Under the pieces are notes generated by a model. The model ran no database searches and was not told the origin of the DNA. It worked only from the letters and a program-made list of their open reading frames with translations. DNA of 64,000 nt from Gracilimonas sp. (GTDB taxonomy: Bacteria > Bacteroidota > Rhodothermia > Balneolales > Balneolaceae), in the NCBI GenBank assembly GCA_034520725.1, contig JAXHNH010000009.1, positions 7,252 to 71,251 of the forward strand, in the 5' to 3' direction. Of this stretch, positions 1 to 64,000 are shown piece by piece. The translations under genes were made by a program, and so were the position numbers. Positions within the stretch are counted from its first letter, which is position 1. The number at the start of each line of letters is the position of its first letter.

Positions 1-128
1 CCAGTATGGATGATGTCCGTGAAAAAACCAAATACGACCTGTTTTATATTGAAAATGCATCGCTAAAAATGGATGCCAAGATCTTGATCAATACCATAAT
101 GACCGTCATTAAAGGAAGGGGACAGTAA
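1..128 (+). CDS. 3' end of a bacterial sugar transferase (WcaJ/WbaP-like), partial
   Basis: Frame from nt 3 reads SMDDVREKTKYDLFYIENASLKMDAKILINTIMTVIKGRGQ*, the typical K-YDL-YI-N-SL-LD-KI C-terminus. Confidence 0.8.
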   Translation, partial: SMDDVREKTKYDLFYIENASLKMDAKILINTIMTVIKGRGQ

Positions 129-131
129 ATT

Positions 132-860
132 ATGAAAAATGATTCACTTATTATTGTCCCCACATATAATGAGTCTCATAATATTGAGCGTTTAATTGAC
201 CGCTTGATGGATTTAGAAACTAAAGTTGACGTCCTCGTTATTGATGATGGGTCTCCGGACGGAACCGCTGATTTTGTTCGTAAATCGATTAGTAAGTACC
301 CTGATCGGATACGAATGATCGAAAGAGAAGGTAAACTTGGTCTTGGGACTGCTTATGTAAGGGGCTTTAATTACGCACTCAGTGAAGGTTACACATACAT
401 TTGTGAGATGGATGCGGATTTTTCGCACGATCCCGACGATGTAGACAAACTTATTGACGAGGTTCGATCTGGCAATACAGATGTTGCAGTGGGTTCCAGG
501 TATTCTAACGGGATCAGTATTATAAACTGGCCACTCAGCAGACTGATACTATCATATGGGGCTAACATTTATGCGAGAACTATAACTGGCTTGCCGATCT
601 TTGATACTACTGCCGGTTTTAAATGTATTCACCGAAAAGTTCTTGAAGAGATCTCCATCGATCGAATCAAATCGAATGGATATGCATTTCAAATAGAACT
701 ACACTTCAGAGCCTGGAAAGCCGGCTTTAAACTGAAAGAGGTTTCCATTGTATTCAGAGAGCGCGAGGAAGGTGTCTCAAAAATGTCCAAAGCCATTGTA
801 AGAGAAGCAATCTGGAGAGTGTGGTCTTTGAAATTTAAAAGTATTTTCGGAACACTTTGA
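132..860 (+). CDS. GT2 polyprenol-monophosphomannose synthase (DPM1-like)
   Basis: IIVPTYNE, DDGSPDGT, EMDADFSHDP, TAGFKC motifs. Confidence 0.9.
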   Translation: MKNDSLIIVPTYNESHNIERLIDRLMDLETKVDVLVIDDGSPDGTADFVRKSISKYPDRIRMIEREGKLGLGTAYVRGFNYALSEGYTYICEMDADFSHDPDDVDKLIDEVRSGNTDVAVGSRYSNGISIINWPLSRLILSYGANIYARTITGLPIFDTTAGFKCIHRKVLEEISIDRIKSNGYAFQIELHFRAWKAGFKLKEVSIVFREREEGVSKMSKAIVREAIWRVWSLKFKSIFGTL

Positions 861-928
861 TCAATTCTGAATTCTTACCTCTACAGAAGATTGCGTATAT
901 TAACAGAGATTAATCCTAAAAAGCAGCT

Positions 929-1885
929 ATGCAATATTTAGAATTTGAACAACCCATTGCTGAACTTGAGAACAAGATAGAAGAGTTAAAAAAACTCTCT
1001 AACGTAAGTGATGGCGTACTTGATAAAGAAATTGAAAGTCTCAATAAGAGGGTGTCCAAACTCCGGTCATCTATCTTCGAGAATCTAACCAGATGGCAAC
1101 GTGTGCAGTTGGCCCGTCATCCGGAACGTCCATATACACTGGATTACATCTACAAGATGACTGAAAATTTTGTAGAACTTCATGGTGATCGATACCACTC
1201 TGATGATAAAGCAATTGTAGGCGGTTTTGCTACGATCGACGGACAGTCGGTGATGGTCATTGGTCATCAAAAAGGACGTGATACCACCAGCCGAAAATAC
1301 CGCAACTTTGGAATGGCTAATCCTGAAGGTTACCGGAAAGCCTACCGTTTGATGAAGCTGGCTGAAAAATTTGATATACCTATCATAACTCTCCTTGACA
1401 CTCCGGGTGCTTTTCCTGGACTGGAAGCGGAGGAACGGGGCCAAGCTGAAGCTATTGCCAAAAACCTGAAAATGATGGCTATGCTAAAAGTGCCTTTCAT
1501 AACCGTTGTAATTGGTGAAGGCGCCAGTGGTGGAGCTATTGGTATTGGCATGGGTAATGAGGTGTACATGATGGAAAATACATGGTACTCAGTGATCTCT
1601 CCTGAATCTTGCTCATCTATTCTATGGAAAACATGGGATTATAAAGAGCAGGCTGCTGCCGTACTCAAATTAACGGCTCCCGATCTAAAAGAAATGAAAG
1701 TTATTGATGGGGTAATTCCTGAACCTCTTGGTGGGGCACATCGTGATCACGATGCTGCTGCGAATGAAGTGAAGAAACAGATATTGACAAGCCTCAAACG
1801 ATTAAAAAAACTGAAGCCGGAAAAGCTCATCGAGCAGCGTATTGAGAAATATGCGAGTATGGGTGAGTGGAAAACAGTGAAGTGA
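929..1885 (+). CDS. accA: Acetyl-CoA carboxylase carboxyltransferase alpha subunit
   Basis: [37 protein letters not shown] motifs. Confidence 0.97.
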
Positions 1886-1889
1886 TCGC

Positions 1890-2312
1890 GTGAATTTTCC
1901 TGATAAGTCCCCCATCATTGAATACACCCACGAGCTTAGAAGCCGTTATGGTGAAACTGACAGAATGGGATACGTATATTACGGCCGATATCTGGAGTAT
2001 TTTGAAGTTGCACGTACTGAAATGATCCGTTCTTACGGTCTTTCGTATCGGGAAATGGAAGAATCCGGGGTTATGCTTCCTGTTATTCACACAGAAATTG
2101 AGTACAAGATCCCGATCCTATACGATGAGAAGATGCGGATAAAAGTAATGGTGTTTGATACACCGGCAGTCCGGCTTCAAACATTTTATGAGGTAACCAC
2201 TTTGGGATCTGATAATGTGCATATTTACGGAGAAGTGTCCCTGTGTTTCATGGATGCTGAAACCCGTCGCCCTTGCAGGGCCCCTGAAAGCTTTATTAAC
2301 AGTATCACATAA
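1890..2312 (+). CDS. YbgC/FadM-family acyl-CoA thioesterase
   Basis: RYGETDRMGYVYYGRYLEYFEVAR hot-dog fold signature. Confidence 0.9.
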   Translation: MNFPDKSPIIEYTHELRSRYGETDRMGYVYYGRYLEYFEVARTEMIRSYGLSYREMEESGVMLPVIHTEIEYKIPILYDEKMRIKVMVFDTPAVRLQTFYEVTTLGSDNVHIYGEVSLCFMDAETRRPCRAPESFINSIT

Positions 2313-2317
2313 TAAAA

Positions 2318-2782
2318 TTGACTGTGAATAAAACTCAGATCCATAACAGAGGACTCTATTTTTCTGTTGCTGGCGCATCTGTAATATTATTTGTTTTGGC
2401 ACTTGGACCGGGACTCTTTGGAAGCACAAATACTCATCTTTTGAGTTGGCAGTATGAAGGTTTTGATCTTTTATGCCATCAAATTCCCAGCCGGTCTTAT
2501 CATCTTTCAGGAATTTCAATGGCAGTCTGTAGCCGGTGCATAGGTATTTATGGGGCAATTATGGGGGGATGGTTGGCTCTTCCTATCCTTTCAAAAATGA
2601 AAATTACCCATAAAAGTAAAATAGGGTGGTTAATTGGACTGATTATTTTAAATTTGGCCGATGTATTCGGTAACTTTTTCGACATGTGGTCGAATACTCT
2701 AAATACCAGATTTGCATTAGGAGCTATGCTGGGATTATCAGTTGCTATGCTATTTAACAATGATTTTTTCCCAAAAAAATAA
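2318..2782 (+). CDS. DUF2085-like membrane protein
   Basis: LCHQIPSRS...MAVCSRCIGIY motif with TM helices. Confidence 0.75.
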   Translation: MTVNKTQIHNRGLYFSVAGASVILFVLALGPGLFGSTNTHLLSWQYEGFDLLCHQIPSRSYHLSGISMAVCSRCIGIYGAIMGGWLALPILSKMKITHKSKIGWLIGLIILNLADVFGNFFDMWSNTLNTRFALGAMLGLSVAMLFNNDFFPKK

Positions 2783-2793
2783 ACGGATAAGAC

Positions 2794-3351
2794 ATGGAAA
2801 ATGAACAAATAGTGCCAAATTACTGGAATTCGGTTTTAATAGGCGCTCTGACAGTGGCTTTGATAACGGGTGGTCTCGGAATTATTCTTATGTATTACGT
2901 TGCCGGGGCAGAACCTTCAATGACACTTATGGTGGTATCGGGACTGACGCTTCCGTTGACTTGTCTTTTTGGACTGGTGGGTGGAATAATTGCCACAAGA
3001 CATTATGCTAAAACTTTTGACATAACCTTTTCAATAGGGCAAGGAGCCTTGATTGGTCTACTGACAGGAGCAATAGCTGCCATATTTGCTACGCTTATAA
3101 GTCAGCTTTGGATGATGATCGATCCCGCTTTGATGGAGAACTTTTACGATAATATGATCTATTCAATGGAACAGATCGGTATGCCACAGGCACAGCTAAA
3201 TGATACTATCGACACTATGCAGCAAACCAGAGAGCAGCAACAATCTTTAAGTGGAATTGCCTTAGGTTTGTTGACAAATGCTGTGATACTTGGAATTGTA
3301 AACGCAATCACGGGAATGGTCGGGGCGAAAATATTTGCCTCCGAGGAATAA
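2794..3351 (+). CDS. DUF4199-like membrane protein
   Basis: Four hydrophobic helices with a helical soluble loop; F-FSIGQGALIG pattern. Confidence 0.6.
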   Translation: MENEQIVPNYWNSVLIGALTVALITGGLGIILMYYVAGAEPSMTLMVVSGLTLPLTCLFGLVGGIIATRHYAKTFDITFSIGQGALIGLLTGAIAAIFATLISQLWMMIDPALMENFYDNMIYSMEQIGMPQAQLNDTIDTMQQTREQQQSLSGIALGLLTNAVILGIVNAITGMVGAKIFASEE

Positions 3352-3357
3352 ATAAAT

Positions 3358-4305
3358 TTGATGGAACAAAATTTAAATTCAAATTCGGATAATCAGGAAA
3401 ATTCAGAGATCCAACAAAACATACCTTGGGTAGAACGTAACGGTTTTGCCCATTGGGCGGTGGCTTTAGGGTGGGTTCTTATCGCCCTTATTGCCTTTAA
3501 TATTGTAGGTGCTATTGTTGGTGTGGCAGGAATATTACTTACTTCAGATAATCTGGATCCTGAAGCCATGATGCAGGATCTAACATCCAACTTTGATATT
3601 CTTTTTCTGGCGAATTCGTCCGGTCAGATCCTGATCATGGCGTTAGCTACTATGCTGCTGGTTAAATTACATGCTGTAAAAGGGGAAAGAAAGGAATTTC
3701 TCCGGTTAAAGTTATCGGCCAATGTATGGCATGTTACACTTGTCGGGGCAATGCTATTTGTTGTGGCTCAACCCACTATACTATTCTTAGGGTGGCTGAA
3801 CTCGTTCGTACCGGTTCCGGATGTTATGGCAGAAATGCAGGAAACTATGGCTGAAATGATCACCACATTTCTGAAATCAGATAATGCTTTGGTTCTTGGC
3901 GTTATTCACATTGGTGTTGTTCCTGCGATCTGTGAAGAGATCATGTATCGTGGATATGTGCAGCGAGCATTGGAAAAGAGCTGGGGAATAATCGCAGCCA
4001 TTTTGATCTCCGGAGCTTTATTTGGAGCCTATCATCTGCAAATTTCTAATTTTATTCCCCTTGCAACATTGGGTGTATTTCTGGCTTATCTGACCTATGT
4101 ATCCGATAGTTTGATACCGGCCATGGTGGCTCATTTTGTAAATAACGGTGGACAGGTGATAGCCAGCAATTATTATCCCGAAATGTTGGATCAGAAAGTC
4201 TCTCCTGAAATGGAAATTCCGATCTTTTTGGTGCTGATAAGTGTAGTAGGGACGACATTTTTATTATACTACCTGCATCAGATCAAATTAAAAGGAGCTG
4301 AATGA
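3358..4305 (+). CDS. CPBP/Abi-family intramembrane glutamic endopeptidase
   Basis: PAICEEIMYRG, FGAYHL, AHFVNN motifs. Confidence 0.9.
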   Translation: MMEQNLNSNSDNQENSEIQQNIPWVERNGFAHWAVALGWVLIALIAFNIVGAIVGVAGILLTSDNLDPEAMMQDLTSNFDILFLANSSGQILIMALATMLLVKLHAVKGERKEFLRLKLSANVWHVTLVGAMLFVVAQPTILFLGWLNSFVPVPDVMAEMQETMAEMITTFLKSDNALVLGVIHIGVVPAICEEIMYRGYVQRALEKSWGIIAAILISGALFGAYHLQISNFIPLATLGVFLAYLTYVSDSLIPAMVAHFVNNGGQVIASNYYPEMLDQKVSPEMEIPIFLVLISVVGTTFLLYYLHQIKLKGAE

Positions 4306-4595
4306 TGGGTTTTTTCTCTGACTCTCCCAAACCAAACGATATAGATAACTGGGTTTGTGTAATGGAAGCAAGCACTGACCTGGAAGTGGAGATGGCTAAG
4401 AATTATCTTTCTAACTTAAAGATCCCATCAAATATTCTGTCTAAAAGAGATTCGGCCTATAGCCTGACGGTGGGTGAAATGGCTATGGTTTATTTATACG
4501 TGCCTGTAGAATTCAAAGAGAAAGCCATAAAAGCCTTAGAGGAACTTGAAGAGGAAAACCCAGATTTTAATCCTGACAATGACTCAGAGGAGTAG
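4302..4595 (+). CDS. DUF2007-like small protein
   Basis: WVCV...EVEMAKNYLSNLKIPS...LYVP..F-EKA pattern; operonic overlap with upstream gene. Confidence 0.6.
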   Translation: MMGFFSDSPKPNDIDNWVCVMEASTDLEVEMAKNYLSNLKIPSNILSKRDSAYSLTVGEMAMVYLYVPVEFKEKAIKALEELEEENPDFNPDNDSEE

Positions 4596-4597
4596 GT

Positions 4598-5419
4598 TTG
4601 AGTGAACTCGCAAAACGCATTCTTTTCGCAGTTCCTGCAGCAATACTGTTCATATATCTCACCTGGATCGGTGGCTGGTATTTCAAAATTTTCATTATTC
4701 TGATCGGCTACTTTATTCAACAGGAAGTAATGCGATTGATGGAAGGTGCTGGTCAGCCAACCGATCAATATTTTCCATACACCATAGGTTTATGGATCAT
4801 GTTATACCCTGTGTTACCTCATGCTTTTGAGATCGGTTTAGGAATATTTCTCATCTTTATAGCAGTTCAAACATTTCGCGACAGCAAAGACAGTATCAGT
4901 CAGTTAAGCACCTCTTTCTTTGCCGGACTCTATGCCCCTATAGGCATGTTAAGTCTGATGTTGATCCGTGATACAGGTGCCAGTGAAACCGGATTCGTGC
5001 TTACCATTGCTACCATGTTAATGGTATGGGGAGGTGATATTTTTGCTTATTTTGGAGGCAAAAGCTTTGGGAAGAACAAACTGGCACCAACCATCAGTCC
5101 GAATAAGACTTGGGAAGGATTCTATTCCGGTTACTTTGGGTGCTTTATAGGTTTGTTGATCGCACTGAAACTCATCCCGATTGAGACCACTTTAACCCTG
5201 GCACTTGCACTTCCAATGGTGCTGCTGGTTGGGACATTCGGTCCTTTTGGTGATCTGATCGAGAGTAAGATCAAAAGAAAGGCCGGTGTAAAAGACTCAT
5301 CTAATATGCTACCGGGTCATGGCGGTTTCTTTGACCGATTTGATGCCGTTATTCTTGCTGCTCCGGCAGTCTATGTTTATATAAAGCTCATTCAGGAATT
5401 TGATCATGTCACATTTTGA
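4598..5419 (+). CDS. cdsA: Phosphatidate cytidylyltransferase
   Basis: DIFAYFGG, KLAPTISPNKTWEG, GDLIESKIKR, KDS...PGHGG..DRFD. Confidence 0.95.
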   Translation: MSELAKRILFAVPAAILFIYLTWIGGWYFKIFIILIGYFIQQEVMRLMEGAGQPTDQYFPYTIGLWIMLYPVLPHAFEIGLGIFLIFIAVQTFRDSKDSISQLSTSFFAGLYAPIGMLSLMLIRDTGASETGFVLTIATMLMVWGGDIFAYFGGKSFGKNKLAPTISPNKTWEGFYSGYFGCFIGLLIALKLIPIETTLTLALALPMVLLVGTFGPFGDLIESKIKRKAGVKDSSNMLPGHGGFFDRFDAVILAAPAVYVYIKLIQEFDHVTF

Positions 5420-6437
5420 TGTTTCGTGGAAAGTAATACCGCTAAAATTAAAAGAGGTATTCACTATTGCACGAGGGTCAAAGTCTGAGGTCCGAAACGT
5501 TTTTCTAAAGATCACCAAAGACGGGATAACCGGTTATGGTGAAGCAGGACCAAATACCCGGTATGATGAAACGGATAAAAAGGTTGTCAACTTCTTTGAA
5601 TCTCTACCCCATGATTTCTTTGATGATCTGACCGATGTTTCAGAGATCAAACCTAAACTAGAAAGTCTGAATCTATCAAATATCTTTTCAGCCAGAACGG
5701 CCGTTGAAATGGCTTGGCTAGATTGGTGGGCAAAATCTGAATATTTGCCTTTGTGGAAATTATGGGATTATGAATCTCCGGTTGGACCTGTTACCTCATA
5801 CACCATAGGAATTGATACGCCTGAGAAGATGCAGCAAAAAGTAAGGGAGGCGAGTCAATATCCTGTGTATAAGATCAAATTGGGTACTGATAAAGATCGT
5901 GTGATCATCAGAGCCATTCGGGAAGTGACGGATAAGCCGCTTCGGGTAGATGCCAATGAAGGTTGGACGACCCTGGAGCAGGCTAAGTGTGAAGTTGAGT
6001 TTCTTGCATCACAAAACGTGGAATTGATAGAACAGCCTATGCCGGCTAGTGAAATTGAAATAATGCGGGATCTGAAACAGTGGTCACCGTTGCCGTTAGC
6101 TGCCGATGAAAGTTTTACCGGAACCGAAAGCCTGAATGAAATCGCTGAAGCATTTGATGTCATTAACATTAAATTGATGAAGATCGGAAGCCTGCATAAG
6201 GCAAGGGAAGTTATTAAGCAGGCTAAACAGTTGGGATTGGATATTATGATCGGCTGTATGATCGAGAGTTCGCTTGCGAATGCAGCCGGGGCATTGCTTG
6301 GATTGCAAGCTGATTACGTTGACCTGGATGGTCATTTATTGATATCTAATGATGTTTGTACAGGTTTGATTGTAGATGAAAATGCGAGAGTAATTCTATC
6401 CGATAAGCCCGGATTTGGAGTTGAATGTGAATGTTAA
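5406..6437 (+). CDS. Dipeptide (L-Ala-D/L-Glu) epimerase, enolase superfamily
   Basis: FTIARGSK, YKIKLG, RVDANEGW, IEQP, ADES, NIKLMK, GCMIES, DLDG; ATG at 5406 preferred over TTG at 5400. Confidence 0.9.
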   Translation: MSHFDVSWKVIPLKLKEVFTIARGSKSEVRNVFLKITKDGITGYGEAGPNTRYDETDKKVVNFFESLPHDFFDDLTDVSEIKPKLESLNLSNIFSARTAVEMAWLDWWAKSEYLPLWKLWDYESPVGPVTSYTIGIDTPEKMQQKVREASQYPVYKIKLGTDKDRVIIRAIREVTDKPLRVDANEGWTTLEQAKCEVEFLASQNVELIEQPMPASEIEIMRDLKQWSPLPLAADESFTGTESLNEIAEAFDVINIKLMKIGSLHKAREVIKQAKQLGLDIMIGCMIESSLANAAGALLGLQADYVDLDGHLLISNDVCTGLIVDENARVILSDKPGFGVECEC

Positions 6438-6487
6438 GATGATGATATGTGGTTATACATGTACTTAGAACAAATAAATATCACAAA

Positions 6488-7384
6488 ATGAATATTCTTA
6501 TCACAGGCGGAACCGGATTTGTAGGCGACGAATTAAGAACGATGCTTCTTAAAGAAGGTCATAATCTTGTTATTGTAACGAGAAGTCCTAAAAAATACGA
6601 AGACGAAAATGCCCAGAATCAGCGGTTTATCTCCTGGGAAGATGATCTTGTTTCAGAAATGGAAGAAATGGATGCAGTGATCAACTTTGCGGGGGAGAGC
6701 ATCTTTGGTCAGCGCTGGACAGAAGAAGTGAAAAAGCGCATCATGGGCAGTCGCATTAGAACCACGGAACGCTTGGTTGAAGCAATGGAAAAAGCTAAGA
6801 ACCGACCTGAAGTCTTTATATCCGCATCCGCATCGGGCTATTACGGGGACAGAGGTAGCGAGGTGCTCACAGAAGATGAACCTTCTTCAGATGATTTTCT
6901 TGCCCGGGTATGTGTTCAGTGGGAGAAAGCTTCTCATAAGGCAGAAGAGTTAGGAGTGCGTGTTGCAAATCCCCGGATCGGAATTGTACTCGAAAAGGGC
7001 GGGGGTGCATTAGAAAAGATGATTCCTCCTTTTAAATTTTATGTGGGAGGTCCTATTGGCAGTGGAGAACAATATATGAGTTGGGTCCACCGTACGGATT
7101 TGTGTAACGCTGTTATATTTCCTCTTCATAATGAAGAAGTAAAAGGCCCATATAATGTTTGTTCTCCTAATCCTGCAACAATGAATGAATTTTCTGAGAT
7201 GTTAGGTGATATTATGCGAAGACCTTCATTCTTTAGGGTACCAAGATTTGCATTGGACATCATATTGGGAGAAGCTGCAAAACCCGTTACGGACAGTATC
7301 AGAATGCAGCCCAAAAAATTACAAGTGGCCGGATTTGAATTCCGATTTGAAGAATTGGAAGAAGCGCTGGCTGATATACTTTAA
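6488..7384 (+). CDS. TIGR01777-family NAD-dependent epimerase/oxidoreductase (YfcH-like)
   Basis: MNILITGGTGFVG start at 6488; SASASGYYG; RIGIVL; GSGEQYMSWVH. Confidence 0.9.
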   Translation: MNILITGGTGFVGDELRTMLLKEGHNLVIVTRSPKKYEDENAQNQRFISWEDDLVSEMEEMDAVINFAGESIFGQRWTEEVKKRIMGSRIRTTERLVEAMEKAKNRPEVFISASASGYYGDRGSEVLTEDEPSSDDFLARVCVQWEKASHKAEELGVRVANPRIGIVLEKGGGALEKMIPPFKFYVGGPIGSGEQYMSWVHRTDLCNAVIFPLHNEEVKGPYNVCSPNPATMNEFSEMLGDIMRRPSFFRVPRFALDIILGEAAKPVTDSIRMQPKKLQVAGFEFRFEELEEALADIL

Positions 7385-7393
7385 TTCTTTCAG

Positions 7394-10048
7394 CTATTGA
7401 ACTTCATCTTCTTCTGTTTCTTGCTTGTTAATGGTCCAGCAACGTAACCCTTCCCGTGTTTGCGCTATTAACTCTTTGAGCCCATCGCCGTTAATATCCG
7501 TTATCAGAACATGCTTCATTCCGGATGTCGGGAGATTAAAAAGTCGCCTATCAGTCAGTACCTCCCATGCAAATAGTCTGCCAAATTCAGCCAGTGCCAA
7601 CACCTCTCTGTTCAGGTCCCCGTTGATGTCAGTTATAATAGGAGCGAATGTGGAAGAAGCTGGTTGTCCCAGGCTTTTTGTATATCTGAGTTTCCCGGCT
7701 TCATTATACAGGAAGATCGATCCGCTTGTGCTTTGAGTCACGATCAAGTCTTCGTTGTAAAATCCGGTTGAGTCTTTGAGCAATACGTTAGGCTGTACCT
7801 TCAGTGACGAAATTTCACTGTTGGATACGTAAAGTGACCTGATACCAACTGAGTCTTCTGAAATAACAGAAGCAAGGGAATCAGCAAAAACCGGATTCGT
7901 ACCGATGGAGTAGACGTAGCCATCTGAAGCTCCGGCTAGTACCTGATTCTTAAAATGAACTGGTGAACCTGTAAAAGGTGCATTTATAAATTGAGGGTAT
8001 CCCGGTCGGGCATTACCATTGCGCAGCCAACTGTGTAAAATATTTTCTGAGAATGCCCATAATGACCAAGTGTCATCCACCAAACTAAATACCGGCTTTG
8101 TGTTCACCACAGTATTGGTATTTTGAGGCCAGCCTCTTACGTTGTCACCTCGTCCGTCAAGCACATGAACCTTGCGGTCTTGTGTAGCTACTACGATCTC
8201 AGGAACTCCGTTTCTGAGAACATCCTGAACCAGTATTGGGGCTGAGATCTGTTCTCCCACTTCGATTGGGAAGCGGGGTAAGAGATCCCCATTTTCATTC
8301 CACGCAAATATCTTGGAACCTGCTGCCTGTATAACGATCTGTTGATTGTTTCCGTACCAGTCGTAAAGAGCCGGACTCCCAACGGGTTCCAATCCGTTTG
8401 TGGTTGTTTCCATGGCAATAGTTCCATCCATGGCCAGAGCCAGAACGCGTCCACTTTGGGTAGATATTACAATTTCATCCGCCGAACTTCCCACCAGGTC
8501 ACCCAAAACAGGTGTGCCGCTCAGGTCATTATTGGATAAGGGTACCACCCATAATTCTTCGTAGGGGACACTCGAACCTTCTTTGGAAAAGGTATTTAGT
8601 TTAAGATCGACTGTATTACTGCTCGCTGTGAACGTCATAGCTGTGAGGTCAAAACGACTGAGCACTCCCCCGGCTGTGGTTTCCGGTTTCAGGTAAGGAG
8701 TAATGTATTTCAGAAATTCATTGGAATCAGTCCATACAAAACCGCTAACGGCTTCAGGTAAGTTATCTCTCATGGAGGAATAAGTATCCTCGTAGTAAAT
8801 AACGCGGCGACGAATACGGTCGGAATTAACACTTTCGGCCAGTCCTTTTCGTTTAGCGATCACTGCAACATCACTGGAGAAGGCCAGGTAAAAGTCACGG
8901 AGGTTACTCAATTCTGAACCGATCAATTCACCCAATACACGGCTGCTGATCTGATAGGTGTTGTCCTGACGATCAATAAGACCTTCGTTATTGAGTTCAA
9001 ACATTTCCTGACGAAACTGGCTCAGGTTGCGGATCTTCCTCATAAACAAATATTCACCTTCTTCCTGTAATCCGGATTCAGGAAAGGATTCAAAAGCGAA
9101 CTCAGACGACATAGTGTTGGCGATCTCCTGATAACGATCCACGTCATTCAAAAGAAGTGAATCCAATGGAGTCATGAAAGAGTCTTGCGGTTTGGCGGGA
9201 ACTGTGGTCACAGGCAGGCGCATAATTGCAAAGGTTGCCACATTACTGGCAATGTGCCTGTCGAGCGTGATGGGCTTGTTTTCAAAGGTAAAGGCGTCAA
9301 CCAATATTGAGCGGTTATCCAATAAGGGAATGGTACCTGTTAACTCTACATTGGCCGTGGTGTCTTCAATAAATTGAGTATTTATGATAGCCGGTGCGGT
9401 TCCACTGAAGGAATCCATAAGCCCGGGGCGACTGCTTACCTGTGCATATTGCTCTATCCATTTATCAAGTTTAGGGGTATTTAATACCAGCGAGCTTCTA
9501 GGTGGCTCACTGCCTAGTTTGATAGCAGGAGATTTGCCAACGTAACTGCGAATGGCGTTTTCGATCAGTAGGCTGGATTTGGATAGAATGAGGTTATCTC
9601 GAACCTGAGCTGCGTACAATTCATCTCTGTTAAAGAACAGACGATGAATGGTCATTTCATTAAATCGGTAATTATTTTGGGTAAAAGGCTGATAAAAATT
9701 TGAAGCCCAATTTTTCAGGTTGTTATCACTGAAATCGATAATGTAGAGCAGCTCTGAATTTGTAGAAGTTACAGGATTTAAAACCAGGGCCTTTATTTTG
9801 AGCTGTGTATTCAGGTTGTCTCCCAGGCCGGCAACTTGCTGAATACCTGATGGGGTCATATCATCCAGATATGATGCATATTCTTTGGCAATAATATCCT
9901 GTACATTTATACCCTGATCAGGGACAACCACAAAAGTGGAATTTTCCGGGATCAGTTTATGCCATTCATTATTCGGTGTGGAAGAACAGGCAGAAACAAA
10001 ACTTAAAATGAAAAAAGTAATTAAGATGTTTGTAGAGCGTTGCATCAA
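7394..10048 (-). CDS. Large hypothetical lipoprotein with C-terminal FG-GAP/beta-propeller-like repeats
   Basis: Lipobox-like SFVSAC; repeated DINGDL/DINGDG/DVLRNG motifs. Confidence 0.6.
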   Translation of the reverse strand: MMQRSTNILITFFILSFVSACSSTPNNEWHKLIPENSTFVVVPDQGINVQDIIAKEYASYLDDMTPSGIQQVAGLGDNLNTQLKIKALVLNPVTSTNSELLYIIDFSDNNLKNWASNFYQPFTQNNYRFNEMTIHRLFFNRDELYAAQVRDNLILSKSSLLIENAIRSYVGKSPAIKLGSEPPRSSLVLNTPKLDKWIEQYAQVSSRPGLMDSFSGTAPAIINTQFIEDTTANVELTGTIPLLDNRSILVDAFTFENKPITLDRHIASNVATFAIMRLPVTTVPAKPQDSFMTPLDSLLLNDVDRYQEIANTMSSEFAFESFPESGLQEEGEYLFMRKIRNLSQFRQEMFELNNEGLIDRQDNTYQISSRVLGELIGSELSNLRDFYLAFSSDVAVIAKRKGLAESVNSDRIRRRVIYYEDTYSSMRDNLPEAVSGFVWTDSNEFLKYITPYLKPETTAGGVLSRFDLTAMTFTASSNTVDLKLNTFSKEGSSVPYEELWVVPLSNNDLSGTPVLGDLVGSSADEIVISTQSGRVLALAMDGTIAMETTTNGLEPVGSPALYDWYGNNQQIVIQAAGSKIFAWNENGDLLPRFPIEVGEQISAPILVQDVLRNGVPEIVVATQDRKVHVLDGRGDNVRGWPQNTNTVVNTKPVFSLVDDTWSLWAFSENILHSWLRNGNARPGYPQFINAPFTGSPVHFKNQVLAGASDGYVYSIGTNPVFADSLASVISEDSVGIRSLYVSNSEISSLKVQPNVLLKDSTGFYNEDLIVTQSTSGSIFLYNEAGKLRYTKSLGQPASSTFAPIITDINGDLNREVLALAEFGRLFAWEVLTDRRLFNLPTSGMKHVLITDINGDGLKELIAQTREGLRCWTINKQETEEDEVQ

Positions 10049-10150
10049 TAAGAAAAAATAAGCTGTTTAGGATATTATGTAATGACTAATGGCAGTAAGC
10101 ATAAAAAGTTCCTGTCAGAAAAAACAAAGGTAACATTTTTTGAGCGCTAA

Positions 10151-12253
10151 ATGAGTTTTCTAAATCCATTTTTTTTATTGGCATTGATAGCCGTGGGTCT
10201 GCCGCTGGTTATTCACCTCCTGAATCTTAGGAAGCCACAGAAAGTATCATTTTCTGCGCTGTCTTTCTTCCGTGAGTTAAAGAATACCACGATCAAGCGG
10301 ATCCGGATCAAACGATATTTGTTACTTTTTTTGCGTTTGGCAGCTATTGCCTGTTTCGCCTTTGTTTTAGCCCGTCCGTTTCTTCCTCCGGGCTACTCTT
10401 CTGGGAATGCCGTTCAGGCTCCTGCTCTAAACGGAATCCTGATAGATAATAGTATAAGCATGTCCAGAATTGGGAAGCAAGGACCGCTTTTTGATTTTGC
10501 AAAAGAGATCGTTGGGTCCATACAGAAATCAGCAAGAGATGATGACCGCTTCATTGTGCGCTTCACGAATGGGGATGAAGCATCCGGTAACATACTCAGC
10601 AGTACAAATGTCGATCGTTTGCTGGCAGACCAAGAAGTGTCTGAATCCGGTAATTTTATTCAGTCCCGTTTCCGGTTGTTATTGGAAGCCCTTGATAACG
10701 CACCATATCAAAATAAGAATCTGTTTGTAATCACTGATACACAGCGTTCACAAATAGAGCCACTGCAAGACCTGGAATTTGAAGACCTAACTATTACGGT
10801 GATCGATGTAGGGCAGGTCGATGTTCAAAACACCTATGTCAGTGAAATCAGCAGTTCAACAAGTATGATGGGAGCCGGTATTCCGTTCAACATTGAAGTT
10901 GAGTTGGTAAATGAGGGAAGGGTTAGCGCCATCAATCAATTCGTTACCATTGAATTTGAGGGGAGAAATGCAGGTCAATTCTCTGTCTCACTTGAACCGA
11001 ATGAACGAAAGACCTTTACCTTTGAAGTAAATGCTTCCCAAACGGGATCAGCAAACGGCAGGGTATTTATTGAAGGAGATGAGTTTCAGGCTGACAATAA
11101 CTATTATTTCACCGTTCAGATCCCTGAACAAAGAAGTCTTTTATTGATCCGAAATTCTGATCCCCGAAATAACCGCATCTCCTATACTACAACGATGCTG
11201 AAGGCGGCAGGTGAAAATGATGCTCAACTCAGTTATAACGAAATTGATTTGGATGAACTGGAAAGTGAAAACCTTTCAACCTATGATGCTGTCATCCTGG
11301 ATGGCTTGAATACAATTCCGGAGTATAGCTTTGAAATGCTGGAAGCATTTGTTCAAAATGGAGGAGGCCTTGTGTTCTTTCCCTCTGAGAATGGAGATCT
11401 GGTAAACTATAACTCCCTTTTTGAGGGATTCAATGCCGGGAGATTTGCCGGTATACTTGGTGATTATGCATCCTTTCGATCAGTTGCAGAGGCCAATGAG
11501 ATCCTTCAGGATCATCCGATATTTGAATCATTGTTCGAACAGGGTGAAAATGAAGAACTAAGGATCAATAGCCCCGCTATTTTTTATTATCTAAAATTCA
11601 TGAGTTCGCGAACCGGGGTCCATTTTGATCTCTTTTCCCTCAATAATGGTGACCCGCTCATTCATGAAAAACGATTTGGAGAAGGAGTACTTATCATAGC
11701 TTCGATTGGCAATGATCCGGGCTGGTCTAATTTTCCAGTTCAACCCGTCTATGCTCCATTCTACTACAGACTTCTTTTGTATGCGGCCTCTTCTGATCAG
11801 GGAGGATTTACCGGGCACACACTCGGACAGCCATTCAGCTGGGTTGGAAATATAAACGCCGATGAAGCCGTTATAGAAACAGATTCGGATCAGATACGAC
11901 CATCAGTCGATATTGTTCCTTCCGGAGTAAGACTACGATATCCTGCTGAGGAATGGGTTCCGGGTTGGATCACAATTATTGATGGTGCTAAGGAGGTTAC
12001 CCTATCAGTAAACACAGATAGATCAGAAAGTATTTTTAATACCGTAGGTGAGGATGATTTGGAAAACCTGATCGAAGGAGCTGACATTCTTTGGGTTGAA
12101 GCCGATGATGTAGATGGCAGTGAATTGCAGAACCGTATCGCCTCAACAGGATTTGGGCGAGAGATCTGGAGTTGGTTTATGATTGCGGGTTTGCTTTTTT
12201 TAATTGCCGAATCAGTGGTTTCAAGATGGTATAAGGCAGAGTCATTGGATTAG
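10151..12253 (+). CDS. BatA N-terminal and vWA domain-containing protein
   Basis: MSFLNPFFLLAL..LPLVIHLL N-terminus; LIDNSISM MIDAS-like motif; C-terminal TM (EIWSWF...ES). Confidence 0.8.
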   Translation: MSFLNPFFLLALIAVGLPLVIHLLNLRKPQKVSFSALSFFRELKNTTIKRIRIKRYLLLFLRLAAIACFAFVLARPFLPPGYSSGNAVQAPALNGILIDNSISMSRIGKQGPLFDFAKEIVGSIQKSARDDDRFIVRFTNGDEASGNILSSTNVDRLLADQEVSESGNFIQSRFRLLLEALDNAPYQNKNLFVITDTQRSQIEPLQDLEFEDLTITVIDVGQVDVQNTYVSEISSSTSMMGAGIPFNIEVELVNEGRVSAINQFVTIEFEGRNAGQFSVSLEPNERKTFTFEVNASQTGSANGRVFIEGDEFQADNNYYFTVQIPEQRSLLLIRNSDPRNNRISYTTTMLKAAGENDAQLSYNEIDLDELESENLSTYDAVILDGLNTIPEYSFEMLEAFVQNGGGLVFFPSENGDLVNYNSLFEGFNAGRFAGILGDYASFRSVAEANEILQDHPIFESLFEQGENEELRINSPAIFYYLKFMSSRTGVHFDLFSLNNGDPLIHEKRFGEGVLIIASIGNDPGWSNFPVQPVYAPFYYRLLLYAASSDQGGFTGHTLGQPFSWVGNINADEAVIETDSDQIRPSVDIVPSGVRLRYPAEEWVPGWITIIDGAKEVTLSVNTDRSESIFNTVGEDDLENLIEGADILWVEADDVDGSELQNRIASTGFGREIWSWFMIAGLLFLIAESVVSRWYKAESLD

Positions 12254-12254
12254 T

Positions 12255-12848
12255 ATGATGGAAATGAATGAAATGTTAAACATATTTTTCAGAGGTGTGA
12301 TCCTGTTCTTCACGGTTACTTCAACCTTAATGGCCGGTTATTCACTTCAGAATAAGTTAAGGTTGAGAAAAGTACGCCTAAGCTGGAGGTCCGGAAAACT
12401 GAATGGATACCCACTCTTTGCGACAGTATTTTTGGTGCTTATACTGACATTAGTGTCAATAATATTGTTAAATGACTATTCAACCCGTTATGGCATTCTA
12501 TTTGCATACATATGGATAGGATGCATGTGGTTCGTGTCAAGCTATTTAGCATCGAAATATTACATAACGGACTACGGCATCGTAAAAAATATTAATGACC
12601 CTTCTCAAACCATTCCATGGTTTCAGATACTGGATTATGTGGAACGAGATGGAAAGAAAGGAGTAGAATATTTGTTCAATTATTCGGAAATGGATAAAAG
12701 TTTAAGTGAAGGGTATCAGCAACTGAAGTTGTTAGTACCTTCCAAACGGCACGAAGCAGTCAAAAAAATTGTATCTTTGAAGTTGGAAAATAAGATAGAA
12801 GGACATTCCATTCCGGATATTGACCTCAAGAGAATTCAGGAAGAATAA
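12255..12848 (+). CDS. Hypothetical membrane protein
   Basis: Three TM segments then YYITDYGIVK; start moved to ATG at 12255 to avoid overlap. Confidence 0.6.
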   Translation: MMEMNEMLNIFFRGVILFFTVTSTLMAGYSLQNKLRLRKVRLSWRSGKLNGYPLFATVFLVLILTLVSIILLNDYSTRYGILFAYIWIGCMWFVSSYLASKYYITDYGIVKNINDPSQTIPWFQILDYVERDGKKGVEYLFNYSEMDKSLSEGYQQLKLLVPSKRHEAVKKIVSLKLENKIEGHSIPDIDLKRIQEE

Positions 12849-12861
12849 ATAGGTATCACAT

Positions 12862-14151
12862 TTGTTAGACGACGTAAAAAATTCAGATATAGAACGAGAA
12901 CGGGTTGCATTGGTAGGTCTATACGGGCCTGAAACAACCAGATTTCAGGCTGAGGAATATTTAGATGAGCTTGAGTTACTTGCCGATACAGCAGGCGGAA
13001 TCACTGTAGAAAAGATCCTGCAAAACAAGACGCATCCGGATCCATCCTCATATATAGGTAAAGGTAAACTCACAGAGCTAAAGAGGATCATGGGTGAGGA
13101 GAATATTGATACGGTCATATTTGACGATGATCTGTCACCTACCCAATTGAGAAATATTGAGCAAGTAACGGATTCAAAGGTTTTAGATCGGAGTTCGCTT
13201 ATTCTCGATATCTTTGCCTCAAGAGCCAAGACAGCGGCTGCTAAAACACAGGTTGAGCTGGCTCAATTGCAATATTTACTGCCAAGATTGACGAGATACT
13301 GGACTCACTTATCCCGTCAGAAAGGTGGAATTGGCACTAAAGGTCCCGGTGAAACTCAGATCGAGACTGACAGGCGCTTGATCGGAAGGCGTATTTCAGT
13401 ACTAAAGGACAAACTGGATAAACTGAGTAAACAGCGAACCACCCAGCGTAAAGGCCGGGAAGATATGACAAGGATCTCGCTGGTTGGGTATACTAATGCC
13501 GGTAAATCAACCCTGATGAATGCACTCACAGAAACGGGTGTGTTTGCAGAAGATCGTTTATTCGCAACTCTTGATTCTACGGTAAGGCGTCATGAGCTTG
13601 AAAACCATTCAGTGTTATTATCAGATACGGTAGGATTTATCCGAAAACTGCCACATAATCTGGTAGAAAGTTTTAAATCCACTCTGGATGAGGTTCGAGA
13701 GGCTGACATTCTGCTACATGTAGTTGATGCTTCTTCAAAAATGGCAGATGAATATATTGAAGTGGTTGAAGAAACACTTGAAGAAATTGAAGCAACCAAT
13801 AAGCGCACCATCCTGGTATTTAATAAAGTGGACAAAATGGATGCACATCATGTTGCAGATATGAAGCAGAGGTATCCAAATGCAATATTTGTATCAGCAG
13901 AACAGAGAATTGGGCTGAAAGAGCTGGAAAGAAGCATTGAAGATATGATAGAACTTGAATATGATAGCCACACACTTCAAATTCCGGTTTCAAAATACAA
14001 AGCAGTTGCTTTTATTCATGAGAAGGCGACAGTTGAAAACGAGTCATATGAAGGAACTGATGTAGAAATGACCTTCAGCATGTCCGAAAAAGATTTTAAG
14101 CAATTATCCCATTTGTTGGATACTATTGGGACAAACGGAGAAGTTGTATAA
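12862..14151 (+). CDS. hflX: GTPase HflX
   Basis: GIGTKGPGETQIETDRR, GYTNAGKST, LFATLD, DTVGFI, NKVD. Confidence 0.97.
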   Translation: MLDDVKNSDIERERVALVGLYGPETTRFQAEEYLDELELLADTAGGITVEKILQNKTHPDPSSYIGKGKLTELKRIMGEENIDTVIFDDDLSPTQLRNIEQVTDSKVLDRSSLILDIFASRAKTAAAKTQVELAQLQYLLPRLTRYWTHLSRQKGGIGTKGPGETQIETDRRLIGRRISVLKDKLDKLSKQRTTQRKGREDMTRISLVGYTNAGKSTLMNALTETGVFAEDRLFATLDSTVRRHELENHSVLLSDTVGFIRKLPHNLVESFKSTLDEVREADILLHVVDASSKMADEYIEVVEETLEEIEATNKRTILVFNKVDKMDAHHVADMKQRYPNAIFVSAEQRIGLKELERSIEDMIELEYDSHTLQIPVSKYKAVAFIHEKATVENESYEGTDVEMTFSMSEKDFKQLSHLLDTIGTNGEVV

Positions 14152-14153
14152 AT

Positions 14154-14819
14154 ATGCTAGTAAAAGAGATATTAAATACCGATATATCGCCACTTAGGCT
14201 CACAGATACCGTAGCAACAGCTTTAATGAAAATTGAGTTGCTGCACACAAATAAGTTCTGTGTGGTTGATGAAGAAGATAAAGTGGTTGGTATGGCTTCT
14301 TTTGAAAAGCTGATTGAGGTTGTAGATGAAAAATCTACACTCGAGGAGATTGAATTGGATAAACCGTTAACAGTTCCAAAAGATCAGCATTTATTTGAAG
14401 CATCCAGAGTTATGCTGGCAAAGGAGTTGTTTTTGATTCCCGTCGTGGATAGTGAAATGTATTTTCAGGGCATGATCAAAAAAAGAGACCTTTTAACGGC
14501 TCTTGGAGATGCTTTCAATCTTTCCAGTTATGGATCCGTTATCGCTATTGAAATAGATCAGGCTGATTTTACTCTAGCTGATCTTGTCAGGATCATTGAG
14601 ATGGAAGGTGCAAAGATCTTAGGTGTTGCCGTTCAGCAACCGAGTGCCGATAATCCATCCTATAGAGTTTCATTTAAGCTGAATATGGAAGATTCTTCAG
14701 CTATAAGCTCCAGTTTGCGCCGTTTTGGATATACAATTATTTCAGAAGCGAATAGCGAGGTGCTTGAAAATAATTTTTCTGACCGGGCGGATGAACTTAT
14801 TCGCTATCTTGACATATAA
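14154..14819 (+). CDS. CBS-domain protein (AcuB-like, C-terminal ACT-like)
   Basis: Paired CBS repeats; LADLVRIIEMEGAKILGV; LRRFGY. Confidence 0.8.
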   Translation: MLVKEILNTDISPLRLTDTVATALMKIELLHTNKFCVVDEEDKVVGMASFEKLIEVVDEKSTLEEIELDKPLTVPKDQHLFEASRVMLAKELFLIPVVDSEMYFQGMIKKRDLLTALGDAFNLSSYGSVIAIEIDQADFTLADLVRIIEMEGAKILGVAVQQPSADNPSYRVSFKLNMEDSSAISSSLRRFGYTIISEANSEVLENNFSDRADELIRYLDI

Positions 14820-14856
14820 GAAGTAACCATTAACCTATTTTAGTTAAACGAGTTTC

Positions 14857-17853
14857 ATGCTCTCCGTTCCAAAAAGCAGTTCCCTTACCTTTCTATGTAT
14901 TGTAATAATGACGGCCGGCTTAAGTGCTCAGGATATTCAAAGTCCTTCGTCTGACCTGTACCAAACAGGGGTTGATCTCTATGAAGAAGGATTTTTTGAA
15001 CAGGCTTCTGAAAAACTTGAACAATTTACCCTGAAATATCCCGAACATGAACTCACAGTGTCTGCGGATTACTTTTTAGCAAGGGCAAAAACAGGGATCG
15101 ATTCCGCAAATATCGAAACCTACTATCAGGAATTTGTTATAGAACACACCGGACATGAATTGTCTGAGAGGTTACTGAGAGATCTTGGTCATCGCTATAC
15201 AGATAAAGGCGAATACGAAACAGCCATTAGCTACTATCTAAATGCCGTTGACTCCTGGATGAGTAACAAAGACGGTGCCGAAACAATGTATTGGATCGCT
15301 GAAGCAGCGGCTGAAAATGGTGATTTCGAAGACTCCAGGGTATACTTTATGGACCTTGCCAATAATTACCCAAGGTCAGAATGGGCACCCAAAGCCTTGT
15401 ATGCGCGGGGCAGGCTATATCTCAGTCAGGAGCAGTATAATGCAGCTTCCCTTGCATTTGAAGTGCTTAAAGAACGATATCCCAATAATGAGATCACCCG
15501 GCGCGTAGGAACAGCTTTAGGTGAATCCTACTATCAGCAGGGGAAATATGAAGAAGCGATAGAAGCATTGCAGTCAGCTTTACCATATTTGGGTGATGAA
15601 TCTCTAAGCAAAGCAATTTTTCTGATCGCAGAGAGCCAAAATTATCTGGGAATGTACGATGAAGCTTCCAGAACGTATCTCAGATACATCAACCTAACAA
15701 AAGGTACACCAGAAGAACGAATTGCCCATTACGGTTTGGGTTGGATTTATCACAAACAGGAGATCTATCACTGGGCGGCTGAGTCATTCGGACGTGCTTC
15801 TGTTGGTGAAGATGAGTTAGCTAGAAAAGCTCAGTACTATAAAGCTGTGAATGAAAAACTGGGTGGACAATATGGAAAATCAATCAACTCATTCAGGGAT
15901 TTTGGAGACCGTTTTCAAGCCGGACTGTGGGTTGAGAAGGCCTATTATGAATGGTCGATCTCAGCTTTTGAAGCCTCCCGTTATGGGGAATCTATAGAGG
16001 TACTGCTTGATCTTGTAAGAAGTGATGTAGAACTGGAAGAAGCCGGTAAGGTTTATACCATGCTGGGGCAGGCCTTTTTTGCGAATGCGGAATATACCAG
16101 AGCTATTCAAGCCTTCGAAGAAGCCGAAAAAGTAGCTAATATCGATCCCGCATTAAAGAGACAAGCTACATTTCAAAAAGCCTGGATCCTATACAGAAAT
16201 CAAGCCTATGAGCAGGCTCAACCACTGTTTGAAAATGTTTATACGGGTTCCCCAAATTCAGAAACCGGCCGTGAAGCACTTTTCTGGAGTGCAGACAGCT
16301 ATTACAAAATGAATCAGTTTAATAATGCGGCTCAGCGCTTCAGGATCTATACGCAAAATTATCTGGAATCTGACATGATGGGTGCGGCTTTATATTCTCT
16401 GGGATGGAGCTATTTTCAGATGGGGCAATATGAGCAGGCGGTTCAGCCACTGAGAGACTTCCTTGAAAACTATGAAGCCCCGGAAACGGCACTCTTTCCA
16501 TATGATACAGATGTTCAGCTTCGAATCGGTGATGCCTACTATGCACTAGGCCGATACCGCGAGGCCATTGAAAGTTATAATCGCGCCATTGGTGCAGAAC
16601 CGGGTGGCGATTACGCTATGTTTCAGGTGGCCAACAGTTATTACCGTGCCGGCAGAACCTTTGAAGCGGTTTCAAACTTCAGAAAGACATTACGCATATA
16701 TCCATTCAGCCGATTGCGGGAGCAGGCACAATACAACATCGCCTATATCTACCTGAACACAAATAACTATTCGCAGGCAATTGAAGAATTCCAGACTGTG
16801 ATCAACAAATATCCCGGAACAGAGTGGGCAGCACGTTCACAGTACAATATAGGTGACGCCTATTACAATGCCGGAGAATATGAAAGTGCGATAACAGCTT
16901 ACCAAAAAGTATTAGATGAATACCCCAGAAGTGATTATATCATTGAGGCAATCGATGGAATTCAGTTCGCTCAGTTATCAGCCGGAAGAAGCGATAGCAG
17001 TTCGGCTATTCTTGAGGACTTCCTGAGTGATAATCCTGCAAGCCAGACGGCTGATCAGCTTCGCTACAGGCAGGCTTTGAATGTATTTCAGAGGGGTGAT
17101 TATGAAAACGCGATTAATGAATTTCGTCAGTATCTGAGGGTGACAAACTCAGAAGACCTAATGCCGGAAGCTTATTCAAATCTGGCAGAATCATATCGAC
17201 AAACCGGTCAGGTTGATCAGGCTATAGAAACTTATAGAACCATTGTGAATGAATTTCCTGAGCAGGAGATGGCTTCCTCTGCACTTACCTCATTGGGTAC
17301 GTTGAATTATGAAAAGGGAGCTTATGCTGAATCTCACGCCAACTATGCCGAATTATTTGAGAGTTCTCCACGATTCAGACAGGATGCTTTGGTCGGAATG
17401 GGCAGGGCTAGTCTTGCACGCGATCAGGTTGCCAAGGCCAAGGAAGAATTTGAATCAGCATTGGAGATAAATCCAAACAGCGAATCAGCTAAAGTTGGAT
17501 TGGGTAAAGTGGCGATTCAGCAAAATGATTTTGAAACGGCAACATCATATTTGCAGCCTATTGCTGAGCAAAGTACGACCGAAGTGGGAGCCGAGGCCCA
17601 GTTTTATTTAGGTGAGATCCTGCAGAAACAGGAACAGTACAATGCTGCCATCGAGGAATATGGAAAAGTAAAAGTTCTGTTTGAGGCCTTCGATACCTGG
17701 GTATCACGCTCTATGTACAACAGCGCTGAATGTCATCTCAGAATGGGTAACCGTGGGGAGGCAATGACTATACTGAATTCCCTTATTGATACCTACCCCG
17801 GAACTGAAGCTGAACGTAGAGCCCGAGCTCTATTAGATCAGGCTGACCTATGA
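14857..17853 (+). CDS. Secreted tetratricopeptide-repeat protein
   Basis: Signal peptide; many repeats such as A.Y.LG.SYY..G.Y..A. Confidence 0.85.
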   Translation: MLSVPKSSSLTFLCIVIMTAGLSAQDIQSPSSDLYQTGVDLYEEGFFEQASEKLEQFTLKYPEHELTVSADYFLARAKTGIDSANIETYYQEFVIEHTGHELSERLLRDLGHRYTDKGEYETAISYYLNAVDSWMSNKDGAETMYWIAEAAAENGDFEDSRVYFMDLANNYPRSEWAPKALYARGRLYLSQEQYNAASLAFEVLKERYPNNEITRRVGTALGESYYQQGKYEEAIEALQSALPYLGDESLSKAIFLIAESQNYLGMYDEASRTYLRYINLTKGTPEERIAHYGLGWIYHKQEIYHWAAESFGRASVGEDELARKAQYYKAVNEKLGGQYGKSINSFRDFGDRFQAGLWVEKAYYEWSISAFEASRYGESIEVLLDLVRSDVELEEAGKVYTMLGQAFFANAEYTRAIQAFEEAEKVANIDPALKRQATFQKAWILYRNQAYEQAQPLFENVYTGSPNSETGREALFWSADSYYKMNQFNNAAQRFRIYTQNYLESDMMGAALYSLGWSYFQMGQYEQAVQPLRDFLENYEAPETALFPYDTDVQLRIGDAYYALGRYREAIESYNRAIGAEPGGDYAMFQVANSYYRAGRTFEAVSNFRKTLRIYPFSRLREQAQYNIAYIYLNTNNYSQAIEEFQTVINKYPGTEWAARSQYNIGDAYYNAGEYESAITAYQKVLDEYPRSDYIIEAIDGIQFAQLSAGRSDSSSAILEDFLSDNPASQTADQLRYRQALNVFQRGDYENAINEFRQYLRVTNSEDLMPEAYSNLAESYRQTGQVDQAIETYRTIVNEFPEQEMASSALTSLGTLNYEKGAYAESHANYAELFESSPRFRQDALVGMGRASLARDQVAKAKEEFESALEINPNSESAKVGLGKVAIQQNDFETATSYLQPIAEQSTTEVGAEAQFYLGEILQKQEQYNAAIEEYGKVKVLFEAFDTWVSRSMYNSAECHLRMGNRGEAMTILNSLIDTYPGTEAERRARALLDQADL

Positions 17854-19139
17854 TCAGATCTGTTAGTGGAGTATCTTCATTAAAGGGTACACTGAAACTT
17901 CCCCCCGATAAATCGATATCACAGAGAGCAGCTATCTTTTCATTGTTGCATGAAGGCGAATCAAGGATAGGAAATTACTCAAAAGCTCAGGATCCGCAAA
18001 GTACACTTCGTTGTGTTCAGCAACTTGGAGCCAAAGTTAAAGAAGACTCAGGCAGTTTGATCATAGATGGCAAGGGAAGGGCCGGAATCCTTGAGCCAGT
18101 ACAGGATCTGAATTGTGGTAATTCAGGGACAGCCATGCGATTACTTTCAGGGGTTTTGGTGGGAGCCGGGATCTCTGCCAAATTAATTGGGGATGCCTCA
18201 CTATGTGGCAGGACCATGACCCGTATCATTGAGCCGCTTGAAGCCATGGGGGCTCATATACTGGCCCGAAATTTAGCGTTTGCTCCGCTGTTCATCAATC
18301 GGATCGAACCGCTGAAACCCATGGATTTTGAATTGCCGGTTCCAAGTGCACAGCTGAAATCGTGTATTTTATTAGCGGGTTTGTTTGGTGAAGAAATAAC
18401 CCGGGTCATCGAAACGCTTCCAAGCCGTGACCATACTGAGCGACTGCTAGGTTTGGATCAGAAACAAGAGAATGGCAGGAAGGTTATCTCCGCCAGCCTT
18501 GCTGATGAGATCCCGGAACAGAGCTACACCATTCCCGGTGACTTTTCTGCTGCCGCATTTTGGCTGGTGGCCGGAGCGATACAAATCGATGCCGAGATCC
18601 TGATCGAAAATGTTGGGTTAAATCCCACCCGAAATGCATTATTAGGTATTTTGGATGATATGGGAGCTGACATCACCATTGAAAATGAACAAATGGAAGG
18701 GGCTGAGCCGGTTGGTGATATTTTGGTGAAAGGATCAGACCTTAAATCTATCGAGCTTGATCCAAAGATCATCCCGAACTGCATTGATGAGTTGCCTATT
18801 TTGTCTGTTGCAATGTTGTTTGCGGAAGGAACATCGGTCATCTCCGGCGCAGGGGAACTTCGCCACAAAGAAACCGATCGCATCATGGCGATGTCCAAAA
18901 TGTTAGAAGCCGTTGGCGCCAACTTCGAAGAAAAGGAAGATGGCCTTATCATACACGGTGATCCAGAGTTTACTTTCAAGTCAGCTGAATTTGAATCCTT
19001 CCACGACCACCGCATAGCCATGGCTGCTGCTGTATTATCCCTGAAGGGGATAAAAGATAGCCGGATCAAAGATGCGGAATCTGCTGCAGTTTCCTACCCA
19101 ACCTTTTGGGAAGATCTTAAACAGTTAACAGGGGGATAA
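17850..19139 (+). CDS. aroA: 3-phosphoshikimate 1-carboxyvinyltransferase
   Basis: PPDKSISQRA, CGNSGTAMR, SAQLKS, PGDFSAA, ELRHKETDRI, DHRIAM, VSYPTF. Confidence 0.97.
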   Translation: MIRSVSGVSSLKGTLKLPPDKSISQRAAIFSLLHEGESRIGNYSKAQDPQSTLRCVQQLGAKVKEDSGSLIIDGKGRAGILEPVQDLNCGNSGTAMRLLSGVLVGAGISAKLIGDASLCGRTMTRIIEPLEAMGAHILARNLAFAPLFINRIEPLKPMDFELPVPSAQLKSCILLAGLFGEEITRVIETLPSRDHTERLLGLDQKQENGRKVISASLADEIPEQSYTIPGDFSAAAFWLVAGAIQIDAEILIENVGLNPTRNALLGILDDMGADITIENEQMEGAEPVGDILVKGSDLKSIELDPKIIPNCIDELPILSVAMLFAEGTSVISGAGELRHKETDRIMAMSKMLEAVGANFEEKEDGLIIHGDPEFTFKSAEFESFHDHRIAMAAAVLSLKGIKDSRIKDAESAAVSYPTFWEDLKQLTGG

Positions 19140-19182
19140 TTCCACAAGGACCTACGTGCAAACTCCCAACTATCTAAAACCC

Positions 19183-19220
19183 TTCTGAGTTCGGAATTCC
19201 TTGTTCTATATTCGTTATTC
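19183..19220. repeat. Period-7 array (TTCNNNN)x5-TTC
   Basis: TTC at 19183, 19190, 19197, 19204, 19211, 19218; reverse complement shares GAATATNGAACAAGGAAT with 50196-50213. Confidence 0.75.
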
Positions 19221-19230
19221 CTCCGGCTTC

Positions 19231-19295
19231 CTGACAATACGTCGGTCATTACGTCAGTATTGATATGCCCTTCTATAGTTGGCATTGGTATTGCT
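19231..19295 (+). promoter_or_regulatory. Putative sigma54 -24/-12 promoter with upstream tandem operator-like sites
   Basis: TGGCATTGGTATTGCT at 19280-19295 has exact TGGCA-N6-TTGC spacing; CTGAC-AATAC-GTCGG (19231-45) and CGGTC-ATTAC-GTCAG (19243-57) upstream. Confidence 0.6.
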
Positions 19296-19330
19296 TATCT
19301 AACAGTGAATATGAACAAACCATTACGCAC

Positions 19331-19765
19331 ATGGGAGATTTTACAGAATTTGGTATTGAAATTGAGCGGCACCTATCTAAGCTGGGAAAAGACATTCAGC
19401 AGTTTGTAGAGAAAGTGGTGCCTTTAGCCAATGAAGATAAAGATTTTGCCCCCGATTGCGATATCCTGGAAAGCGAAGATGAGTATAAGATCATGCTGGA
19501 TCTGCCCGGATTATCGAAAAAAGAAATCGGTATCTCTCTTAAGAACAATGTGCTGACGGCGAAAGGAGAACGAGAAATTGAAGCCGGCGACGGTGAAGAA
19601 TTTAAGCGACAGGAACGACGCCGCGGTGCATTTGCCCGTGCGTTTGCGGTTCCACAAAATGTGAACGCGGCTGAAGTGTCAGCCAGTTTCAGGAATGGCG
19701 TTTTGACCATTTCGATGCCAAAATCGGAGGCTTTGAAGGATTCGCAGTCCATTCCGGTTAAGTAG
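19331..19765 (+). CDS. Hsp20/alpha-crystallin small heat-shock protein
   Basis: PDCDILES, LDLPG, LTAKGER, RGAFARAF, NGVLTISMPK; start moved to ATG 19331 because the ORF-track start overlaps the promoter. Confidence 0.92.
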   Translation: MGDFTEFGIEIERHLSKLGKDIQQFVEKVVPLANEDKDFAPDCDILESEDEYKIMLDLPGLSKKEIGISLKNNVLTAKGEREIEAGDGEEFKRQERRRGAFARAFAVPQNVNAAEVSASFRNGVLTISMPKSEALKDSQSIPVK

Positions 19766-19785
19766 AGTTTACGAGCATTGACAAC

Positions 19786-19859
19786 CGCTACGACGCAGAG
19801 CGATCGTAGCGAGTTAAAAAAAATACTGATACTCGTGCCTGACGCTCTGCATCGGCACG
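19786..19859. repeat. Inverted pair of REP-like palindromes with GCAGAGCG core
   Basis: cgctacga-cgcagagcga-tcgtagcg (19786-19811) and cgtgcc-tgacgctctgcatc-ggcacg (19834-19859) in opposite orientation. Confidence 0.7.
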
Positions 19860-19907
19860 GAGAAAGAAAAGAATATTTATAACAATAAAAGCAAATAGAT
19901 CAGACCA

Positions 19908-21851
19908 ATGGGAAAAATCATAGGAATTGACTTAGGAACAACCAACTCATGTGTAGCCGTAATGGAAGGCGGTGAGCCGGTGGTTATTCAGAACAGTGAG
20001 GGTGGTCGAACTACTCCTTCTGTTGTGGCTTTCTCCAAAGACGGAGAACGACTGGTAGGTGCCCCTGCAAAACGTCAGGCTATCACCAATCCGGAAAAGA
20101 CCGTGGCATCCGTGAAGAGATTCATGGGCCGCATGTTTAATGAAGTAAAAGACGAAACCAAACAGGTTTCTTACAAAGTGGTGAAAGGTGACGACGGCAC
20201 AGCACGTGTTCAGATCGAAGACCGAAAATATGCACCACAGGAAATTTCAGCGATGGTGCTTCAGAAAATGAAGCAAACGGCTGAAGAATATCTGGGCGAG
20301 AAAGTAACTGAGGCCGTTATCACGGTTCCTGCTTACTTTAATGATGCCCAGCGTAAAGCAACTCAGGAAGCCGGTAAAATTGCCGGACTTGAAGTGAAGC
20401 GTATCATCAACGAACCAACCGCTGCTTCTTTAGCATACGGATTGGATAAGAAAGATGATGACCAGACCATCGCAGTGTATGACCTTGGTGGTGGTACATT
20501 TGACGTTTCTATCCTGGAACTTGGTGACGGTGTATTTGAAGTGAAGTCTACTCACGGTGATACTCACCTTGGTGGTGATGACTTTGACCAGCGTATCATC
20601 GATTTCCTTGCAGATGAATTTAAGAAAGATGAAGGCATAGACCTTCGGAAAGATCCAATGGCGATGCAGCGTCTGAAAGATGCTGCTGAGAAAGCCAAGA
20701 TCGAGCTTTCAAGCTCACAGAAAACCAACATCAACCTGCCTTTTGTAACGGCAACCGATTCAGGACCAAAACACCTGAATATCGATCTGAGCCGTGCAAA
20801 ATTTGAGCAGCTTGTTGATGATCTTGTAAAACGATCTATCGATCCTTGTAAAAAAGCTCTTGATGATGCCGGAATGAGTAAGTCTGACATCGATCAGGTA
20901 ATTCTTGTAGGTGGTTCAACCCGGATTCCAAAAATTCAGGAAGAAGTAAAAGCTTTCTTTGGCAAAGACCCAAGTAAAGGTGTAAATCCTGATGAAGTTG
21001 TTGCCGTAGGTGCTGCTATTCAGGGTGGTGTTATGTCAGGTGATGTAGAAGACGTTGTTCTTCTCGACGTGACTCCGCTTACTCTCGGTATTGAGACCAT
21101 GGGTGGCGTAATGACTTCATTGATAGAGTCTAACAGCACGATCCCAACAAGCAAGTCTCAGACATTCTCAACTGCTGCAGATAATCAAAGCAGTGTAGAG
21201 ATTCATGTATTGCAGGGTGAACGTGCCAAAGCTCAGGATAACAGAACACTTGGTCGTTTTCACTTAGATGGAATTCCACCGGCTCCACGCGGAGTGCCTC
21301 AGATCGAAGTAACATTTGATATTGATGCGAACGGTGTGCTGAACATCACGGCGAAAGATAAAGGAACCGGAAAAGAGCAAAGTATTCGAATCGAATCTTC
21401 TTCAGGTTTAAGCGACGAAGAGATTCAAAAAATGAAGAAAGCCGCCGAAGAGCACGCAGAAGAGGACAAGCAGATCAAAGAGCGTGTAGAGAAACTAAAT
21501 CAGGCAGACAGTCTGGTATTCTCAACCAAGAAGCAGCTTGATGAATACGGAGACAAGATCTCTGATGAGAATAAGAAAACGATCGAAGAGGCTGTTGAAA
21601 ACCTCGAGAAAGCACATAAGGAAGAAAACATCGACGAGATCGATGCAGCTATCGAAGCCGTGAATAAGGCTTGGTCTGGTGCTTCTGAAGAGATCTATAA
21701 AGCTACTCAAGAAGATGCTGCTACAGGAGCCGCAGGTGCTGAAGGTGCCGGCGCTCAAGGTCAGCAGGCCGCTTCTGATGACGCAGAAGGCGGTGACGAT
21801 GCCGTTGATGCCGACTACGAAGTAGTTGATGACGAAGACGACAAAAAGTAA
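19908..21851 (+). CDS. dnaK: Chaperone DnaK
   Basis: [47 protein letters not shown]. Confidence 0.99.
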
Positions 21852-21886
21852 TCTGAGACTACTCACTTACTTTTAATAAAATTAAG

Positions 21887-21920
21887 ATCCCGCTTCGGTT
21901 TTCCGAGGCGGGATTTTTTT
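21887..21920 (+). terminator. Rho-independent terminator of hsp20-dnaK
   Basis: atcccgcttcgg-tttt-ccgaggcgggat followed by T run. Confidence 0.9.
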
Positions 21921-21939
21921 ATATCGTGGTTAGCTGTGT

Positions 21940-22518
21940 AATGGAACACGGATGACACGGATTTTGAGGATAATCGCAGAGTTGTTTTTAAAATTATTCT
22001 GATACGATGACGATTAAAAAGGCATGGATGGTTATAAGAATTTTAGCTTTACTTTGAATCGACGAGTTAATTATTGGGTTCAATAAAAAACCATTGGTCA
22101 AACGACCCGCCCCTCCCTACTGTACTTTGCTTGTCTGGAGGGAGAACTTGTAAGTACGATTCAGTTGTTATCAGATTCCATTATTCTGAAACACAGATTA
22201 AGTGGATGATGGGAGACACGCGGATTTTTACTTACCAAACTCTTTAACTGCCAAAACTTTCACTAAGGCGTCCTCTTTCCTTTCGCCGGTGCCAATGACC
22301 ATAAATTTGTATAGGCGTGCCGGAGCCCAGATAATCGGGGTAAAGTAAAGACAGAGAAAGAGTCTTGTAAGACATGGCATGTAAGAAATTTAGGTTGTGA
22401 ATATCGTCAGACCGCTGAGTCATCCTGTTCCTGCTCAAGCTATTTCCGGAAGCGGTCGGCTGAGTACGAAGCTTCAAAACTATCATGCCGCGAAAATCCA
22501 CCCAATCCGTGTTCCATT
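21940..22518. repeat. 579-bp segment bounded by perfect 14-bp inverted repeats with period-9 GGAT arms (MITE-like or decayed cassette)
   Basis: aatggaacacggat at 21940-53 and atccgtgttccatt at 22505-18; GGAT at 21950/21959/21968, ATCC at 22496/22505; no credible ORF inside. Confidence 0.6.
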
Positions 22519-22544
22519 CGGATGTAGATTACGCCCAACATTCG

Positions 22545-22552
22545 TATCTTTG
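22545..22552 (+). promoter_or_regulatory. Bacteroidota-type -7 promoter box for tsaD
   Basis: TATCTTTG matches TAnnTTTG, 4 nt before the ATG. Confidence 0.6.
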
Positions 22553-22556
22553 AGAT

Positions 22557-23543
22557 ATGAACATTTTAGCCATTGAATCTTCTTGTGATGACACCTCTGC
22601 TGCGGTTTTGACCGATCAGGGCATCCAATCAAATATCATCGCCTCTCAGTCTATACACCTGCAGTTTGGTGGCGTAGTGCCGGAGTTAGCCTCACGTGCT
22701 CATCAGAAAACCATCACGCAAACGGTACAGCAGGCGCTGCAAGAAGGAAAGACATCTTTGGATGAAATTGAGGCCATTGCCGTAACGCAGGGTCCTGGTT
22801 TGCTCGGTTCACTGTTAGTAGGAATTTGTTTTGCCAAGGGTTTAGCCCTTTCCCGTGAAATCCCACTTATTGGGGTGAACCACATGGATGCTCATATATA
22901 TGCCAACTTTATCGATCATGAGCCCGGGTTTCCATTGGTTGCTCTAACTGTTTCCGGTGGCCATACACAGCTTGTGCACGTTAAATCCCCATTCGAGCAT
23001 CAGATTATTGGTACAACCCGTGATGATGCGGCCGGAGAGGCATTTGATAAGATCGGTAAACTGCTTGGATTACCTTACCCTGCTGGTCCGCATATTGATA
23101 AGCATGCAAAGGATGGTGATCCAAAGTTTCACAAATTTCCACAGGCTTTGCTTAAAGAAGGACTCGATTTTAGCTTCTCTGGATTAAAAACCAGTGCGTT
23201 GTATTATTTGCAGGATAAAGAGGAAGAATGGATACAGGAGCACCTGAATGATATTTGTGCCAGCGTTTCTTATGCGATTGCGGAGGTGTTGGTGAAGAAA
23301 TTAAAACGTGCCATAAAACAAACGGGAGTGAAAACAGTATTGCTGGCCGGTGGCGTTTCGGCCAACTCCATGCTTCGGGAGAAATCTGAAAAGATGGCAA
23401 TGGAAATGGGTGTTCAGCTCTATTCCCCCAAAATAAGTTACTGCACCGACAACGCTGCGATGATCGCCATAACCGGGAAGTTTAAAGCAGATTTAGGTCA
23501 GTTTGATGATTTAGATATGGTGCCTTTTGCTTCACTTTCGTAA
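22557..23543 (+). CDS. tsaD: tRNA N6-threonylcarbamoyltransferase complex subunit TsaD
   Basis: LAIESSCDDT, GGVVPELASRAH, NHMDAH, VSGGHT, DDAAGEAFDK, DNAAMIA. Confidence 0.98.
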   Translation: MNILAIESSCDDTSAAVLTDQGIQSNIIASQSIHLQFGGVVPELASRAHQKTITQTVQQALQEGKTSLDEIEAIAVTQGPGLLGSLLVGICFAKGLALSREIPLIGVNHMDAHIYANFIDHEPGFPLVALTVSGGHTQLVHVKSPFEHQIIGTTRDDAAGEAFDKIGKLLGLPYPAGPHIDKHAKDGDPKFHKFPQALLKEGLDFSFSGLKTSALYYLQDKEEEWIQEHLNDICASVSYAIAEVLVKKLKRAIKQTGVKTVLLAGGVSANSMLREKSEKMAMEMGVQLYSPKISYCTDNAAMIAITGKFKADLGQFDDLDMVPFASLS

Positions 23544-23604
23544 ATGTTGAATGCTTAATTTTAAAAGTTAAATGAAGAGACTAACCATTTAACATTTAAA
23601 ATTA
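23541..23604. repeat. Period-7 AT-rich palindromic array between convergent tsaD and rnhA
   Basis: ttttaaaagttaaatg ... catttaacatttaaaa inverted arms built from (T)TAAATG-like heptamers. Confidence 0.6.
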
Positions 23605-24054
23605 TCTCACTGAAAATTTCTGCGAAGCTGCGACTGCCAGCTGATCTGCCCGTTCGTTTAATTCAATGCCAGCGTGTCCTTTTACCTTCACCCAAACTAC
23701 TTGGTGTGGTTTCATGGCTTTCAACATTTCCTGCCATAGTTCTTTGTTTTCAACCGGCTTTTTGTTGGATTTTCGCCAGCCGCGTTTTTGCCAGTTTTTG
23801 ATCCAGCCCTGTTCAAATGCATTGATGATAAGTGCGCTGTCGCTGTGGATCTTTACCAGGCACGGTTTTTTCAATGCCTTCAATGCCTCAATAACAGCCT
23901 GCATTTCCATCCGGTTGTTGGTCGTCTGAGGATCTCCTCCGGAAAGCTCCTTTTCGGTTCCATTCCACCTGAGAATAGCTCCCCAGCCACCCGGGCCGGG
24001 ATTTCCACTGCAAGCTCCGTCGGTATAAACTATGACTTCCGGTTTATTGGACAT
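23602..24054 (-). CDS. rnhA: Ribonuclease HI
   Basis: [42 protein letters not shown]. Confidence 0.97.
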
Positions 24055-24886
24055 ATTGAGCTGTAATCTGACTTAACTTTTGTTTCATGGTTTTTGCGGC
24101 ATTGGCAACGTGTTCAGGCCAGTCACTTTCGTCTTTACCGGCATATATAATGCCCCGGCTCGAATTGATAAGTGCCAGACCCTTGTGTTGTTTTAGTGCA
24201 CGTGTGAGCTCAGTTATTGAACCACCTTGTGCTCCGATACCCGGTATCAGTAAAGCACCTTTGGGGTGATAATTTAACACAGATTCAGCTTCATCAGCCT
24301 GAGTGGCACCAATGACCATACCCAGGTGTGATTTTGAAGAACCGGATCTCTTATTCAGCTTACTGGCAATAAACTGACTCATCATGTCATAACCGGAAAA
24401 CGGCTTCTTCAAAAAATCATTCGCACCGGTATTTGAAGTTAGTGTGAGGACATAAATGCCTTTCGTCTCATCTTTAGAAAAAGCATCAAGTGTCTCGAAT
24501 CCCATCAGTGGATTAAGGGTGATGGCATCTACATTAAATTTATCCCAAAATGCATTTTTATAATGTTCGGCTGTAGAGCTGATATCACCGCGCTTTGCAT
24601 CAGCGATAATGATCTTATCGTTCGGAATATGTTCTATCACTTCTTTAAAAACAACCAATCCATTTGGCCCCAAAGCTTCAAAAAATGCCAGGTTAGGTTT
24701 GTAAGCTGCACAATGATGAGCCGTGTAATTGACCACAAGTTTACAGAAATAGGTGACCTGTTCTTCAGGTGTCTCGAATTGATCTTTTACAGGGTTTGGA
24801 AGCAGATTTAAATTTGGATCCAATCCCACGCAAAGGGTTGATCCGGTTTTTGAAATGGATGTTCGGAGTTTTTCTAAAAATGTCAT
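24044..24886 (-). CDS. pyrF: Orotidine-5'-phosphate decarboxylase (intact copy)
   Basis: [40 protein letters not shown]; real start ATG 24886 (MTFLEKL). Confidence 0.95.
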
Positions 24887-25324
24887 AGATGAAAATTTTT
24901 GAGGAAGATAACATTTCTCGCATCTAATATTTTGGTTGAAAAAATGATACGATAGAGACGATTTTTCGCCCGGGGTGTTACGGATAATCATTAACGACCG
25001 AAAATTAGCTACGGTTATCTTCTTGGCGAATTGGTTGCCAAAATCCGATTTAAGATCTCGCCTTTATGTATTATTGGGGCAGAGTTTCTATTGTCATAAA
25101 CTATATCTCGGGGTTACCAACATATTGCTCCTACAAAGTATTGGTTGTATAATATGCTGTTTGATCAAGTTTCATTCTTCAGACCACTAAATAATTATAT
25201 CTTCAAAACTCTTTCCCGAAACGGTCGGGCCATCACTATGTTTATACTTGTAAAAGCATTGGGTAGCAGGTTCAATTTTTTTAGTTTATCCTAGTGTACG
25301 CAACTATCCACCAAATAAGTTACT

Positions 25325-28300
25325 ATGAAACTATTTGATACCATTTCTTTAGCCCCTAAACTTCTTTTTATCGTTCTTTTTTCCTTATTAACAACAGATG
25401 TTGTTCTGGCGCAAAATGGCGATACGAATTCTGATTCGACAGAAGCAGAAGAACTCAATGAACTCCCACTGGAGCCCGGCCGTGAATTCTCTTTTGATCT
25501 TACGGAAGGCTCATGGATCTCACTAGATGTGAGTCCCGATGGCCAAACTATTGTTTTTGATTTTCTCGGAGACCTGTACACACTCCCGATGAGTGGTGGA
25601 GAGGCAACTCAGATCACCGAGGGAATGCAGTTTGATAGCCAGCCCAGATACAGTCCGGATGGCTCTAAGATCGCTTATATCTCGGATGCTTCAGGTGGTG
25701 AGGGAGTATGGTTTTATGATGTGAAAACAGAAGAAAATGAGCAGCTTACGAAAGGCAAAGACAATGAATATCAGTCGCCCGAATGGACACCGGATGGTCA
25801 ATATGTGATCGCTTCCAAAGATGATCCCGGTAACCACAAGATTTGGTTGTACCATATTGATGGGGGATCCGGAACTCCATTGGTTGACGAGCCCGGTAAT
25901 CTTCGCATGACCGAAGGTGCTTTTGGTGCGGATGAACGCTACGTGTGGTTCTCCAGAAGATCAGGAACCTGGAACTACAATGCATCGCTCCCACAGTATC
26001 AAATTGCGACCTATGATCGTGAAACGGGTGACATTAATACGCAAGGCGATCGATATGGATCTTCATTCCGTGCAACGCTTTCAAGTGATGGCAAATGGTT
26101 GGTATATGGAACGCGCCACGATGAGCACACTGGTTTAGTAAAACGTAATCTTGATACCGGGGATGAAAGCTGGTTAGCGTATCCGGTCCAGCATGACGAT
26201 CAGGAATCGCGTGCTTCGCGGGATGTACTGCCAGGAATGTCCTTCACCCCGGATAATAACCATGTTGTGACTTCTTATGATGGAAAGATTTGGAAGCTTC
26301 CCATTGATGGTGGTGATGCTGTTGAGATTCCCTTCAGAGTAAGAGGCACTATCGAACTGGGACCTGAGCTTGATTTCGATTATCCAATAGAGGACACCTC
26401 TCAGTTTGAGATTACTCAGATCAGGGATGCTGTACCTTCCCCCGATGGAAATAGAATTGCTTTTACAGCTTTGAATGAGATATACACGATGGAATTGCCG
26501 GATGGTGAACCCCGCAAATTGGTGGATGTGGATGAAACACAGGCCCAGCCCGTTTGGTCACCCGATGGTGAATGGATCGCTTTTGTAACCTGGACACCGG
26601 AAACAGGAAAACTGTATAAAGTTCGCCCTAATGGCAGGCGTCTTCAGCAACTGAATGAGGAAGAAGGTGTGTTTCAGGATCCTGTTTGGAATAACGCAGG
26701 TGATCGAATTGTGGTTATCAAAGGTCTGCCACAGGATTTCCGGAATGCAACACAAAGGTCTGCCTTTCAGGGAACAAGTGATTTGATCTGGATCGATGCG
26801 GATGGCAGTGAAAATAATTTCATCACTTATACCAATGGACGATCTAATCCACACTTTGTGAAAGGATCTGACCGGATCTACCTCTCAAGCTGGGGAGGAT
26901 TGACCTCCATCAGATGGGATGGAACTGATGAGAAAGAGCATCTTGAAGTAAACCGAAACGGTGGTGGAAATGCATCATGGATACGTATGGCACCTGAAGG
27001 TGATCAGGCACTGGCTCAGATCGGGACCGATCTCTTTGTTGTGACAGTGCCACAGGTTGGGGGTGAAGCTCCGGACATTAGCGTAGGAGGCTCCTCAAGT
27101 GCTTTTCCAAGCCTGAAATTAACGGATATTGGTGGGCAATTCCCTGCATGGGCTTGGGATGCCAATAAAATTCATTGGTCCATCGGTAATGCTCATGTGA
27201 TCTATGATCTTGTAGCCCAAGAAGTCTACAGTGATAGTCTGGAAGCTGTCAAAGAAATGGAGGAAGAGAAAGAGGATCCCAAAACTGATGATGAGGAAGC
27301 TGACGAAGAAGAAGATGAAAAGAAAGATGAAGGTTATAAACCTTTGGAGATTCGAATCAGTGTCATGGCCGACCGTGATATTCCTGAAGGTGTCATGGTA
27401 CTTCGTGGGGCCAAGGTTATCACCATGAATGGTGACGAGATCATTGAAAATGCTGATCTGGTGATCGAAAATAATCGCATCACAGATGTGGGCGCGAGAG
27501 GGGAAGTTGAAATACCATCCGGCGCCGAGATCAAGGATGTATCCGGAAAGACGATCATTCCCGGATTTGTAGATACTCATGCTCACTTTCGTCACCCTGT
27601 GAATTTGCACCGCGGCGAATTCTGGAGTTACATGACGAATTTGGCGTATGGTGTTATCACCACAAGAGACCCACAGACTGCGACTACCGATGTATTGACG
27701 TATCAGGATCTGGTTCATGCCGGAAAACTGTTGGGACCCAGAGTGTACTCAACCGGTCCCGGAGTGTTCAGCAGTGAGAATATCAAAGACCTTGATCATG
27801 CCCGCGAGGTAATGAAGCGGTACAGCGATTATTACGATACCAAAACCATTAAAATGTATGGAGCGGGTAACCGTGAACAGCGTCAGTGGATCATTCAGGC
27901 CTCAAAGGAAGAAGAGTTGATGCCTACTACTGAAGGATCGCTTGATTTCAAGGAAAACCTGACTCAGGTCATTGATGGGTATCCGGGGCACGAGCATTCA
28001 TTCCCGGTATTCCCACTTTATCAGGACGTGATCGATCTGGTGGCGTTTTCCAGAACGGTTTACACGCCAACCTTGCTGGTTGCTTATGGCGGACCGTGGG
28101 CAGAGAATTACTATTATGCAACCGAACGCCCGCATGATGAGACAAAACTGCAGAGGTTCATGCCACATCAAAATCTGGATGAACGAACCCGTCGCAGAAA
28201 TGCGGGATGGTTCATGGAAGAAGAGCATGTATTTGAAGAACTATCGGTATTTGTAAAAGACCTGGTGGAAGCCGGTGGCCGCGCAGGTGTGGGAAGTCAT

Positions 28301-28645
28301 GGGCAGCTGCAGGGACTCGGTTATCACTGGGAGCTATGGGCTATGCAGGCCGGTGGAATCTCTGAGCATGACGTTCTAAAGGTTGCAACCATTCAGGGTG
28401 CTGAGGCAATTGGACTGGATACTGATCTTGGAACTATCGAAGAAGGAAAGTTAGCTGACTTATTGATCCTGAACAGTGATCCCCTGGAAGATATCCGCAA
28501 TTCAAAAGATCTTGAATACATCATGAAGAACGGATATATGTACGAAGCAGAAACGCTGAATGAGGTATTCCCGAATCAGAAAGAATTACCAACCTTCTGG
28601 TGGCAGAATACGGAGCCGGCAGGAGTTCCCGGAGTAGAAAAATAG
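25325..28645 (+). CDS. Secreted amidohydrolase with TolB/PD40 beta-propeller repeats
   Basis: Signal peptide; LDVSPDG/SPDG repeats; IPGFVDTHAH; GSHGQLQG; GTIEEGKLADL. Confidence 0.9.
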   Translation: MKLFDTISLAPKLLFIVLFSLLTTDVVLAQNGDTNSDSTEAEELNELPLEPGREFSFDLTEGSWISLDVSPDGQTIVFDFLGDLYTLPMSGGEATQITEGMQFDSQPRYSPDGSKIAYISDASGGEGVWFYDVKTEENEQLTKGKDNEYQSPEWTPDGQYVIASKDDPGNHKIWLYHIDGGSGTPLVDEPGNLRMTEGAFGADERYVWFSRRSGTWNYNASLPQYQIATYDRETGDINTQGDRYGSSFRATLSSDGKWLVYGTRHDEHTGLVKRNLDTGDESWLAYPVQHDDQESRASRDVLPGMSFTPDNNHVVTSYDGKIWKLPIDGGDAVEIPFRVRGTIELGPELDFDYPIEDTSQFEITQIRDAVPSPDGNRIAFTALNEIYTMELPDGEPRKLVDVDETQAQPVWSPDGEWIAFVTWTPETGKLYKVRPNGRRLQQLNEEEGVFQDPVWNNAGDRIVVIKGLPQDFRNATQRSAFQGTSDLIWIDADGSENNFITYTNGRSNPHFVKGSDRIYLSSWGGLTSIRWDGTDEKEHLEVNRNGGGNASWIRMAPEGDQALAQIGTDLFVVTVPQVGGEAPDISVGGSSSAFPSLKLTDIGGQFPAWAWDANKIHWSIGNAHVIYDLVAQEVYSDSLEAVKEMEEEKEDPKTDDEEADEEEDEKKDEGYKPLEIRISVMADRDIPEGVMVLRGAKVITMNGDEIIENADLVIENNRITDVGARGEVEIPSGAEIKDVSGKTIIPGFVDTHAHFRHPVNLHRGEFWSYMTNLAYGVITTRDPQTATTDVLTYQDLVHAGKLLGPRVYSTGPGVFSSENIKDLDHAREVMKRYSDYYDTKTIKMYGAGNREQRQWIIQASKEEELMPTTEGSLDFKENLTQVIDGYPGHEHSFPVFPLYQDVIDLVAFSRTVYTPTLLVAYGGPWAENYYYATERPHDETKLQRFMPHQNLDERTRRRNAGWFMEEEHVFEELSVFVKDLVEAGGRAGVGSHGQLQGLGYHWELWAMQAGGISEHDVLKVATIQGAEAIGLDTDLGTIEEGKLADLLILNSDPLEDIRNSKDLEYIMKNGYMYEAETLNEVFPNQKELPTFWWQNTEPAGVPGVEK

Positions 28646-28708
28646 TGTTATAGTGTTAAAGTGTTAACGAAAAAACGGTAACACTTTAACACCTTAGCAC
28701 CTTATCAC
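28644..28708. repeat. Period-8 palindromic array between convergent genes
   Basis: GTGTTA at 28645/28653/28661 and TAACAC-like units at 28679/28687/28695/28703. Confidence 0.75.
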
Positions 28709-29376
28709 TATAAAACCGTCTCAGGGTGGACTTCTTCAAACCCATGAGGGGGACGATCTAGTGTCCAGGTTTCGAAATAGAAATGGCGTTCAGTGTTGAA
28801 CTTCTTTCCATTGATGCTGAAAAAGCGAAAATGGTCCGGCACTAATTTTTGCAATGGAAAGAACATATTGCGATACACGTTTTTTTTGGAGAATATCTGA
28901 AGGTCAAAACCATCTTTTGACAGAACTTTGTAAATAACGATATGCCCGTCATCTATGGTTTTCCTTAACGCTTCTTTGTGGTAACCATTATCTGAATCCT
29001 TAATAATGTGAAGTTGAGATATATTCTCTGCGAAATCTTTCTCTTCAGTAAGTATGATAGTTTCTCCAATATCCAAAGCCTGTATTGCGTCCTTTAGTGA
29101 GGGGAATTCGGATTTGTGTGTGAATATATTTGCTCCCTTAAAAGCTGTCTCAAGTGCATTGATGAGTTCTTCGTAGGCTGAAAGAACATTCAATCCAAAA
29201 CGCTCTTCATTCAGGTCGGTTCCGGTAAAGTAGAATCTGGAGTAGGTGGGGTCAGGCTTCATAAAATCCTGAAGCGAAGAGGCCATTTGTTTTGGGCTTT
29301 CAGATGCTTTTTGTTTACTCAGTTTATCAAGTCTCTGATCGTGATGGAAAATGAGTTTGAATATATTTGTAGTCAT
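28708..29376 (-). CDS. Hypothetical protein, intact copy A
   Basis: 222-aa ORF; homologous copy at 33273-33934; C-terminal YFETWTLDRPPHGFEE. Confidence 0.75.
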   Translation of the reverse strand: MTTNIFKLIFHHDQRLDKLSKQKASESPKQMASSLQDFMKPDPTYSRFYFTGTDLNEERFGLNVLSAYEELINALETAFKGANIFTHKSEFPSLKDAIQALDIGETIILTEEKDFAENISQLHIIKDSDNGYHKEALRKTIDDGHIVIYKVLSKDGFDLQIFSKKNVYRNMFFPLQKLVPDHFRFFSINGKKFNTERHFYFETWTLDRPPHGFEEVHPETVL

Positions 29377-29388
29377 GTAAGAAAGACC

Positions 29389-29571
29389 TTAACAACAATT
29401 TTCGATTCTATTGAACAATTCTTCGACAAAGCCTTCATGTTCCGGTTTCATGAAGACACTTCGTAAGATGGTGACGTCCTCAGCATTTACTTCGAAATCA
29501 GGGTGGTGTTTAGTAAATGCCTTTACCGGGATATTGTATAACGAAAGGTAAAATGAACGCTCCTTCATTCC
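29389..29571 (-). pseudogene. 3' fragment of a PLP-dependent decarboxylase fused to truncated pyrF
   Basis: MKERSFYLSLY...EDVTILRSVFMKPEHEGF matches the C-terminus encoded at 38562-38750. Confidence 0.85.
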
Positions 29572-29997
29572 TTTTTCTTCATACTTGGCAAAAGATTCGA
29601 GGGTCTCAAATCCCATTAGTGGGTTTAAATTGATAGCATCTACATCAAAATTTTCAAAAAAGGTTTTTTTATAATGCTCGGCGGTAGAGCTGATATTGCC
29701 TCTTTTGGCATCTGCAATAACAATTTTATTGTCAGGAATATGGTTTATGACTTCCTCTAACACCTCGAAACCCTTGCTGCCCAATGCTTCGAAAAAGGCT
29801 AAATTTGGTTTGAAAGCTGCACAATATTCAGCAGTGTAGTCGATAATAAGCTTGCAAAAAAAGAAACTTAATCTTTGGGTTTATCGAACTGATTTTTTTA
29901 CCGGTTGCGGAAGTAAATCCAAATTGGGATCCAATCCCACACACAAGGTAGATTTGCTTTCTGCTATGCATTGCTGCAGTTTGTTGATATACGTCAT
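29567..29997 (-). pseudogene. pyrF: 5' half of a second, diverged pyrF
   Basis: MTYINKL...[11 protein letters not shown]...DAKRGNI; two compensating homopolymer frameshifts and an in-frame TAA; truncated at codon ~143. Confidence 0.9.
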
Positions 29998-30068
29998 AGG
30001 CTGCGAATAATTTTTTGACTGAAGAGAACATTATTCAAGCGAAATGCAGGAGAAACAAAGAGCTTCAA

Positions 30069-30203
30069 TTAACCGCAATTGCAGTCAGGCCCACAGTTAT
30101 CTTTACATTTTTTCCAGGGAAGATGTTTTCCTGCCACCTTCATGAAAATGTAACCGGCACTCAGTACAAATAGGGAAAAAGCAATTATAGTTTGAAAATC
30201 CAT
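30069..30203 (-). CDS. FeoB-associated Cys-rich small membrane protein
   Basis: 44 aa MDFQTIIAFSLFVLSAGYIFMKVAGKHLPWKKCKDNCGPDCNCG; ATG overlaps the feoB TAA. Confidence 0.8.
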   Translation of the reverse strand: MDFQTIIAFSLFVLSAGYIFMKVAGKHLPWKKCKDNCGPDCNCG

Positions 30204-32335
30204 TAAAATAAATGTGCTGTTTGAAAGGTGATAAATGAAGAGATGTAGGCCAGGCCCGTCATGTAGAATACCATAATAAGCGGCCATTTCCAGGAATTGG
30301 TTTCCCGGCGAACTATAGCGAGGGTACTCATACATTGCATAGCCAGTGCAAAAAAGACCATGAGCGACAGAGCAGTGGCTGTGCTGTACACAGGTTTGCC
30401 GGTTTCTTGGTCCACATCATTTATTAATTTCTGTTTTAAGGTGGTTACTTCTCCGTCATCTCCCTCAATACTGTAAATAGTATTTAAAGTTCCCACCATG
30501 ACTTCACGGGCTGCAAATGAGGTGATCAGGCCAATGCCAATTTTCCAGTCGAACCCGAGAGGTTCAATAACCGGTTCAATAAAATGCCCGAATTTACCCG
30601 CATAACTATTCGTAAGCTGATAAGTCTCTTCGCTTATTTCAGGCGAGCCCGTGGATGAAATGGCAGAAGAATCAGCCATATTCGTTTGTACAGGTAATTC
30701 AGTTTTAGGGAAGGAGGCTAAAAACCAAAGTACAATTGAAATGGCAATAATGATTCTTCCCGCTTCAGAAACAAATACCCAGCCCCTGTCAAAAACGTTA
30801 CGAAATACAGATGACCATTTAGGCATTTTGTAATCAGGAAGTTCCATAATAAACGGACTCTTTTTTCCTTTGATGAGAAACTTGTTCATCACCAGCGCAA
30901 CAAGAACGGCCATTACAATGCCAAAAAAGTACAGGCCAAAAAATGTCAATCCCTGCAGATCGATGTAGCCAATTACTGGGGTTTTTGGGATAAAAGCTGC
31001 AATCAGTAAAGCATAAACCGGCAGTCGGGCCGAGCACGACATGAATGGCAAAACCATAATAGTGATAATTCGGTCGCGCCAGTTTTGAATATTCCTAGTG
31101 GCCATGATGCCGGGAATAGCACAAGCAAATCCAGACATCAGCGGGACAACAGAACGGCCGTGCAATCCAATTTTTGACATGAACCCATTCATCACAAAAG
31201 CGGCCCGGGCCATATACCCGGTACCTTCAAGAATGGATATAAAGAAAAAGAGAATCACAATTTGGGGCAGGAAAATTACTACACCGCCCAAACCGGCTAC
31301 AACACCCTCAACCAGTAATTCTGAAAGCATGCCTTCCGGTAAATTTGCGGATAGCCAGTTTCCCATGCTTATGAAAAACACATCAATCATATCCATGAAA
31401 GGAGTGGCCCAGGTAAAAATTGCTTGAAACATGAGCAAAAGAATAAGCACGAAAGTAACTGGGCCTAATACTTTGTGTGTAGTAATGGCATCAATCCGGT
31501 CAGTGATGGTTACTTTATCCCGATTAGTTCGCTCGATAGCCGATTCCGTACAAGAGCTGATATAATCGTAGCGGTTCATAACTTCAAGCGCAGCAGGATT
31601 TTTACCTGCTTTTATGATGATATCATGTGCCTTTCGGACTATTTCATTAATAAATTCATCATTTTGAGACTCCTCATCCATATTACTTATCAGGCGAAGA
31701 GCTTCAATAGTGTAAACTTTTTGAGGAAGATCGGTATGCGGTTTTATCCACTCATTGGTGACTAAATCTATAGCCTGCTTTAAAGAAGGATCAGGGTACC
31801 ATTGCAGAGGTTTCGGAGCCGTTAATTCTGCCTGTTGAATGGAATCCGTTACTTTTTTGAAGCAGGTCCGGTTCTTAGCCGAGATGGGCACAACGGGAAT
31901 TCCAATTTTTTGCTGAAGGAGCTTAGTATTGATGCTGATACCTTTTGATTTAGCTACATCCATCATATTGAGAACTAAAATAGCTGGAAGGCCGAGATCA
32001 AGAATTTGTGTAGCCAAAAATAAGTTACGGTCCAGGTTGCTGGCATCTGCAATTATCAATACGAGATCAGGCTTTTCCTCGTATTCAAATTCTCCAGTCA
32101 GGGTTTCACGGGTAACCCGTTCATCCAGTTTTTGGCTGTGAAGGCTATATGTGCCGGGAAGATCAATGATGGTATGTTTTTGATCGGCTATCTTTGCAAC
32201 ACCGGCTTTTCGTTCAACGGTAATACCCGGATAGTTTCCGATTTTTTGCTTTAGCCCCGTTAAGCCGTTAAATACGGTAGTTTTTCCAGTGTTAGGGTTG
32301 CCAACTAAAGCAATATTCAGTGATTTAGTATTCAA
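30203..32335 (-). CDS. feoB: Ferrous iron transporter FeoB
   Basis: GNPNTGKT, GNYPGITVE, DLPGTYSL, NMMD, PFMSCSARLPVY, QCMSTL. Confidence 0.97.
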   Translation of the reverse strand: MNTKSLNIALVGNPNTGKTTVFNGLTGLKQKIGNYPGITVERKAGVAKIADQKHTIIDLPGTYSLHSQKLDERVTRETLTGEFEYEEKPDLVLIIADASNLDRNLFLATQILDLGLPAILVLNMMDVAKSKGISINTKLLQQKIGIPVVPISAKNRTCFKKVTDSIQQAELTAPKPLQWYPDPSLKQAIDLVTNEWIKPHTDLPQKVYTIEALRLISNMDEESQNDEFINEIVRKAHDIIIKAGKNPAALEVMNRYDYISSCTESAIERTNRDKVTITDRIDAITTHKVLGPVTFVLILLLMFQAIFTWATPFMDMIDVFFISMGNWLSANLPEGMLSELLVEGVVAGLGGVVIFLPQIVILFFFISILEGTGYMARAAFVMNGFMSKIGLHGRSVVPLMSGFACAIPGIMATRNIQNWRDRIITIMVLPFMSCSARLPVYALLIAAFIPKTPVIGYIDLQGLTFFGLYFFGIVMAVLVALVMNKFLIKGKKSPFIMELPDYKMPKWSSVFRNVFDRGWVFVSEAGRIIIAISIVLWFLASFPKTELPVQTNMADSSAISSTGSPEISEETYQLTNSYAGKFGHFIEPVIEPLGFDWKIGIGLITSFAAREVMVGTLNTIYSIEGDDGEVTTLKQKLINDVDQETGKPVYSTATALSLMVFFALAMQCMSTLAIVRRETNSWKWPLIMVFYMTGLAYISSFITFQTAHLF

Positions 32336-32345
32336 CTATTGACCT

Positions 32346-32567
32346 CTATAATTCAATTTCAATACAACTTGCTTCTTCTTCGCGAAGTGAAAGTGAATAT
32401 CCGCGGATTTTTATTTCCATAGGAAAACCAAGGGGCGCCGTTCGAATTATCTCGATTTCTGAACCTGGTAAGATGCCCATTTGTAAAAGCCGTGGAGCCA
32501 AATCGCCAGTCACATTTTTTACTTTACAATAGTCCGGTTCGTGTTTATCAGATAAGGTTTTAGCCAT
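32346..32567 (-). CDS. feoA: FeoA protein
   Basis: RLLQMGILPGSEIEIIRTAPLGFPMEIKIRGYSLSLR. Confidence 0.92.
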   Translation of the reverse strand: MAKTLSDKHEPDYCKVKNVTGDLAPRLLQMGILPGSEIEIIRTAPLGFPMEIKIRGYSLSLREEEASCIEIEL

Positions 32568-32579
32568 GGAACTATTGTG

Positions 32580-32804
32580 TTATTGCGAGCTGATAAGAAT
32601 AGATTTTGCCAGGTTTTCACTAATGGCGAGCCGTGTTTCTCCAATTTTGAGAATTACACGGGAGTGGTTTGATAATACTTCTCCGGTAACACCTTCCACA
32701 CAACCCAAAGCCTGCAGCTGACAGGTATCTTCCCGGCTGCATCCAAGGCATTGTATAAAAACTCTTTCGCCTTTTTTGGTGCTATTAATTGGCTTCAACA
32801 TCAT
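32580..32804 (-). CDS. feoA: FeoA-like protein (Cys-containing)
   Basis: QLQALGCVEG...VILKIGETRLAI; first gene of the feo operon. Confidence 0.75.
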   Translation of the reverse strand: MMLKPINSTKKGERVFIQCLGCSREDTCQLQALGCVEGVTGEVLSNHSRVILKIGETRLAISENLAKSILISSQ

Positions 32805-32823
32805 CCTATCTCAAAATCATAAC

Positions 32824-32846
32824 TTATTTAAATACATTCTAAATAA
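32824..32846. promoter_or_regulatory. Putative Fur-type iron operator
   Basis: Dyad TTATTTA-AATACATTC-TAAATAA 20 nt upstream of the feo operon. Confidence 0.6.
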
Positions 32847-33191
32847 ACAAATCAAATATGAAAATTTAGTGAAGACATTTTCAACTGTATTCCTAAAACC
32901 TGAGTTCGAATAAATAGGTTTGTATAGTAAGTGAATAGATTAGCTTTAGAGAAACTGCGATCGTCTCCCGAAACTCGGAACAGCGTTCTGCAACAACGCT
33001 AGCACCCCGATTCTCGGGGAGACGCAACGAGGTTGCTTAAAGATCCACCTACCATACTTGCTAATGAATTTTAGAATCAAATCCAGGTATATATGAAAAA
33101 TCTGGTGGTTATTCTGCAGCGTTGGCTCGTATTTACCCCTTAGGGGAAACCGAATTAGTTTCAAAATCAGCTGATTTTCTGGCAAGAATAA

Positions 33192-33215
33192 GATAGCTGC
33201 CTGCGCAGAAATGAC
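33192..33215. repeat. Degenerate REP-like palindrome
   Basis: gatagctgcctgcgcagaaatgac resembles GTCATTCCTGCGCAGGCAGGAATC-type REPs (reverse strand). Confidence 0.4.
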
Positions 33216-33272
33216 TTTAACGATCTTTTTCTTGAGTCGAACTACTGCTGGAAAGATGGTAGTTTTTCTTTT

Positions 33273-33934
33273 TTAAAGTACGGTTTCAGGGAAAACTTCT
33301 TCAAAACCATGCGGAGGTCGGTTAAGTGTCCAGGTTTCGAAATAGAAATGGCGTTCAGTGTTGAACTTCTTTCCATTGATGCTGAAAAAGCGAAAATGGT
33401 CCGGCACTAATTTTTGCAATGGAAAGAACATATCGCGATACACGTTCTTTTTGGAGAATATCTGAAGGTCAAAACCATCTTTTGACAGAACTTTGTAAAT
33501 AACGATATGGCCGTGATCTATGGTTTTCCTTAACGCTTCTTTGTGGTAACCATTATCTGAATCCTTAATAATGTGAAGTTGAGATATATTCTCTGCGAAA
33601 TCTTTCTCTTCAGTAAGTATGATAGTTTCTCCAATATCCAAAGCCTGTATTGCGTCCTTTAGTGAGGGGAATTGGGATTTGTGTGTGAAAATATTTGTCC
33701 CCTTAAAAGCTGTCTCAAGTGCATTGATAAGTTCTTCGTAGGCTGAAAGAACATTTAATCCAAAACGCTCTTCATTCAGGTCGGTTCCGGTAAAGTAGAA
33801 TCTGGAGTAGGTGGGGTCGGTTTCATGAAATCCTGAAGCGAAGAGGCCATTTGTTTTGGGCTTTCAGATGCTTTTCGTTTACTCAGTTTATCAAGTCTCT
33901 GATCGTGATGGAAAATGAGTTTGAAATCTTGCAT
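33273..33934 (-). pseudogene. Hypothetical protein, copy B, frameshifted
   Basis: Aligns over its full length to 28708-29376; single 1-bp deletion near 33818 (cc-gac vs cctgac). Confidence 0.85.
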
Positions 33935-34150
33935 AAATTATTGTTTGAGTTGTGATATTTACAAGGTAGACTAATGAAATTAATGGAGTGCATGAAGAGA
34001 AGTACTTTGTCTAAATTTTATACTCTTTTACTATTTATAACATCCAATTTTTGTTTTGATGACAATTGTGATAACAATTTTTTATTGTTAGCTGTTAAAA
34101 ATGTATAAGTATTTATAACTAGAGACAAAGTAATTTCCAAAAATAGATTT

Positions 34151-37057
34151 ATGGATATTAAGATCGTTGTGAAGCGTGTACTATTGATTATGGATATTTA
34201 GCGTCTACGCCAACGAAGCATTTTCTCAAAACGAAGCAGTTCATATTTCTGGGAGGGTTTTCAGGTACGCGCAAAAGATTGATAGAAGACGCTTCAATAC
34301 AAGTTTTGTCAATTGACTGGATGAACAATCTATAGAGGCATCTCCAACTAGAAAAAACGGTACGTTTGATTTCATTTTACTTACCAAATACCATTTAAAA
34401 TTATTATTACATGCATCATTTCGCCCATATGAAGTAGTTATAAATGAAAGAGAGGAGGGTAGAAATTTAAGCATACCTCTTAGACCAAATATTTTAGGTG
34501 AGGATGTTTTTGTTACGGCTCCTTTAGTGACTAGGGAGGAATTAAAAAAAGAACCAAAACCATTGATAAAATTAGTACAGTAGAGGATTCAACAGCTCGC
34601 TTCATTTGATGTTGAATCATTGGTGTCAACTCTAAGAGAAGTTGATGTTGGGGTTTAAAGTATGACGATGCAGTCGGTAAACACTCGGGGTTTCAATGCA
34701 AGCTGTAACAAACGATTTTTGCAGTTGACTGATGGAATTGATAATCAGGCTCCAGGTTTAAGTTTTCCTATTGGGAACCTTATGGGTTGCCGGATTTAGA
34801 TGTGGCATCAGTCGAAGTACTTCCCGGACCCTCTTCAACACAATATGGATCAAGTGCTTTAAAATGGAGTAATGATCATGACCGGTAGAGATCCATTTGA
34901 GATTCAAATAATTCCACTTCCAAAGCAAAGACCGGTGTAAATGATTTTAACCTAAACGGAAGTACTTTTTTCTTGCTGATGGTAATGGGATGTATAATTT
35001 TCAGGGAAGATACGCTAAGTCATTCGCTGATAAATTTGCAGTTAAAGTTACCGTGTTTTCACGCAGGGAACTCATTGCAATGCCGAAAATTATGATAATA
35101 TTGGTTACGGGCGAATTCTACAAGACACCCTGAGCAGCCCGTTATAATGGGGTAAATGTATATGGTGATGAAAGTTTTGTTTATCAACAAGTATATAGTG
35201 AAGCTGAAGCATATCGGGATCAATTTGGAATGATATAATTCCTCCGGCTCAATATGGTCCGGTTACAAGAACCGGATACCGGGAAGAGAACCTGGTTAAT
35301 TACGATATTGAAACAATACGTGTTGCCGGAAATCTACAATATAAATTTACCGACAACTACCGTTTGAAAATTGGCGGGAAATATGGCCTAACAAATTCTC
35401 TTTATACAGGTGATAGCAACATCGCCTTGAAGAATTTAGTATGTATCAAACGAATGTGGAATTAGCTCTTGAACAGGTTGAATATTTTGGGTTATACAAC
35501 ATGGCAGAATTCCGGGAATTCATATGATGTTACATCTTTGGTTAAGTTCTTGATTCAGGCTGCCAAATCTGATACTGATTGGTATCGTGATTTTAGGGTA
35601 GCTTATGAAAACGGATTTCCGGTATTTGGAGTGCCACCAGGAAATGTTATAGAGGCCAGAAAATTTGCTGACAGTGGCAACACCTTATTGACAGGAAGAG
35701 AGGCGAACCCAAGATACGAGCCGGGTACCCCTGAGTTTCAACAAAAAGTAAATCAAATAATTAATAGCACTGATCCTGTGAAGGGTGCAGCAATACGAGA
35801 CAACTCTCTACTTTATCACCTGCAATCGAATTATGAGTTACCTGAAGTTCTAACAAATACTGATTTTAGCATAGGTGCAAATTTTAGATACTATGATATA
35901 TTTTAGAGGTACAATTTTTCCAGACACGGCAGGAAATGACATTACAAATTATGAATATGGTATGTTCATAAGTATGGAGACAGCCCTACTCAAAGGCGAT
36001 TTAAATATTAATTCAGCCGTTAGATTTGATAAAAATAAAAATTTTGAACCAAGATTAAGTCCTCAAACATCAATGAACTATAACATGAATGAGGATCATT
36101 TTTTTAGATTTTCATTTCAGCACGGGTCCAGATACCCCGGAGTTCGAGAGCAATTTGTGAATAATAATTTAGGTTCGGCCTTACTGCTTGGCGGTTTGTC
36201 AGAAAATCTAGCTCAATATGATTTTCAAGAAAATGCCATTACTCTTGATGCCGTAAATGGATTTAATGAGGCTGTAAGTGAGCGATTAAACGAGTCTCCT
36301 AGTAGTCCCGAGGCCTATAACAGGTTCCAGGCAGAAATTGAAAATCTGCATATTCTTCAGGACGGAATCGTTCAAGCTGATCAGCTACTTAACATAAATC
36401 CAGAGGTTGTAAATACTTTTGAGATCGGATATAAAAGATTATTTACGCCTGAATTATATCTTGACCTTAATTATTATGTAAGTTTTGATAAAGATTTTAT
36501 CGGAGTTACAAGAGAATTGTAAAACCCCGAACAAGTCCCACCGAAGATTTATTGGTGGCTTCAGGCCAAATAAATAGTAGCTTGGAAAGCGAAAAGGTAT
36601 TATGTGTATAGCAATGCAAGGGATCAGTTAATGGTACAGGGAGCATCTTTTGCACTTGATTATATTTCCGGTGGGTTTCTTATGAGTTTAAATGGAAGTT
36701 ATTCGAAGTTATTGCAGAAGTCTCAGATGATTCCCATAACACCTGGTTTTAACACTCCTCCATTTAAGATGAATTTTGAAATGGGGACATCGGGCGATCG
36801 CTGAAAATGTTGGGTTTAAAATGACCTACCGACTTAGAAGTCAATATTATTGGGAAAGCTCGTTTCTTGATGGGCCTATTGATACTTATGGGCACTTTGA
36901 TTTTCAATTTAATGTTGGAATACCAACTGTTCAAAGCACTATTAAATTCGGCGTTACAAATATTGGAATAAAAGAATATTACAATATTTATGGTGGTCCC
37001 TCAATTGGGTCAATATTGTTTGCTACGCTCAACTTTAATCCAAAAATGTTTCAGTAA
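34151..37057 (+). pseudogene. Decayed TonB-dependent receptor
   Basis: Plug motifs across frames (SVNTRGFNAS.NKRFLQLTDGIDNQAPG, VEVLPGPSS.QYG), barrel remnants, C-terminal F; many frameshifts and nonsense codons; visibly AT-rich. Confidence 0.85.
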
Positions 37058-37059
37058 TA

Positions 37060-38539
37060 ATGATGAATGTGAGAAAATACATTATTAGGAATTACGATAG
37101 GCTTAATTTTAATCAGCGGTTGCTCTTATGAATTTCCATCATCAGCTTCTGAAACAGATTTCAATCTTGAAAATGCGAATTTAGAGTCAATGACCATTTT
37201 GGGTAGTTCTATTTCTGCAGGTTTTATGGATGGCGCTTTGTATGGGAATGGACAGAAAGACTCATATGGTTCCTGATTGGCAGAATTGTTAGAGCTAGGA
37301 TTATCTCAAAATATTCATACTCCATTAACTGTAAACAGTGAAAATGGATTTAATACATTTTTAGAGAATAATACCGGTAATGAAGGGAGGTTTTACCTTT
37401 CATTCCAAAGTCCAACCGAAGACTGGCCGGTCGTTTTACTAAAGAAGGAAATCCAATTTCCGATTTCAATGGAGATCTTTCATCTGTAAGTAACTTTAGC
37501 ATACCTGGATTAAAAGTTTATCAGATCGACGATGCCTCATTGCTTTCAGGGAATCGTTATTATGATCGCATAACAGAAAAAGGAGCAAATCAAAGTATAC
37601 TCGATTTAGCATTAAATAATAATCCTTCGATCTTAATACTGTAACCGGAACCGAGGACATTTTTGGTTATGCTATTTCAGGAGCTGTTGGTGATACCTGC
37701 TCCTGCTTCCATTTCAGCTTCAGATATTGATTTGACTTCAAAATCTATATTTGAGCAAGAGTTGAATGATGTAGTGGATAGAATAATGAATGAATCCTCT
37801 GCAGATTTATTTTTATTAAATATTCCTGATCCATTAATTCTGCCATATTTTACAACTATATCTTGGTTCTATTCTTCTGAAGAATGGGAAGATAGTGGTT
37901 CGATAGTGGAATTCTTAGTGGGGTGTATGATTCTTTCAATACCCGAGTTCAAGAATACAATCAGGGTCAGGATTTCAGCGATCGCAGACCACTTATTACA
38001 TTTGATAGTGATGGTGGGCGTAGTTTTAGGGCAAAGGTAATTGAAGATGAATACTTAATTGATGCTACGGATAACCAAGGACAGGAAATACCTAAATGGC
38101 GGCAAATGTCAGACAGAGATTATTTTGCTTACAATGTTGAAAAAATTCACATTGAAAGTCTTGCGAATCCTCCTGTTTTAGGTTCTTATACGCCAATTCA
38201 AGATAGATATGTAAAAAGTAGAGGCGAAGCGGATCTAATTACAGAACGGAGGAATAGTTTTATTCTGACCGATTGCTAGCTATTGCCGGTAACAAACCCG
38301 TGTTCATTTAATAGAGCTTTGATAGCCTTTTAAAGTATTCGAGATCGACTAATAATGTACAATGGGGTGACATATAGTTTTGATTTTGATAATAGGGCAA
38401 TCATACTCTGCCGATGGAATTACACATGAATGCCAGGGGACAAGCTTTATTGGCAAATGAAATCATCAAAGTATTTAACGATACTTTTGCTACAACTATA
38501 GAATCAATCGATGTAATAATCAGAGAGGAACTGAAATAA
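37060..38539 (+). pseudogene. Decayed SGNH/GDSL-like lipoprotein
   Basis: Reconstructed LILISGC lipobox, ILGSSISAGFMDGALY block I, DG.HMNARGQALLANEII block V; multiple lesions. Confidence 0.75.
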
Positions 38540-38561
38540 CGAATCGAGTTCAATCTTCTCT

Positions 38562-39925
38562 TCATTTGAAACCGGTTGTGTGAATTCTGCCAAATAACTC
38601 TTCAGCAAAACCTTCATGCTCCGGTTTCATAAATACACTTCTTAGGATCGTTACATCCTCGGAATCAACTTTGAAATTCGGAGTGAAGTTTAGTGAAAGC
38701 TTTGGCCGGAATCCGATATAAGGAAAGGTAAAAAGACTGTTCCTTCATTCCATGATCAAAGATCTCTTTAGACGTTTCGAAGAGATCTGCTGAAGTAGTT
38801 TATACATCTGAGGGAAAATAGCCCAGGATATCAAGTTCAGGTTTTTTGTAAGAGGTTTAAATTTTGAACTTGAATTGGTCAGTATCATGCATCTTGAGTG
38901 CTGCATTGCGACACTTGGCAAGAATTGGCCCAAATCCATCTTTCTCCTTTCTAATGGGAACAACTGGCAGTGTTGCCCAGAAGCGCTGACAGCCGCTGCT
39001 CCAGCCCTGGAACATTCCAGGCTGATCTCTCCCAGATGGAGATCTTCCGAAGTAAAATAAGTATAAGGAGAGTCATGTTTATAAAACTTTCCAACACGCA
39101 GGATCTTTAAATAGCACACATCCACAACCATAAGGCTGAAGTCCGTGTTTATGTGGATCAACGACGATACTATCGGCGTGTCCTGCATCAAATTCCAGGA
39201 AGTTCCGTCAATTAGTTCAGTATCTTTCAGTGTTCGAAAAAACCTCCGTATGCAGCGTCAATATGGATCCGTATGCCATGCTCGTTGGCCCATGGAAGAA
39301 TCTGATCCAGTGGTTCCACCTCACCAAGTCCGGTAGTGCCTAAGTGTGACCACCATAGTGCCGATCTCGTCTGGATCGACAGCATTCAGGTCAAAGGTTC
39401 CATTCATCTGACACCGGGATCTTGACTCCTTCAACCCTAAGAACAGAGCACATGCGTTCATGCGTATAATGTGCCTGTTCAGAAAACGCGATCTTTTTAT
39501 GTGGATGAGATTCGCGGGCTATCCAAAGGGCCTCAAGGTTCGCAATGGTACCGCTGGCAGTCAGGTGTCCCAGATAAGTATCACCGTAACCAAAAAAACG
39601 AGCCAGTTCAGCAACGGCTTCTTTTTCCATTTCTGAGGATGGTGGCCCGCCATCCAGCGCATGATTATTTGGGTTGATAGACATTGCCATGGCGTAGGCC
39701 GCCCAAGCTAATGGGTGAGGAGGTTTGAGCATCTGTCCGGCATAGGATGGGTGCTCAAAAGGATAATTGCACTTTAAACGCTGAGTCAAATGAGTGAAAA
39801 CTTCATTCGCTTTTTCTTTCTGAAACACTCAGAGACTCGTCGGGCGTCCAATTACCAAATGAATCGATCCATTCGTTAATGGATTGAATACCATTTCGCA
39901 GTGATTTTTCGGAGAGAGTATCCAT
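38562..39925 (-). pseudogene. Group II PLP-dependent decarboxylase pseudogene
   Basis: [32 protein letters not shown] (PLP Lys), SLECSRAG distributed over frames; at least 6 frameshifts/stops; ATG 39925 overlaps the upstream stop. Confidence 0.9.
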
Positions 39926-40800
39926 TAGTACAAGCTAACTGAGATTCCTGCTGAAAGAACCTGCTTTAACTGAATTTCACTGGAAAAATCGTTGTCATAT
40001 CTCAATTCAAACTGAAAGGAAGCACTTATAAGGCTGTTAATTTTTCCAACCAGTTCATTGCCCCACATAACATCTGTTTCATCAATTGGTATCAAAAAGT
40101 TAGTGAAGGTTTCCAGTCCACTCGTATATAGAATATTTTCAAAAACTTCCTTCTCGTAATAAATACCGGTTGTCAAACCACCCTCAGACCTGAAATTATC
40201 ACCCGGGTCAAGTCCATATTGGGGAGCCAGGGCATCTTCTGTGACAAATGTCTGTTTCAACCCAAGACCCGCTTCAAATATTATGGCTGGTGCGGGTTTG
40301 TAAGATAAACCCACGCTTTCAGAAAGATAACCCGGAGCCATAAAGTTAGAGATCAGAATATCAGGATCGCTATCGATTTCACCATATTCAAAACCACGGT
40401 CAAACTGTGTTCTAAAAATAATGGTAGCATAACTTGAAAGAGTACCGTCTTTCCTGAACAGATAATTAAATCTGTTTGTAATAGAGATCAGGTCATCAGT
40501 TTTGCGAACACCATCATCCTTCACTTTGGATTGGCCGTATTTCAGATTGGTTCTGAATCCATAGCTATACAGGCCCTTTCTAAACATCAGTGTGTAAACG
40601 GATGAAGCTGTTCCACTGAGCGTGCTAACACCACCCTGAGACCAGTTGCTATAGGCAGCTTGCGAACCGTTCATATTTGCCACCCATGATTGAGCCCAGC
40701 CACTGAGGGTATCAGGAACAGAGACATTTTGTGCCTTTGCGGTAGCGCTGAATACCAGCATTAAGGCTAGAATGGTAAATTTTTTGATCAATTTATTCAT
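39925..40800 (-). CDS. DUF3078-like outer-membrane beta-barrel protein
   Basis: Signal peptide; SQAAYSNWSQGG; RKTDD; FRTQFDRGF; QLKQVLSAG..LY. Confidence 0.8.
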   Translation of the reverse strand: MNKLIKKFTILALMLVFSATAKAQNVSVPDTLSGWAQSWVANMNGSQAAYSNWSQGGVSTLSGTASSVYTLMFRKGLYSYGFRTNLKYGQSKVKDDGVRKTDDLISITNRFNYLFRKDGTLSSYATIIFRTQFDRGFEYGEIDSDPDILISNFMAPGYLSESVGLSYKPAPAIIFEAGLGLKQTFVTEDALAPQYGLDPGDNFRSEGGLTTGIYYEKEVFENILYTSGLETFTNFLIPIDETDVMWGNELVGKINSLISASFQFELRYDNDFSSEIQLKQVLSAGISVSLY

Positions 40801-40813
40801 GAAATCTTGTAGG

Positions 40814-41308
40814 TTAATTTTTAAAAAGAACAGCTTCTTTTAGTTTCGAATCTTTGAGCATGACTTCAATATGCTCACCTGTTTTGGTCGGCACCGTCAT
40901 ACCGGTAAGGTCTGAGGATAAAGGATATTTTCTATGACCACGATCTATCAAAACGGCGATCTTAATAGATGCGGGATCGTAGATGGAGGCCACAGCAGAG
41001 ACTGCTTCAAACATAGTCTTGCCTGAGAAGATCACGTCATCTACTAGTATGACCTGCTTATCACTACAATCCGGTAATGATGTTCCCGGATTATTATCAG
41101 CTACATTGAAGTTGTGAACTTTCACCTCTTCGTCTATGATCTCAGAGATATTTTCAGCGATTTCGTTAGCCGTTGCCAAACCCCGTTTATTCAAGCCTAT
41201 GATCACTAAATTTTCATTAACGGGCGATTTTTCCAGGATCTGAATTGCCAACCGTTTTAAAGTACGTTCAATTCGCGCCCGATCCATTAAGGTATATTGC
41301 TTGCTCAT
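40814..41308 (-). CDS. pyrR: PyrR-like phosphoribosyltransferase
   Basis: IERTLKRLAIQILE; VILVDDVIFSGKT; VLIDRGHRKYP. Confidence 0.75.
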   Translation of the reverse strand: MSKQYTLMDRARIERTLKRLAIQILEKSPVNENLVIIGLNKRGLATANEIAENISEIIDEEVKVHNFNVADNNPGTSLPDCSDKQVILVDDVIFSGKTMFEAVSAVASIYDPASIKIAVLIDRGHRKYPLSSDLTGMTVPTKTGEHIEVMLKDSKLKEAVLFKN

Positions 41309-41431
41309 AATCTTATTTTAAATTCTAACAAAGGTAATGTTTTCTGTACTTAGTGTTAAAATCATTACCAAAAATAAGCCGAAAAATTGTTACCTTAACA
41401 GTGTTAATCGTAACGTAAATGATGGAGAGAT

Positions 41432-41743
41432 ATGAAAAGTGGAATTGGAACACTATTAGTGGGAGCCACAGCTTTTGCAGGTGGGGTACTAGCAGGATTA
41501 TTAATAACACCTAAAAGTGGCCGGGAAAACATAAAGTGGGTGAAAAACCAAAGTGAAGAAACCAAGCAATGGCTTGAAACTACCGGTAGAAAACTCAGAG
41601 AAGACGGGGAAAAAAGAGTAGATCGATTTTCAGAAGGAATCAAAAAATCACTGAAAGATTCATTGCCAGACTTATACGAAGCCACAGAAGATCTTGATTT
41701 TTCAGAAAAAGAGGAGATAGAAGAAATCACCAAGCATGGGTGA
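41432..41743 (+). CDS. YtxH-domain protein
   Basis: AGLLITPKSGRE motif after a hydrophobic N-terminus. Confidence 0.85.
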   Translation: MKSGIGTLLVGATAFAGGVLAGLLITPKSGRENIKWVKNQSEETKQWLETTGRKLREDGEKRVDRFSEGIKKSLKDSLPDLYEATEDLDFSEKEEIEEITKHG

Positions 41744-42899
41744 TCTTGGTTTTCAATATTCTGAAGCCTTTCTTCAGTGGATATGGGAAAATGGGCTTTT
41801 CGACCATGCCGGTTTGCATACCGAGTGTGGGAAGTCCGTGCAGATTTTGGAAGCCGGTGAGTTAAATAAAACCGACGGTCCAGATTTTAGAGCCTCCCGA
41901 ATAGTCATAGATGAAATAATGTGGCATGGAGATGTTGAGCTGCATCTCAGGAGTAAAGATTGGTATGCTCACGCTCATCATAACGATACCAATTTTGATA
42001 CGGTTTTTTTACACGTCATTGTAGAAGGTAAATCAGAGCAAGTGACTACCCAAAATGGGAGTAAGCCCTTTACACTAAATTTAGGACCCTACCTTTCAAA
42101 TAATCTGAAGGTTTTTTTAAAAAGCTTTGAAGATAGAAAGACCTTGCCATGCTCCGGTAATCTGAATTTCATATCAGAAGAGGTATTTCATAAGCAGCTT
42201 GAAAAAGCACATTCAGAATATCTGGAAAAGAAAACGAATGATTTTCTGTCTCTGTATGATCCTGAAGTACTACCATCAGAAGCCTGGAAGAAAGCATTAA
42301 TTTTATCCGTTTGGGATGGTTTGGGAATCACTCATAATCGTAAGCCAATGAGAATGACGGGTGAGAGACTTCTTGCCATATGGGATGGAGCTTTATCTGA
42401 AGAGGGAGTTAAATTGGCTCTAAAGGAGGCTGGGCTTGGCGAAAGTTCTGATCCGGTCTGGAACATGAAAGCTGTAAGGCCTGCAAATCACCCTGAAAAA
42501 AGGATAAAAGAAGCTGTACGTATGACTTTTGAAATATTGAACACGCCATTTGAAAACTTTCTCAGTAAAGATAGTATAGGTCTTTGGGAAAAATGGTGCA
42601 AAAACTGTGAAATCATAGGTTCTTCCCGGATGAAGATCCTATTCGGAACCGTATATCTTCCGGCGCTCTATGTGTCAGGGATGTTGTTCGCCCATCAGGG
42701 TTTGAAAGAAAAGGTTCGCGCAACATGGAGTGATCTGAAAACGCCAATTCCACGATCACTGCTCAAAAAATTCAAAGCCCTTCAACTGAATACTGATAAT
42801 TATAGCAGGAAATTAGGTTCTATTCATCAATTGAAATCATATTGCAAGCCAAGGAAGTGTTCTGAATGTTTTGTTTTAAAAAATGCGATTCAGTCTTGA
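41736..42899 (+). CDS. DUF2851-family protein
   Basis: LQWIW, GPDF, WHGDVELH, WYAHAHH.D..F..V.LH; C-terminal YCKPRKCSEC. Confidence 0.85.
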   Translation: MGDLGFQYSEAFLQWIWENGLFDHAGLHTECGKSVQILEAGELNKTDGPDFRASRIVIDEIMWHGDVELHLRSKDWYAHAHHNDTNFDTVFLHVIVEGKSEQVTTQNGSKPFTLNLGPYLSNNLKVFLKSFEDRKTLPCSGNLNFISEEVFHKQLEKAHSEYLEKKTNDFLSLYDPEVLPSEAWKKALILSVWDGLGITHNRKPMRMTGERLLAIWDGALSEEGVKLALKEAGLGESSDPVWNMKAVRPANHPEKRIKEAVRMTFEILNTPFENFLSKDSIGLWEKWCKNCEIIGSSRMKILFGTVYLPALYVSGMLFAHQGLKEKVRATWSDLKTPIPRSLLKKFKALQLNTDNYSRKLGSIHQLKSYCKPRKCSECFVLKNAIQS

Positions 42900-42918
42900 T
42901 TGCTTTTAAAGTGATTTC

Positions 42919-42926
42919 TATCTTTG
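42919..42926 (+). promoter_or_regulatory. -7 promoter box for tRNA-Gln/prs
   Basis: TATCTTTG (TAnnTTTG) with TTG upstream at ~42900. Confidence 0.65.
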
Positions 42927-42947
42927 GGGTCTGTCAATGATATGAAA

Positions 42948-43018
42948 TGCCCGGTCGTCTAATGGCAGGACACCTGGTTTTGGTCCAGGCAGTGGGGGTT
43001 CGAATCCTCCCCGGGCAA
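42948..43018 (+). tRNA. tRNA-Gln (UUG)
   Basis: Acceptor tgcccgg/ccgggca, anticodon stem cctgg/ccagg with loop ttttggt, T-loop gttcgaatc; CCA not encoded. Confidence 0.97.
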
Positions 43019-43029
43019 CAACATTTATT

Positions 43030-43057
43030 AAAGGATGACTGTAAAGCCATCCTTTTT
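43030..43057 (+). terminator. Hairpin plus T run after the tRNA
   Basis: aaaggatg-actgtaaagc-catccttttt. Confidence 0.6.
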
Positions 43058-43120
43058 ATTTATTGATCAATAATTGGAAGATCATATCTTCTGGAATAAC
43101 CTGAATCGAAAGCCTGCATA

Positions 43121-44053
43121 GTGGATACACCTCTGGCGATATTTTCCGGCACAAGTAACCCGGCTTTAGCAAGAGCAATTGCTGAAGAGTATGGAACATC
43201 ATTAGGTGAGCTAACCATCAAGAAGTTTTCTGACGGGGAGCAATATGTTAAGTATGAGCAGAGCATCAGGGGAGAGGATATTTTTGTTATACAGTCAACT
43301 CCACCTCCTGGTGACAACATTATAGAATTGCTTTTACTGCTTGACGCTGCAAAACGGGCTTCGGTAAAACGAGTGACAGCAGTTATTCCTTACTTTGGAT
43401 ATGCCCGCCAGGATCGAAAGGATCAGCCAAGGGTGTCGATCGGTTCAAAACTGATGGCAAATTTGTTAGTTAAGGCCGGTGCAGATCGTATTCTTACAAT
43501 GGATCTGCATGCTGCTCAAATACAAGGATTTTTTGATATCCCACTGGATCATCTTTACGCCAGCCGGGCTTTTATTGATCACTTTACCTCAAACCCAATA
43601 AATAATCTGGTGGTTGTTGCACCAGATGTTGGTAGTCTTAAAATGGCAAGGGCCTACTCCAAAAAATTGGATGCAACCCTGGCGTTTATTGATAAAAGAC
43701 GACCAAAAGCCAATGAGTCTGAGATTATGAATCTAATTGGTGAGGTAGAAGGAAAGAATGTGTTAATAGTCGATGATTTGATCGACACTGCCGGAACACT
43801 TACAAATGCAGCTGCCGCTCTGAAAGAAAGAGGGGCTCTGAGTATTAAAGCTATTTGTACACATCCGATACTATCGGGACCGGCATTTCAGCGAATTGAA
43901 GATTCGCCAATTGACGAGTTGTTAGTAACTGATACTGTTCAGCTTCGCCAGCCTTCTGATAAGATAAAGGTGTTGAGCGTAGCGAATATCTTTGCTGAAG
44001 CTATACAACGTATTCACACTAACGACACAATCAGTGCACTGTTTGATAATTAA
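43121..44053 (+). CDS. prs: Ribose-phosphate pyrophosphokinase
   Basis: FSDGE, PYFGYARQDRK, DLHAAQIQGFF, VDDLIDTAGT. Confidence 0.98.
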   Translation: MDTPLAIFSGTSNPALARAIAEEYGTSLGELTIKKFSDGEQYVKYEQSIRGEDIFVIQSTPPPGDNIIELLLLLDAAKRASVKRVTAVIPYFGYARQDRKDQPRVSIGSKLMANLLVKAGADRILTMDLHAAQIQGFFDIPLDHLYASRAFIDHFTSNPINNLVVVAPDVGSLKMARAYSKKLDATLAFIDKRRPKANESEIMNLIGEVEGKNVLIVDDLIDTAGTLTNAAAALKERGALSIKAICTHPILSGPAFQRIEDSPIDELLVTDTVQLRQPSDKIKVLSVANIFAEAIQRIHTNDTISALFDN

Positions 44054-44072
44054 TGATTAAGGTAAACGCATT

Positions 44073-44789
44073 ATGGCACACCCAGAATTAGTAAAACTTG
44101 AAGGAACAATTAGAGAGACCAGTAAGCAAGCCAATAAAGCGCTTCGCGAAGAGCTTCGTGTTCCTGCGGTACTCTATGGTCCCGAAGTAGAAGAGAATAT
44201 CCATTTTTCAGTAGATGAATTAGAAGTGGAAAAGATTCTTAGAAAACCACAGTCTAAACTTCAGGAGCTTACTGTAAACGGTAAAACGTATAAAACTCTC
44301 TTAAAGAGAACTGAGTTCGATCCTGTAACCGATCGTGTTGTTCATGCAGATTTCTATGTGCTTTCTGACGAGCATAAAGTGACGCTGCGTGTACCGATCA
44401 AGATCACCGGTAGCGCTAAAGGCGTTGTCGAAAATGGTGGTCGTGTGTTCAAACCAATGAACTTTATAAGAATTCGAGTACTGCCTGAAGCGATTCCTGC
44501 AGAGTTTGAATTAGACATCACACCACTAGAAATTGGTCAGTCGCTTCACATCTCAGATTTGAATCTGGAAGGAATTATTCCTCTGGATGATATGAGTCGT
44601 ACGATCGTGACCATTCGTCCTCCAAAAGGAGCCGATTTCCTCGAAAACCTTGTTTCAGGTGTTACTGATGAAGCCGCTGAAGAAGAAGTTGTGGAAGGTG
44701 AAGAGCTTGCAGAAGGCGAAGAGCTTGCTGAAGGTGAAGAGCCTGCTGAAGGTGAAGAAGGTGATGAAGAAGAATCAACCGAGGATTAA
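44073..44789 (+). CDS. rplY: 50S ribosomal protein L25/Ctc
   Basis: VPAVLYG, HADF, acidic tail; sits between prs and pth. Confidence 0.93.
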   Translation: MAHPELVKLEGTIRETSKQANKALREELRVPAVLYGPEVEENIHFSVDELEVEKILRKPQSKLQELTVNGKTYKTLLKRTEFDPVTDRVVHADFYVLSDEHKVTLRVPIKITGSAKGVVENGGRVFKPMNFIRIRVLPEAIPAEFELDITPLEIGQSLHISDLNLEGIIPLDDMSRTIVTIRPPKGADFLENLVSGVTDEAAEEEVVEGEELAEGEELAEGEEPAEGEEGDEEESTED

Positions 44790-44829
44790 GTCCGAAGTTA
44801 TTCACTAAACTAAACGTGTCCCGAATGCC

Positions 44830-45387
44830 ATGTCCATTATTGTAGGATTAGGAAATATTGGACAAGAGTATGAAGGAACACGCCACAATATAGGATTTGA
44901 AGTTGTTGACGCATTAGCGGAGACACTTTCTATTACATTTGGCCCGGGTGACGGGCCTTTTGTGGTTGCAGAGGGCAGGCACAGAGGCAGAAATGTCGTA
45001 CTGATAAAGCCAACTACATATATGAACAGAAGTGGATTGGCTGTCAGGAATGTCCTCTCAAAATACAAGACTGATAAAGAAGATTGCCTGATCATTTATG
45101 ATGATCTGAATCTCGATGTCGGGGATGTCAGGCTGAAGGCTACGGGCAGTGCCGGTGGCCATAATGGAATACAAAACATTATTGACTTGCTGGGGAGCAG
45201 AGATATTCCCCGCATTCGATTTGGGATCGGTAACGATTTTCCCAGAGGTAAACAGGTCGATTTTGTATTATCTCCATTCAAAAAAACAGATCAAAAATAT
45301 TTAGAAGAGGGCATTCAGAAAGCCCACGATGCTTCGCTTTATTTTGTACGGGAAGGCATCAACAAAACTATGAATCACTTTAATTAA
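44830..45387 (+). CDS. pth: Peptidyl-tRNA hydrolase
   Basis: GLGNIG..YEGTRHNIGF, KPTTYMNRSG, GGHNG, FVLSPF. Confidence 0.97.
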   Translation: MSIIVGLGNIGQEYEGTRHNIGFEVVDALAETLSITFGPGDGPFVVAEGRHRGRNVVLIKPTTYMNRSGLAVRNVLSKYKTDKEDCLIIYDDLNLDVGDVRLKATGSAGGHNGIQNIIDLLGSRDIPRIRFGIGNDFPRGKQVDFVLSPFKKTDQKYLEEGIQKAHDASLYFVREGINKTMNHFN

Positions 45388-45437
45388 CTATAAGTCTCAA
45401 ACCGACTTATTGAACTTAAAATACGTAACGGGAAACA

Positions 45438-47664
45438 ATGGATACAATAATCTATTTTATACCGGTGGCCGGAGTTATAGCACTTCTGTACACCATTTTT
45501 AAAACATCCTGGGTAACAAAACAGGAGATAGGAACTGAGCGCATGGAACGCATAAGCAAAAGTATTGCGAGCGGTGCCATGGCATTCTTGAAAGCTGAAT
45601 ACAGGGTACTAGCAGTATTTGTACTGGTTGTAGCTATAATACTTGGCTTCAGTGCAGATCCTACCACTTCTAGCTGGATGGTAGCTATCTCATTTGTTGT
45701 GGGTGCTATTTGTTCAGGTCTTGCCGGTTTTATTGGTATGAAAGTTGCAACCAAAGCCAATGTTAGAACCACACATGCTGCACGAACAAGCCTTGGTAAA
45801 GGCCTTGAAGTTGCTTTTGCCGGTGGATCCGTAATGGGCCTTGGTGTTGTTGGCCTTGGTGTTCTTGGCCTTAGTTTGTTGTTCATTATTTTCGGTAATG
45901 TATTTGGCCTTGAAGGTGCAGGTGCGGTTAATAAAGTACTTAGCCATTGTAACTGGATTTTCCTTTGGTGCCTCATCTATTGCCCTTTTTGCACGTGTTG
46001 GTGGAGGTATTTATACCAAAGCTGCTGACGTTGGCGCTGACCTTGTAGGTAAAGTTGAAGCCGGTATTCCAGAAGATCACCCTCTTAACCCAGCTACTAT
46101 TGCCGATAACGTAGGTGATAATGTTGGTGACGTAGCCGGTATGGGTGCCGACCTTTTTGAGTCTTATGTAGGGTCTATTATTGGTACTATGGTATTGGGT
46201 GCTGCTTTTATTGCAGGCGCAACAATTGACGGTGCTGTTTGGTCAGATGCATTCAACGGCCTTTCCGCTGTAATGCTTCCATTGGTTCTTGCCGGCGTTG
46301 GAATTTTGACTTCTATTCTTGGAACATTCTTTGTTCGCGTAAAAGAAGGTGGAGATCCTCAAAGGGCATTAAATATGGGTGAGTTTATTTCAGCAGCTGT
46401 AATGCTGATAGCTTCTTACTTTATCATTACCTGGATGCTTCCTGAAACATGGACATTCAACGGTGAAGTTTATAACAGTATGGGAGTATTTTGGGCCACT
46501 ATATTTGGCCTTGCAGCTGGACTTGGAATTGGGTTGATCACTGAGCATTACACCGGAACCGGAACTAAGCCCGTTTGGTCTATTGTGAAGCAATCTGTAA
46601 CCGGATCTGCAACAAACATCATTGCCGGACTTGGCGTTGGTATGATCTCAACTGCGATTCCTATTCTTATTATCGCTGTTGCAATTATTGGGGCCTATGA
46701 ATTTGCCGGATTGTACGGTATTGCGATCGCTGCGGTTGGGATGCTTTCAAACACAGGTATCCAGTTAGCTGTTGATGCTTACGGACCAATTTCTGATAAT
46801 GCCGGTGGTATTGCAGAGATGGCTGAACTCCCTGGTGAAGTTCGTGAGCGTACCGATAAGCTTGATGCGGTAGGTAACACGACTGCTGCTATCGGTAAAG
46901 GTTTTGCGATCGGTTCTGCTGCCTTAACAGCACTTGCTCTATTTGCTGCATTCATTACTGCTTTTGAAGCTGTGAACCCGGGAGTAGAGGTTATTATTAG
47001 TGTAACCAACCCTTCTGTGATGGCCGCGTTATTTGTAGGGGCAATGTTACCATTCTTGTTCTCTGCTCTTTCTATGAATGCCGTAGGCCGTGCCGCAATG
47101 AGTATGATCGAAGAAGTGCGCCGTCAGTTCCGTGATATTCCTGAATTGACCAAAGCACTTGCTGCTATGAACCGCAACGAAGGCAAGGAATTGGCTGATT
47201 GGTCTGATGAAGACCGTACTACTTTTGAAGCCGCTGACGGTAAAGCTGAGTATGAAAAATGTGTTGAGATATCGACACAAGCTTCCATTCGTGAGATGGT
47301 TGTTCCGGGTCTGTTAGCCGTAATTGTTCCTGTACTCTTCGGCTTTGTTCCGGGATTTATCAGTGACAGCCCAACACTTGGTGCTGAAATGCTTGGTGGA
47401 CTTCTTGCAGGTGTAACTTCTGCAGGTGTTCTTATGGCTCTCTTTCAGTCTAATGCCGGTGGTGCTTGGGATAACGCCAAGAAGATGATCGAAGAAGGCG
47501 TGACCATCGACGGTGTTGAATATGGAAAAGGCTCTGAGCCTCACAAAGCGGGTGTTGTTGGAGATACTGTTGGTGATCCATTCAAGGATACTTCAGGTCC
47601 TTCACTGAACATCCTGCTTAAGTTGATGTCAGTTGTAGCTCTTGTAATTGCTACTATGATCTAA
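45438..47664 (+). CDS. hppA: Membrane-bound ion-pumping pyrophosphatase (K+-dependent type, probably Na+), split by one +1 frameshift at ~45939-45944
   Basis: [43 protein letters not shown] (Ala at the K/A determinant), [10 protein letters not shown]; N- and C-terminal parts in different frames. Confidence 0.9.
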
Positions 47665-47686
47665 AGCTTAGCTAAGCAAAAAATTC

Positions 47687-47722
47687 AAAGCCCCGTGCAT
47701 AACTCATGCACGGGGCTTTTTT
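47687..47722 (+). terminator. Rho-independent terminator
   Basis: aaagccccgtgcat-aactc-atgcacggggctttttt. Confidence 0.9.
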
Positions 47723-47811
47723 ATGGCTTTAATTTCTGAAAAATGGTGTTTCCTTATTTCATACAGAAATGAAAGGTCAACCAACTAAAAACATAACACG
47801 TATTCCATGAC

Positions 47812-47851
47812 CTGCCCGTAGAGGCGCGATGCGTCGCGTCTCTACGGGCAG
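47812..47851. repeat. GTAG-tagged REP palindrome
   Basis: ctgcccgtagaggcgcga-tgcg-tcgcgtctctacgggcag: 18-bp stem with one G-T pair. Confidence 0.75.
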
Positions 47852-47954
47852 AATCAAGATTGTTTTTATCGATGTTTGAAGAACTAAAAAAAGAACCTTT
47901 TACACCTGAAATTCATTGTACTAATACAATCGAAACTAATACAGGAGTACAATT

Positions 47955-48539
47955 ATGGCAGCTAAGAAAATATTAATGATCGTTGGAGATTATGGAGAAG
48001 ACCTTGAGATCATGGTGCCCTTTCAGGCATTGCAGATGGTTGGGCACGAAGTTCATGCGGTTTGCCCGGATAAGAAAAAAGGAGATACCTGTCCAACAGC
48101 AGTGCATGATTTTGTGGGAGACCAAACCTACAAAGAATTAAGGGGTCATAACTTCACGCTGAATTATGATTTTGATAAAGCAGATCCTGCAGATTATGAT
48201 GCTTTGGTTCTGCCCGGCGGACGTGCCCCTGAATATCTCCGTTTGAATGATGAGGTTGTTTCTAAAGTGAAGCACTTCCTAGATGAGGACAAGCCCATTG
48301 CCGCTATTTGCCACGGACTTCAGATCTTTGCGAAAACAGGTGGCATTGAAGGGAGAACGTTAACAGCCTATCCTGCCTGCGGACCAGAAATGGAAGCTTG
48401 TGGTGCCAATTATAAAGAAGTGCCGCCTACAGAAGCCGTAGTTGATGGAAATCTTGTTACCTCACCAGCATGGCCCGGACATCAAAAATGGCTGGCAGAA
48501 TTTCTGAAGGTGTTGGGAACAGAGATCACACATAAGTAA
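47955..48539 (+). CDS. DJ-1/PfpI-family protein
   Basis: [32 protein letters not shown]. Confidence 0.92.
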
Positions 48540-48547
48540 GACATGTT

Positions 48548-48574
48548 TCGCTCCAACGCAGAGCGTAGGAGCGA
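48548..48574. repeat. REP-like palindrome with GCAGAGCG core
   Basis: tcgctcc-aacgcagagcgta-ggagcga. Confidence 0.7.
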
Positions 48575-48615
48575 GTTAGGTAAATTCTATTTCTGACAAT
48601 TTAAAATTGGCTAAC

Positions 48616-50130
48616 TTAAACGTCGAAATCTAAACCCTGAGCCAGTGGCAGAGAATCGCCCCAGTTCATGGTGTTAGTTTGTCGACGCATGTAGGCTTTC
48701 CATGCATCGGAACCGGATTCACGGCCGCCTCCGGTTTCTTTTTCACCACCAAAGGCACCACCAATTTCGGCACCGCTAGTTCCAATGTTTACATTGGCAA
48801 TACCGCAATCGGAACCACGCGCACTTAGGAAGGTCTCAGCTTCACGCATATTAAGGGTAAACATGGCCGAACTTAGCCCTTGTTTAACACCGTTGTGTAT
48901 GGCAATAGCTTCATCCAGGTCTTTGTATTTGATGAGGTATAGAATAGGTGCAAAAGTTTCTTCCTGAACGATATCATAATGATTCTCTACTTCAGCCAGT
49001 GCGGGGCGGACGTAGAAGCCTTCTTCATCCAAAACATCACCACCGTAAATAACTTTACCGCCTTCTTTCTCAATTTCCTTTAGGGCGTTCTGCATGTTAT
49101 TAATAGCATCCTCATCGATCATTGGTCCTACAAGGGTGTTTTCTTCCAGCGGATCCCCGATCGTAATATTATCATAGATATTTATCAGGCGTTCTTTAAC
49201 CTGATCGTAAACTGACTCGTGAATGATCAGTCGGCGGGTGCTTGTACAGCGCTGTCCGCAGGTTCCAACAGCGCCAAATACGGTTGCACGGATCGCCATT
49301 TCGATATCAGCGTTTTCTGAAATGATGATAGCATTGTTACCGCCAAGCTCCAGTATGGTTTTACCTAACCGGGAAGCAACAGTTTTTCCAACTTCCTTAC
49401 CCATTCGGATTGAACCGGTAGCTGAGATAAGTGGAATGCGGGTATCTTCGGTCATCCATTCACCAAGCTCACGGTCACCGGTTACAAGGTTAAAGATACC
49501 TTCAGGCAGGTCATTTTCTTTGAGCACTTTAGCTACGATCTTTTGAACGGCTACTCCACATAGAGGAGTTTTTTCTGAACCTTTCCAGATCATTACGTTA
49601 CCGCAAACCGCAGCTATCATGGCATTCCAGCTCCAAACGGCAACCGGAAAGTTGAAAGCCGAAATGATACCAACTATACCAAGAGGGTGCCACTGCTCAT
49701 ACATTCTGTGTTGAGGACGCTCGCTATGCATGGTCTTGCCATACAGCATACGGGATTGCCCTACAGCAAAATCACAGATATCGATCATTTCCTGAACTTC
49801 CCCCAATCCTTCCTGATAGATCTTGCCCATTTCATAGGTCACTAGTTTACCTAGTGGCTCTTTGTACTCGCGAAGTTTTTGTCCGATCTGACGAACTATT
49901 TCTCCACGCTGGGGAGCCGGCATATTTTTCCAGACCTCAAAAGCTTTTTGAGCTTCCTCAACCACATGGTCGTATTGTTCTTTTGTCGTAACGCCAACAG
50001 TAGCAATCTTTTCACCGTTGGTAGGTGTGAAGCTGCTGATGGTCTCTTTGCTTTCAATGTGTTTTTGTCCGGTGCTTGTTCCCGGGTTAATACCTTCAAT
50101 TCCAAGTGTTTTCAGAAACTCCATAGTCAT
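48616..50130 (-). CDS. Aldehyde dehydrogenase (ALDH7/antiquitin-like)
   Basis: ISAFNFP, LELGGNNA, GQRCT (catalytic Cys), EETFAP, GAFGGEKETG. Confidence 0.93.
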   Translation of the reverse strand: MTMEFLKTLGIEGINPGTSTGQKHIESKETISSFTPTNGEKIATVGVTTKEQYDHVVEEAQKAFEVWKNMPAPQRGEIVRQIGQKLREYKEPLGKLVTYEMGKIYQEGLGEVQEMIDICDFAVGQSRMLYGKTMHSERPQHRMYEQWHPLGIVGIISAFNFPVAVWSWNAMIAAVCGNVMIWKGSEKTPLCGVAVQKIVAKVLKENDLPEGIFNLVTGDRELGEWMTEDTRIPLISATGSIRMGKEVGKTVASRLGKTILELGGNNAIIISENADIEMAIRATVFGAVGTCGQRCTSTRRLIIHESVYDQVKERLINIYDNITIGDPLEENTLVGPMIDEDAINNMQNALKEIEKEGGKVIYGGDVLDEEGFYVRPALAEVENHYDIVQEETFAPILYLIKYKDLDEAIAIHNGVKQGLSSAMFTLNMREAETFLSARGSDCGIANVNIGTSGAEIGGAFGGEKETGGGRESGSDAWKAYMRRQTNTMNWGDSLPLAQGLDFDV

Positions 50131-50175
50131 AATTTATTTACTGAATTTTTAGGAAGATAGGGAAGTAAGCAGTTA

Positions 50176-50266
50176 GAATACAGGGAGTGAATATCCAATA
50201 TCGAACAAGGAATATTAAACACTGAAGTTTTTTATTCCTGTATTCTGAATTCTGAGTTCTGTATTC
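50176..50266. repeat. Period-7 palindromic array (GAA arm / TTC arm) between divergent genes
   Basis: GAA/CAA/AAA at 50189, 50196, 50203, 50210, 50217, 50224; TTC at 50243, 50250, 50257, 50264. Confidence 0.7.
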
Positions 50267-50273
50267 TTCCATC

Positions 50274-51053
50274 ATGAGAAATGCATCAAACAACGAGATC
50301 AAATTACTTAGAAAGCTGAACCGAAAGAAGTACCGAGAAAAGGAGCAGCGGTTTATTGTAGAGGGAGAGCGGGCGGTTGAGCAGGTGCTTGAGAATAGTT
50401 TGGTGGATGTGGAGGCGGTTTTTGTGGGGGAGAGAATTAAAGTGCAAGAGGGGTGGTTCAAGGGTGTGGCGGTTCGTTTGTTGGAAGCAGATGTTCTTGA
50501 TGAAGTGGCGGACACGGAAAATACGCAGGGGATACTGGCTGTTTGTAAGATGCCTGAAGAAATTCAGCCTGAAAAATTAGCGGGAGAAAGTGGCATTATT
50601 GTAGCAACCGATGCGATTCAGGATCCCGGAAACATGGGTACGATCTTGCGGACGGCAGCCTGGTTTGGAGCCAGGGCTTTGATAGCCGGAAAAGGAAGTG
50701 TGGATGTCTATCATCCCAAAGTAGTGCGAAGTACGGCGGGGGCAACCGGAAGTATCCCTGTATTAACGGGCGACCTGGAGGATATCTTCAGGAAACTGGA
50801 AGGATCAGGGTGGGAGATTCTGCTGCTGGATGGTGGGCAAGGAGCGGAAGACCTGGGGTCGATTCAACCCACAGAAAAAACCGTATTGGTTGTGGGGAAT
50901 GAGGGAAATGGAATCAGTGAAAACATATTGAATTCAAATCGGAGAAAAGTAAAAATTGAATCATCACCCGGACAGGAAAAAGTAGAAAGCCTGAATGCAG
51001 CAGTGGCTGTAAGCATCGCGCTTTTTCAGTTAACAGTTAACAATGATCAGTAA
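50274..51053 (+). CDS. TrmH/SpoU-family RNA methyltransferase
   Basis: IQDPGNMGTILRTA, VVRSTAG, VGNEGNG, ESLNAAVA. Confidence 0.92.
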   Translation: MRNASNNEIKLLRKLNRKKYREKEQRFIVEGERAVEQVLENSLVDVEAVFVGERIKVQEGWFKGVAVRLLEADVLDEVADTENTQGILAVCKMPEEIQPEKLAGESGIIVATDAIQDPGNMGTILRTAAWFGARALIAGKGSVDVYHPKVVRSTAGATGSIPVLTGDLEDIFRKLEGSGWEILLLDGGQGAEDLGSIQPTEKTVLVVGNEGNGISENILNSNRRKVKIESSPGQEKVESLNAAVAVSIALFQLTVNNDQ

Positions 51054-51098
51054 ACAGATTTTACCTATTTGGAAAGTTGGATTGGAATTGAACATGTT

Positions 51099-51167
51099 CT
51101 GCTAACTGCTAACTGCTAATGCTAACTGCTAACTGCTAACTGCTAACTGCTAACTGCTAACTGCTAA
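51099..51167. repeat. Heptamer microsatellite (CTGCTAA)x10, one unit 6 bp
   Basis: Units at 51099, 51106, 51113, 51120 (TGCTAA), 51126, 51133, 51140, 51147, 51154, 51161. Confidence 0.95.
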
Positions 51168-51308
51168 CAGTAATAATTTTGTGTTAAATCTGTCGGACTC
51201 GTTGCATAAGAGTTTATCATTAGCTTTATTTCGACAGACGTTCGTTATTCATCTACCTATATAATTATTGGCTAGTATTAACCTTCTTACAACCAAAACC
51301 TCCCCTCT

Positions 51309-52641
51309 ATGCCAAAGAAGAAAGAGAAGAAGATCTTCGTTCTCGACACATCCGTTCTGCTCTACGACTATGAAGCTGTCCGAAATTTTGAAAAAAATGA
51401 TGTAGCCATTCCTATCACCGTTCTGGAAGAACTGGATACCTTCAAAAAAGGTAACAATGTGATCAATTTGCATGCAAGGGAATTCATTCGCTATCTGGAT
51501 GGGATCTCTGATACAAACATGCTTCAAAACTGGATCCCATTGAATGGCAGGTCTCACGGTAATCTTCGGGTGATTACCAATCAGAACAGTTCGCTGGATG
51601 CCACAAAGGTGTACGGGTCCGATAAGAATGATCACCGGATCATAAATGCTGCCTTACATCTGAAGGAGGAGAATCCTGATCAGCGTGTCATTCTTGTTTC
51701 AAAAGATATAAACCTGAGGCTGAAGGCCCGGGCTCTCAATCTGGAGGCGGAAGATTATGAGACTATTCAGATCAAGGATATTGAGCATCTTTATAGGGGT
51801 AAAACTGAGGTTGAAGTTGAAAATCCGGCAACCATTGCAAAGTTCTATGAAGAAGGTGAGATAGATCCGAAGGATCTGGGGCAGAAAGACCCTTCCTGTA
51901 ACCATTACTACATCATGAAAGCTCATGGAGCATCAGCTTTAGGTTGGTTCAATCCAAAATCTAAAATGATCGAAGTGGTAGACAAGGTTCATGCTTATGG
52001 CATTCACCCCAAAAATGCTGAACAGACCTTTGCGCTTACATGCCCTGCAAAATAAGAAGGTGCTTTGTACCACTGTGACCGGTGCAGCCGGGACCGGAAA
52101 GACTTTATTGGCACTGGCAGCCGCGTTGGAACAGCGAAGTGATTTTAAGCAAGTGTATATGGCCCGGCCGATCGTACCGCTTAGCAATAAAGACCTGGGT
52201 TTTCTGCCGGGTGATGCCAATCAGAAGATAGATCCATACATGCAGCCCCTTTGGGATAATCTTAGCTATATAAAAAATCAATACAAGGAAAGCAGTAAGC
52301 ATTTCAAGAAAATTGATGAGATGCTGCAAACCGACAAACTCAGAATTGTTCCGCTGGCCTATATTCGCGGCCGAAGTTTATCCAATGTGATATTTATTAT
52401 CGATGAAGCTCAGAACCTGACACCCCATGAAGTCAAAACCATTATCACACGGGCGGGACAGAACACCAAGATCATCTTCACGGGAGACATCTTTCAGATC
52501 GATACCCCATATCTTGATGCTCAAAGTAACGGGCTTAGTTATTTAGTGGACAGAATGCACGACCATGAACTGTATGCACACATTAATTTAGAGAAAGGAG
52601 AACGATCGGATCTGGCTAATTTAGCCTCGAAACTTTTATAA
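51309..52641 (+). CDS. phoH: PhoH-family protein (N-terminal PIN domain plus ATPase), split by one +1 frameshift at 52035-52038
   Basis: [11 protein letters not shown] motif; [12 protein letters not shown]; GAAGTGKT; YIRGRSL; IDEAQN; GDIFQID. Confidence 0.88.
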
Positions 52642-52712
52642 AGTACAAGGTACAAGGTGTTAGGGTCAAGGTGTAAGTGGTGTCTTGAACCTCGTGCTAA
52701 ACCTTGTGCCTA
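52641..52712. repeat. Period-7 palindromic array between convergent genes
   Basis: AAG/TAG at 52647, 52654, 52661, 52668, 52675; CTT/CTC/CTA arm at 52684-52712. Confidence 0.6.
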
Positions 52713-52715
52713 AAA

Positions 52716-52964
52716 TTAATTTTCTTTGGAGGGGCTTAGGAAATCAACCTGGAATCTGAAATGCTCTGTTTCAAGGGCCATGATATCGTAAAGGTCTTGT
52801 ACTACCTTGAATACTTCTTTTGGAGCTCCAATAATGGTAGAGGACAGATAGCCGACTTCAATTTCCACATCATATTGAGCCAGGTGCTCCAGCAGATCCT
52901 GGACTTTTTCTCTTGGGTCGTCTTCTGATAGCGGGATATAGGTTAGCTGTGCAATGGTTCTCAT
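52716..52964 (-). CDS. MTH1187/YkoF-like thiamine-binding small protein
   Basis: AQLTYIPL; EVGYLSSTIIG..EVF..VQDL fits this ferredoxin-like family. Confidence 0.65.
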   Translation of the reverse strand: MRTIAQLTYIPLSEDDPREKVQDLLEHLAQYDVEIEVGYLSSTIIGAPKEVFKVVQDLYDIMALETEHFRFQVDFLSPSKEN

Positions 52965-53042
52965 AGGAAATAAGGCTGATTTTATTTAATACTTTTAATT
53001 AGTTCAAAGATAAGGCAGAAGAGGTAAAGAGGCTAATTTAAG

Positions 53043-53084
53043 TGAATATTGAATATTCAATAATTAATCCTGATTATTGAATGA
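53043..53084. repeat. Period-7 AT-rich array
   Basis: tgaatat tgaatat tcaataa ttaatcc tgattat tgaatga. Confidence 0.5.
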
Positions 53085-53184
53085 GATATTTGGACTAATT
53101 AGTTCTGATTGGCCAAGGCTAAGTTGGGTCTTAATTTGATCTCAATAAAACCAAATCTCATATTTATGCAAATCAAGCAATGAA

Positions 53185-53613
53185 ATGGAAAAATACATGA
53201 AAGATCTTATCAAGGAATTTAAAGAGTTTGTTTCTCGGGGGAATGTAATTGAACTGGCCGTTGGATTGATCATGGCTACGTACTTTGGAGCTATCGTCAA
53301 ATCATTTGTGAATGATATCATCATGCCGCCGGTGGGATACCTTATTGCCGGGGTTGATTTTGCTGAACTCAAATTTCAGATCGCTGAGCGTACCTTAGCA
53401 GATGGTACACTCGAAGCTGTTACCATTAATTATGGAGCTTTCATCAACACTATCATTACTTTTGTGATAGTATCCGCAGCTATTTTTATAGTGGTAAGAG
53501 CCTACAACAATTTCATGAAAAAGGAAGAGGAAAAACCTACTCCCAAAACTGCGGCACCCAGTAAGGAAGAAATGCTGCTGACAGAGATCAGAGATCTTTT
53601 GAAGAAATCATAG
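53185..53613 (+). CDS. mscL: Large-conductance mechanosensitive channel
   Basis: KEFKEFVSRGNVIELAVG, NDIIMPP, YGAFI, LLTEIRDLL. Confidence 0.97.
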   Translation: MEKYMKDLIKEFKEFVSRGNVIELAVGLIMATYFGAIVKSFVNDIIMPPVGYLIAGVDFAELKFQIAERTLADGTLEAVTINYGAFINTIITFVIVSAAIFIVVRAYNNFMKKEEEKPTPKTAAPSKEEMLLTEIRDLLKKS

Positions 53614-53658
53614 TACCCATCCAACTAAAACCTGATTCTAGAAAACTAAAGCCGACTT

Positions 53659-55710
53659 ATGAGTAAGAAAGACACATTAATTCCATTTGTTTCTGCTGAT
53701 GATGATCTTCCACAAATTACCGTAAAAGCTGTGATCCTTGGGTTTTTACTCTCTGCCATTCTCGCCGGAGCAAACGCCTATTTGGGTTTGAAGGTTGGAA
53801 TGACGGTTTCTGCATCCATTCCTGCTGCGGTTATCTCAATGGCAGTATTGAGGCTTTTCAAGGAATCCAATATCCTGGAAAATAACATCGTGCAAACGGC
53901 AGCCTCAGCGGGTGAATCATTAGCAGCGGGGGTTATTTTTACACTTCCTGCACTCATTCTGCTTAAATACTGGTTGGATTTTCCTTTTATGGAAACGGCC
54001 GCAATAGCCATGTTTGGTGGAATTCTTGGCGTGTTGTTCACCATTCCGCTGCGGCGTGCATTGATCATAGAAAGTGAGCTTCAGTTTCCTGAGGGCGTTG
54101 CAACGGGTGAGGTTTTAAAAGCAGGAACCGAAGGCGGGAAAGGAATTAAAACCATTATTCAGGCAGGTGTCGCGGCTGCGTTATTCAAGTTGAGTCAAAC
54201 CGGATTGAAAGTATTTGCAGGATCCGTTGGGGGCTCAGTAAAAGCCGGAAAGTCTATCTTTGGAATGGGAGCTGATCTTTCGGTGGCATTGCTGGCCGTT
54301 GGATATATTGTTGGTCTCAATATTGCTGTGTTGATCTTTGCTGGTGGGCTTATTTCCTGGCTGTTTGGCATTCCTATCTATATGGCTCTTTCAAGTCCTG
54401 AGGAGATCACTGCAATTGTAGGGGCTGCTGAAGGCTACGATGCTGCTCTTGCCATTTGGAGCCAAAAGATACGTTATATGGGTGTGGGTGCTATGGTTGT
54501 AGGAGGTGTGTGGGCACTGATATCCTTGGCCAAACCACTGGTAGATGGCATTAAGTCATCCATGGCCGCCGTTAAGCAACTCAAAAAAGGTGGCAGTGCC
54601 AGTATTCCAAGAACCGAGCAGGATACCCCTATCAATATTGTGATATGGGGGGTGATTGGCCTGGCTATTCCGATCTTTATTGTATTCATATATGTGATCG
54701 ACATTGAACATTTAGCGGTCAGTTCCGGAGCATACTGGACGGCTATTACTTTTGGTGTGGTATTCTCTTTATTTGCCGGATTTTTGTTCTCATCAGTGGC
54801 GGGTTATATGGCCGGTTTGGTAGGGTCATCCAATAATCCGATCTCGGGTGTTACCATTGCTACAGTATTGGCAACTTCTCTGTGCCTTCTGGCAATTTTA
54901 GGAGGAGAAGTTGATTTTGCCGCAGACCTTGAAAAGGCTAAAAGTGCGGCTGCAGCTGCCATCATTGTGGGGGCGATGATCGCCTGCGCGGCGGCTCTTG
55001 CCGGAGATAACTTGCAGGATCTCAAAGCGGGTCAGATTGTTGGAGCTACACCCTATAAACAGCAGATCATGCAGATCGTGGGTGTTGTGGCCGCTGCTAT
55101 TGTGATCGCACCGATACTGAGTTTGCTTTTCAATGCCTACGGGTTGGGTGGTGTCTTCCCAAGAGAGGGGATGAATCCACAGGAAATGTTGACGGCTCCA
55201 CAGGCCACCCTTATGCAGGCTGTGGCAGAAGGCGTATTTGCACGAAATTTAGAATGGACGATGATCATTATTGGAGCCTTGATCGCAGTGGCTATCATCA
55301 TCCTGGATCAGGTCCTGAAAAGCAAAGGTTCCGAATTCAGAACACCGGTATTGGCTGTAGCTGTTGGGATCTATTTACCGGTTGAACTTTCTGTTCCGAT
55401 CTTTATTGGTGGAATGATCGCGTGGGGTGCAGCGAAAGTGGTACGGAACAGAGCCCGAAAAGCGGGTGAAAACATTCAGGAGGCAGAGGGCAATGCTGAA
55501 AGGAAAGGACTTTTGTTCTCATCAGGTTTGATCACGGGAGAAGCGTTGATCGGGATCATTTTAGCTATTCCGTTTGCTCTATTTGAAAGCACGGATGCCC
55601 TTCGCATCATGCCAGAAGGGATGGAATGGCTAACCAGTCTACTGGGTATGGGTGCCGCTTTGTTCTTTATGATCTGGCTGTATAAAGTTGCGATCAAGAA
55701 AGGGGATTAG
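53659..55710 (+). CDS. OPT-family oligopeptide transporter
   Basis: AYLGLKVG.TVSASIPAA, ENNIVQT, FPEGVA, SSNNPISG, DLKAG, APQA. Confidence 0.93.
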   Translation: MSKKDTLIPFVSADDDLPQITVKAVILGFLLSAILAGANAYLGLKVGMTVSASIPAAVISMAVLRLFKESNILENNIVQTAASAGESLAAGVIFTLPALILLKYWLDFPFMETAAIAMFGGILGVLFTIPLRRALIIESELQFPEGVATGEVLKAGTEGGKGIKTIIQAGVAAALFKLSQTGLKVFAGSVGGSVKAGKSIFGMGADLSVALLAVGYIVGLNIAVLIFAGGLISWLFGIPIYMALSSPEEITAIVGAAEGYDAALAIWSQKIRYMGVGAMVVGGVWALISLAKPLVDGIKSSMAAVKQLKKGGSASIPRTEQDTPINIVIWGVIGLAIPIFIVFIYVIDIEHLAVSSGAYWTAITFGVVFSLFAGFLFSSVAGYMAGLVGSSNNPISGVTIATVLATSLCLLAILGGEVDFAADLEKAKSAAAAAIIVGAMIACAAALAGDNLQDLKAGQIVGATPYKQQIMQIVGVVAAAIVIAPILSLLFNAYGLGGVFPREGMNPQEMLTAPQATLMQAVAEGVFARNLEWTMIIIGALIAVAIIILDQVLKSKGSEFRTPVLAVAVGIYLPVELSVPIFIGGMIAWGAAKVVRNRARKAGENIQEAEGNAERKGLLFSSGLITGEALIGIILAIPFALFESTDALRIMPEGMEWLTSLLGMGAALFFMIWLYKVAIKKGD

Positions 55711-55718
55711 AAATAATC

Positions 55719-56531
55719 CTATTTATCGAGGCTGACTACATCTACAGTGGTCAGTTCCTTTCCTAAGAAACGTTCTGCCAGTTCGTGAAAGCGTTGTGGA
55801 CGATCACTGACATAACAGTGAAAATTTCCGCCATCGTTATTCAGGAGATCCATTTCAGCCAGTTTCTGTTTGGCTGATGCTGCAATGGATTCGGCTGAAT
55901 CAATGATCTTCACATTTTTGTCTTTCAGGATCTGAGGAATGGTTTTTTTAAACAGCGGATAATGCGTGCAGCCAAGTATCAGCGTTTGTATTCCTGAATT
56001 ATCAAAATGATCAAGGTAGTGGTGCAAGGTCTGAATGGCTACATCGTTGTCGATCCAGCCTTCTTCAGCCAATGGTACCAGCATGGGGCAGGCCTGCTGA
56101 TCAACTTTTATGGTTGAGTCAAAGGCATGGATGGATTCCACGTAAGCTTTGGAATTTATAGTTCCAAGAGTGCCGATAACACCAATGTTCTTATGTTCAG
56201 GCATCTCCACGGCAGTTCGAGTACCGGCCGTAATTACATCTAACACCGGAATATCACCGGCTGCCTGTATGATCTCCTCTTTTGCAGAAGCAGATACCGT
56301 ATTGCAGGCGATCAGGATCATCTTCACCCCGCGCTTCATTAAGAAATTGGTGATCTGAAGCGCATAGGTGCGAACCGTTTCCTCCGATTTAATTCCATAG
56401 GGAACCCGGGCGGTATCCCCAAAATAGATGATATCTTCGTCAGGTAATGCGTCGATGACGGCTTTAGCAACGGTAAGACCGCCAATACCTGAGTCAAAAA
56501 TGCCTATTGGAGCTTTCTTTAAATCTTGCAA
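55719..56531 (-). CDS. murI: Glutamate racemase
   Basis: IGIFDSGIGGLT, GDTARVPYG, IACNT, LGCTHYP. Confidence 0.97.
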   Translation of the reverse strand: MQDLKKAPIGIFDSGIGGLTVAKAVIDALPDEDIIYFGDTARVPYGIKSEETVRTYALQITNFLMKRGVKMILIACNTVSASAKEEIIQAAGDIPVLDVITAGTRTAVEMPEHKNIGVIGTLGTINSKAYVESIHAFDSTIKVDQQACPMLVPLAEEGWIDNDVAIQTLHHYLDHFDNSGIQTLILGCTHYPLFKKTIPQILKDKNVKIIDSAESIAASAKQKLAEMDLLNNDGGNFHCYVSDRPQRFHELAERFLGKELTTVDVVSLDK

Positions 56532-56612
56532 AATTTGTAGGATGTGGAATTAATTATTGATGGAAGGTATTCAATTCTTAAATCTTAATTCAAGCATTTG
56601 TACTTTGTTCCT

Positions 56613-58691
56613 ATGAACAAAATAATTTCGTTATCAGTAGTATTTATAATTTTACCATTTTCATTGTTTGGACAGACCGATCCAGATACTCTCAAAGGTG
56701 ATCTGGGTGATATTGTTGTTGTCGGTTATGAGGGAAACAGAAGTCTCATGGAAACCCCGGGAGCCATTTCAAATATCAGGGCTGAGCGCATATCAGGTTT
56801 TGATGAAAGCTCTATGGTGTATGGCCTGAATTCGGTACCGGGTGTCAGGATCGAGCAACGGGCGCCGGGAAGTTATCGGGTGGCCATCAGGGGAAGTTCA
56901 CTTCGTGCTCCCTTTGGTGTTCGCAATGTCAAGATCTACTGGAATGATATACCTTTCACAGAACCTTCAGGCAGTACACCGTTAAATTTATTGGATGTTA
57001 TCAATATGCAGGAAGCGGAGGTTATCAAGGGGCCAGCCGGTAGTATTTACGGTGCAGGAAACGGAGGAGCTATATTATTTAACAGTCGGCAAAGCAACCG
57101 GAATGTGGTTGGTGCAGGCGCTATGATAGGTTCATACGGTTTGAACCGATATACTGCTTATGCTGAGCAACAAACTGACAGGGCTAATTTGAGGTTCAAT
57201 TATTCGAGTCAAAGTTCCGATGGCTACAGGGAACAATCATTTTTAGAAAGGCAGACAGCCGAGCTTTCATCAAGATTTCAGCTGAATGACAAACAGGTTA
57301 TCAAAACCAGTTTTTTGTATTCCGATCTGTATTATGGCATTCCGGGTGGATTGACCCTACAGCAATATCAGGAAGATCCAAGTCAGGCCAGGCAGGGTAA
57401 TCCATTTGTGCTGGGCAGTGTTGAGGCCAACGCAAGTATCGATCAGCAGGCTTTCCTTGCAGGAATCAGCCATGACGTAGAGATCAACAAGAATCTTTCA
57501 AATCTGACAACACTATATGGCACCTTCAGTGCATTTGAAAATCCATTCAACCTCGATTACAAAAAAGACAGCCGTAAAACGGGAGGCGGAAGAACCCGTT
57601 TTTATCTGGATACCGACATTGGTGAGGTGAGAACCCGGTTTACCTTTGGGGGTGAATATCAGGCTGCAAATTACGCTGCCCGGAATTATGAAAATGAAGG
57701 TGGAGTAACAGGTGACCTAAATTTTGATGATGAGATAAAGTTACAGTCATCCCTGCTGTTTTTGAATACTGAAGTGGATCTGCCAAATGATATATACTTG
57801 ACTGCAGGTCTTAGTTATAATCGATTGAAGTATAAACTGAACCGATTAGCAACTAATTTACAGGATGACAATACAGGCGTTGCGGAAAAATCTTTTGACC
57901 CTGAGATCATTCCAAGAATTGGTTTGGTCAAAAAGTTTTCAAAAAGTTTGTCGGTTCACGGAAGTATCAGCTATGGATTTTCACCTCCAACCATCGAAGA
58001 ATTCAGAACCAATGAGGGTAGTATTGCATTAGACCTGGAAGCGGAACAGGGAACTAATTATGAAGCAGGTTTCAGGGGAAGCTTTCCGCAAGCCCGATTT
58101 AGTTACGATATAACCGGATTCATTTTCAAGCTAAGTGAAACGATAGTTCAGCAACCCTCTGACAGGAATTCGACCGTGGTTTTTGAAAATACCGGAGCTA
58201 CCGATCAGTATGGTATTGAAGTTGCAACAAGCTGGCAGGTCATCCAAAACAGGGACCAATTTATTGAAGGATTGGCCTGGGATATTTCATACAGTTATCA
58301 TGACTTTAGTTTTGTGGATTACCAAAAGGAAGGTGAGGATTATTCCGGCAATGAACTGACCGGGGTAGCACCACATACTTTGAATTCCAGCTGGAAACTA
58401 GACATGGCTGCCGGTTTTTATTTGAACCTGAACTATAATTTCACCGATGAGATCCCACTGAACGATGCTAATACAGTCTACTCAGAGGCCTATCATCTGT
58501 TGCAAAGCAAGGTGGGATACAGGATGGAGCTTTTAGAAAATTTAAACCTGAATGTTTTCTTTGGGATCGATAATCTGCTGGATGAAAAGTACAGCCTTGG
58601 AAATGATCTGAATGCCTTTGGAAATCGTTTTTATCAGCCGGCAGCACCTCGAAATTGGTTTGGTGGTGTGAAACTGAATGTTGAATTATGA
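56613..58691 (+). CDS. TonB-dependent receptor
   Basis: Signal peptide; IRGSSLR.PFGVRN plug; EVIKGPAGSIYGAG; PRNWFGG terminus; ATG 56613 preferred. Confidence 0.9.
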   Translation: MNKIISLSVVFIILPFSLFGQTDPDTLKGDLGDIVVVGYEGNRSLMETPGAISNIRAERISGFDESSMVYGLNSVPGVRIEQRAPGSYRVAIRGSSLRAPFGVRNVKIYWNDIPFTEPSGSTPLNLLDVINMQEAEVIKGPAGSIYGAGNGGAILFNSRQSNRNVVGAGAMIGSYGLNRYTAYAEQQTDRANLRFNYSSQSSDGYREQSFLERQTAELSSRFQLNDKQVIKTSFLYSDLYYGIPGGLTLQQYQEDPSQARQGNPFVLGSVEANASIDQQAFLAGISHDVEINKNLSNLTTLYGTFSAFENPFNLDYKKDSRKTGGGRTRFYLDTDIGEVRTRFTFGGEYQAANYAARNYENEGGVTGDLNFDDEIKLQSSLLFLNTEVDLPNDIYLTAGLSYNRLKYKLNRLATNLQDDNTGVAEKSFDPEIIPRIGLVKKFSKSLSVHGSISYGFSPPTIEEFRTNEGSIALDLEAEQGTNYEAGFRGSFPQARFSYDITGFIFKLSETIVQQPSDRNSTVVFENTGATDQYGIEVATSWQVIQNRDQFIEGLAWDISYSYHDFSFVDYQKEGEDYSGNELTGVAPHTLNSSWKLDMAAGFYLNLNYNFTDEIPLNDANTVYSEAYHLLQSKVGYRMELLENLNLNVFFGIDNLLDEKYSLGNDLNAFGNRFYQPAAPRNWFGGVKLNVEL

Positions 58692-58698
58692 CATGGAT

Positions 58699-58727
58699 TC
58701 GCCACGCCGCAGAGCAACAGGAGCAAG
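58699..58727. repeat. Degenerate GCAGAGC-core REP
   Basis: tcgccacgccgcagagcaacaggagcaag between convergent genes. Confidence 0.4.
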
Positions 58728-58752
58728 TCTAAAACTGTAATCGCCAAGATCT

Positions 58753-60009
58753 TTACAGACGAGGATTTACTACGTTGTTGTAGATTGAACCAAATGAAAA
58801 TGACAGACCAAATCTCACCTCGTAAGAATAAGAAGTAAACCGCTGACGAAGATCAAGAAGTTGTTCAGCATCCGTAATGTCGCCTGCAGGTATAGATAAT
58901 TGATTACGGATCCATGCATATTCACCGGACACGTAAATAGAAAAACCCCTGTATATCCTAAAGTTAAGTCGTGATTCAGTTACCAGTCTGTTCTTACTCA
59001 AATCATGCATGTAAGCTGATGCATTGATTTCAGTCCGGAATTCTCCCCAAGGCTGAGTAAATCGGATGTTAGATCTAAGCTGATGTTCAAGTAGAAACTC
59101 AGATGACTTTCCATAGATGGTCTTTTCGTTATAGTCATTGTAACCACCTGTGAAACGGTATAGAAATGTAATTTCGCGTTCCGTAAATTCCTCGTATGGA
59201 AAAACACTGTACTCCAATGCGAGGCTCCCATCTGCTAAGAGCGCAAGATTATCGCGTGTTGAAGAACGTAAGTTTGATGAACCTCCGACAGACCAATGAT
59301 TAGATAAACTTTTTACAACCAGTAGATCAGCTGTACGGCTTTCGGTGTTAAAAGTACGAGTTGTATCATCATCCGTGAATTTCCGACGTTCATAATATTG
59401 TTGTATTTCAAATTCCACCTTCCAGTCAGGGGTAATTCTTTCGGCTTTAGCATTACCTCGTAAAGAAAATTCTTTTTCAGATTCTTCGCCTTCCAGGTCC
59501 ATATCTGTATTTATTTCAAATACCCAAAAATCCCAATCATCTATTGTCTGTGTCTCATCTTGTACTTCACTGGGAATATAATTGATCGTTAAGTTTTCAG
59601 AAACAGGTAGGTTAGCTAAGAAAAAGAATAAACCCTTTTTTATGTAGTCATTGAGGCCGTTTCTGATCTCATCATCTGTGTCTGATTCTGCAGAATAATA
59701 GGTTAAATTTCTGCTCAAATCAGTGAACTCGTTTTTTCCAATAAATTGAAGCGTAAATTTTTGTCCACCGCTGCCAGTTTGTTGTGTAGTTATCATAAGT
59801 TGAAGGTCAGCTTCATCCTTATTCCTAACGTAATTAATGAATGGGATCTTTTCTCGAATGTAAGATTCATCGCAACGCCATGTGCGGCAATCCAAGAATA
59901 CATCTATTGTTTCGTTTGGAGTATCAGACGAACTTTGAGCAATCGAAACTTTTGATGGTAACAGAAAAAAAAGTATAAAAGAAAAAAAGAAGGATCTCTT
60001 GAGAACCAT
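58753..60009 (-). CDS. Hypothetical outer-membrane beta-barrel-like protein
   Basis: Signal-like MVLKRSFFFSFILFFLL at 60009; VFLDCRTWRC; alternating aromatic strands; YNNVVNPRL end. Confidence 0.6.
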   Translation of the reverse strand: MVLKRSFFFSFILFFLLPSKVSIAQSSSDTPNETIDVFLDCRTWRCDESYIREKIPFINYVRNKDEADLQLMITTQQTGSGGQKFTLQFIGKNEFTDLSRNLTYYSAESDTDDEIRNGLNDYIKKGLFFFLANLPVSENLTINYIPSEVQDETQTIDDWDFWVFEINTDMDLEGEESEKEFSLRGNAKAERITPDWKVEFEIQQYYERRKFTDDDTTRTFNTESRTADLLVVKSLSNHWSVGGSSNLRSSTRDNLALLADGSLALEYSVFPYEEFTEREITFLYRFTGGYNDYNEKTIYGKSSEFLLEHQLRSNIRFTQPWGEFRTEINASAYMHDLSKNRLVTESRLNFRIYRGFSIYVSGEYAWIRNQLSIPAGDITDAEQLLDLRQRFTSYSYEVRFGLSFSFGSIYNNVVNPRL

Positions 60010-60214
60010 TAAATCAAGAAAGGTGTGAATTATTTCTGACTCCTTAAAAAAAAGTAACGGCATCCAATAGAGTTTGAGGCGAATGTTTTTATTTATATAA
60101 GTACTATTAATGTATATAATTAACGACCGCAACCATCTAAAATCATGTAAAGACTATGTGATGATATTAGTGGTGTTTTTGTTGCGCCTAAAACATCATT
60201 AAAATACTATAAGT

Positions 60215-63200
60215 TCACTGAAATTTTCTTGCCAGTACTACAGTATTTTTAAAAGTCTTATTTTTCCCGTTAGCACTGTTGTAAGCTTCAAAGAGTATAA
60301 TATAGATCCCAACTCGATTTTTCTTACGCTCGTCGGTAAGCCCATCCCATATAAGTGATCCCTCAAATCCTGCCGGCTTGCCATCAGCCAACTGCTTAAC
60401 CTGTCGCCCATAGCGATCAAATATTCTGACTCTGAGCAGATAATCTGATTCATCAAGCTTGTAGTTTAAAAACAGGTTGTCTTCAAAGCCATCATCATCT
60501 GGAGAAAATGGATTGGGTGTGAATGCTAAACCGGTCGCTACCGGGGTTGATCCTGCGATTTGGTAAATCGAATTTTGTTCAGCGGGCGTGCCTCCATTTA
60601 CTCGTGTGCTGGAACTCCAGTTGGAATCATCATTACCCGGTCCGTTGGGATCAATTCGTTCAAGAGCTACTCCGTCAGTATCAAAGAGATTCGGGTTATG
60701 CCAGCTTTCGTCATAGAAAACTGAATCGATAGCAACCTTGGTGCTGTCAGCTATATAGATGGCATCATCGGTTGAAGCTAAACTAAGACTGGAACGGTCT
60801 ATTCTAATCTTAAACTCTTCTGTTGAACCCGATATTTCAAAGAATTTGGCCAGCCGGCTATTGTCAAATTCAGTGGCCTGATCTTCTGCATAGATCAACA
60901 CATAATTATTTGAAGGAATCCATTTGTATTGTGAGGATACCGGATCGATGGGCCGGACCTCATTGTTCTCATCCGGTGCATCATGCAGGAATAATCCCTC
61001 GAGTGAAATCGCATAATCCGATCGGTTGTAAAGCTCGATATACTCTGTTTGATCCGGAAGGTTATCTTCAGAATCGGCCAAAGGGTCGAACATGATCTCG
61101 TTGATGACAACGGAGCCCGGTGTGAGTGGTTGTGAAACCTCAATGCTGAGTTCATTGCTGACGTTTCCCCGATAATCTTCAATATTTGAAATGCTAAGAT
61201 TCAGGGCTTTACCCAAACCTGCTGCCACCGGACCGGCAATGATCTGATTACCGTTGTCAGGATCAAAATCATAGATCGAAAGAGAACTTTCGTTGACCGA
61301 TAAGATTGCGTTATTAGGAACCACGAACTCAGAGAATATCAGTGATATTCGGTCATTGTCAATAGTTTTGGCAAAGATAACTTGTGGTGGGTCCTGATCC
61401 GGTTCAAACACAGAACTCTGTGTTCCAGCCGTATTGCCAGATTGGGCTATACTGCTTGCCCAGTTATTTAGGTCGTTGGAAGCCGAAAGGGGATCTTTTC
61501 TTTCAAGGGATACACCCGGTGAATCTCCTCCCCAGTTGTTCTTATAACTCACACTGTCGATAACCATTCCGGATCCATTTTTAATGACCACCACGTCATC
61601 ATTGTCGTTTAAGGAAGGGAACCTAGGAAGGTAAACGACATTACCGTTCAGCATACCATTGATTGTTTGTGTTTTTGCAGCAGTGAAATTTTCGGTATCC
61701 GTCAGTATCAGATATTCTCCGCTTTTGATCTGCGTACCGAAAGGTAAGGTAGTGGAATTGGCCGCATCAGCAAATGTCCAGTTACTCAGGTCAAAATTTT
61801 TGGCACTTTGGTTATACAGCTCTACAAACTCAGGTGAATCACCGGTTAGTCGCCTGTACAGGATCTCATTCACTATGATATCACCCGGCAAAGCATTTGA
61901 AAACTGAGTGAATTCTATATTCACATTTGCTGTGCTCTGCAGGTTACCAAAAATGTCCAGCTGATCCTGTATACTGATGCTGTAAATAGTGCCGTCAGTC
62001 AAAGTAGAAGAAAGAGCGATAGATATCACATTTCCCTCTGTTTGGAGTATAGCATCAATCGAAATATTTGGGGAAATAGTATAGTTTGAGGTATTCGTAG
62101 CCGGACCGGTTTGAATACGTTCATTGTAACGCAGACGTAAAGTATCTGTGCCAACGGTAAAAGCCTGAATTATGAGCGGTGGATCAGTATCAGGGGCAAT
62201 GTCGTTTAGGGTGCCGGGAGTGGCAAGATCCGGGGATGGTGAATCGCCCCAGTTCTCTGAATATATGGAAGGAGCTACAGGGTCAAGTCGCTCTAAAGAA
62301 ACCTGATCACCACCCCAATCAGAGAGGTATGTCAGTGAATCGATCAGCGTACCGTTTTGATCTCTTATCACAATGTCATCAGAGCTGTTGTTTAGTGATG
62401 GGAAGGCGGTACCGAGAACTAAAATATTTTTGTCGGAGAATTGGTCATAAAGGGAGCTGTCAGGGACAAGGATTACATATCCTCCCTGTACCAACTCAGT
62501 ATTGGAATTCGCGATCGTTCGCCGATTTCCCGTGTTATCATTCAGGGTCCAGTTTTGCAGGTCAATGTTCTTGTCGCTTTTGTTGTAAAGTTCGATGAAC
62601 TCAGAATATGCAATAGCCGGATCGTACATGAATTCATTGATCACAACATCACCGGAATCGGCTTCCTGAATATCTATCAGGAAAAAGAGTCGTGACAGTG
62701 AACCGGCGATATTTCCAAATATATCGGCCTGATCCTGAATGGATAATTCATAGGTTGCCCCAAGATCCTGCTTCGGCAGCGAGTATTGAAATTGAATGAT
62801 GACGGTATCCGGTTCCAAAAAAGTGACGCTTGATATTGGAGGAACCTGATCTGCAATTTCAGTCGGGGCCGTTAGTTCATAGTTGGCAATGTTTTCAGCT
62901 GAGGATAATTGTATTCGCTCAGTAAACAGAACTTGTAATGTGCTTTCGTCGATAACATTTAGGTTAACAATATTAGGAGCAATCACATCCTCTGGGATGA
63001 GATTCTCACTTCCCGGAGTTCCGAATTCAGGTGAAGGGGAGTTCCCCCAGTTTTCTTTGTAAATGGAAGGTGCGGTTGGGTCCCTTCGTTCGAGGGCCAC
63101 ATTTTCACCTCCCCAGTTTCTCTCATATTGCAGGGAATCGGCAACTGCACCGACAGAGGTAAATAGCCTGACCTGATCTGAAGTAGTACTGTTAAGGTTT

Positions 63201-64000
63201 GGCAGGGAAGCCTGTATGTAGTAAGCCGGTCCAAAAGTGTTGATCAATGCTGAGGTATCGGGTGTTATCACAGTATAGCTGTCAGGATATAACAGAAAGT
63301 CAGAATCGGAGATCGTTGTTAGCGCAAGCTCATCTCCAACCTGCCAGTTTTTGAGGTTGAGATATTTACTAGATGTGTTTCTTAACTCCACATAATCTGT
63401 GGCACTAGAAGGTGGGTCTTTCATGAATTCGTTGATAATGATATCTCCGTCTGCAAATTCATCGAAGATGAAAAACTCAAAGGAAGTATCGCCTTTGATA
63501 GTCCAGCCACTTACACTTTGAAGGTCATTAAGAATTATGTCACTTGGACCTGACGCAAGTGGAGAAGTAAGATCCAGCTGAATTTGATCTCCGGTTGGTT
63601 GTGAAATGCCGGTGCCGGGATCCGCCGGAACACTGTTGATCATAAAATCACTCGGTTGTATAGAGGCTGGGTCCACACTTTCGCTGAACTCAAGCAGTAG
63701 TTGGCTGCGGGTTATGACGGTTAGACCTGCTAATACGAACGGGTTTTGGAACTCAAATTCGTAGGTGCCATTCGCACTGTTACCAAAAATATCAGTGAGA
63801 TCAGCTGCATCTAGATTCCAGCTTCCATCGTATTCGCTGATCTCATTATCTAAAGTAAGTTCAACGGTGTCCGCTGCAATTTGATTAGCCGTGGTTACAA
63901 GTGGAACAACCGGAGTGCTTACTCCCGGCTGAGGATTTAAGCTTAAGCTGTAATTTCCGGGGTTTTCAGCTGTGATGTTTTCAAGGCGTTCGGAAGAAAC
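60215..64000 (-). CDS. Multi-lamin-tail-domain secreted protein with Ig-like spacers and T9SS type-B-like C-terminal domain; 5' end outside window
   Basis: Four IINE...YVELxN / SLER.DP..PS...NW..S...GTPG modules; PNPFSPDDDG...IFDRYGRQV; frame stays open from 63676 to 64000. Confidence 0.85.
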   Translation of the reverse strand, partial: VSSERLENITAENPGNYSLSLNPQPGVSTPVVPLVTTANQIAADTVELTLDNEISEYDGSWNLDAADLTDIFGNSANGTYEFEFQNPFVLAGLTVITRSQLLLEFSESVDPASIQPSDFMINSVPADPGTGISQPTGDQIQLDLTSPLASGPSDIILNDLQSVSGWTIKGDTSFEFFIFDEFADGDIIINEFMKDPPSSATDYVELRNTSSKYLNLKNWQVGDELALTTISDSDFLLYPDSYTVITPDTSALINTFGPAYYIQASLPNLNSTTSDQVRLFTSVGAVADSLQYERNWGGENVALERRDPTAPSIYKENWGNSPSPEFGTPGSENLIPEDVIAPNIVNLNVIDESTLQVLFTERIQLSSAENIANYELTAPTEIADQVPPISSVTFLEPDTVIIQFQYSLPKQDLGATYELSIQDQADIFGNIAGSLSRLFFLIDIQEADSGDVVINEFMYDPAIAYSEFIELYNKSDKNIDLQNWTLNDNTGNRRTIANSNTELVQGGYVILVPDSSLYDQFSDKNILVLGTAFPSLNNSSDDIVIRDQNGTLIDSLTYLSDWGGDQVSLERLDPVAPSIYSENWGDSPSPDLATPGTLNDIAPDTDPPLIIQAFTVGTDTLRLRYNERIQTGPATNTSNYTISPNISIDAILQTEGNVISIALSSTLTDGTIYSISIQDQLDIFGNLQSTANVNIEFTQFSNALPGDIIVNEILYRRLTGDSPEFVELYNQSAKNFDLSNWTFADAANSTTLPFGTQIKSGEYLILTDTENFTAAKTQTINGMLNGNVVYLPRFPSLNDNDDVVVIKNGSGMVIDSVSYKNNWGGDSPGVSLERKDPLSASNDLNNWASSIAQSGNTAGTQSSVFEPDQDPPQVIFAKTIDNDRISLIFSEFVVPNNAILSVNESSLSIYDFDPDNGNQIIAGPVAAGLGKALNLSISNIEDYRGNVSNELSIEVSQPLTPGSVVINEIMFDPLADSEDNLPDQTEYIELYNRSDYAISLEGLFLHDAPDENNEVRPIDPVSSQYKWIPSNNYVLIYAEDQATEFDNSRLAKFFEISGSTEEFKIRIDRSSLSLASTDDAIYIADSTKVAIDSVFYDESWHNPNLFDTDGVALERIDPNGPGNDDSNWSSSTRVNGGTPAEQNSIYQIAGSTPVATGLAFTPNPFSPDDDGFEDNLFLNYKLDESDYLLRVRIFDRYGRQVKQLADGKPAGFEGSLIWDGLTDERKKNRVGIYIILFEAYNSANGKNKTFKNTVVLARKFQ

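Follow-up and report, generated by a model that had tools for sequence, protein, structure and literature searches.

The periodic intergenic palindromes described in an initial annotation of 64,000 nt of Gracilimonas sp. DNA (assembly GCA_034520725.1, contig JAXHNH010000009.1, positions 7,252 to 71,251 of the forward strand; the whole stretch is referred to as the window) are real, and they are probably gene-less relatives of IVS-type hairpin cassettes that were reshaped by slippage and arm-to-arm recombination. Their arms repeat a degenerate unit of 7 or 8 nt and are inverted relative to one another; every unit combines a conserved core of 4-5 bases with 2-3 free positions, and a GGAT subtype of the class has a period of ~9. 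The same arm architecture brackets two kinds of genes: small TIGR02436 genes, which encode four-helix-bundle proteins (known as the "23S rRNA intervening-sequence protein" family), and genes of the GxxExxY group, which are of the PD-(D/E)XK type. A heptamer excess in bacteria that was long unexplained is now tied to a gene cassette, that of the TIGR02436 type, which to our knowledge was hitherto known only from ribosomal RNA.

Strictly spaced arrays, proposed from the window, exceed chance in the intergenic DNA of the whole genome. Relative to a second-order Markov null, 209 lag-7 arrays were observed where 6.6 were expected (~30-fold), with 77 against 9 at lag 8 (~8-fold) and 28 against 8.6 at lag 9; the excess at periods 7 and 8 is almost confined to intergenic DNA. 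TRF arrays of at least 4 copies number 93 for period 7, and 7, 10, and 7 for periods 6, 8, and 9, respectively. In total, 380 intergenic hairpins were found compared with ~38 in the null, and the pooled autocorrelation of their arms peaks at lags 7 (0.38) and 8 (0.37) over a baseline of ~0.25.

Table 1. Periodic arrays and palindromes in the window (fold, predicted RNA folding energy)
Feature	Position	Strand	Context and properties
Solo direct array, TTCNNNN x6-7	19183..19232	+	Upstream of hsp20; GAANATN family, read in reverse complement
Left GGAT-type arm, AATGGAACACGGATGACACGGATTTTGAGGATAATCGC, period ~9	21940..21978	+	Core in 22 genome copies
Right ATCC-type arm	22470..22518	+	Complementary to left arm across 14 nt, looser beyond
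Period-7 palindrome, TAAATGN / CATTTAN	23541..23604	.	Convergent tsaD/rnhA junction; fold -12.5 kcal/mol, z -2.8
Period-8 palindrome, GTGTTANN x3 / NNTAACAC x4	28645..28716	.	Convergent junction; fold -27.1, z -6.5
Long period-7 palindrome, CAGAANN / TTCTGNN	50150..50271	.	Divergent ALDH/rlmB-like gap; fold -35.5, z -4.0
Left arm, CAGTTAA-type heptamers	51027..51057	+	Codes last 8 codons and stop codon of rlmB-like gene
Right arm, (CTGCTAA)10, one 1-nt deletion	51099..51168	+	Expanded
Period-7 palindrome, AAGGTNN / NNACCTT	52643..52714	.	Convergent phoH2/ykoF-like junction; fold -28.4, z -4.85
Short palindrome, TGAATAT / ATTCA, GAANATN family	53043..53090	.	Upstream of mscL; fold -13.6, z -3.1

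The described arrangement of a left arm with a reverse-complement right arm was recovered at seven of the eight sites named in the window (Table 1). The exception, at 19183, is a lone direct array with neither a partner arm nor a hairpin (RNA fold z +0.19), and besides this genome only G016 and G017 have it among the aroA/hsp20 junctions compared in congeners. Several palindromes fit tightly between genes: the one at 23541-23604 spans from the tsaD stop codon to that of rnhA, the first unit at 28645 is directly preceded by the TAG stop codon of the upstream gene, and the palindrome at 52643-52714 begins directly past one stop codon, with 1-4 nt left between its end and the other. The loop of the palindrome at 50150-50271 encloses a further, solo array of GAANATN units (50189-50228). 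The arms at 51027-51168 are separated by a 41-nt spacer (51058-51098), and the RNA fold of this site has z -1.4 on the plus strand and -43.8 kcal/mol, z -4.6, on the minus strand. The palindrome at 53043-53090 also occurs upstream of mscL in G017, G016, and G013.

The units had been called unrelated, but they belong to multi-copy families. Each unit type of the window is a strictly intergenic family of 4-16 loci, with 0-1 intergenic matches when the spacing is altered by one base. Thus, TTC repeated five times at period 7 occurs at 13 intergenic loci and at periods 6 and 8 at none (one coding match at period 6), AGGT repeated three times at period 7, the unit of the site at 52643, occurs at 12 loci and at none at periods 6 and 8, and the GTGTTA..GTGTTA pattern of the site at 28645 occurs at 13 intergenic loci. 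One family, GAANATN/TTC, is common to the sites at 19183, 50189, and 53043. At least 10 families, mostly AT-rich and devoid of G4 potential, were distinguished in this genome. Periodicity alone does not define the GGAT/ATCC arms (21940/22505), which are members of a sequence-defined repeat with the core ATGGAACACGGATGACACGGAT. In this genome, ~490 nt of unique sequence that appears to be non-coding separates the two arms, which lie only ~35 nt apart in G004 and G015; the ATCC arm is kept beside tsaD in most congeners.

Such repeats could have formed in place, with the polymerase slipping in ~7-nt steps, template switching or palindromisation making the second arm, nothing being mobile, and small genes lying only by chance within repeat-prone spacers. 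A hypothesis of preferential ~7-nt slippage, as well as the heptamer excess itself, is attributed to Mrazek et al. 2007 in PMC4692102. Ongoing slippage is visible in the perfect arrays (CTGCTAA)10, (TGCTAAC)21, and (AGTTAGC)11.7, and local origin would agree with the variable positions, whose pattern is private to each locus yet matched between its two arms, with the unrelated spacers of gene-less elements that have the same arms, and with the lack of a near-identical copy elsewhere in the genome for 49 of 56 clear palindromes, including all those of the window. Neither a target-site duplication nor a precise insertion boundary was definable at the elements, and no dedicated recombinase or transposase was found; the mobility proposed in the initial annotation is putative. 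We nevertheless consider formation in place unlikely, given the recurrence of 7-mer and 8-mer cores at unlinked loci and the dispersal of one 8-mer palindrome family, the sole one with near-identical copies, to 7-10 places at 88-100% identity, loop included.

The association with protein families argues in the same direction. In this genome, 13 of the 14 TIGR02436 genes lie between inverted arms, mostly of period 7 or 8, as do all four GxxExxY genes, with period 9; across five congeneric genomes the best arm lag is 7 or 8 in ~50 of 57 cassettes. In a sample of 73 TIGR02436 loci of other phyla, 50 have inverted arms (lag 7 in 34 of them, lag 8 in 11), compared with 0 of 73 mismatched-flank controls, which speaks against formation in place, as does the presence of the same arms on paralogous cassettes at different loci. 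The shared architecture and the link to TIGR02436 and GxxExxY genes, which the initial annotation had put forward, are thereby borne out in this genome, in four congeners, and across phyla. The (CTGCTAA)n/CAGTNAN arms of the site at 51027-51168 represent the arm family of the TIGR02436 cassettes C20:168661 and C15:119021, and the CTGCTAA unit recurs in the gene-less element C1:211851-212108, so that, within one genome, this arm family occurs in both gene-bearing and gene-less elements. Between their arms, gene-bearing cassettes contain a promoter-like motif. Among solved structures, the nearest homologue of the cassette proteins is XCC0516 (PDB 2GSC; E 1.6e-25); as an independent line of support from the literature, this gene adjoins the Xanthomonas heptamer repeat #15 (supplement of PMC4692102).

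The arrays might instead be putative binding platforms for a repeat-reading protein, each four-helix-bundle protein reading its own heptamer core and the gene-less arrays being extra sites for a protein from elsewhere. A conserved 4-5-base core with free positions in fixed phase in each unit, and the company of TIGR02436 genes across phyla, would suit such a role, and very close proteins do have a unit in common (71% of pairs at least 70% identical). However, this share falls to only 11% of pairs at 55-70% identity and ~3% below 55%, arms can change at orthologous cassettes while the gene is retained, unit families far outnumber the intact four-helix-bundle genes of this genome, and similar arms flank the structurally unrelated GxxExxY genes. 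We regard both the platform and the matching of proteins to cores as very improbable.

Comparison of orthologous junctions in congeners supports kinship with cassettes, which remains our preferred reading. The rlmB-like/phoH2 junction (51027-51168 in the window, compared as 51019-51172) carries a TIGR02436 cassette in G002, in plus orientation, and in G016 and G009, in minus orientation. Seven more junctions bear a gene in a relative and a gene-less periodic palindrome in this genome. At C14:110945-111103 the arms and the promoter-like motif are kept and the gene is absent; TTCTGAN arms are present at C14:111016 both here and in G016, with the gene in G016 only. Inserted genes between the arms thus do occur, and for the site at 51027-51168 the gene-bearing congeners and the arms shared with filled cassettes agree with the initial interpretation. 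The suggestion of empty or excised sites is nevertheless too simple: a relative that carries a gene at a junction usually has arms of a family unlike the one in this genome, and therefore most gene-less sites are not simple excision products. Moreover, the tsaD/rnhA, ALDH/rlmB, and phoH2/ykoF palindromes contain no gene in any of 9-15 short, readable congener junctions; two further congeners have a tsaD/rnhA gap of 2-4 kb. The initial interpretation is therefore partly supported.

At these three junctions, position and unit family are conserved genus-wide. A period-7 palindrome, in three unit variants, occupies 14 of 15 short tsaD/rnhA junctions; the outer ALDH/rlmB-like arms are recognisable in 14/14 congeners having the junction, around a loop holding a nested array, another hairpin, or 1.4 kb; and the AAGGTNN family is found in 10/10 congeners with the phoH2/ykoF-like junction, with an extra loop hairpin in two. 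Such conservation would suit formation in place, and the conserved position of several palindromes also fits a selected function or slow evolution in situ. Elsewhere, the junction orthologous to 28645 shows 8-mer families, 7-mer families, or a nearly empty gap (24 and 34 nt). A single orthologous junction may hold, depending on the species, another arm family, a cassette in either orientation, a gene-lost cassette, or almost nothing, in a patchy distribution over the species tree; wholly different families at one junction in near relatives are difficult to reconcile with formation in place.

The elements are located at extreme 3' ends of genes, often providing the final codons along with the stop codon. 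Convergent junctions, at which several arrays of the window had been noted, are favored, harboring 16 of 58 periodic hairpins while making up 12.6% of all junctions; periodic hairpins are enriched downstream of genes, depleted at divergent junctions, and start at a median distance of 16 nt from a stop codon (65 nt for non-periodic hairpins). This distribution, the very stable folds (z -2.8 to -6.5), and the genus-wide positions could reflect selection for functional RNA hairpins acting as terminators, 3'-end mRNA stabilisers, or RNase III processing sites, which would account for persistence at gene ends; the IVS stems they would resemble are proven RNase III substrates (PMC4990558). Such a role appears improbable to us. 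The elements are not classical terminators: only 10% have a T-rich tail, compared with 35% of short GC-richer hairpins, stems contain 34% G+C, loops measure ~15 nt, and dnaK is followed by a separate canonical terminator. Counts of G·U versus A·C mismatches (15 to 23 for gene-less elements and 71 to 74 for the arms of cassettes) reveal no preference for a strand, uncompensated mismatches gather in the outer units of conserved palindromes, one element lies in the divergent ALDH/rlmB-like promoter gap, and the periodicity would be left unexplained. On the whole, the elements look mostly selfish or neutral.

Under the cassette-derived origin, we propose that an element becomes established directly past a stop codon and that its arms pair with one another, most likely as DNA because an RNA-strand signature is lacking. 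Paired arms would be recombinogenic, which would account for inversion and loss of the interior and for loops serving as landing pads for insertions. Replication slippage may lengthen or shorten the arrays, as in (CTGCTAA)10-21, while arm-to-arm correction would keep the two arms complementary. Alternative states probably pass between lineages mainly through homologous recombination of the flanks, and new loci may occasionally be reached through copying.

Among known systems, the ORF-bearing IVSs in the 23S rRNA of Coxiella burnetii and Leptospira, which carry the S23p ORF, share with the cassettes a small TIGR02436/PF05635 gene in the loop of a long stem formed by terminal inverted repeats (28 bp in Coxiella) and a sporadic distribution, as expected of a selfish element (PMC4990558). 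Unlike IVSs, which reside in rRNA helices, the elements lie between protein-coding genes, most are gene-less, gene-bearing copies have a promoter-like motif inside the arms, and the arms consist of tandem 7/8-nt units, a feature that the available part of PMC4990558 does not mention for IVSs. Heptamer SSRs, namely Xanthomonas (GGGANTN)n and cyanobacterial STRR/GGGGA(T/C)T, are likewise intergenic; their 7-nt units are degenerate but conserved at fixed positions, and Xanthomonas has 70-75 convergent inverted pairs. They occupy the same junctions in related species with variable length and sequence, and an association with IS elements was not detected (PMC4692102). However, they comprise one G-rich unit per genome, read as G-quadruplex motifs, in contrast to the many AT-rich families here, and PMC4692102 draws no connection to TIGR02436/GxxExxY cassettes, although its repeat #15 adjoins a family member.

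Similarly to MITEs, the elements are small, non-coding, inverted-repeat relatives of gene-bearing ones, and one 8-mer family has near-identical copies; they differ in having no detected target-site duplications or transposase partner, in being mostly single-copy in exact sequence, and in their internally repetitive arms. With REP/REPIN/BIME sequences and RAYT (TnpA-REP) they have in common multi-copy short intergenic palindromes, often directly past stop codons, and gene-less copies that far outnumber a small, repeat-flanked associated gene. REPs are defined by sequence and associated with a Y1 transposase, whereas the elements described here are defined by periodicity and their associated gene is not a Y1 transposase. 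Several RAYT-like genes are present in this genome, flanked by ordinary non-periodic REP-like hairpins. Finally, like integron attC cassettes, the gene-bearing elements are single small genes between imperfect inverted repeats for which structure, not sequence, is the defining trait; unlike them, they are scattered rather than arrayed beside an integrase, and they appear to have their own promoter.

Hairpins whose arms are built from tandem units of 7 or 8 nt form a distinct class of intergenic elements in the Gracilimonas genome (a 3.32-Mb draft with 42% G+C in 26 contigs, the window being C9:7252-71251), and cassettes of two gene families have arms built in this way: the small four-helix-bundle genes of the TIGR02436/PF05635 family and the nuclease-like GxxExxY genes (TIGR04256). 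In the window, sequence reading combined with inverted-repeat and tandem-repeat scans confirmed an array at every coordinate listed in the initial annotation, and short-spacer palindromes with periodic arms were found at six sites (see the table). All window sites are located between protein-coding genes, the genes nearby being aroA, hsp20, dnaK, tsaD, rnhA, a pyrF-like gene and the gene of a 1106-aa TolB/amidohydrolase protein in one group, and those for an aldehyde dehydrogenase (ALDH), an rlmB/trmH-like methyltransferase, a split PhoH2, a ykoF-like protein, mscL and an OPT transporter in the other. The inverted-repeat scan and the RNA folds indicate that window sites are able to form a long stem from terminal inverted repeats. 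At 51027-51168 the fold differs between the strands because the mismatch in each unit is A·C on the plus strand and G·U on the minus strand. The description of 19183 is corrected here: it is a genuine array of six TTCNNNN units, with neither a partner arm nor a fold (RNA fold z +0.19). An Rfam search of the window returned a tRNA as its sole match, and known RNA families were rejected for the elements.

Palindromes with periodic arms in the window (RNA folding energies in kcal/mol)
Feature	Position	Arms and interior	Fold	z
Palindrome	23541-23604	TAAATGN arms	-12.5	-2.8
Palindrome, period 8	28645-28716	GTGTTANN arms	-27.1	-6.5
Palindrome	50150-50271	CAGAANN/TTCTGNN arms, solo GAANATN array nested in loop	-35.5	-4.0
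Palindrome	51027-51168	CAGTTAA-type arm, 41-nt spacer, (CTGCTAA)10	-43.8 (minus strand)	-1.4 (plus strand), -4.6 (minus strand)
Palindrome	52643-52714	AAGGTNN arms	-28.4	-4.85
Palindrome	53043-53090	TGAATAT arms	-13.6	-3.1

Two further observations concern genes at these sites. PhoH2 (PIN plus PhoH ATPase, 51309-52641) is encoded by two ORFs, 51309-52055 and 51991-52641, with a 65-nt overlap, apparently owing to a +1 frameshift or a sequencing error where the two domains meet. Upstream of hsp20-dnaK, the dyad CTGACAATACGTCGGTCATTACGTCAG (19231-19262) is kept in all congeners (loci L001-L017) while the surrounding repeats change; it is likely a heat-shock operator.

An excess of periodic arrays over chance was found throughout the genome. 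TRF identified 93 period-7 arrays with at least four copies, whereas periods 6, 8 and 9 yielded 7, 10 and 7, respectively. An autocorrelation scan of intergenic DNA, with a threshold of at least 15 of 21 matches and a second-order Markov model of the same spacers as the null, detected 209 arrays at lag 7 (6.6 expected), 77 at lag 8 (9 expected), 28 at lag 9 (8.6 expected) and 31 at lag 11 (7.4 expected). With 17 of 21 matches the scan gave 62 against 0 and 14 against 0.4 expected, and with 18 of 21 matches 32 of the 38 lag-7 arrays fell in the 19% of the genome left uncalled by a crude gene caller. The spacers hold 380 inverted repeats, as opposed to about 38 in the null, and 112 of them have arms of at least 18 nt (3-9 in the null). 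The pooled autocorrelation of hairpin arms peaks at lags 7 (0.38) and 8 (0.37) over a baseline of about 0.25, and 56 hairpins of the genome show clear periodicity at 7 or 8. Convergent junctions are over-represented among the sites of periodic hairpins (16/58, although such junctions make up 12.6% of the total) and divergent junctions are under-represented (4/58), and the median distance from the start of a periodic hairpin to the nearest stop codon is 16 nt, compared with 65 nt for non-periodic hairpins.

The initial annotation had described the class as one defined by periodicity with unrelated units. The latter did not hold, as each of the window's unit types is found again at multiple unlinked loci, virtually all of them intergenic by rough gene calls. 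Among the period-7 units, AGGT is present at 12 loci, CAGT at 9, TTCTG at 4, GAA.AT at 16 and TTC (five copies) at 13, while the period-8 unit GTGTTA occupies 13 loci and the period-9 unit GGAT 9; the same patterns with the spacing changed by one base in either direction had no intergenic matches in a genome-wide search. The sites 19183, 50189 and 53043 belong to one common unit family. Elsewhere, dense GGACCGN and TAGTNTT heptamer arrays occupy C20:184000-200500 and C24:231900-235800, and parts of both regions received no calls from the rough gene caller; the regions are possibly islands rich in repeats or groups of decayed cassettes. At C25:234806-235319, outward-oriented runs of GTGTTANN 8-mers stand on both sides of a small TonB-C-like lipoprotein gene, which is either cargo of a kind other than four-helix-bundle or a gene between two half palindromes.

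The GGAT arms at 21940 and 22505, listed initially at period 9, are indeed inverted and about 490 nt apart; they are defined by sequence and not by periodicity alone, as members of a dispersed repeat with the core ATGGAACACGGATGACACGGAT (22 copies in the genome with at most 4 mismatches). Lag-9 GAT/GGAT-type arms surround two of the four GxxExxY genes of this genome, in agreement with the period-9 class of the initial annotation. A decayed GxxExxY gene between the arms was considered and is not favoured: tblastn with the four GxxExxY proteins of the genome produced noise only, and no remnant of such a gene was seen. Homologues of the interior (21979-22469) were found neither elsewhere in this genome nor in the dnaK/tsaD gaps of the congeners, and it has no convincing ORF, no Pfam match for its ORFs and no Rfam match. 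The dnaK/tsaD gaps of the congeners range from 376 nt to 4.4 kb with different genes inside.

TIGR02436 is matched at 14 places in the genome, in several cases by a fragment or pseudogene, and GxxExxY at four; contig C9, including the window, has no TIGR02436 match, and the window has no GxxExxY match. To our knowledge, no function is known for either of these very large families. Reading of the flanks revealed inverted arms around almost all of these matches, and in an automated search for the best inverted repeat around 57 TIGR02436 cassettes, drawn from four congeners as well as this genome, the best arm lag was 7 or 8 in about 50. The generality of the arrangement was examined in a sample of 73 TIGR02436 loci, obtained with a search built on a three-protein alignment and spanning Bacteroidota, Acidobacteriota, Chloroflexota, Desulfobacterota, Planctomycetota, Verrucomicrobiota, Clostridia, CPR and others. 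Flanking inverted arms with a score of at least 14 were found at 50 of the 73 loci and in 0 of 73 control pairings, in which the left flank of one locus was joined with the right flank of another. Among the arm-bearing loci with clear periodicity, the best lag was 7 in 34 and 8 in 11. The association of such arms with both gene families, put forward in the initial annotation, is borne out.

Within this genome, the CTGCTAA arms are found both around genes and in gene-less elements. The (CTGCTAA)n array, which is the reverse strand of (CAGTTAG)n, and an CTGTTTACTG...TTAACTG arm bracket two paralogous cassettes at C20:168661 and C15:119021. The element at 51027-51168 consists of the same two arms around 41 nt, and both arms recur at C1:211851-212108 around 57 nt with 21 perfect units. 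The spacers of these elements are unrelated, and therefore they are not simple copies of one gene-less element.

Orthologous junctions were compared in 18 congeners (TsaD 82-92% identical) that keep synteny around tsaD, the ALDH side being obtained from 16 of the 18. In congeners, the window site 51027-51168, at the rlmB/phoH2 junction, serves as a slot for a cassette: G002 (plus strand), G016 (minus) and G009 (minus) each have a complete TIGR02436 cassette there, flanked by GTTGANA arms. The remaining states comprise the CAGT.../(CTGCTAA)n element, with differing spacers, in this genome and G004; a CAGTNNN palindrome in G003 and G015; GTGATNNN 8-mers in G008, G013, G014 and G018; and an 8-mer palindrome with a lone TCAACTN arm in G017. 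G002 and G016 are sisters on a three-protein tree, and the cassette has therefore flipped between sister species; on the same tree G009 belongs to a distant clade, and its nearest relatives bear two other gene-less families at this junction. The right edge of the swapped segment coincides with the same conserved sequence in all species, and the left edge lies within the last codons of the rlmB-like gene. In G004 a 2.1-kb insertion with three genes, one of them DsbA/thioredoxin-like, occupies the 3' end of the rlmB-like gene (locus L058) directly upstream of the CAGT/(CTGCTAA)n element, and the rlmB end is duplicated.

Filled as well as gene-less states thus occur at rlmB/phoH2. The sites at tsaD/rnhA, ALDH/rlmB and phoH2/ykoF are conserved and gene-less in the short, readable junctions of the congeners. 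A period-7 palindrome with three unit variants is present in 14 of the 15 short tsaD/rnhA junctions, a count that leaves aside two congeners with a 2-4 kb gap; it adjoins both stop codons and often provides that of rnhA. The CAGAANN/TTCTGNN arms of ALDH/rlmB are recognisable in all 14 congeners, with a loop that is variously empty, filled by 1.4 kb, or occupied by another hairpin or a nested GAANATN array, and AGGTNNT arms are present in 10 of the 10 congeners having the phoH2/ykoF junction. Turnover was observed after the 1106-aa gene, where the junction carries GTGTTANN, GTGTTTAA or GTGATNAA 8-mers, TTCGTTA 7-mers, or just 24-34 nt. Further hairpins are nested in the arm or loop of periodic palindromes at tsaD/rnhA (L012, in G013) and phoH2/ykoF (L064, L070), one being a CGCAGAG-type palindrome and the other a GTCATTCAGAGCGATAGCGAAGAATC... 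element common to two species.

In the reverse direction, cassettes of the relatives were placed onto this genome. Seven more junctions are filled in a relative and carry a gene-less periodic palindrome here, mostly with a different arm family, and one is a true empty site with an ordinary terminator. At C14:111016 the TTCTGAN arms are identical in type with the gene in the relative and without it here, and one locus of this genome retains a promoter-like motif and the arms but has no gene. Slot states change via replacement, inversion and gene loss, and slippage expands the arrays.

Several other explanations were considered and rejected. Canonical rho-independent terminators do not account for the periodic hairpins, only 10% of which have a T-rich tail compared with 35% of short hairpins; their stem G+C is 34% and their median loop 15 nt, and they are unlike the textbook terminator that follows dnaK. 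Selection at the RNA level, which predicts more G·U than A·C on the transcribed strand, was likewise not supported. The counts show no RNA-strand bias, at 15 vs 23 for gene-less elements between co-directional genes (relative to the host genes) and 71 vs 74 for the arms of cassettes (with the cassette gene as reference); the power of this test is limited, as non-periodic control hairpins are flat as well. Stop-codon words are not a defining property: their enrichment is modest (56% of units vs 44% of random 7-mers contain a stop, and 32% vs 16% close all three frames), and families such as GGACCGN have none. Finally, the promoter-like motif TTGTAAGGAATT-N13-GCTCTTAC upstream of cassette genes was rejected as a cassette-specific recombination site; with about 35-40 loci, among them those of ssb, RAYT-like genes and many ordinary genes, it is a general promoter-like motif of the genome. 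Inside the gene-bearing cassettes it has the left arm on one side and the gene on the other, and a transcript of the cassette's own would therefore fail to span both arms. In the form TTTTTTGTAAGGAATT-N13-GCTCTTACTATA, the conserved motif stands before about 35-40 genes including ssb, several RAYT-like genes and most TIGR02436 cassettes (for example at C15:32988, C11:646041, C8:14409 and, just outside the window, C9:74196), and it is unlike the usual Bacteroidota TTTG/TAnnTTTG spacing.

The initial annotation proposed that the palindromes are sites, empty or excised, that belong to a mobile cassette system. The kinship with cassettes was right; the mechanism was overstated. In favour of mobility, unit families are dispersed over unlinked loci, protein clusters cover non-orthologous loci with like arms, and cassette proteins at least 70% identical share the arm unit in 71% of pairs, compared with 11% at 55-70% identity and about 3% below; strict protein-to-arm specificity was rejected as weak, except among very recent relatives. 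The 8-mer family TCGGTCNT/ACCGAACG has 7-10 copies at 88-100% identity, loop included, with copies on both sides of a TIGR02436 fragment. Against mobility, copies at 85% identity or more exist for 7 of the 56 palindromes, all of one 8-mer family, and the other 49, including all those in the window, have no near-identical copy in the genome; no target-site duplication was definable from the junction comparisons, and no recombinase was evident.

We suggest that the arms act as recombinogenic hairpins at the DNA level, that gene-less copies could arise both from loss of the interior and from establishment of arms alone, and that exchange between lineages may proceed largely via the flanks. A wider proposal, which we consider possible but doubtful, is that periodic-arm hairpins together with the TIGR02436 and GxxExxY genes form a cross-phylum mobile or recombinogenic class without a known transposase, of which the intervening sequences (IVS) of rRNA would be a special case and whose gene-less copies would make up much of the bacterial heptamer excess, with movement or swapping via the hairpin arms (as single-stranded DNA or a cruciform) and the small protein acting on them. 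The heptamer excess and the two orphan families, both long on record, appear here as two faces of one element class, and this genome and its congeners offer a clean comparative system, with arms with and without a gene, a cassette flip between sisters and arm families swapped at fixed slots directly after stop codons. Should the link prove general, the intervening sequences of rRNA would count as one example of a cassette that is widespread, annotators could recognise thousands of intergenic repeats, and a testable handle on the role of the two protein families would be gained.

Among known systems, REP/REPIN-RAYT elements are sequence-defined palindromes of 20-40 nt associated with a Y1 RAYT gene, whereas the periodic arms flank four-helix-bundle and GxxExxY genes instead, and hairpins flanking the RAYT-like genes of this genome are non-periodic. 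The genome has at least five RAYT/IS200-like Y1 transposase genes (MGRSRYK...; C3:451745, C11:66432, C20:74328, C25:125384 and C25:239164), each preceded by an ordinary REP-like GC-rich hairpin, which amounts to a second, non-periodic palindrome system. MITEs are typified by many near-identical copies with terminal inverted repeats and target-site duplications; here copies at 85% identity or more were found for 7 of the 56 palindromes, none in the window.

Rehm et al. described 186 heterogeneous (GGGANTN)n repeats in Xanthomonas campestris, with 70-75 convergent inverted pairs whose position is conserved between species, and found them linked neither to mobile elements nor to genes; the authors note an over-representation of heptamers in bacteria and a lack of detailed literature on the subject (PMC4692102). 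Here too, as in the Xanthomonas and cyanobacterial repeats, intergenic tandem 7-nt units have conserved and free positions and form convergent inverted pairs, and junction occupancy is kept between relatives with variation in length and sequence. The unit there is G-rich and of G-quadruplex type, whereas the window units are AT-rich (TAAATGN, GTGTTANN, CAGTTAA, AAGGTNN, GAANATN). In full-text literature searches, no paper was found that connects heptamer repeats with TIGR02436 or GxxExxY. Among solved structures, the nearest to the cassette proteins of this genome is 2GSC, X. campestris XCC0516 (E 1.6e-25), and repeat #15 in the supplementary table of Rehm et al. overlaps the start of XCC0516 (PMC4692102). 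As a bridge between the Xanthomonas repeats and the cassette family this lone case is suggestive only, given that about 6% of the genes there have a repeat next to them.

The IVS of Coxiella is 428 nt long; its terminal stem of 28 bp encloses an S23p ORF and is cut by RNase III (PMC4990558). IVS are found in helix 25 or 45 of 23S rRNA, unlike the window sites, and the IVS TIGR02436 cassette has its own ORF between the arms, which is absent at the window sites and present at the orthologue of 51027-51168 in G002, G016 and G009. Terminal inverted repeats forming a long stem are common to IVS, to the window elements and to the cassettes of this genome, its congeners and other phyla.

Follow-up and report, generated by a model that had tools for sequence, protein, structure and literature searches.

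An apparent natural scar of one-sided illegitimate recombination at the pyrF locus of a Gracilimonas genome

Results

Organisation of the locus

We analysed a stretch of 64,000 nucleotides of Gracilimonas sp. DNA (GCA_034520725.1, JAXHNH010000009.1:7252-71251; hereafter the window), belonging to the genome labelled G000, and compared it with other genomes of the genus (labels beginning with G) and with metagenomic and Logan contigs (labels beginning with L). Read along the minus strand, the locus contains two partial copies of an arrangement in which a decarboxylase gene is followed by a gene for a hypothetical protein (hyp), cargo genes and pyrF. The gene layout and coordinates given in a preliminary description, made from the sequence alone, all hold. 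We call the copy ending in a cut-off pyrF (pyrF') block 1, and the copy with the intact pyrF block 2. The features are listed below, where resident and foreign denote our assignments, argued in the following sections.

23602-24054, minus strand: rnhA, 150-aa ORF, 96% aa identity to the sister species G021; assigned to the resident right flank
24044-24889, minus strand: intact pyrF (OMP decarboxylase; Pfam PF00215, 1.6e-25); assigned resident
25325-28645, plus strand: PD40 beta-propeller/amidohydrolase, 1106 aa (Pfam PF07676, PF01979); assigned as resident cargo of an amid-type allele
28708-29376, minus strand: hypA, intact conserved hypothetical, 222 aa, no Pfam family; assigned as the resident hyp copy
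29389-29571, minus strand: tail2, the last 59 codons of a PLP-decarboxylase, nearest to the G021 tail; assigned as an orphaned resident 3' end
29566-29571, minus strand: illegitimate joint with GGAAT(G) microhomology, donor pyrF (K-G-I/M) against resident decarboxylase (H-G-M) in a three-way alignment
29389-29784, minus strand: fusion ORF from the ORF call, the middle of pyrF' joined in frame to the decarboxylase tail; 124-aa product, probably without function
29567-29997, minus strand: pyrF', codons 1 to ~145, cut off at the joint; contains one TAA and a pair of compensating indels; assigned foreign
30069-30335, minus strand: small Cys-rich ORF, intact, part of the feo cassette (30069-32804)
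30203-32335, minus strand: feoB, intact (Pfam FeoB_N, Gate, FeoB_C)
32346-32567, minus strand: feoA2, intact (Pfam FeoA)
32580-32804, minus strand: feoA1, intact (Pfam FeoA)
33273-33934, minus strand: hypB, second hyp copy, with one frameshift; last 52 nt diverged and feo-allele-like
34188-37054, plus strand: TonB-dependent receptor pseudogene, collinear with an intact 972-aa gene of G002
37097-38515, plus strand: GDSL-like lipoprotein pseudogene, collinear with an intact 494-aa gene of G002
38562-39925, minus strand: PLP-dependent decarboxylase pseudogene, 10 frame-breaking indels and 1 stop; mosaic, with moderate support
39925-40800, minus strand: DUF3078 outer-membrane-like gene (Pfam PF11276), 88% aa identity to G021; assigned to the resident left flank

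The joint between the two blocks

In a three-way alignment, homology to pyrF' stops at ...GAAAAAGGAAT and homology to the decarboxylase starts at GGAATGAAGG, the two being fused in frame at 29571-29567, which confirms the fusion through a shared GGAAT reported earlier. The sequences flanking the joint are unrelated on each side, with no flanking homology. Several relatives read AAAGGAATT or AAAGGAATG at this position of pyrF, and therefore the original overlap was 5-6 nt. The alignments to the window of two metagenomic contigs, L081 and L082, end at 29570 and 29567, respectively, that is, at the joint.

The joint is real: it is crossed by an independent Logan contig (SRR26473340_1923217, here L041; 2146 bp, run SRR26473340), which corresponds to window positions 29110-31255 at 99.25% identity; the 16 SNPs by which this contig differs from the window, none of them less than 300 nt from the joint, mark a distinct haplotype, on which the same 124-aa fusion product is called. 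The preliminary description had allowed for a chimera in which nothing would span the joint; L041 does span it. A second contig, L052, covers feoA1 and feoA2 and extends on one side to just below hypB and on the other into feoB.

Block 2 and the outer flanks

In the genus Gracilimonas, the interval between hyp and pyrF is cassette-polymorphic, carrying the amidohydrolase (amid-type, most species), feoA-feoA-feoB (feo-type), or neither. At this site, 18 of 24 genus genomes carry the amidohydrolase, and the gene order of block 2 is that of 17 amid-type genomes. Block 2 (tail2, hypA, amidohydrolase, pyrF, rnhA and tsaD) is 84-89% identical to G021 at the nucleotide level, with equal synteny, the baseline between G000 and G021 over the 77-kb contig being 76-92% (mean ~84); both outer flanks also match G021 at the baseline level. 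The intact pyrF is placed as sister to that of G021 (100/99), the two sharing 89% aa identity, and the amidohydrolase has 92.9% aa and 84-93% nt identity to its G021 counterpart. The hypA gene lies 12 nt past the decarboxylase tail, as in G021, and its product shares 75% aa identity with that of G021 against 55-69% with others. Likewise, tail2 is 81.8% identical in nucleotides to the G021 tail and at most 70% to others, shares with it the RIENCC* end, and is its sister in the tree (95/97). These comparisons show that block 2 is resident, the amidohydrolase included. Contrary to the earlier proposals, then, there was no replacement of the resident pyrF and no import of the amidohydrolase.

Comparison of the two copies and origin of pyrF' and the feo cassette

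The two pyrF copies share 71% nt identity, and 63% aa identity over 145 aa, and the decarboxylase tails (tail1 in block 1, and tail2) 76% nt and ~75% aa identity, close to the ~65% aa and ~75-80% estimated earlier. The hyp copies, whose near-identity had gone unremarked, are 96% identical in nucleotides overall, with 97.8% over nt 16-617 of hyp and 69% over the last 52 nt. At nt 617 hypB changes from hypA-like to L082-like, and its C-terminus, EEVFPE, is that of L082 and not that of hypA. The differences between hypA and hypB are mainly synonymous (pS 0.067, pN 0.010). As regards possible anchors, identical runs reach 23-26 nt in hyp and in the decarboxylase, as against 14 nt at most between pyrF and pyrF'.

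The pyrF' fragment has 90% aa and 82.8% nt identity to an intact pyrF on L081, a JGI metagenome contig, and groups in the tree with L081 at 99/89, and with L081 and L082 at 98/96. A clade of pyrF' with the resident pyrF of G000 and that of G021 is rejected (AU p=3e-5; another pyrF test, p=0.015), as is, marginally, a placement with G002/G016 (AU p=0.038). The dN/dS of pyrF' is 0.018 against L081 and ~0.1 against all pyrF genes of the genus; relative to the resident pyrF, dN is 0.20 and dS 1.9, whereas the dS between the G000 and G021 genes is 0.64. Constraint of this kind is not to be had in a truncated fragment, so pyrF' diverged while still functional, in a different genome. A single pyrF is present in each of the 24 other genomes of the genus. 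The preliminary description was right to discount a fresh self-duplication, and the grouping of both blocks with each other that it had considered is rejected for pyrF (p=3e-5) and for the tails (p=0.025).

L081 and L082 are feo-type alleles with the order hyp-feoA-feoA-feoB-small ORF-pyrF-rnhA and an intact pyrF, collinear with the window from 32875 to 29567 at 80% nt identity. FeoB of the window is sister to that of L082 (97/95), and a FeoB clade of G000 and G021 is rejected (AU p=2e-4). Among the genus genomes checked, feoB occurs only in G006, G010, G021 and G023, always at this locus, the whole-genome search for it having taken in G001-G016 only. These results show that pyrF' and the feo cassette are foreign, from other lineages of the genus, and the nearest relatives of the donor are only ~80-83% identical in nucleotides. 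The inserted foreign block measures about 9 kb and consists of the feo cassette, the cut-off pyrF and decaying passenger genes.

The left side of block 1

A mosaic structure of the decarboxylase pseudogene is moderately supported by its phylogeny, the 5' ~500 nt being G021-like, and so apparently resident, and the 3' ~600 nt G002/G016-like. The tree of the 5' part places it as sister to G021 (98/91), a G002/G016 clade being rejected (AU p=4.5e-5); the 3' part groups with G002 and G016 (89/71), but a position with G021 is compatible with the AU test (p=0.26). Of 195 bins along the contig, those of the 3' part rank within the three most extreme. Elsewhere on the contig, too, there are bins that favour G002/G016, so that the mosaicism is not confined to this gene. 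No other decarboxylase copy was found in the genome.

G002 is the only genus genome with the TonB/GDSL cassette, located there between hyp and the decarboxylase, as here. Compared with G002, the two pseudogenes have 62.6% nt identity, 19 insertions, 19 deletions and 7 stops. Indel densities, reflecting time since loss of function, are similar among the pseudogenes (4.6-9.5 per kb), and the earlier view that redundant genes are decaying agrees with the indels, frameshifts and stops of the decarboxylase, TonB/GDSL, hypB and pyrF'. All left-side transitions fall within homologous genes (AU p=0.26 for the decarboxylase 3' part). The interior of block 1 has a mixed ancestry, G002/G016-like in the decarboxylase 3' part and TonB/GDSL and L081/L082-like in feo and pyrF', which makes more than one event likely. 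The complete gene order of block 1 is known from no donor, the feo-type alleles of G006, G010, G023 and L082 having no decarboxylase next to hyp, and no empty-site conspecific allele was found.

Proposed history of the locus

In our view, a foreign feo-type fragment was probably captured one-sidedly into an amid-type allele, with the geometry of homology-facilitated illegitimate recombination (HFIR), a reading to which we assign a probability of roughly 70%. The ancestor of G000 would have had the amid-type order decarboxylase-hyp-[amidohydrolase]-pyrF-rnhA, and would have taken up DNA of a feo-type allele from another lineage, as a fragment ending within the donor pyrF, at about codon 145. 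An illegitimate join via GGAAT(G) would have attached this end to codon ~387 of the resident decarboxylase, because donor and resident pyrF were too diverged for homologous exchange (71% nt identity, longest run 14 nt), and the opposite end would have undergone homologous recombination within a gene common to both. As a result, feo would have been gained, the amidohydrolase and the cell's own pyrF kept and the 3' end of the resident decarboxylase orphaned, leaving a now-useless stretch (decarboxylase, TonB receptor, GDSL, hypB and pyrF') in decay. Natural transformation is the obvious candidate for the route of entry; homologues of ComEC and DprA are present in the genome, a non-specific finding shared with 10 of 14 control genomes. 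The preliminary description had already recognised the HFIR geometry, with a microhomology join on one side and homologous sequence on the other, and a foreign contribution from a related lineage; the source is indeed another lineage, of the same genus, and the geometry stands, but the polarity is the opposite, with the interior of block 1 foreign and block 2 resident, and the homologous side would lie in the decarboxylase or hyp instead of pyrF/rnhA.

We infer the anchor gene of the homologous side to be either the decarboxylase or hyp. With an anchor in the conserved decarboxylase core, which we find plausible at somewhat less than even odds, a single event would suffice: the donor would have carried decarboxylase 3'-GDSL-TonB-hyp-feo-pyrF 5', ~0.5-0.9 kb of the resident decarboxylase would have been replaced, and gene conversion from hypA to hypB would have followed. 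The other form of the proposal, tentative and rather further below even odds, takes the conserved 3' patch of hyp as anchor and adds a later second import. The illegitimate end would then lie 0.8 kb upstream of the crossover, so that tail and hyp would have been duplicated, not replaced, and an ordinary homologous import from a G002-like lineage would later have exchanged the decarboxylase 3' part and added TonB/GDSL. The 97.8% identity of hypA and hypB needs an extra step in both forms, and the mainly synonymous nature of their differences seems to be cleanly predicted by neither.

Alternative explanations

The most serious competitor, in our estimate unlikely, replaces capture by several ordinary steps, in which normal homologous recombination, perhaps following conjugation or transduction, first gave a whole-allele merodiploid or swapped cassettes, and a microhomology deletion or template switch later fused pyrF' to the tail. 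The origin of the block 1 interior from at least two phylogenetic sources, the mosaicism elsewhere on the contig and the ongoing exchange between hypA and hypB fit such a course, which however requires a transient larger tandem structure that has left no trace, whereas the joint ties foreign DNA straight to resident DNA. In addition, a different second illegitimate joint at the same cassette edge in G021 (see below) fits capture with one-sided homology better. The polarity favoured in the preliminary description, with block 1 resident and block 2 imported through a crossover on the pyrF/rnhA side, at the expense of the resident pyrF's 3' half, is much less probable still. The geometry of the joint is symmetric, so that the joint alone gives no polarity, and the identity of block 2 to G021 (84-89%) is on the high side of the range (mean ~84); but pyrF' and feoB fall in the L081/L082 clade and are not G021-like (AU p=3e-5 and 2e-4), the decarboxylase 3' part and TonB/GDSL of block 1 are G002/G016-like, and it is tail2, hypA, the amidohydrolase, pyrF, rnhA and tsaD that are nearest to G021, at baseline level and in G021 order.

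We give very little weight to an old in-lineage tandem duplication, from the decarboxylase tail to the pyrF 5' half, followed by divergence and differential gene loss. The layout as a whole does look tandem with one novel joint, and tail1+(tail2+G021) is compatible with the short tail alignment taken by itself (p=0.43). Against this, the AU tests reject pyrF'+(G000 pyrF, G021) (p=3e-5) and tail1+tail2 (p=0.025), pyrF' diverged under strong purifying selection (dN/dS 0.02-0.1; dS 1.9 versus 0.64 for G000-G021), and each of the 24 other genus genomes has one pyrF. An assembly chimera of two co-occurring Gracilimonas populations is equally hard to credit: the genome does consist of 26 contigs with 2.45% contamination, but the independent contig with its 16 SNPs crosses the joint, L052 covers the region from below hypB into feoB, an overlap of 5-6 nt is too short for a k-mer misjoin, and the pseudogene-rich block 1 with a truncated pyrF as sole copy is implausible in a free-living donor.

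Discussion

HFIR is well characterised in the laboratory. It has been described in natural transformation of Acinetobacter baylyi, Streptococcus pneumoniae and Pseudomonas stutzeri (de Vries & Wackernagel 2002; Prudhomme et al. 2002; Meier & Wackernagel 2003; as summarised in PMC6382021), and its definition and natural precedents are given in PMC6382021 and PMC5361080. As in those systems, one side of the G000 event would have been resolved via homology and the other at a microhomology of 3-10 bp without flanking homology, with a diverged relative as donor. The G000 case differs in being inferred from genomes, not from experiment, and in the size of the insert (~9 kb), whose feo cassette would have been retained by selection; if the anchor was hyp, it differs also in that the illegitimate end lies upstream of the crossover, 0.8 kb being duplicated instead of recipient DNA deleted.

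An HFIR origin has been proposed for the orphan immunity-gene arrays and orphaned 3' ends of the T6SS, Rhs and CDI loci of Vibrio cholerae (PMC5361080). There, too, an incoming allele enters via a conserved upstream anchor, the resident downstream part is pushed aside and an orphan is left, the displaced resident 3' end being kept downstream, which here would be tail2 in G000 and a 25-nt 3' end of hyp in G021. In contrast, the G000 locus (PLP decarboxylase, hyp, feoAB, amidohydrolase and pyrF) has no toxin/immunity module, the retained resident part includes the housekeeping pyrF and the amidohydrolase, and both the precise microhomology joint and alleles resembling the donor's are identified. 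Merodiploids are also reported to arise via transformation in Streptococcus pneumoniae (Johnston et al. 2013). An anchor in hyp would make the two cases alike, in that a donor fragment bridges two recipient positions to give a tandem duplication that later decays; the pneumococcus, however, pairs at a pre-existing repeat (e.g. an IS element) and self DNA suffices, whereas here the microhomology is 5-6 nt and the donor foreign.

No new mechanism is revealed by this locus, the kind of event being already known, but, to judge from its joint and phylogenies, one-sided illegitimate recombination has left a clear natural scar here. Natural scars with an identifiable microhomology joint, resident partner and donor-like alleles are much less common, and the G000 locus has all three, to which the independent second scar in a sister species adds. 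An alternative cassette, for ferrous-iron uptake, would have been gained without giving up the resident one, at the cost of an inactivated decarboxylase and a decaying merodiploid stretch. This hints that DNA uptake and recombination between species 15-30% apart shape the accessory loci of the Balneolota, a group for which we know of no studied genetics.

In the sister species G021, an orphan 25-nt 3' end of hyp and the hyp-amid terminator follow its own feo cassette. G021 gained feo independently. It is possible, though we regard it as doubtful, that two sister species each stacked the same feo cassette on an amid-type allele via different illegitimate joints, that one-sided capture is a recurrent and selectively useful route in wild Balneolota, and that the G000 product may be a duplication bridging two chromosome copies. 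To our knowledge, duplication by such bridging has so far been demonstrated only in laboratory pneumococci. The joint connects pyrF codon ~145 to decarboxylase codon ~387 in G000, and lies 25 nt before the hyp stop in G021.

Gene content of the two blocks and their joint

The genes named in the preliminary description were all found where it had placed them in the window, arranged in two blocks.

Features of the two blocks (window coordinates, strand, description)
Block 1
39925-38562, minus: PLP-dependent decarboxylase pseudogene, with ten frame-breaking indels and one stop
37097-38515, plus (opposite strand): GDSL-like pseudogene
34188-37054, plus (opposite strand): TonB-dependent receptor pseudogene
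33934-33273, minus: hypB, with one frameshift
32804-30069, minus: feoA, feoA, feoB and a small Cys-rich ORF, all intact
29997-29567, minus: pyrF', the 5' half of pyrF
Block 2
29571-29389, minus: tail2, the last 59 decarboxylase codons
29376-28708, minus: hypA
25325-28645, plus (opposite strand): PD40/amidohydrolase, 1106 aa
24889-24044, minus: intact pyrF, followed by rnhA

A repeat search and self-BLAST gave nucleotide identities of 71% for the two pyrF copies, 76% for the two decarboxylase 3' ends (tail1 in block 1, tail2 in block 2) and 96% for hypA and hypB, the last similarity having gone unremarked before. No additional copies of these repeats are present in the 3.3-Mb genome, in which no second decarboxylase copy was found either, and look-ups of the exact products of hypA, rnhA, the DUF3078 gene and the decarboxylase pseudogene fragment returned no record.

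The two blocks meet in frame at 29571-29567, the same site as previously described, with pyrF homology up to ...GAAAAAGGAAT and decarboxylase homology from GGAATGAAGG. Since the pyrF of many relatives reads AAAGGAATT or AAAGGAATG there, the overlap amounts to 5-6 nt. A search with the fusion ORF retrieved an identical 124-aa product on the Logan contig SRR26473340_1923217 (L041, 2146 bp), which carries the feoB 3' end, the Cys-rich ORF, pyrF', the joint, tail2 and the hypA 5' end, and corresponds to window 29110-31255 at 99.25%, with 16 SNPs, all of them more than 300 nt away from the joint. A second SRR26473340 contig covers window 31526-33291, and the exact 31-nt joint pattern gave 0 matches in JGI metagenome contigs. 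The same joint thus emerges from another assembler and from a haplotype that differs slightly. An assembly chimera, the alternative envisaged in the preliminary description, is rejected because this independent contig spans the joint and a k-mer assembler cannot misjoin on an overlap as short as 5-6 nt.

The locus across the genus

We retrieved 8-20 kb around pyrF from the 24 other species representatives of the genus and mapped the window proteins onto each. All 24 have a single pyrF. The arrangement hyp-[amidohydrolase]-pyrF-rnhA (amid-type) is found in 17 genomes, hyp-feoA-feoA-feoB-CysRich-pyrF-rnhA (feo-type) in three (G006, G010 and G023), and neither cassette in another three, while the sister species, G021, has both within one block. 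Among the genomes checked, feoB occurs only in G006, G010, G021 and G023, each time at this locus (the whole-genome search covered G001-G016; feoB of G021 and G023 was seen by locus mapping). The TonB receptor and GDSL genes are found only in G002, where they are intact and have the same position and orientation as in block 1. The two blocks of the window thus correspond to two natural allelic forms of one locus, set in tandem.

The locus as a whole sits in a hot spot of rearrangement: in roughly half of the genomes of the genus (loci L023, L024, L031-L040, L048 and L050), orf387-pyrR-DUF3078-decarboxylase is inverted relative to hyp-pyrF and lies about 5 kb apart from it.

Resident and foreign parts of the locus

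The whole 77-kb contig was compared in 1-kb bins with G021, G004, G002 and G016. G021 is nearest throughout (76-92% identity, mean about 84), followed by G004 (about 78%) and G002/G016 (about 72%). Both the left flank (83-85%) and block 2 with rnhA and tsaD (84-89%) are at this baseline level to G021. Tail2 is 81.8% identical to the G021 tail, against at most 70% for others, shares with it the RIENCC* end, and is its sister in the tree (95/97). Block 2 is therefore resident, with the amidohydrolase already present and the resident pyrF never replaced. A conspecific intact decarboxylase with tail2, that is, an empty-site allele, was not found, the best match being 78% identical. Elsewhere on the contig, G002/G016 are closer than G021 by up to 9.4 points in 500-nt bins at window positions of about 46250-48500, 50500 and 53250, which may be further inter-lineage recombination tracts or merely very conserved genes.

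The interior of block 1 has other affinities, its feo region being only 73.5-76% identical to G021. We read pyrF' through its two indels and searched the product against 5.8 billion proteins, which gave matches of 90% to a 290-aa intact PyrF on a JGI metagenome contig (L081, sample 3300040801), 80% to an intact PyrF on a Logan contig (L082, run SRR31660265) and 66% to the resident PyrF. Both contigs carry feo-type alleles, L082 in the order hyp-feoA-feoA-feoB-44 aa-pyrF-rnhA-tsaD, and align with window 31519 to 29570 (L081) and 32875 to 29567 (L082) at 80% nucleotide identity, the alignments ending at the joint. A tree of species representatives alone did not resolve the placement of pyrF' within the genus; addition of these metagenomic relatives resolved it, as pyrF' groups with L081 (99/89) and L082 (98/96), and the AU test rejects a clade with the resident pyrF and G021 (p=3e-5). 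In the same way, FeoB of the Gracilimonas genome is sister to that of L082 (97/95), the G021 protein falls with L081, and a clade of the Gracilimonas genome with G021 is rejected (AU, p=2e-4). The substitutions in pyrF' are overwhelmingly synonymous, with dN/dS of 0.018 against L081 and about 0.1 against every pyrF of the genus; dS is 1.9 between pyrF' and the resident copy, and 0.64 between the Gracilimonas genome and G021. Constraint of this kind cannot act on a truncated fragment, so pyrF' diverged while still functional in a different genome and was cut recently.

These trees and AU tests, together with the constrained divergence of pyrF', lead us to reject an in-lineage duplication: the interior of block 1 is foreign, and feo was gained. 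The preliminary description had likewise argued for foreign DNA from a related lineage and against a fresh self-duplication, and this part of its interpretation stands, as does the geometry resembling homology-facilitated illegitimate recombination (HFIR). Its polarity is reversed by the present results: the amidohydrolase and pyrF of block 2, which it took for an incoming gene and a replacement of the resident copy, are at baseline identity to G021, and feo is the incomer.

Age and decay of block 1

Per kb, pyrF' carries about 4.6 frame-breaking indels, TonB/GDSL about 7 and the decarboxylase 9.5, and the substitutions in the decarboxylase pseudogene still show a dN/dS of about 0.05. Because the indel densities are alike and this ratio is so low, these genes lost their function at about the same time, and recently when set against the divergence of the species. 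In the decarboxylase pseudogene (38562-39925), 12 of 13 indels are insertions of 1-3 nt (one of 6 nt at the end) outside homopolymers, an insertion bias; the indels of the TonB/GDSL pseudogenes are balanced (19 insertions and 19 deletions).

The left side and possible routes of acquisition

Every transition left of the joint falls within a homologous gene, either the decarboxylase or hyp. The 5' 500 nt of the decarboxylase pseudogene are sister to G021 (98/91), and the AU test rejects the G002/G016 clade (p=4.5e-5). The 3' 600 nt group with G002 and G016 (89/71), with G021 left unrejected (p=0.26), and the 3' bins are among the three most extreme of the 195 on the contig. Identity between hypA and hypB is 97.8% over hyp nt 16-617 and drops to 69% over the last 52 nt, where hypB is of the L082 type, ending in EEVFPE. 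The hypA of the SRR26473340 strain mixes hypA and hypB variants inside single 31-mers, suggesting ongoing gene conversion or exchange between the two in the population. In L041 1860-2146, compared with window 29110-29376 and 33675-33925, hypB-type bases stand at hyp nt 186, 243, 244 and 252, and hypA-type bases at nt 65-123 and 213. The hypB 5' edge was considered as an illegitimate joint and dropped, as hypB may have its own start region and the identity tract opens in a conserved patch; the start MQDFKL rests on a merely putative ATG where the sequence is degenerate, and the original one may be lost.

Resident and donor-like sequences share identical runs of at most 23-26 nt in hyp and the decarboxylase and of only 14 nt in pyrF, which accounts for the inability of the pyrF end to recombine homologously. 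Two schemes for the origin of block 1 follow, differing in anchor gene and number of steps. In variant A, a single capture would have been anchored in the conserved decarboxylase core, from a donor with the order decarboxylase 3'-GDSL-TonB-hyp-feo-pyrF 5', and hypA would have converted hypB afterwards. No such donor order is known, the known feo-type alleles having no decarboxylase adjoining hyp; the further metagenomic feoB loci L083 and L084 are on contigs too short to show the full block-1 order. In variant G, a feo-type fragment would have been anchored in the conserved hyp 3' patch, its other end joining 0.8 kb upstream at about decarboxylase codon 387 and so duplicating the tail and hyp; afterwards, DNA of a G002-like lineage would have come in by ordinary homologous recombination, replacing the decarboxylase 3' part and adding TonB/GDSL. 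Only observed allele types enter into this variant, which would account directly for the hyp identity tract and requires a bridging step between two chromosome copies. Both variants are compatible with the data, and we choose neither.

HFIR combines one homologous side with one microhomology joint of 3-10 bp, and was demonstrated in transformable Acinetobacter, Streptococcus pneumoniae and Pseudomonas stutzeri (PMC6382021). It was also proposed for orphan immunity genes and orphaned 3' ends at T6SS and Rhs loci (PMC5361080), and the orphan decarboxylase tail is the same kind of outcome. The locus adds a well-documented case to a known process and is not a new kind of system. Its geometry is HFIR-like and its origin foreign, with transformation as a candidate route; ComEC and DprA, present in the genome, are not specific to transformation.

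A second insertion in the sister species

In G021 (L021, G021:C1 11859-12100), 116 nt of unmatched sequence come after the feo cassette, and then the terminal ~25 nt of a resident-type hyp with the hyp-amidohydrolase terminator, although a full hyp is also present upstream of feo. This remnant is a second, different illegitimate edge of the same cassette at the same site, and the FeoB tree shows the gain to have been independent. A common merodiploid ancestor for the two feo insertions is rejected, as it is tail2 and not tail1 that is the orthologue of the G021 decarboxylase tail, and the FeoB proteins are not mutual closest relatives.

The spacer between hypB and the first feoA (window 32876-33272) is about 470 nt long, compared with about 100-140 nt in other feo-type alleles, and contains a 79-aa ORF that belongs to no Pfam family. 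Within it, 145 nt (32945-33089) match C24:14459-14603 on another contig at 71% identity and may be a small repeat or insertion. Between the convergent amidohydrolase and hypA, a 25-nt inverted repeat (window 28645-28700; 84% complementary, 6-nt loop) is kept in G004 and in the G021 remnant, and is probably a bidirectional terminator.
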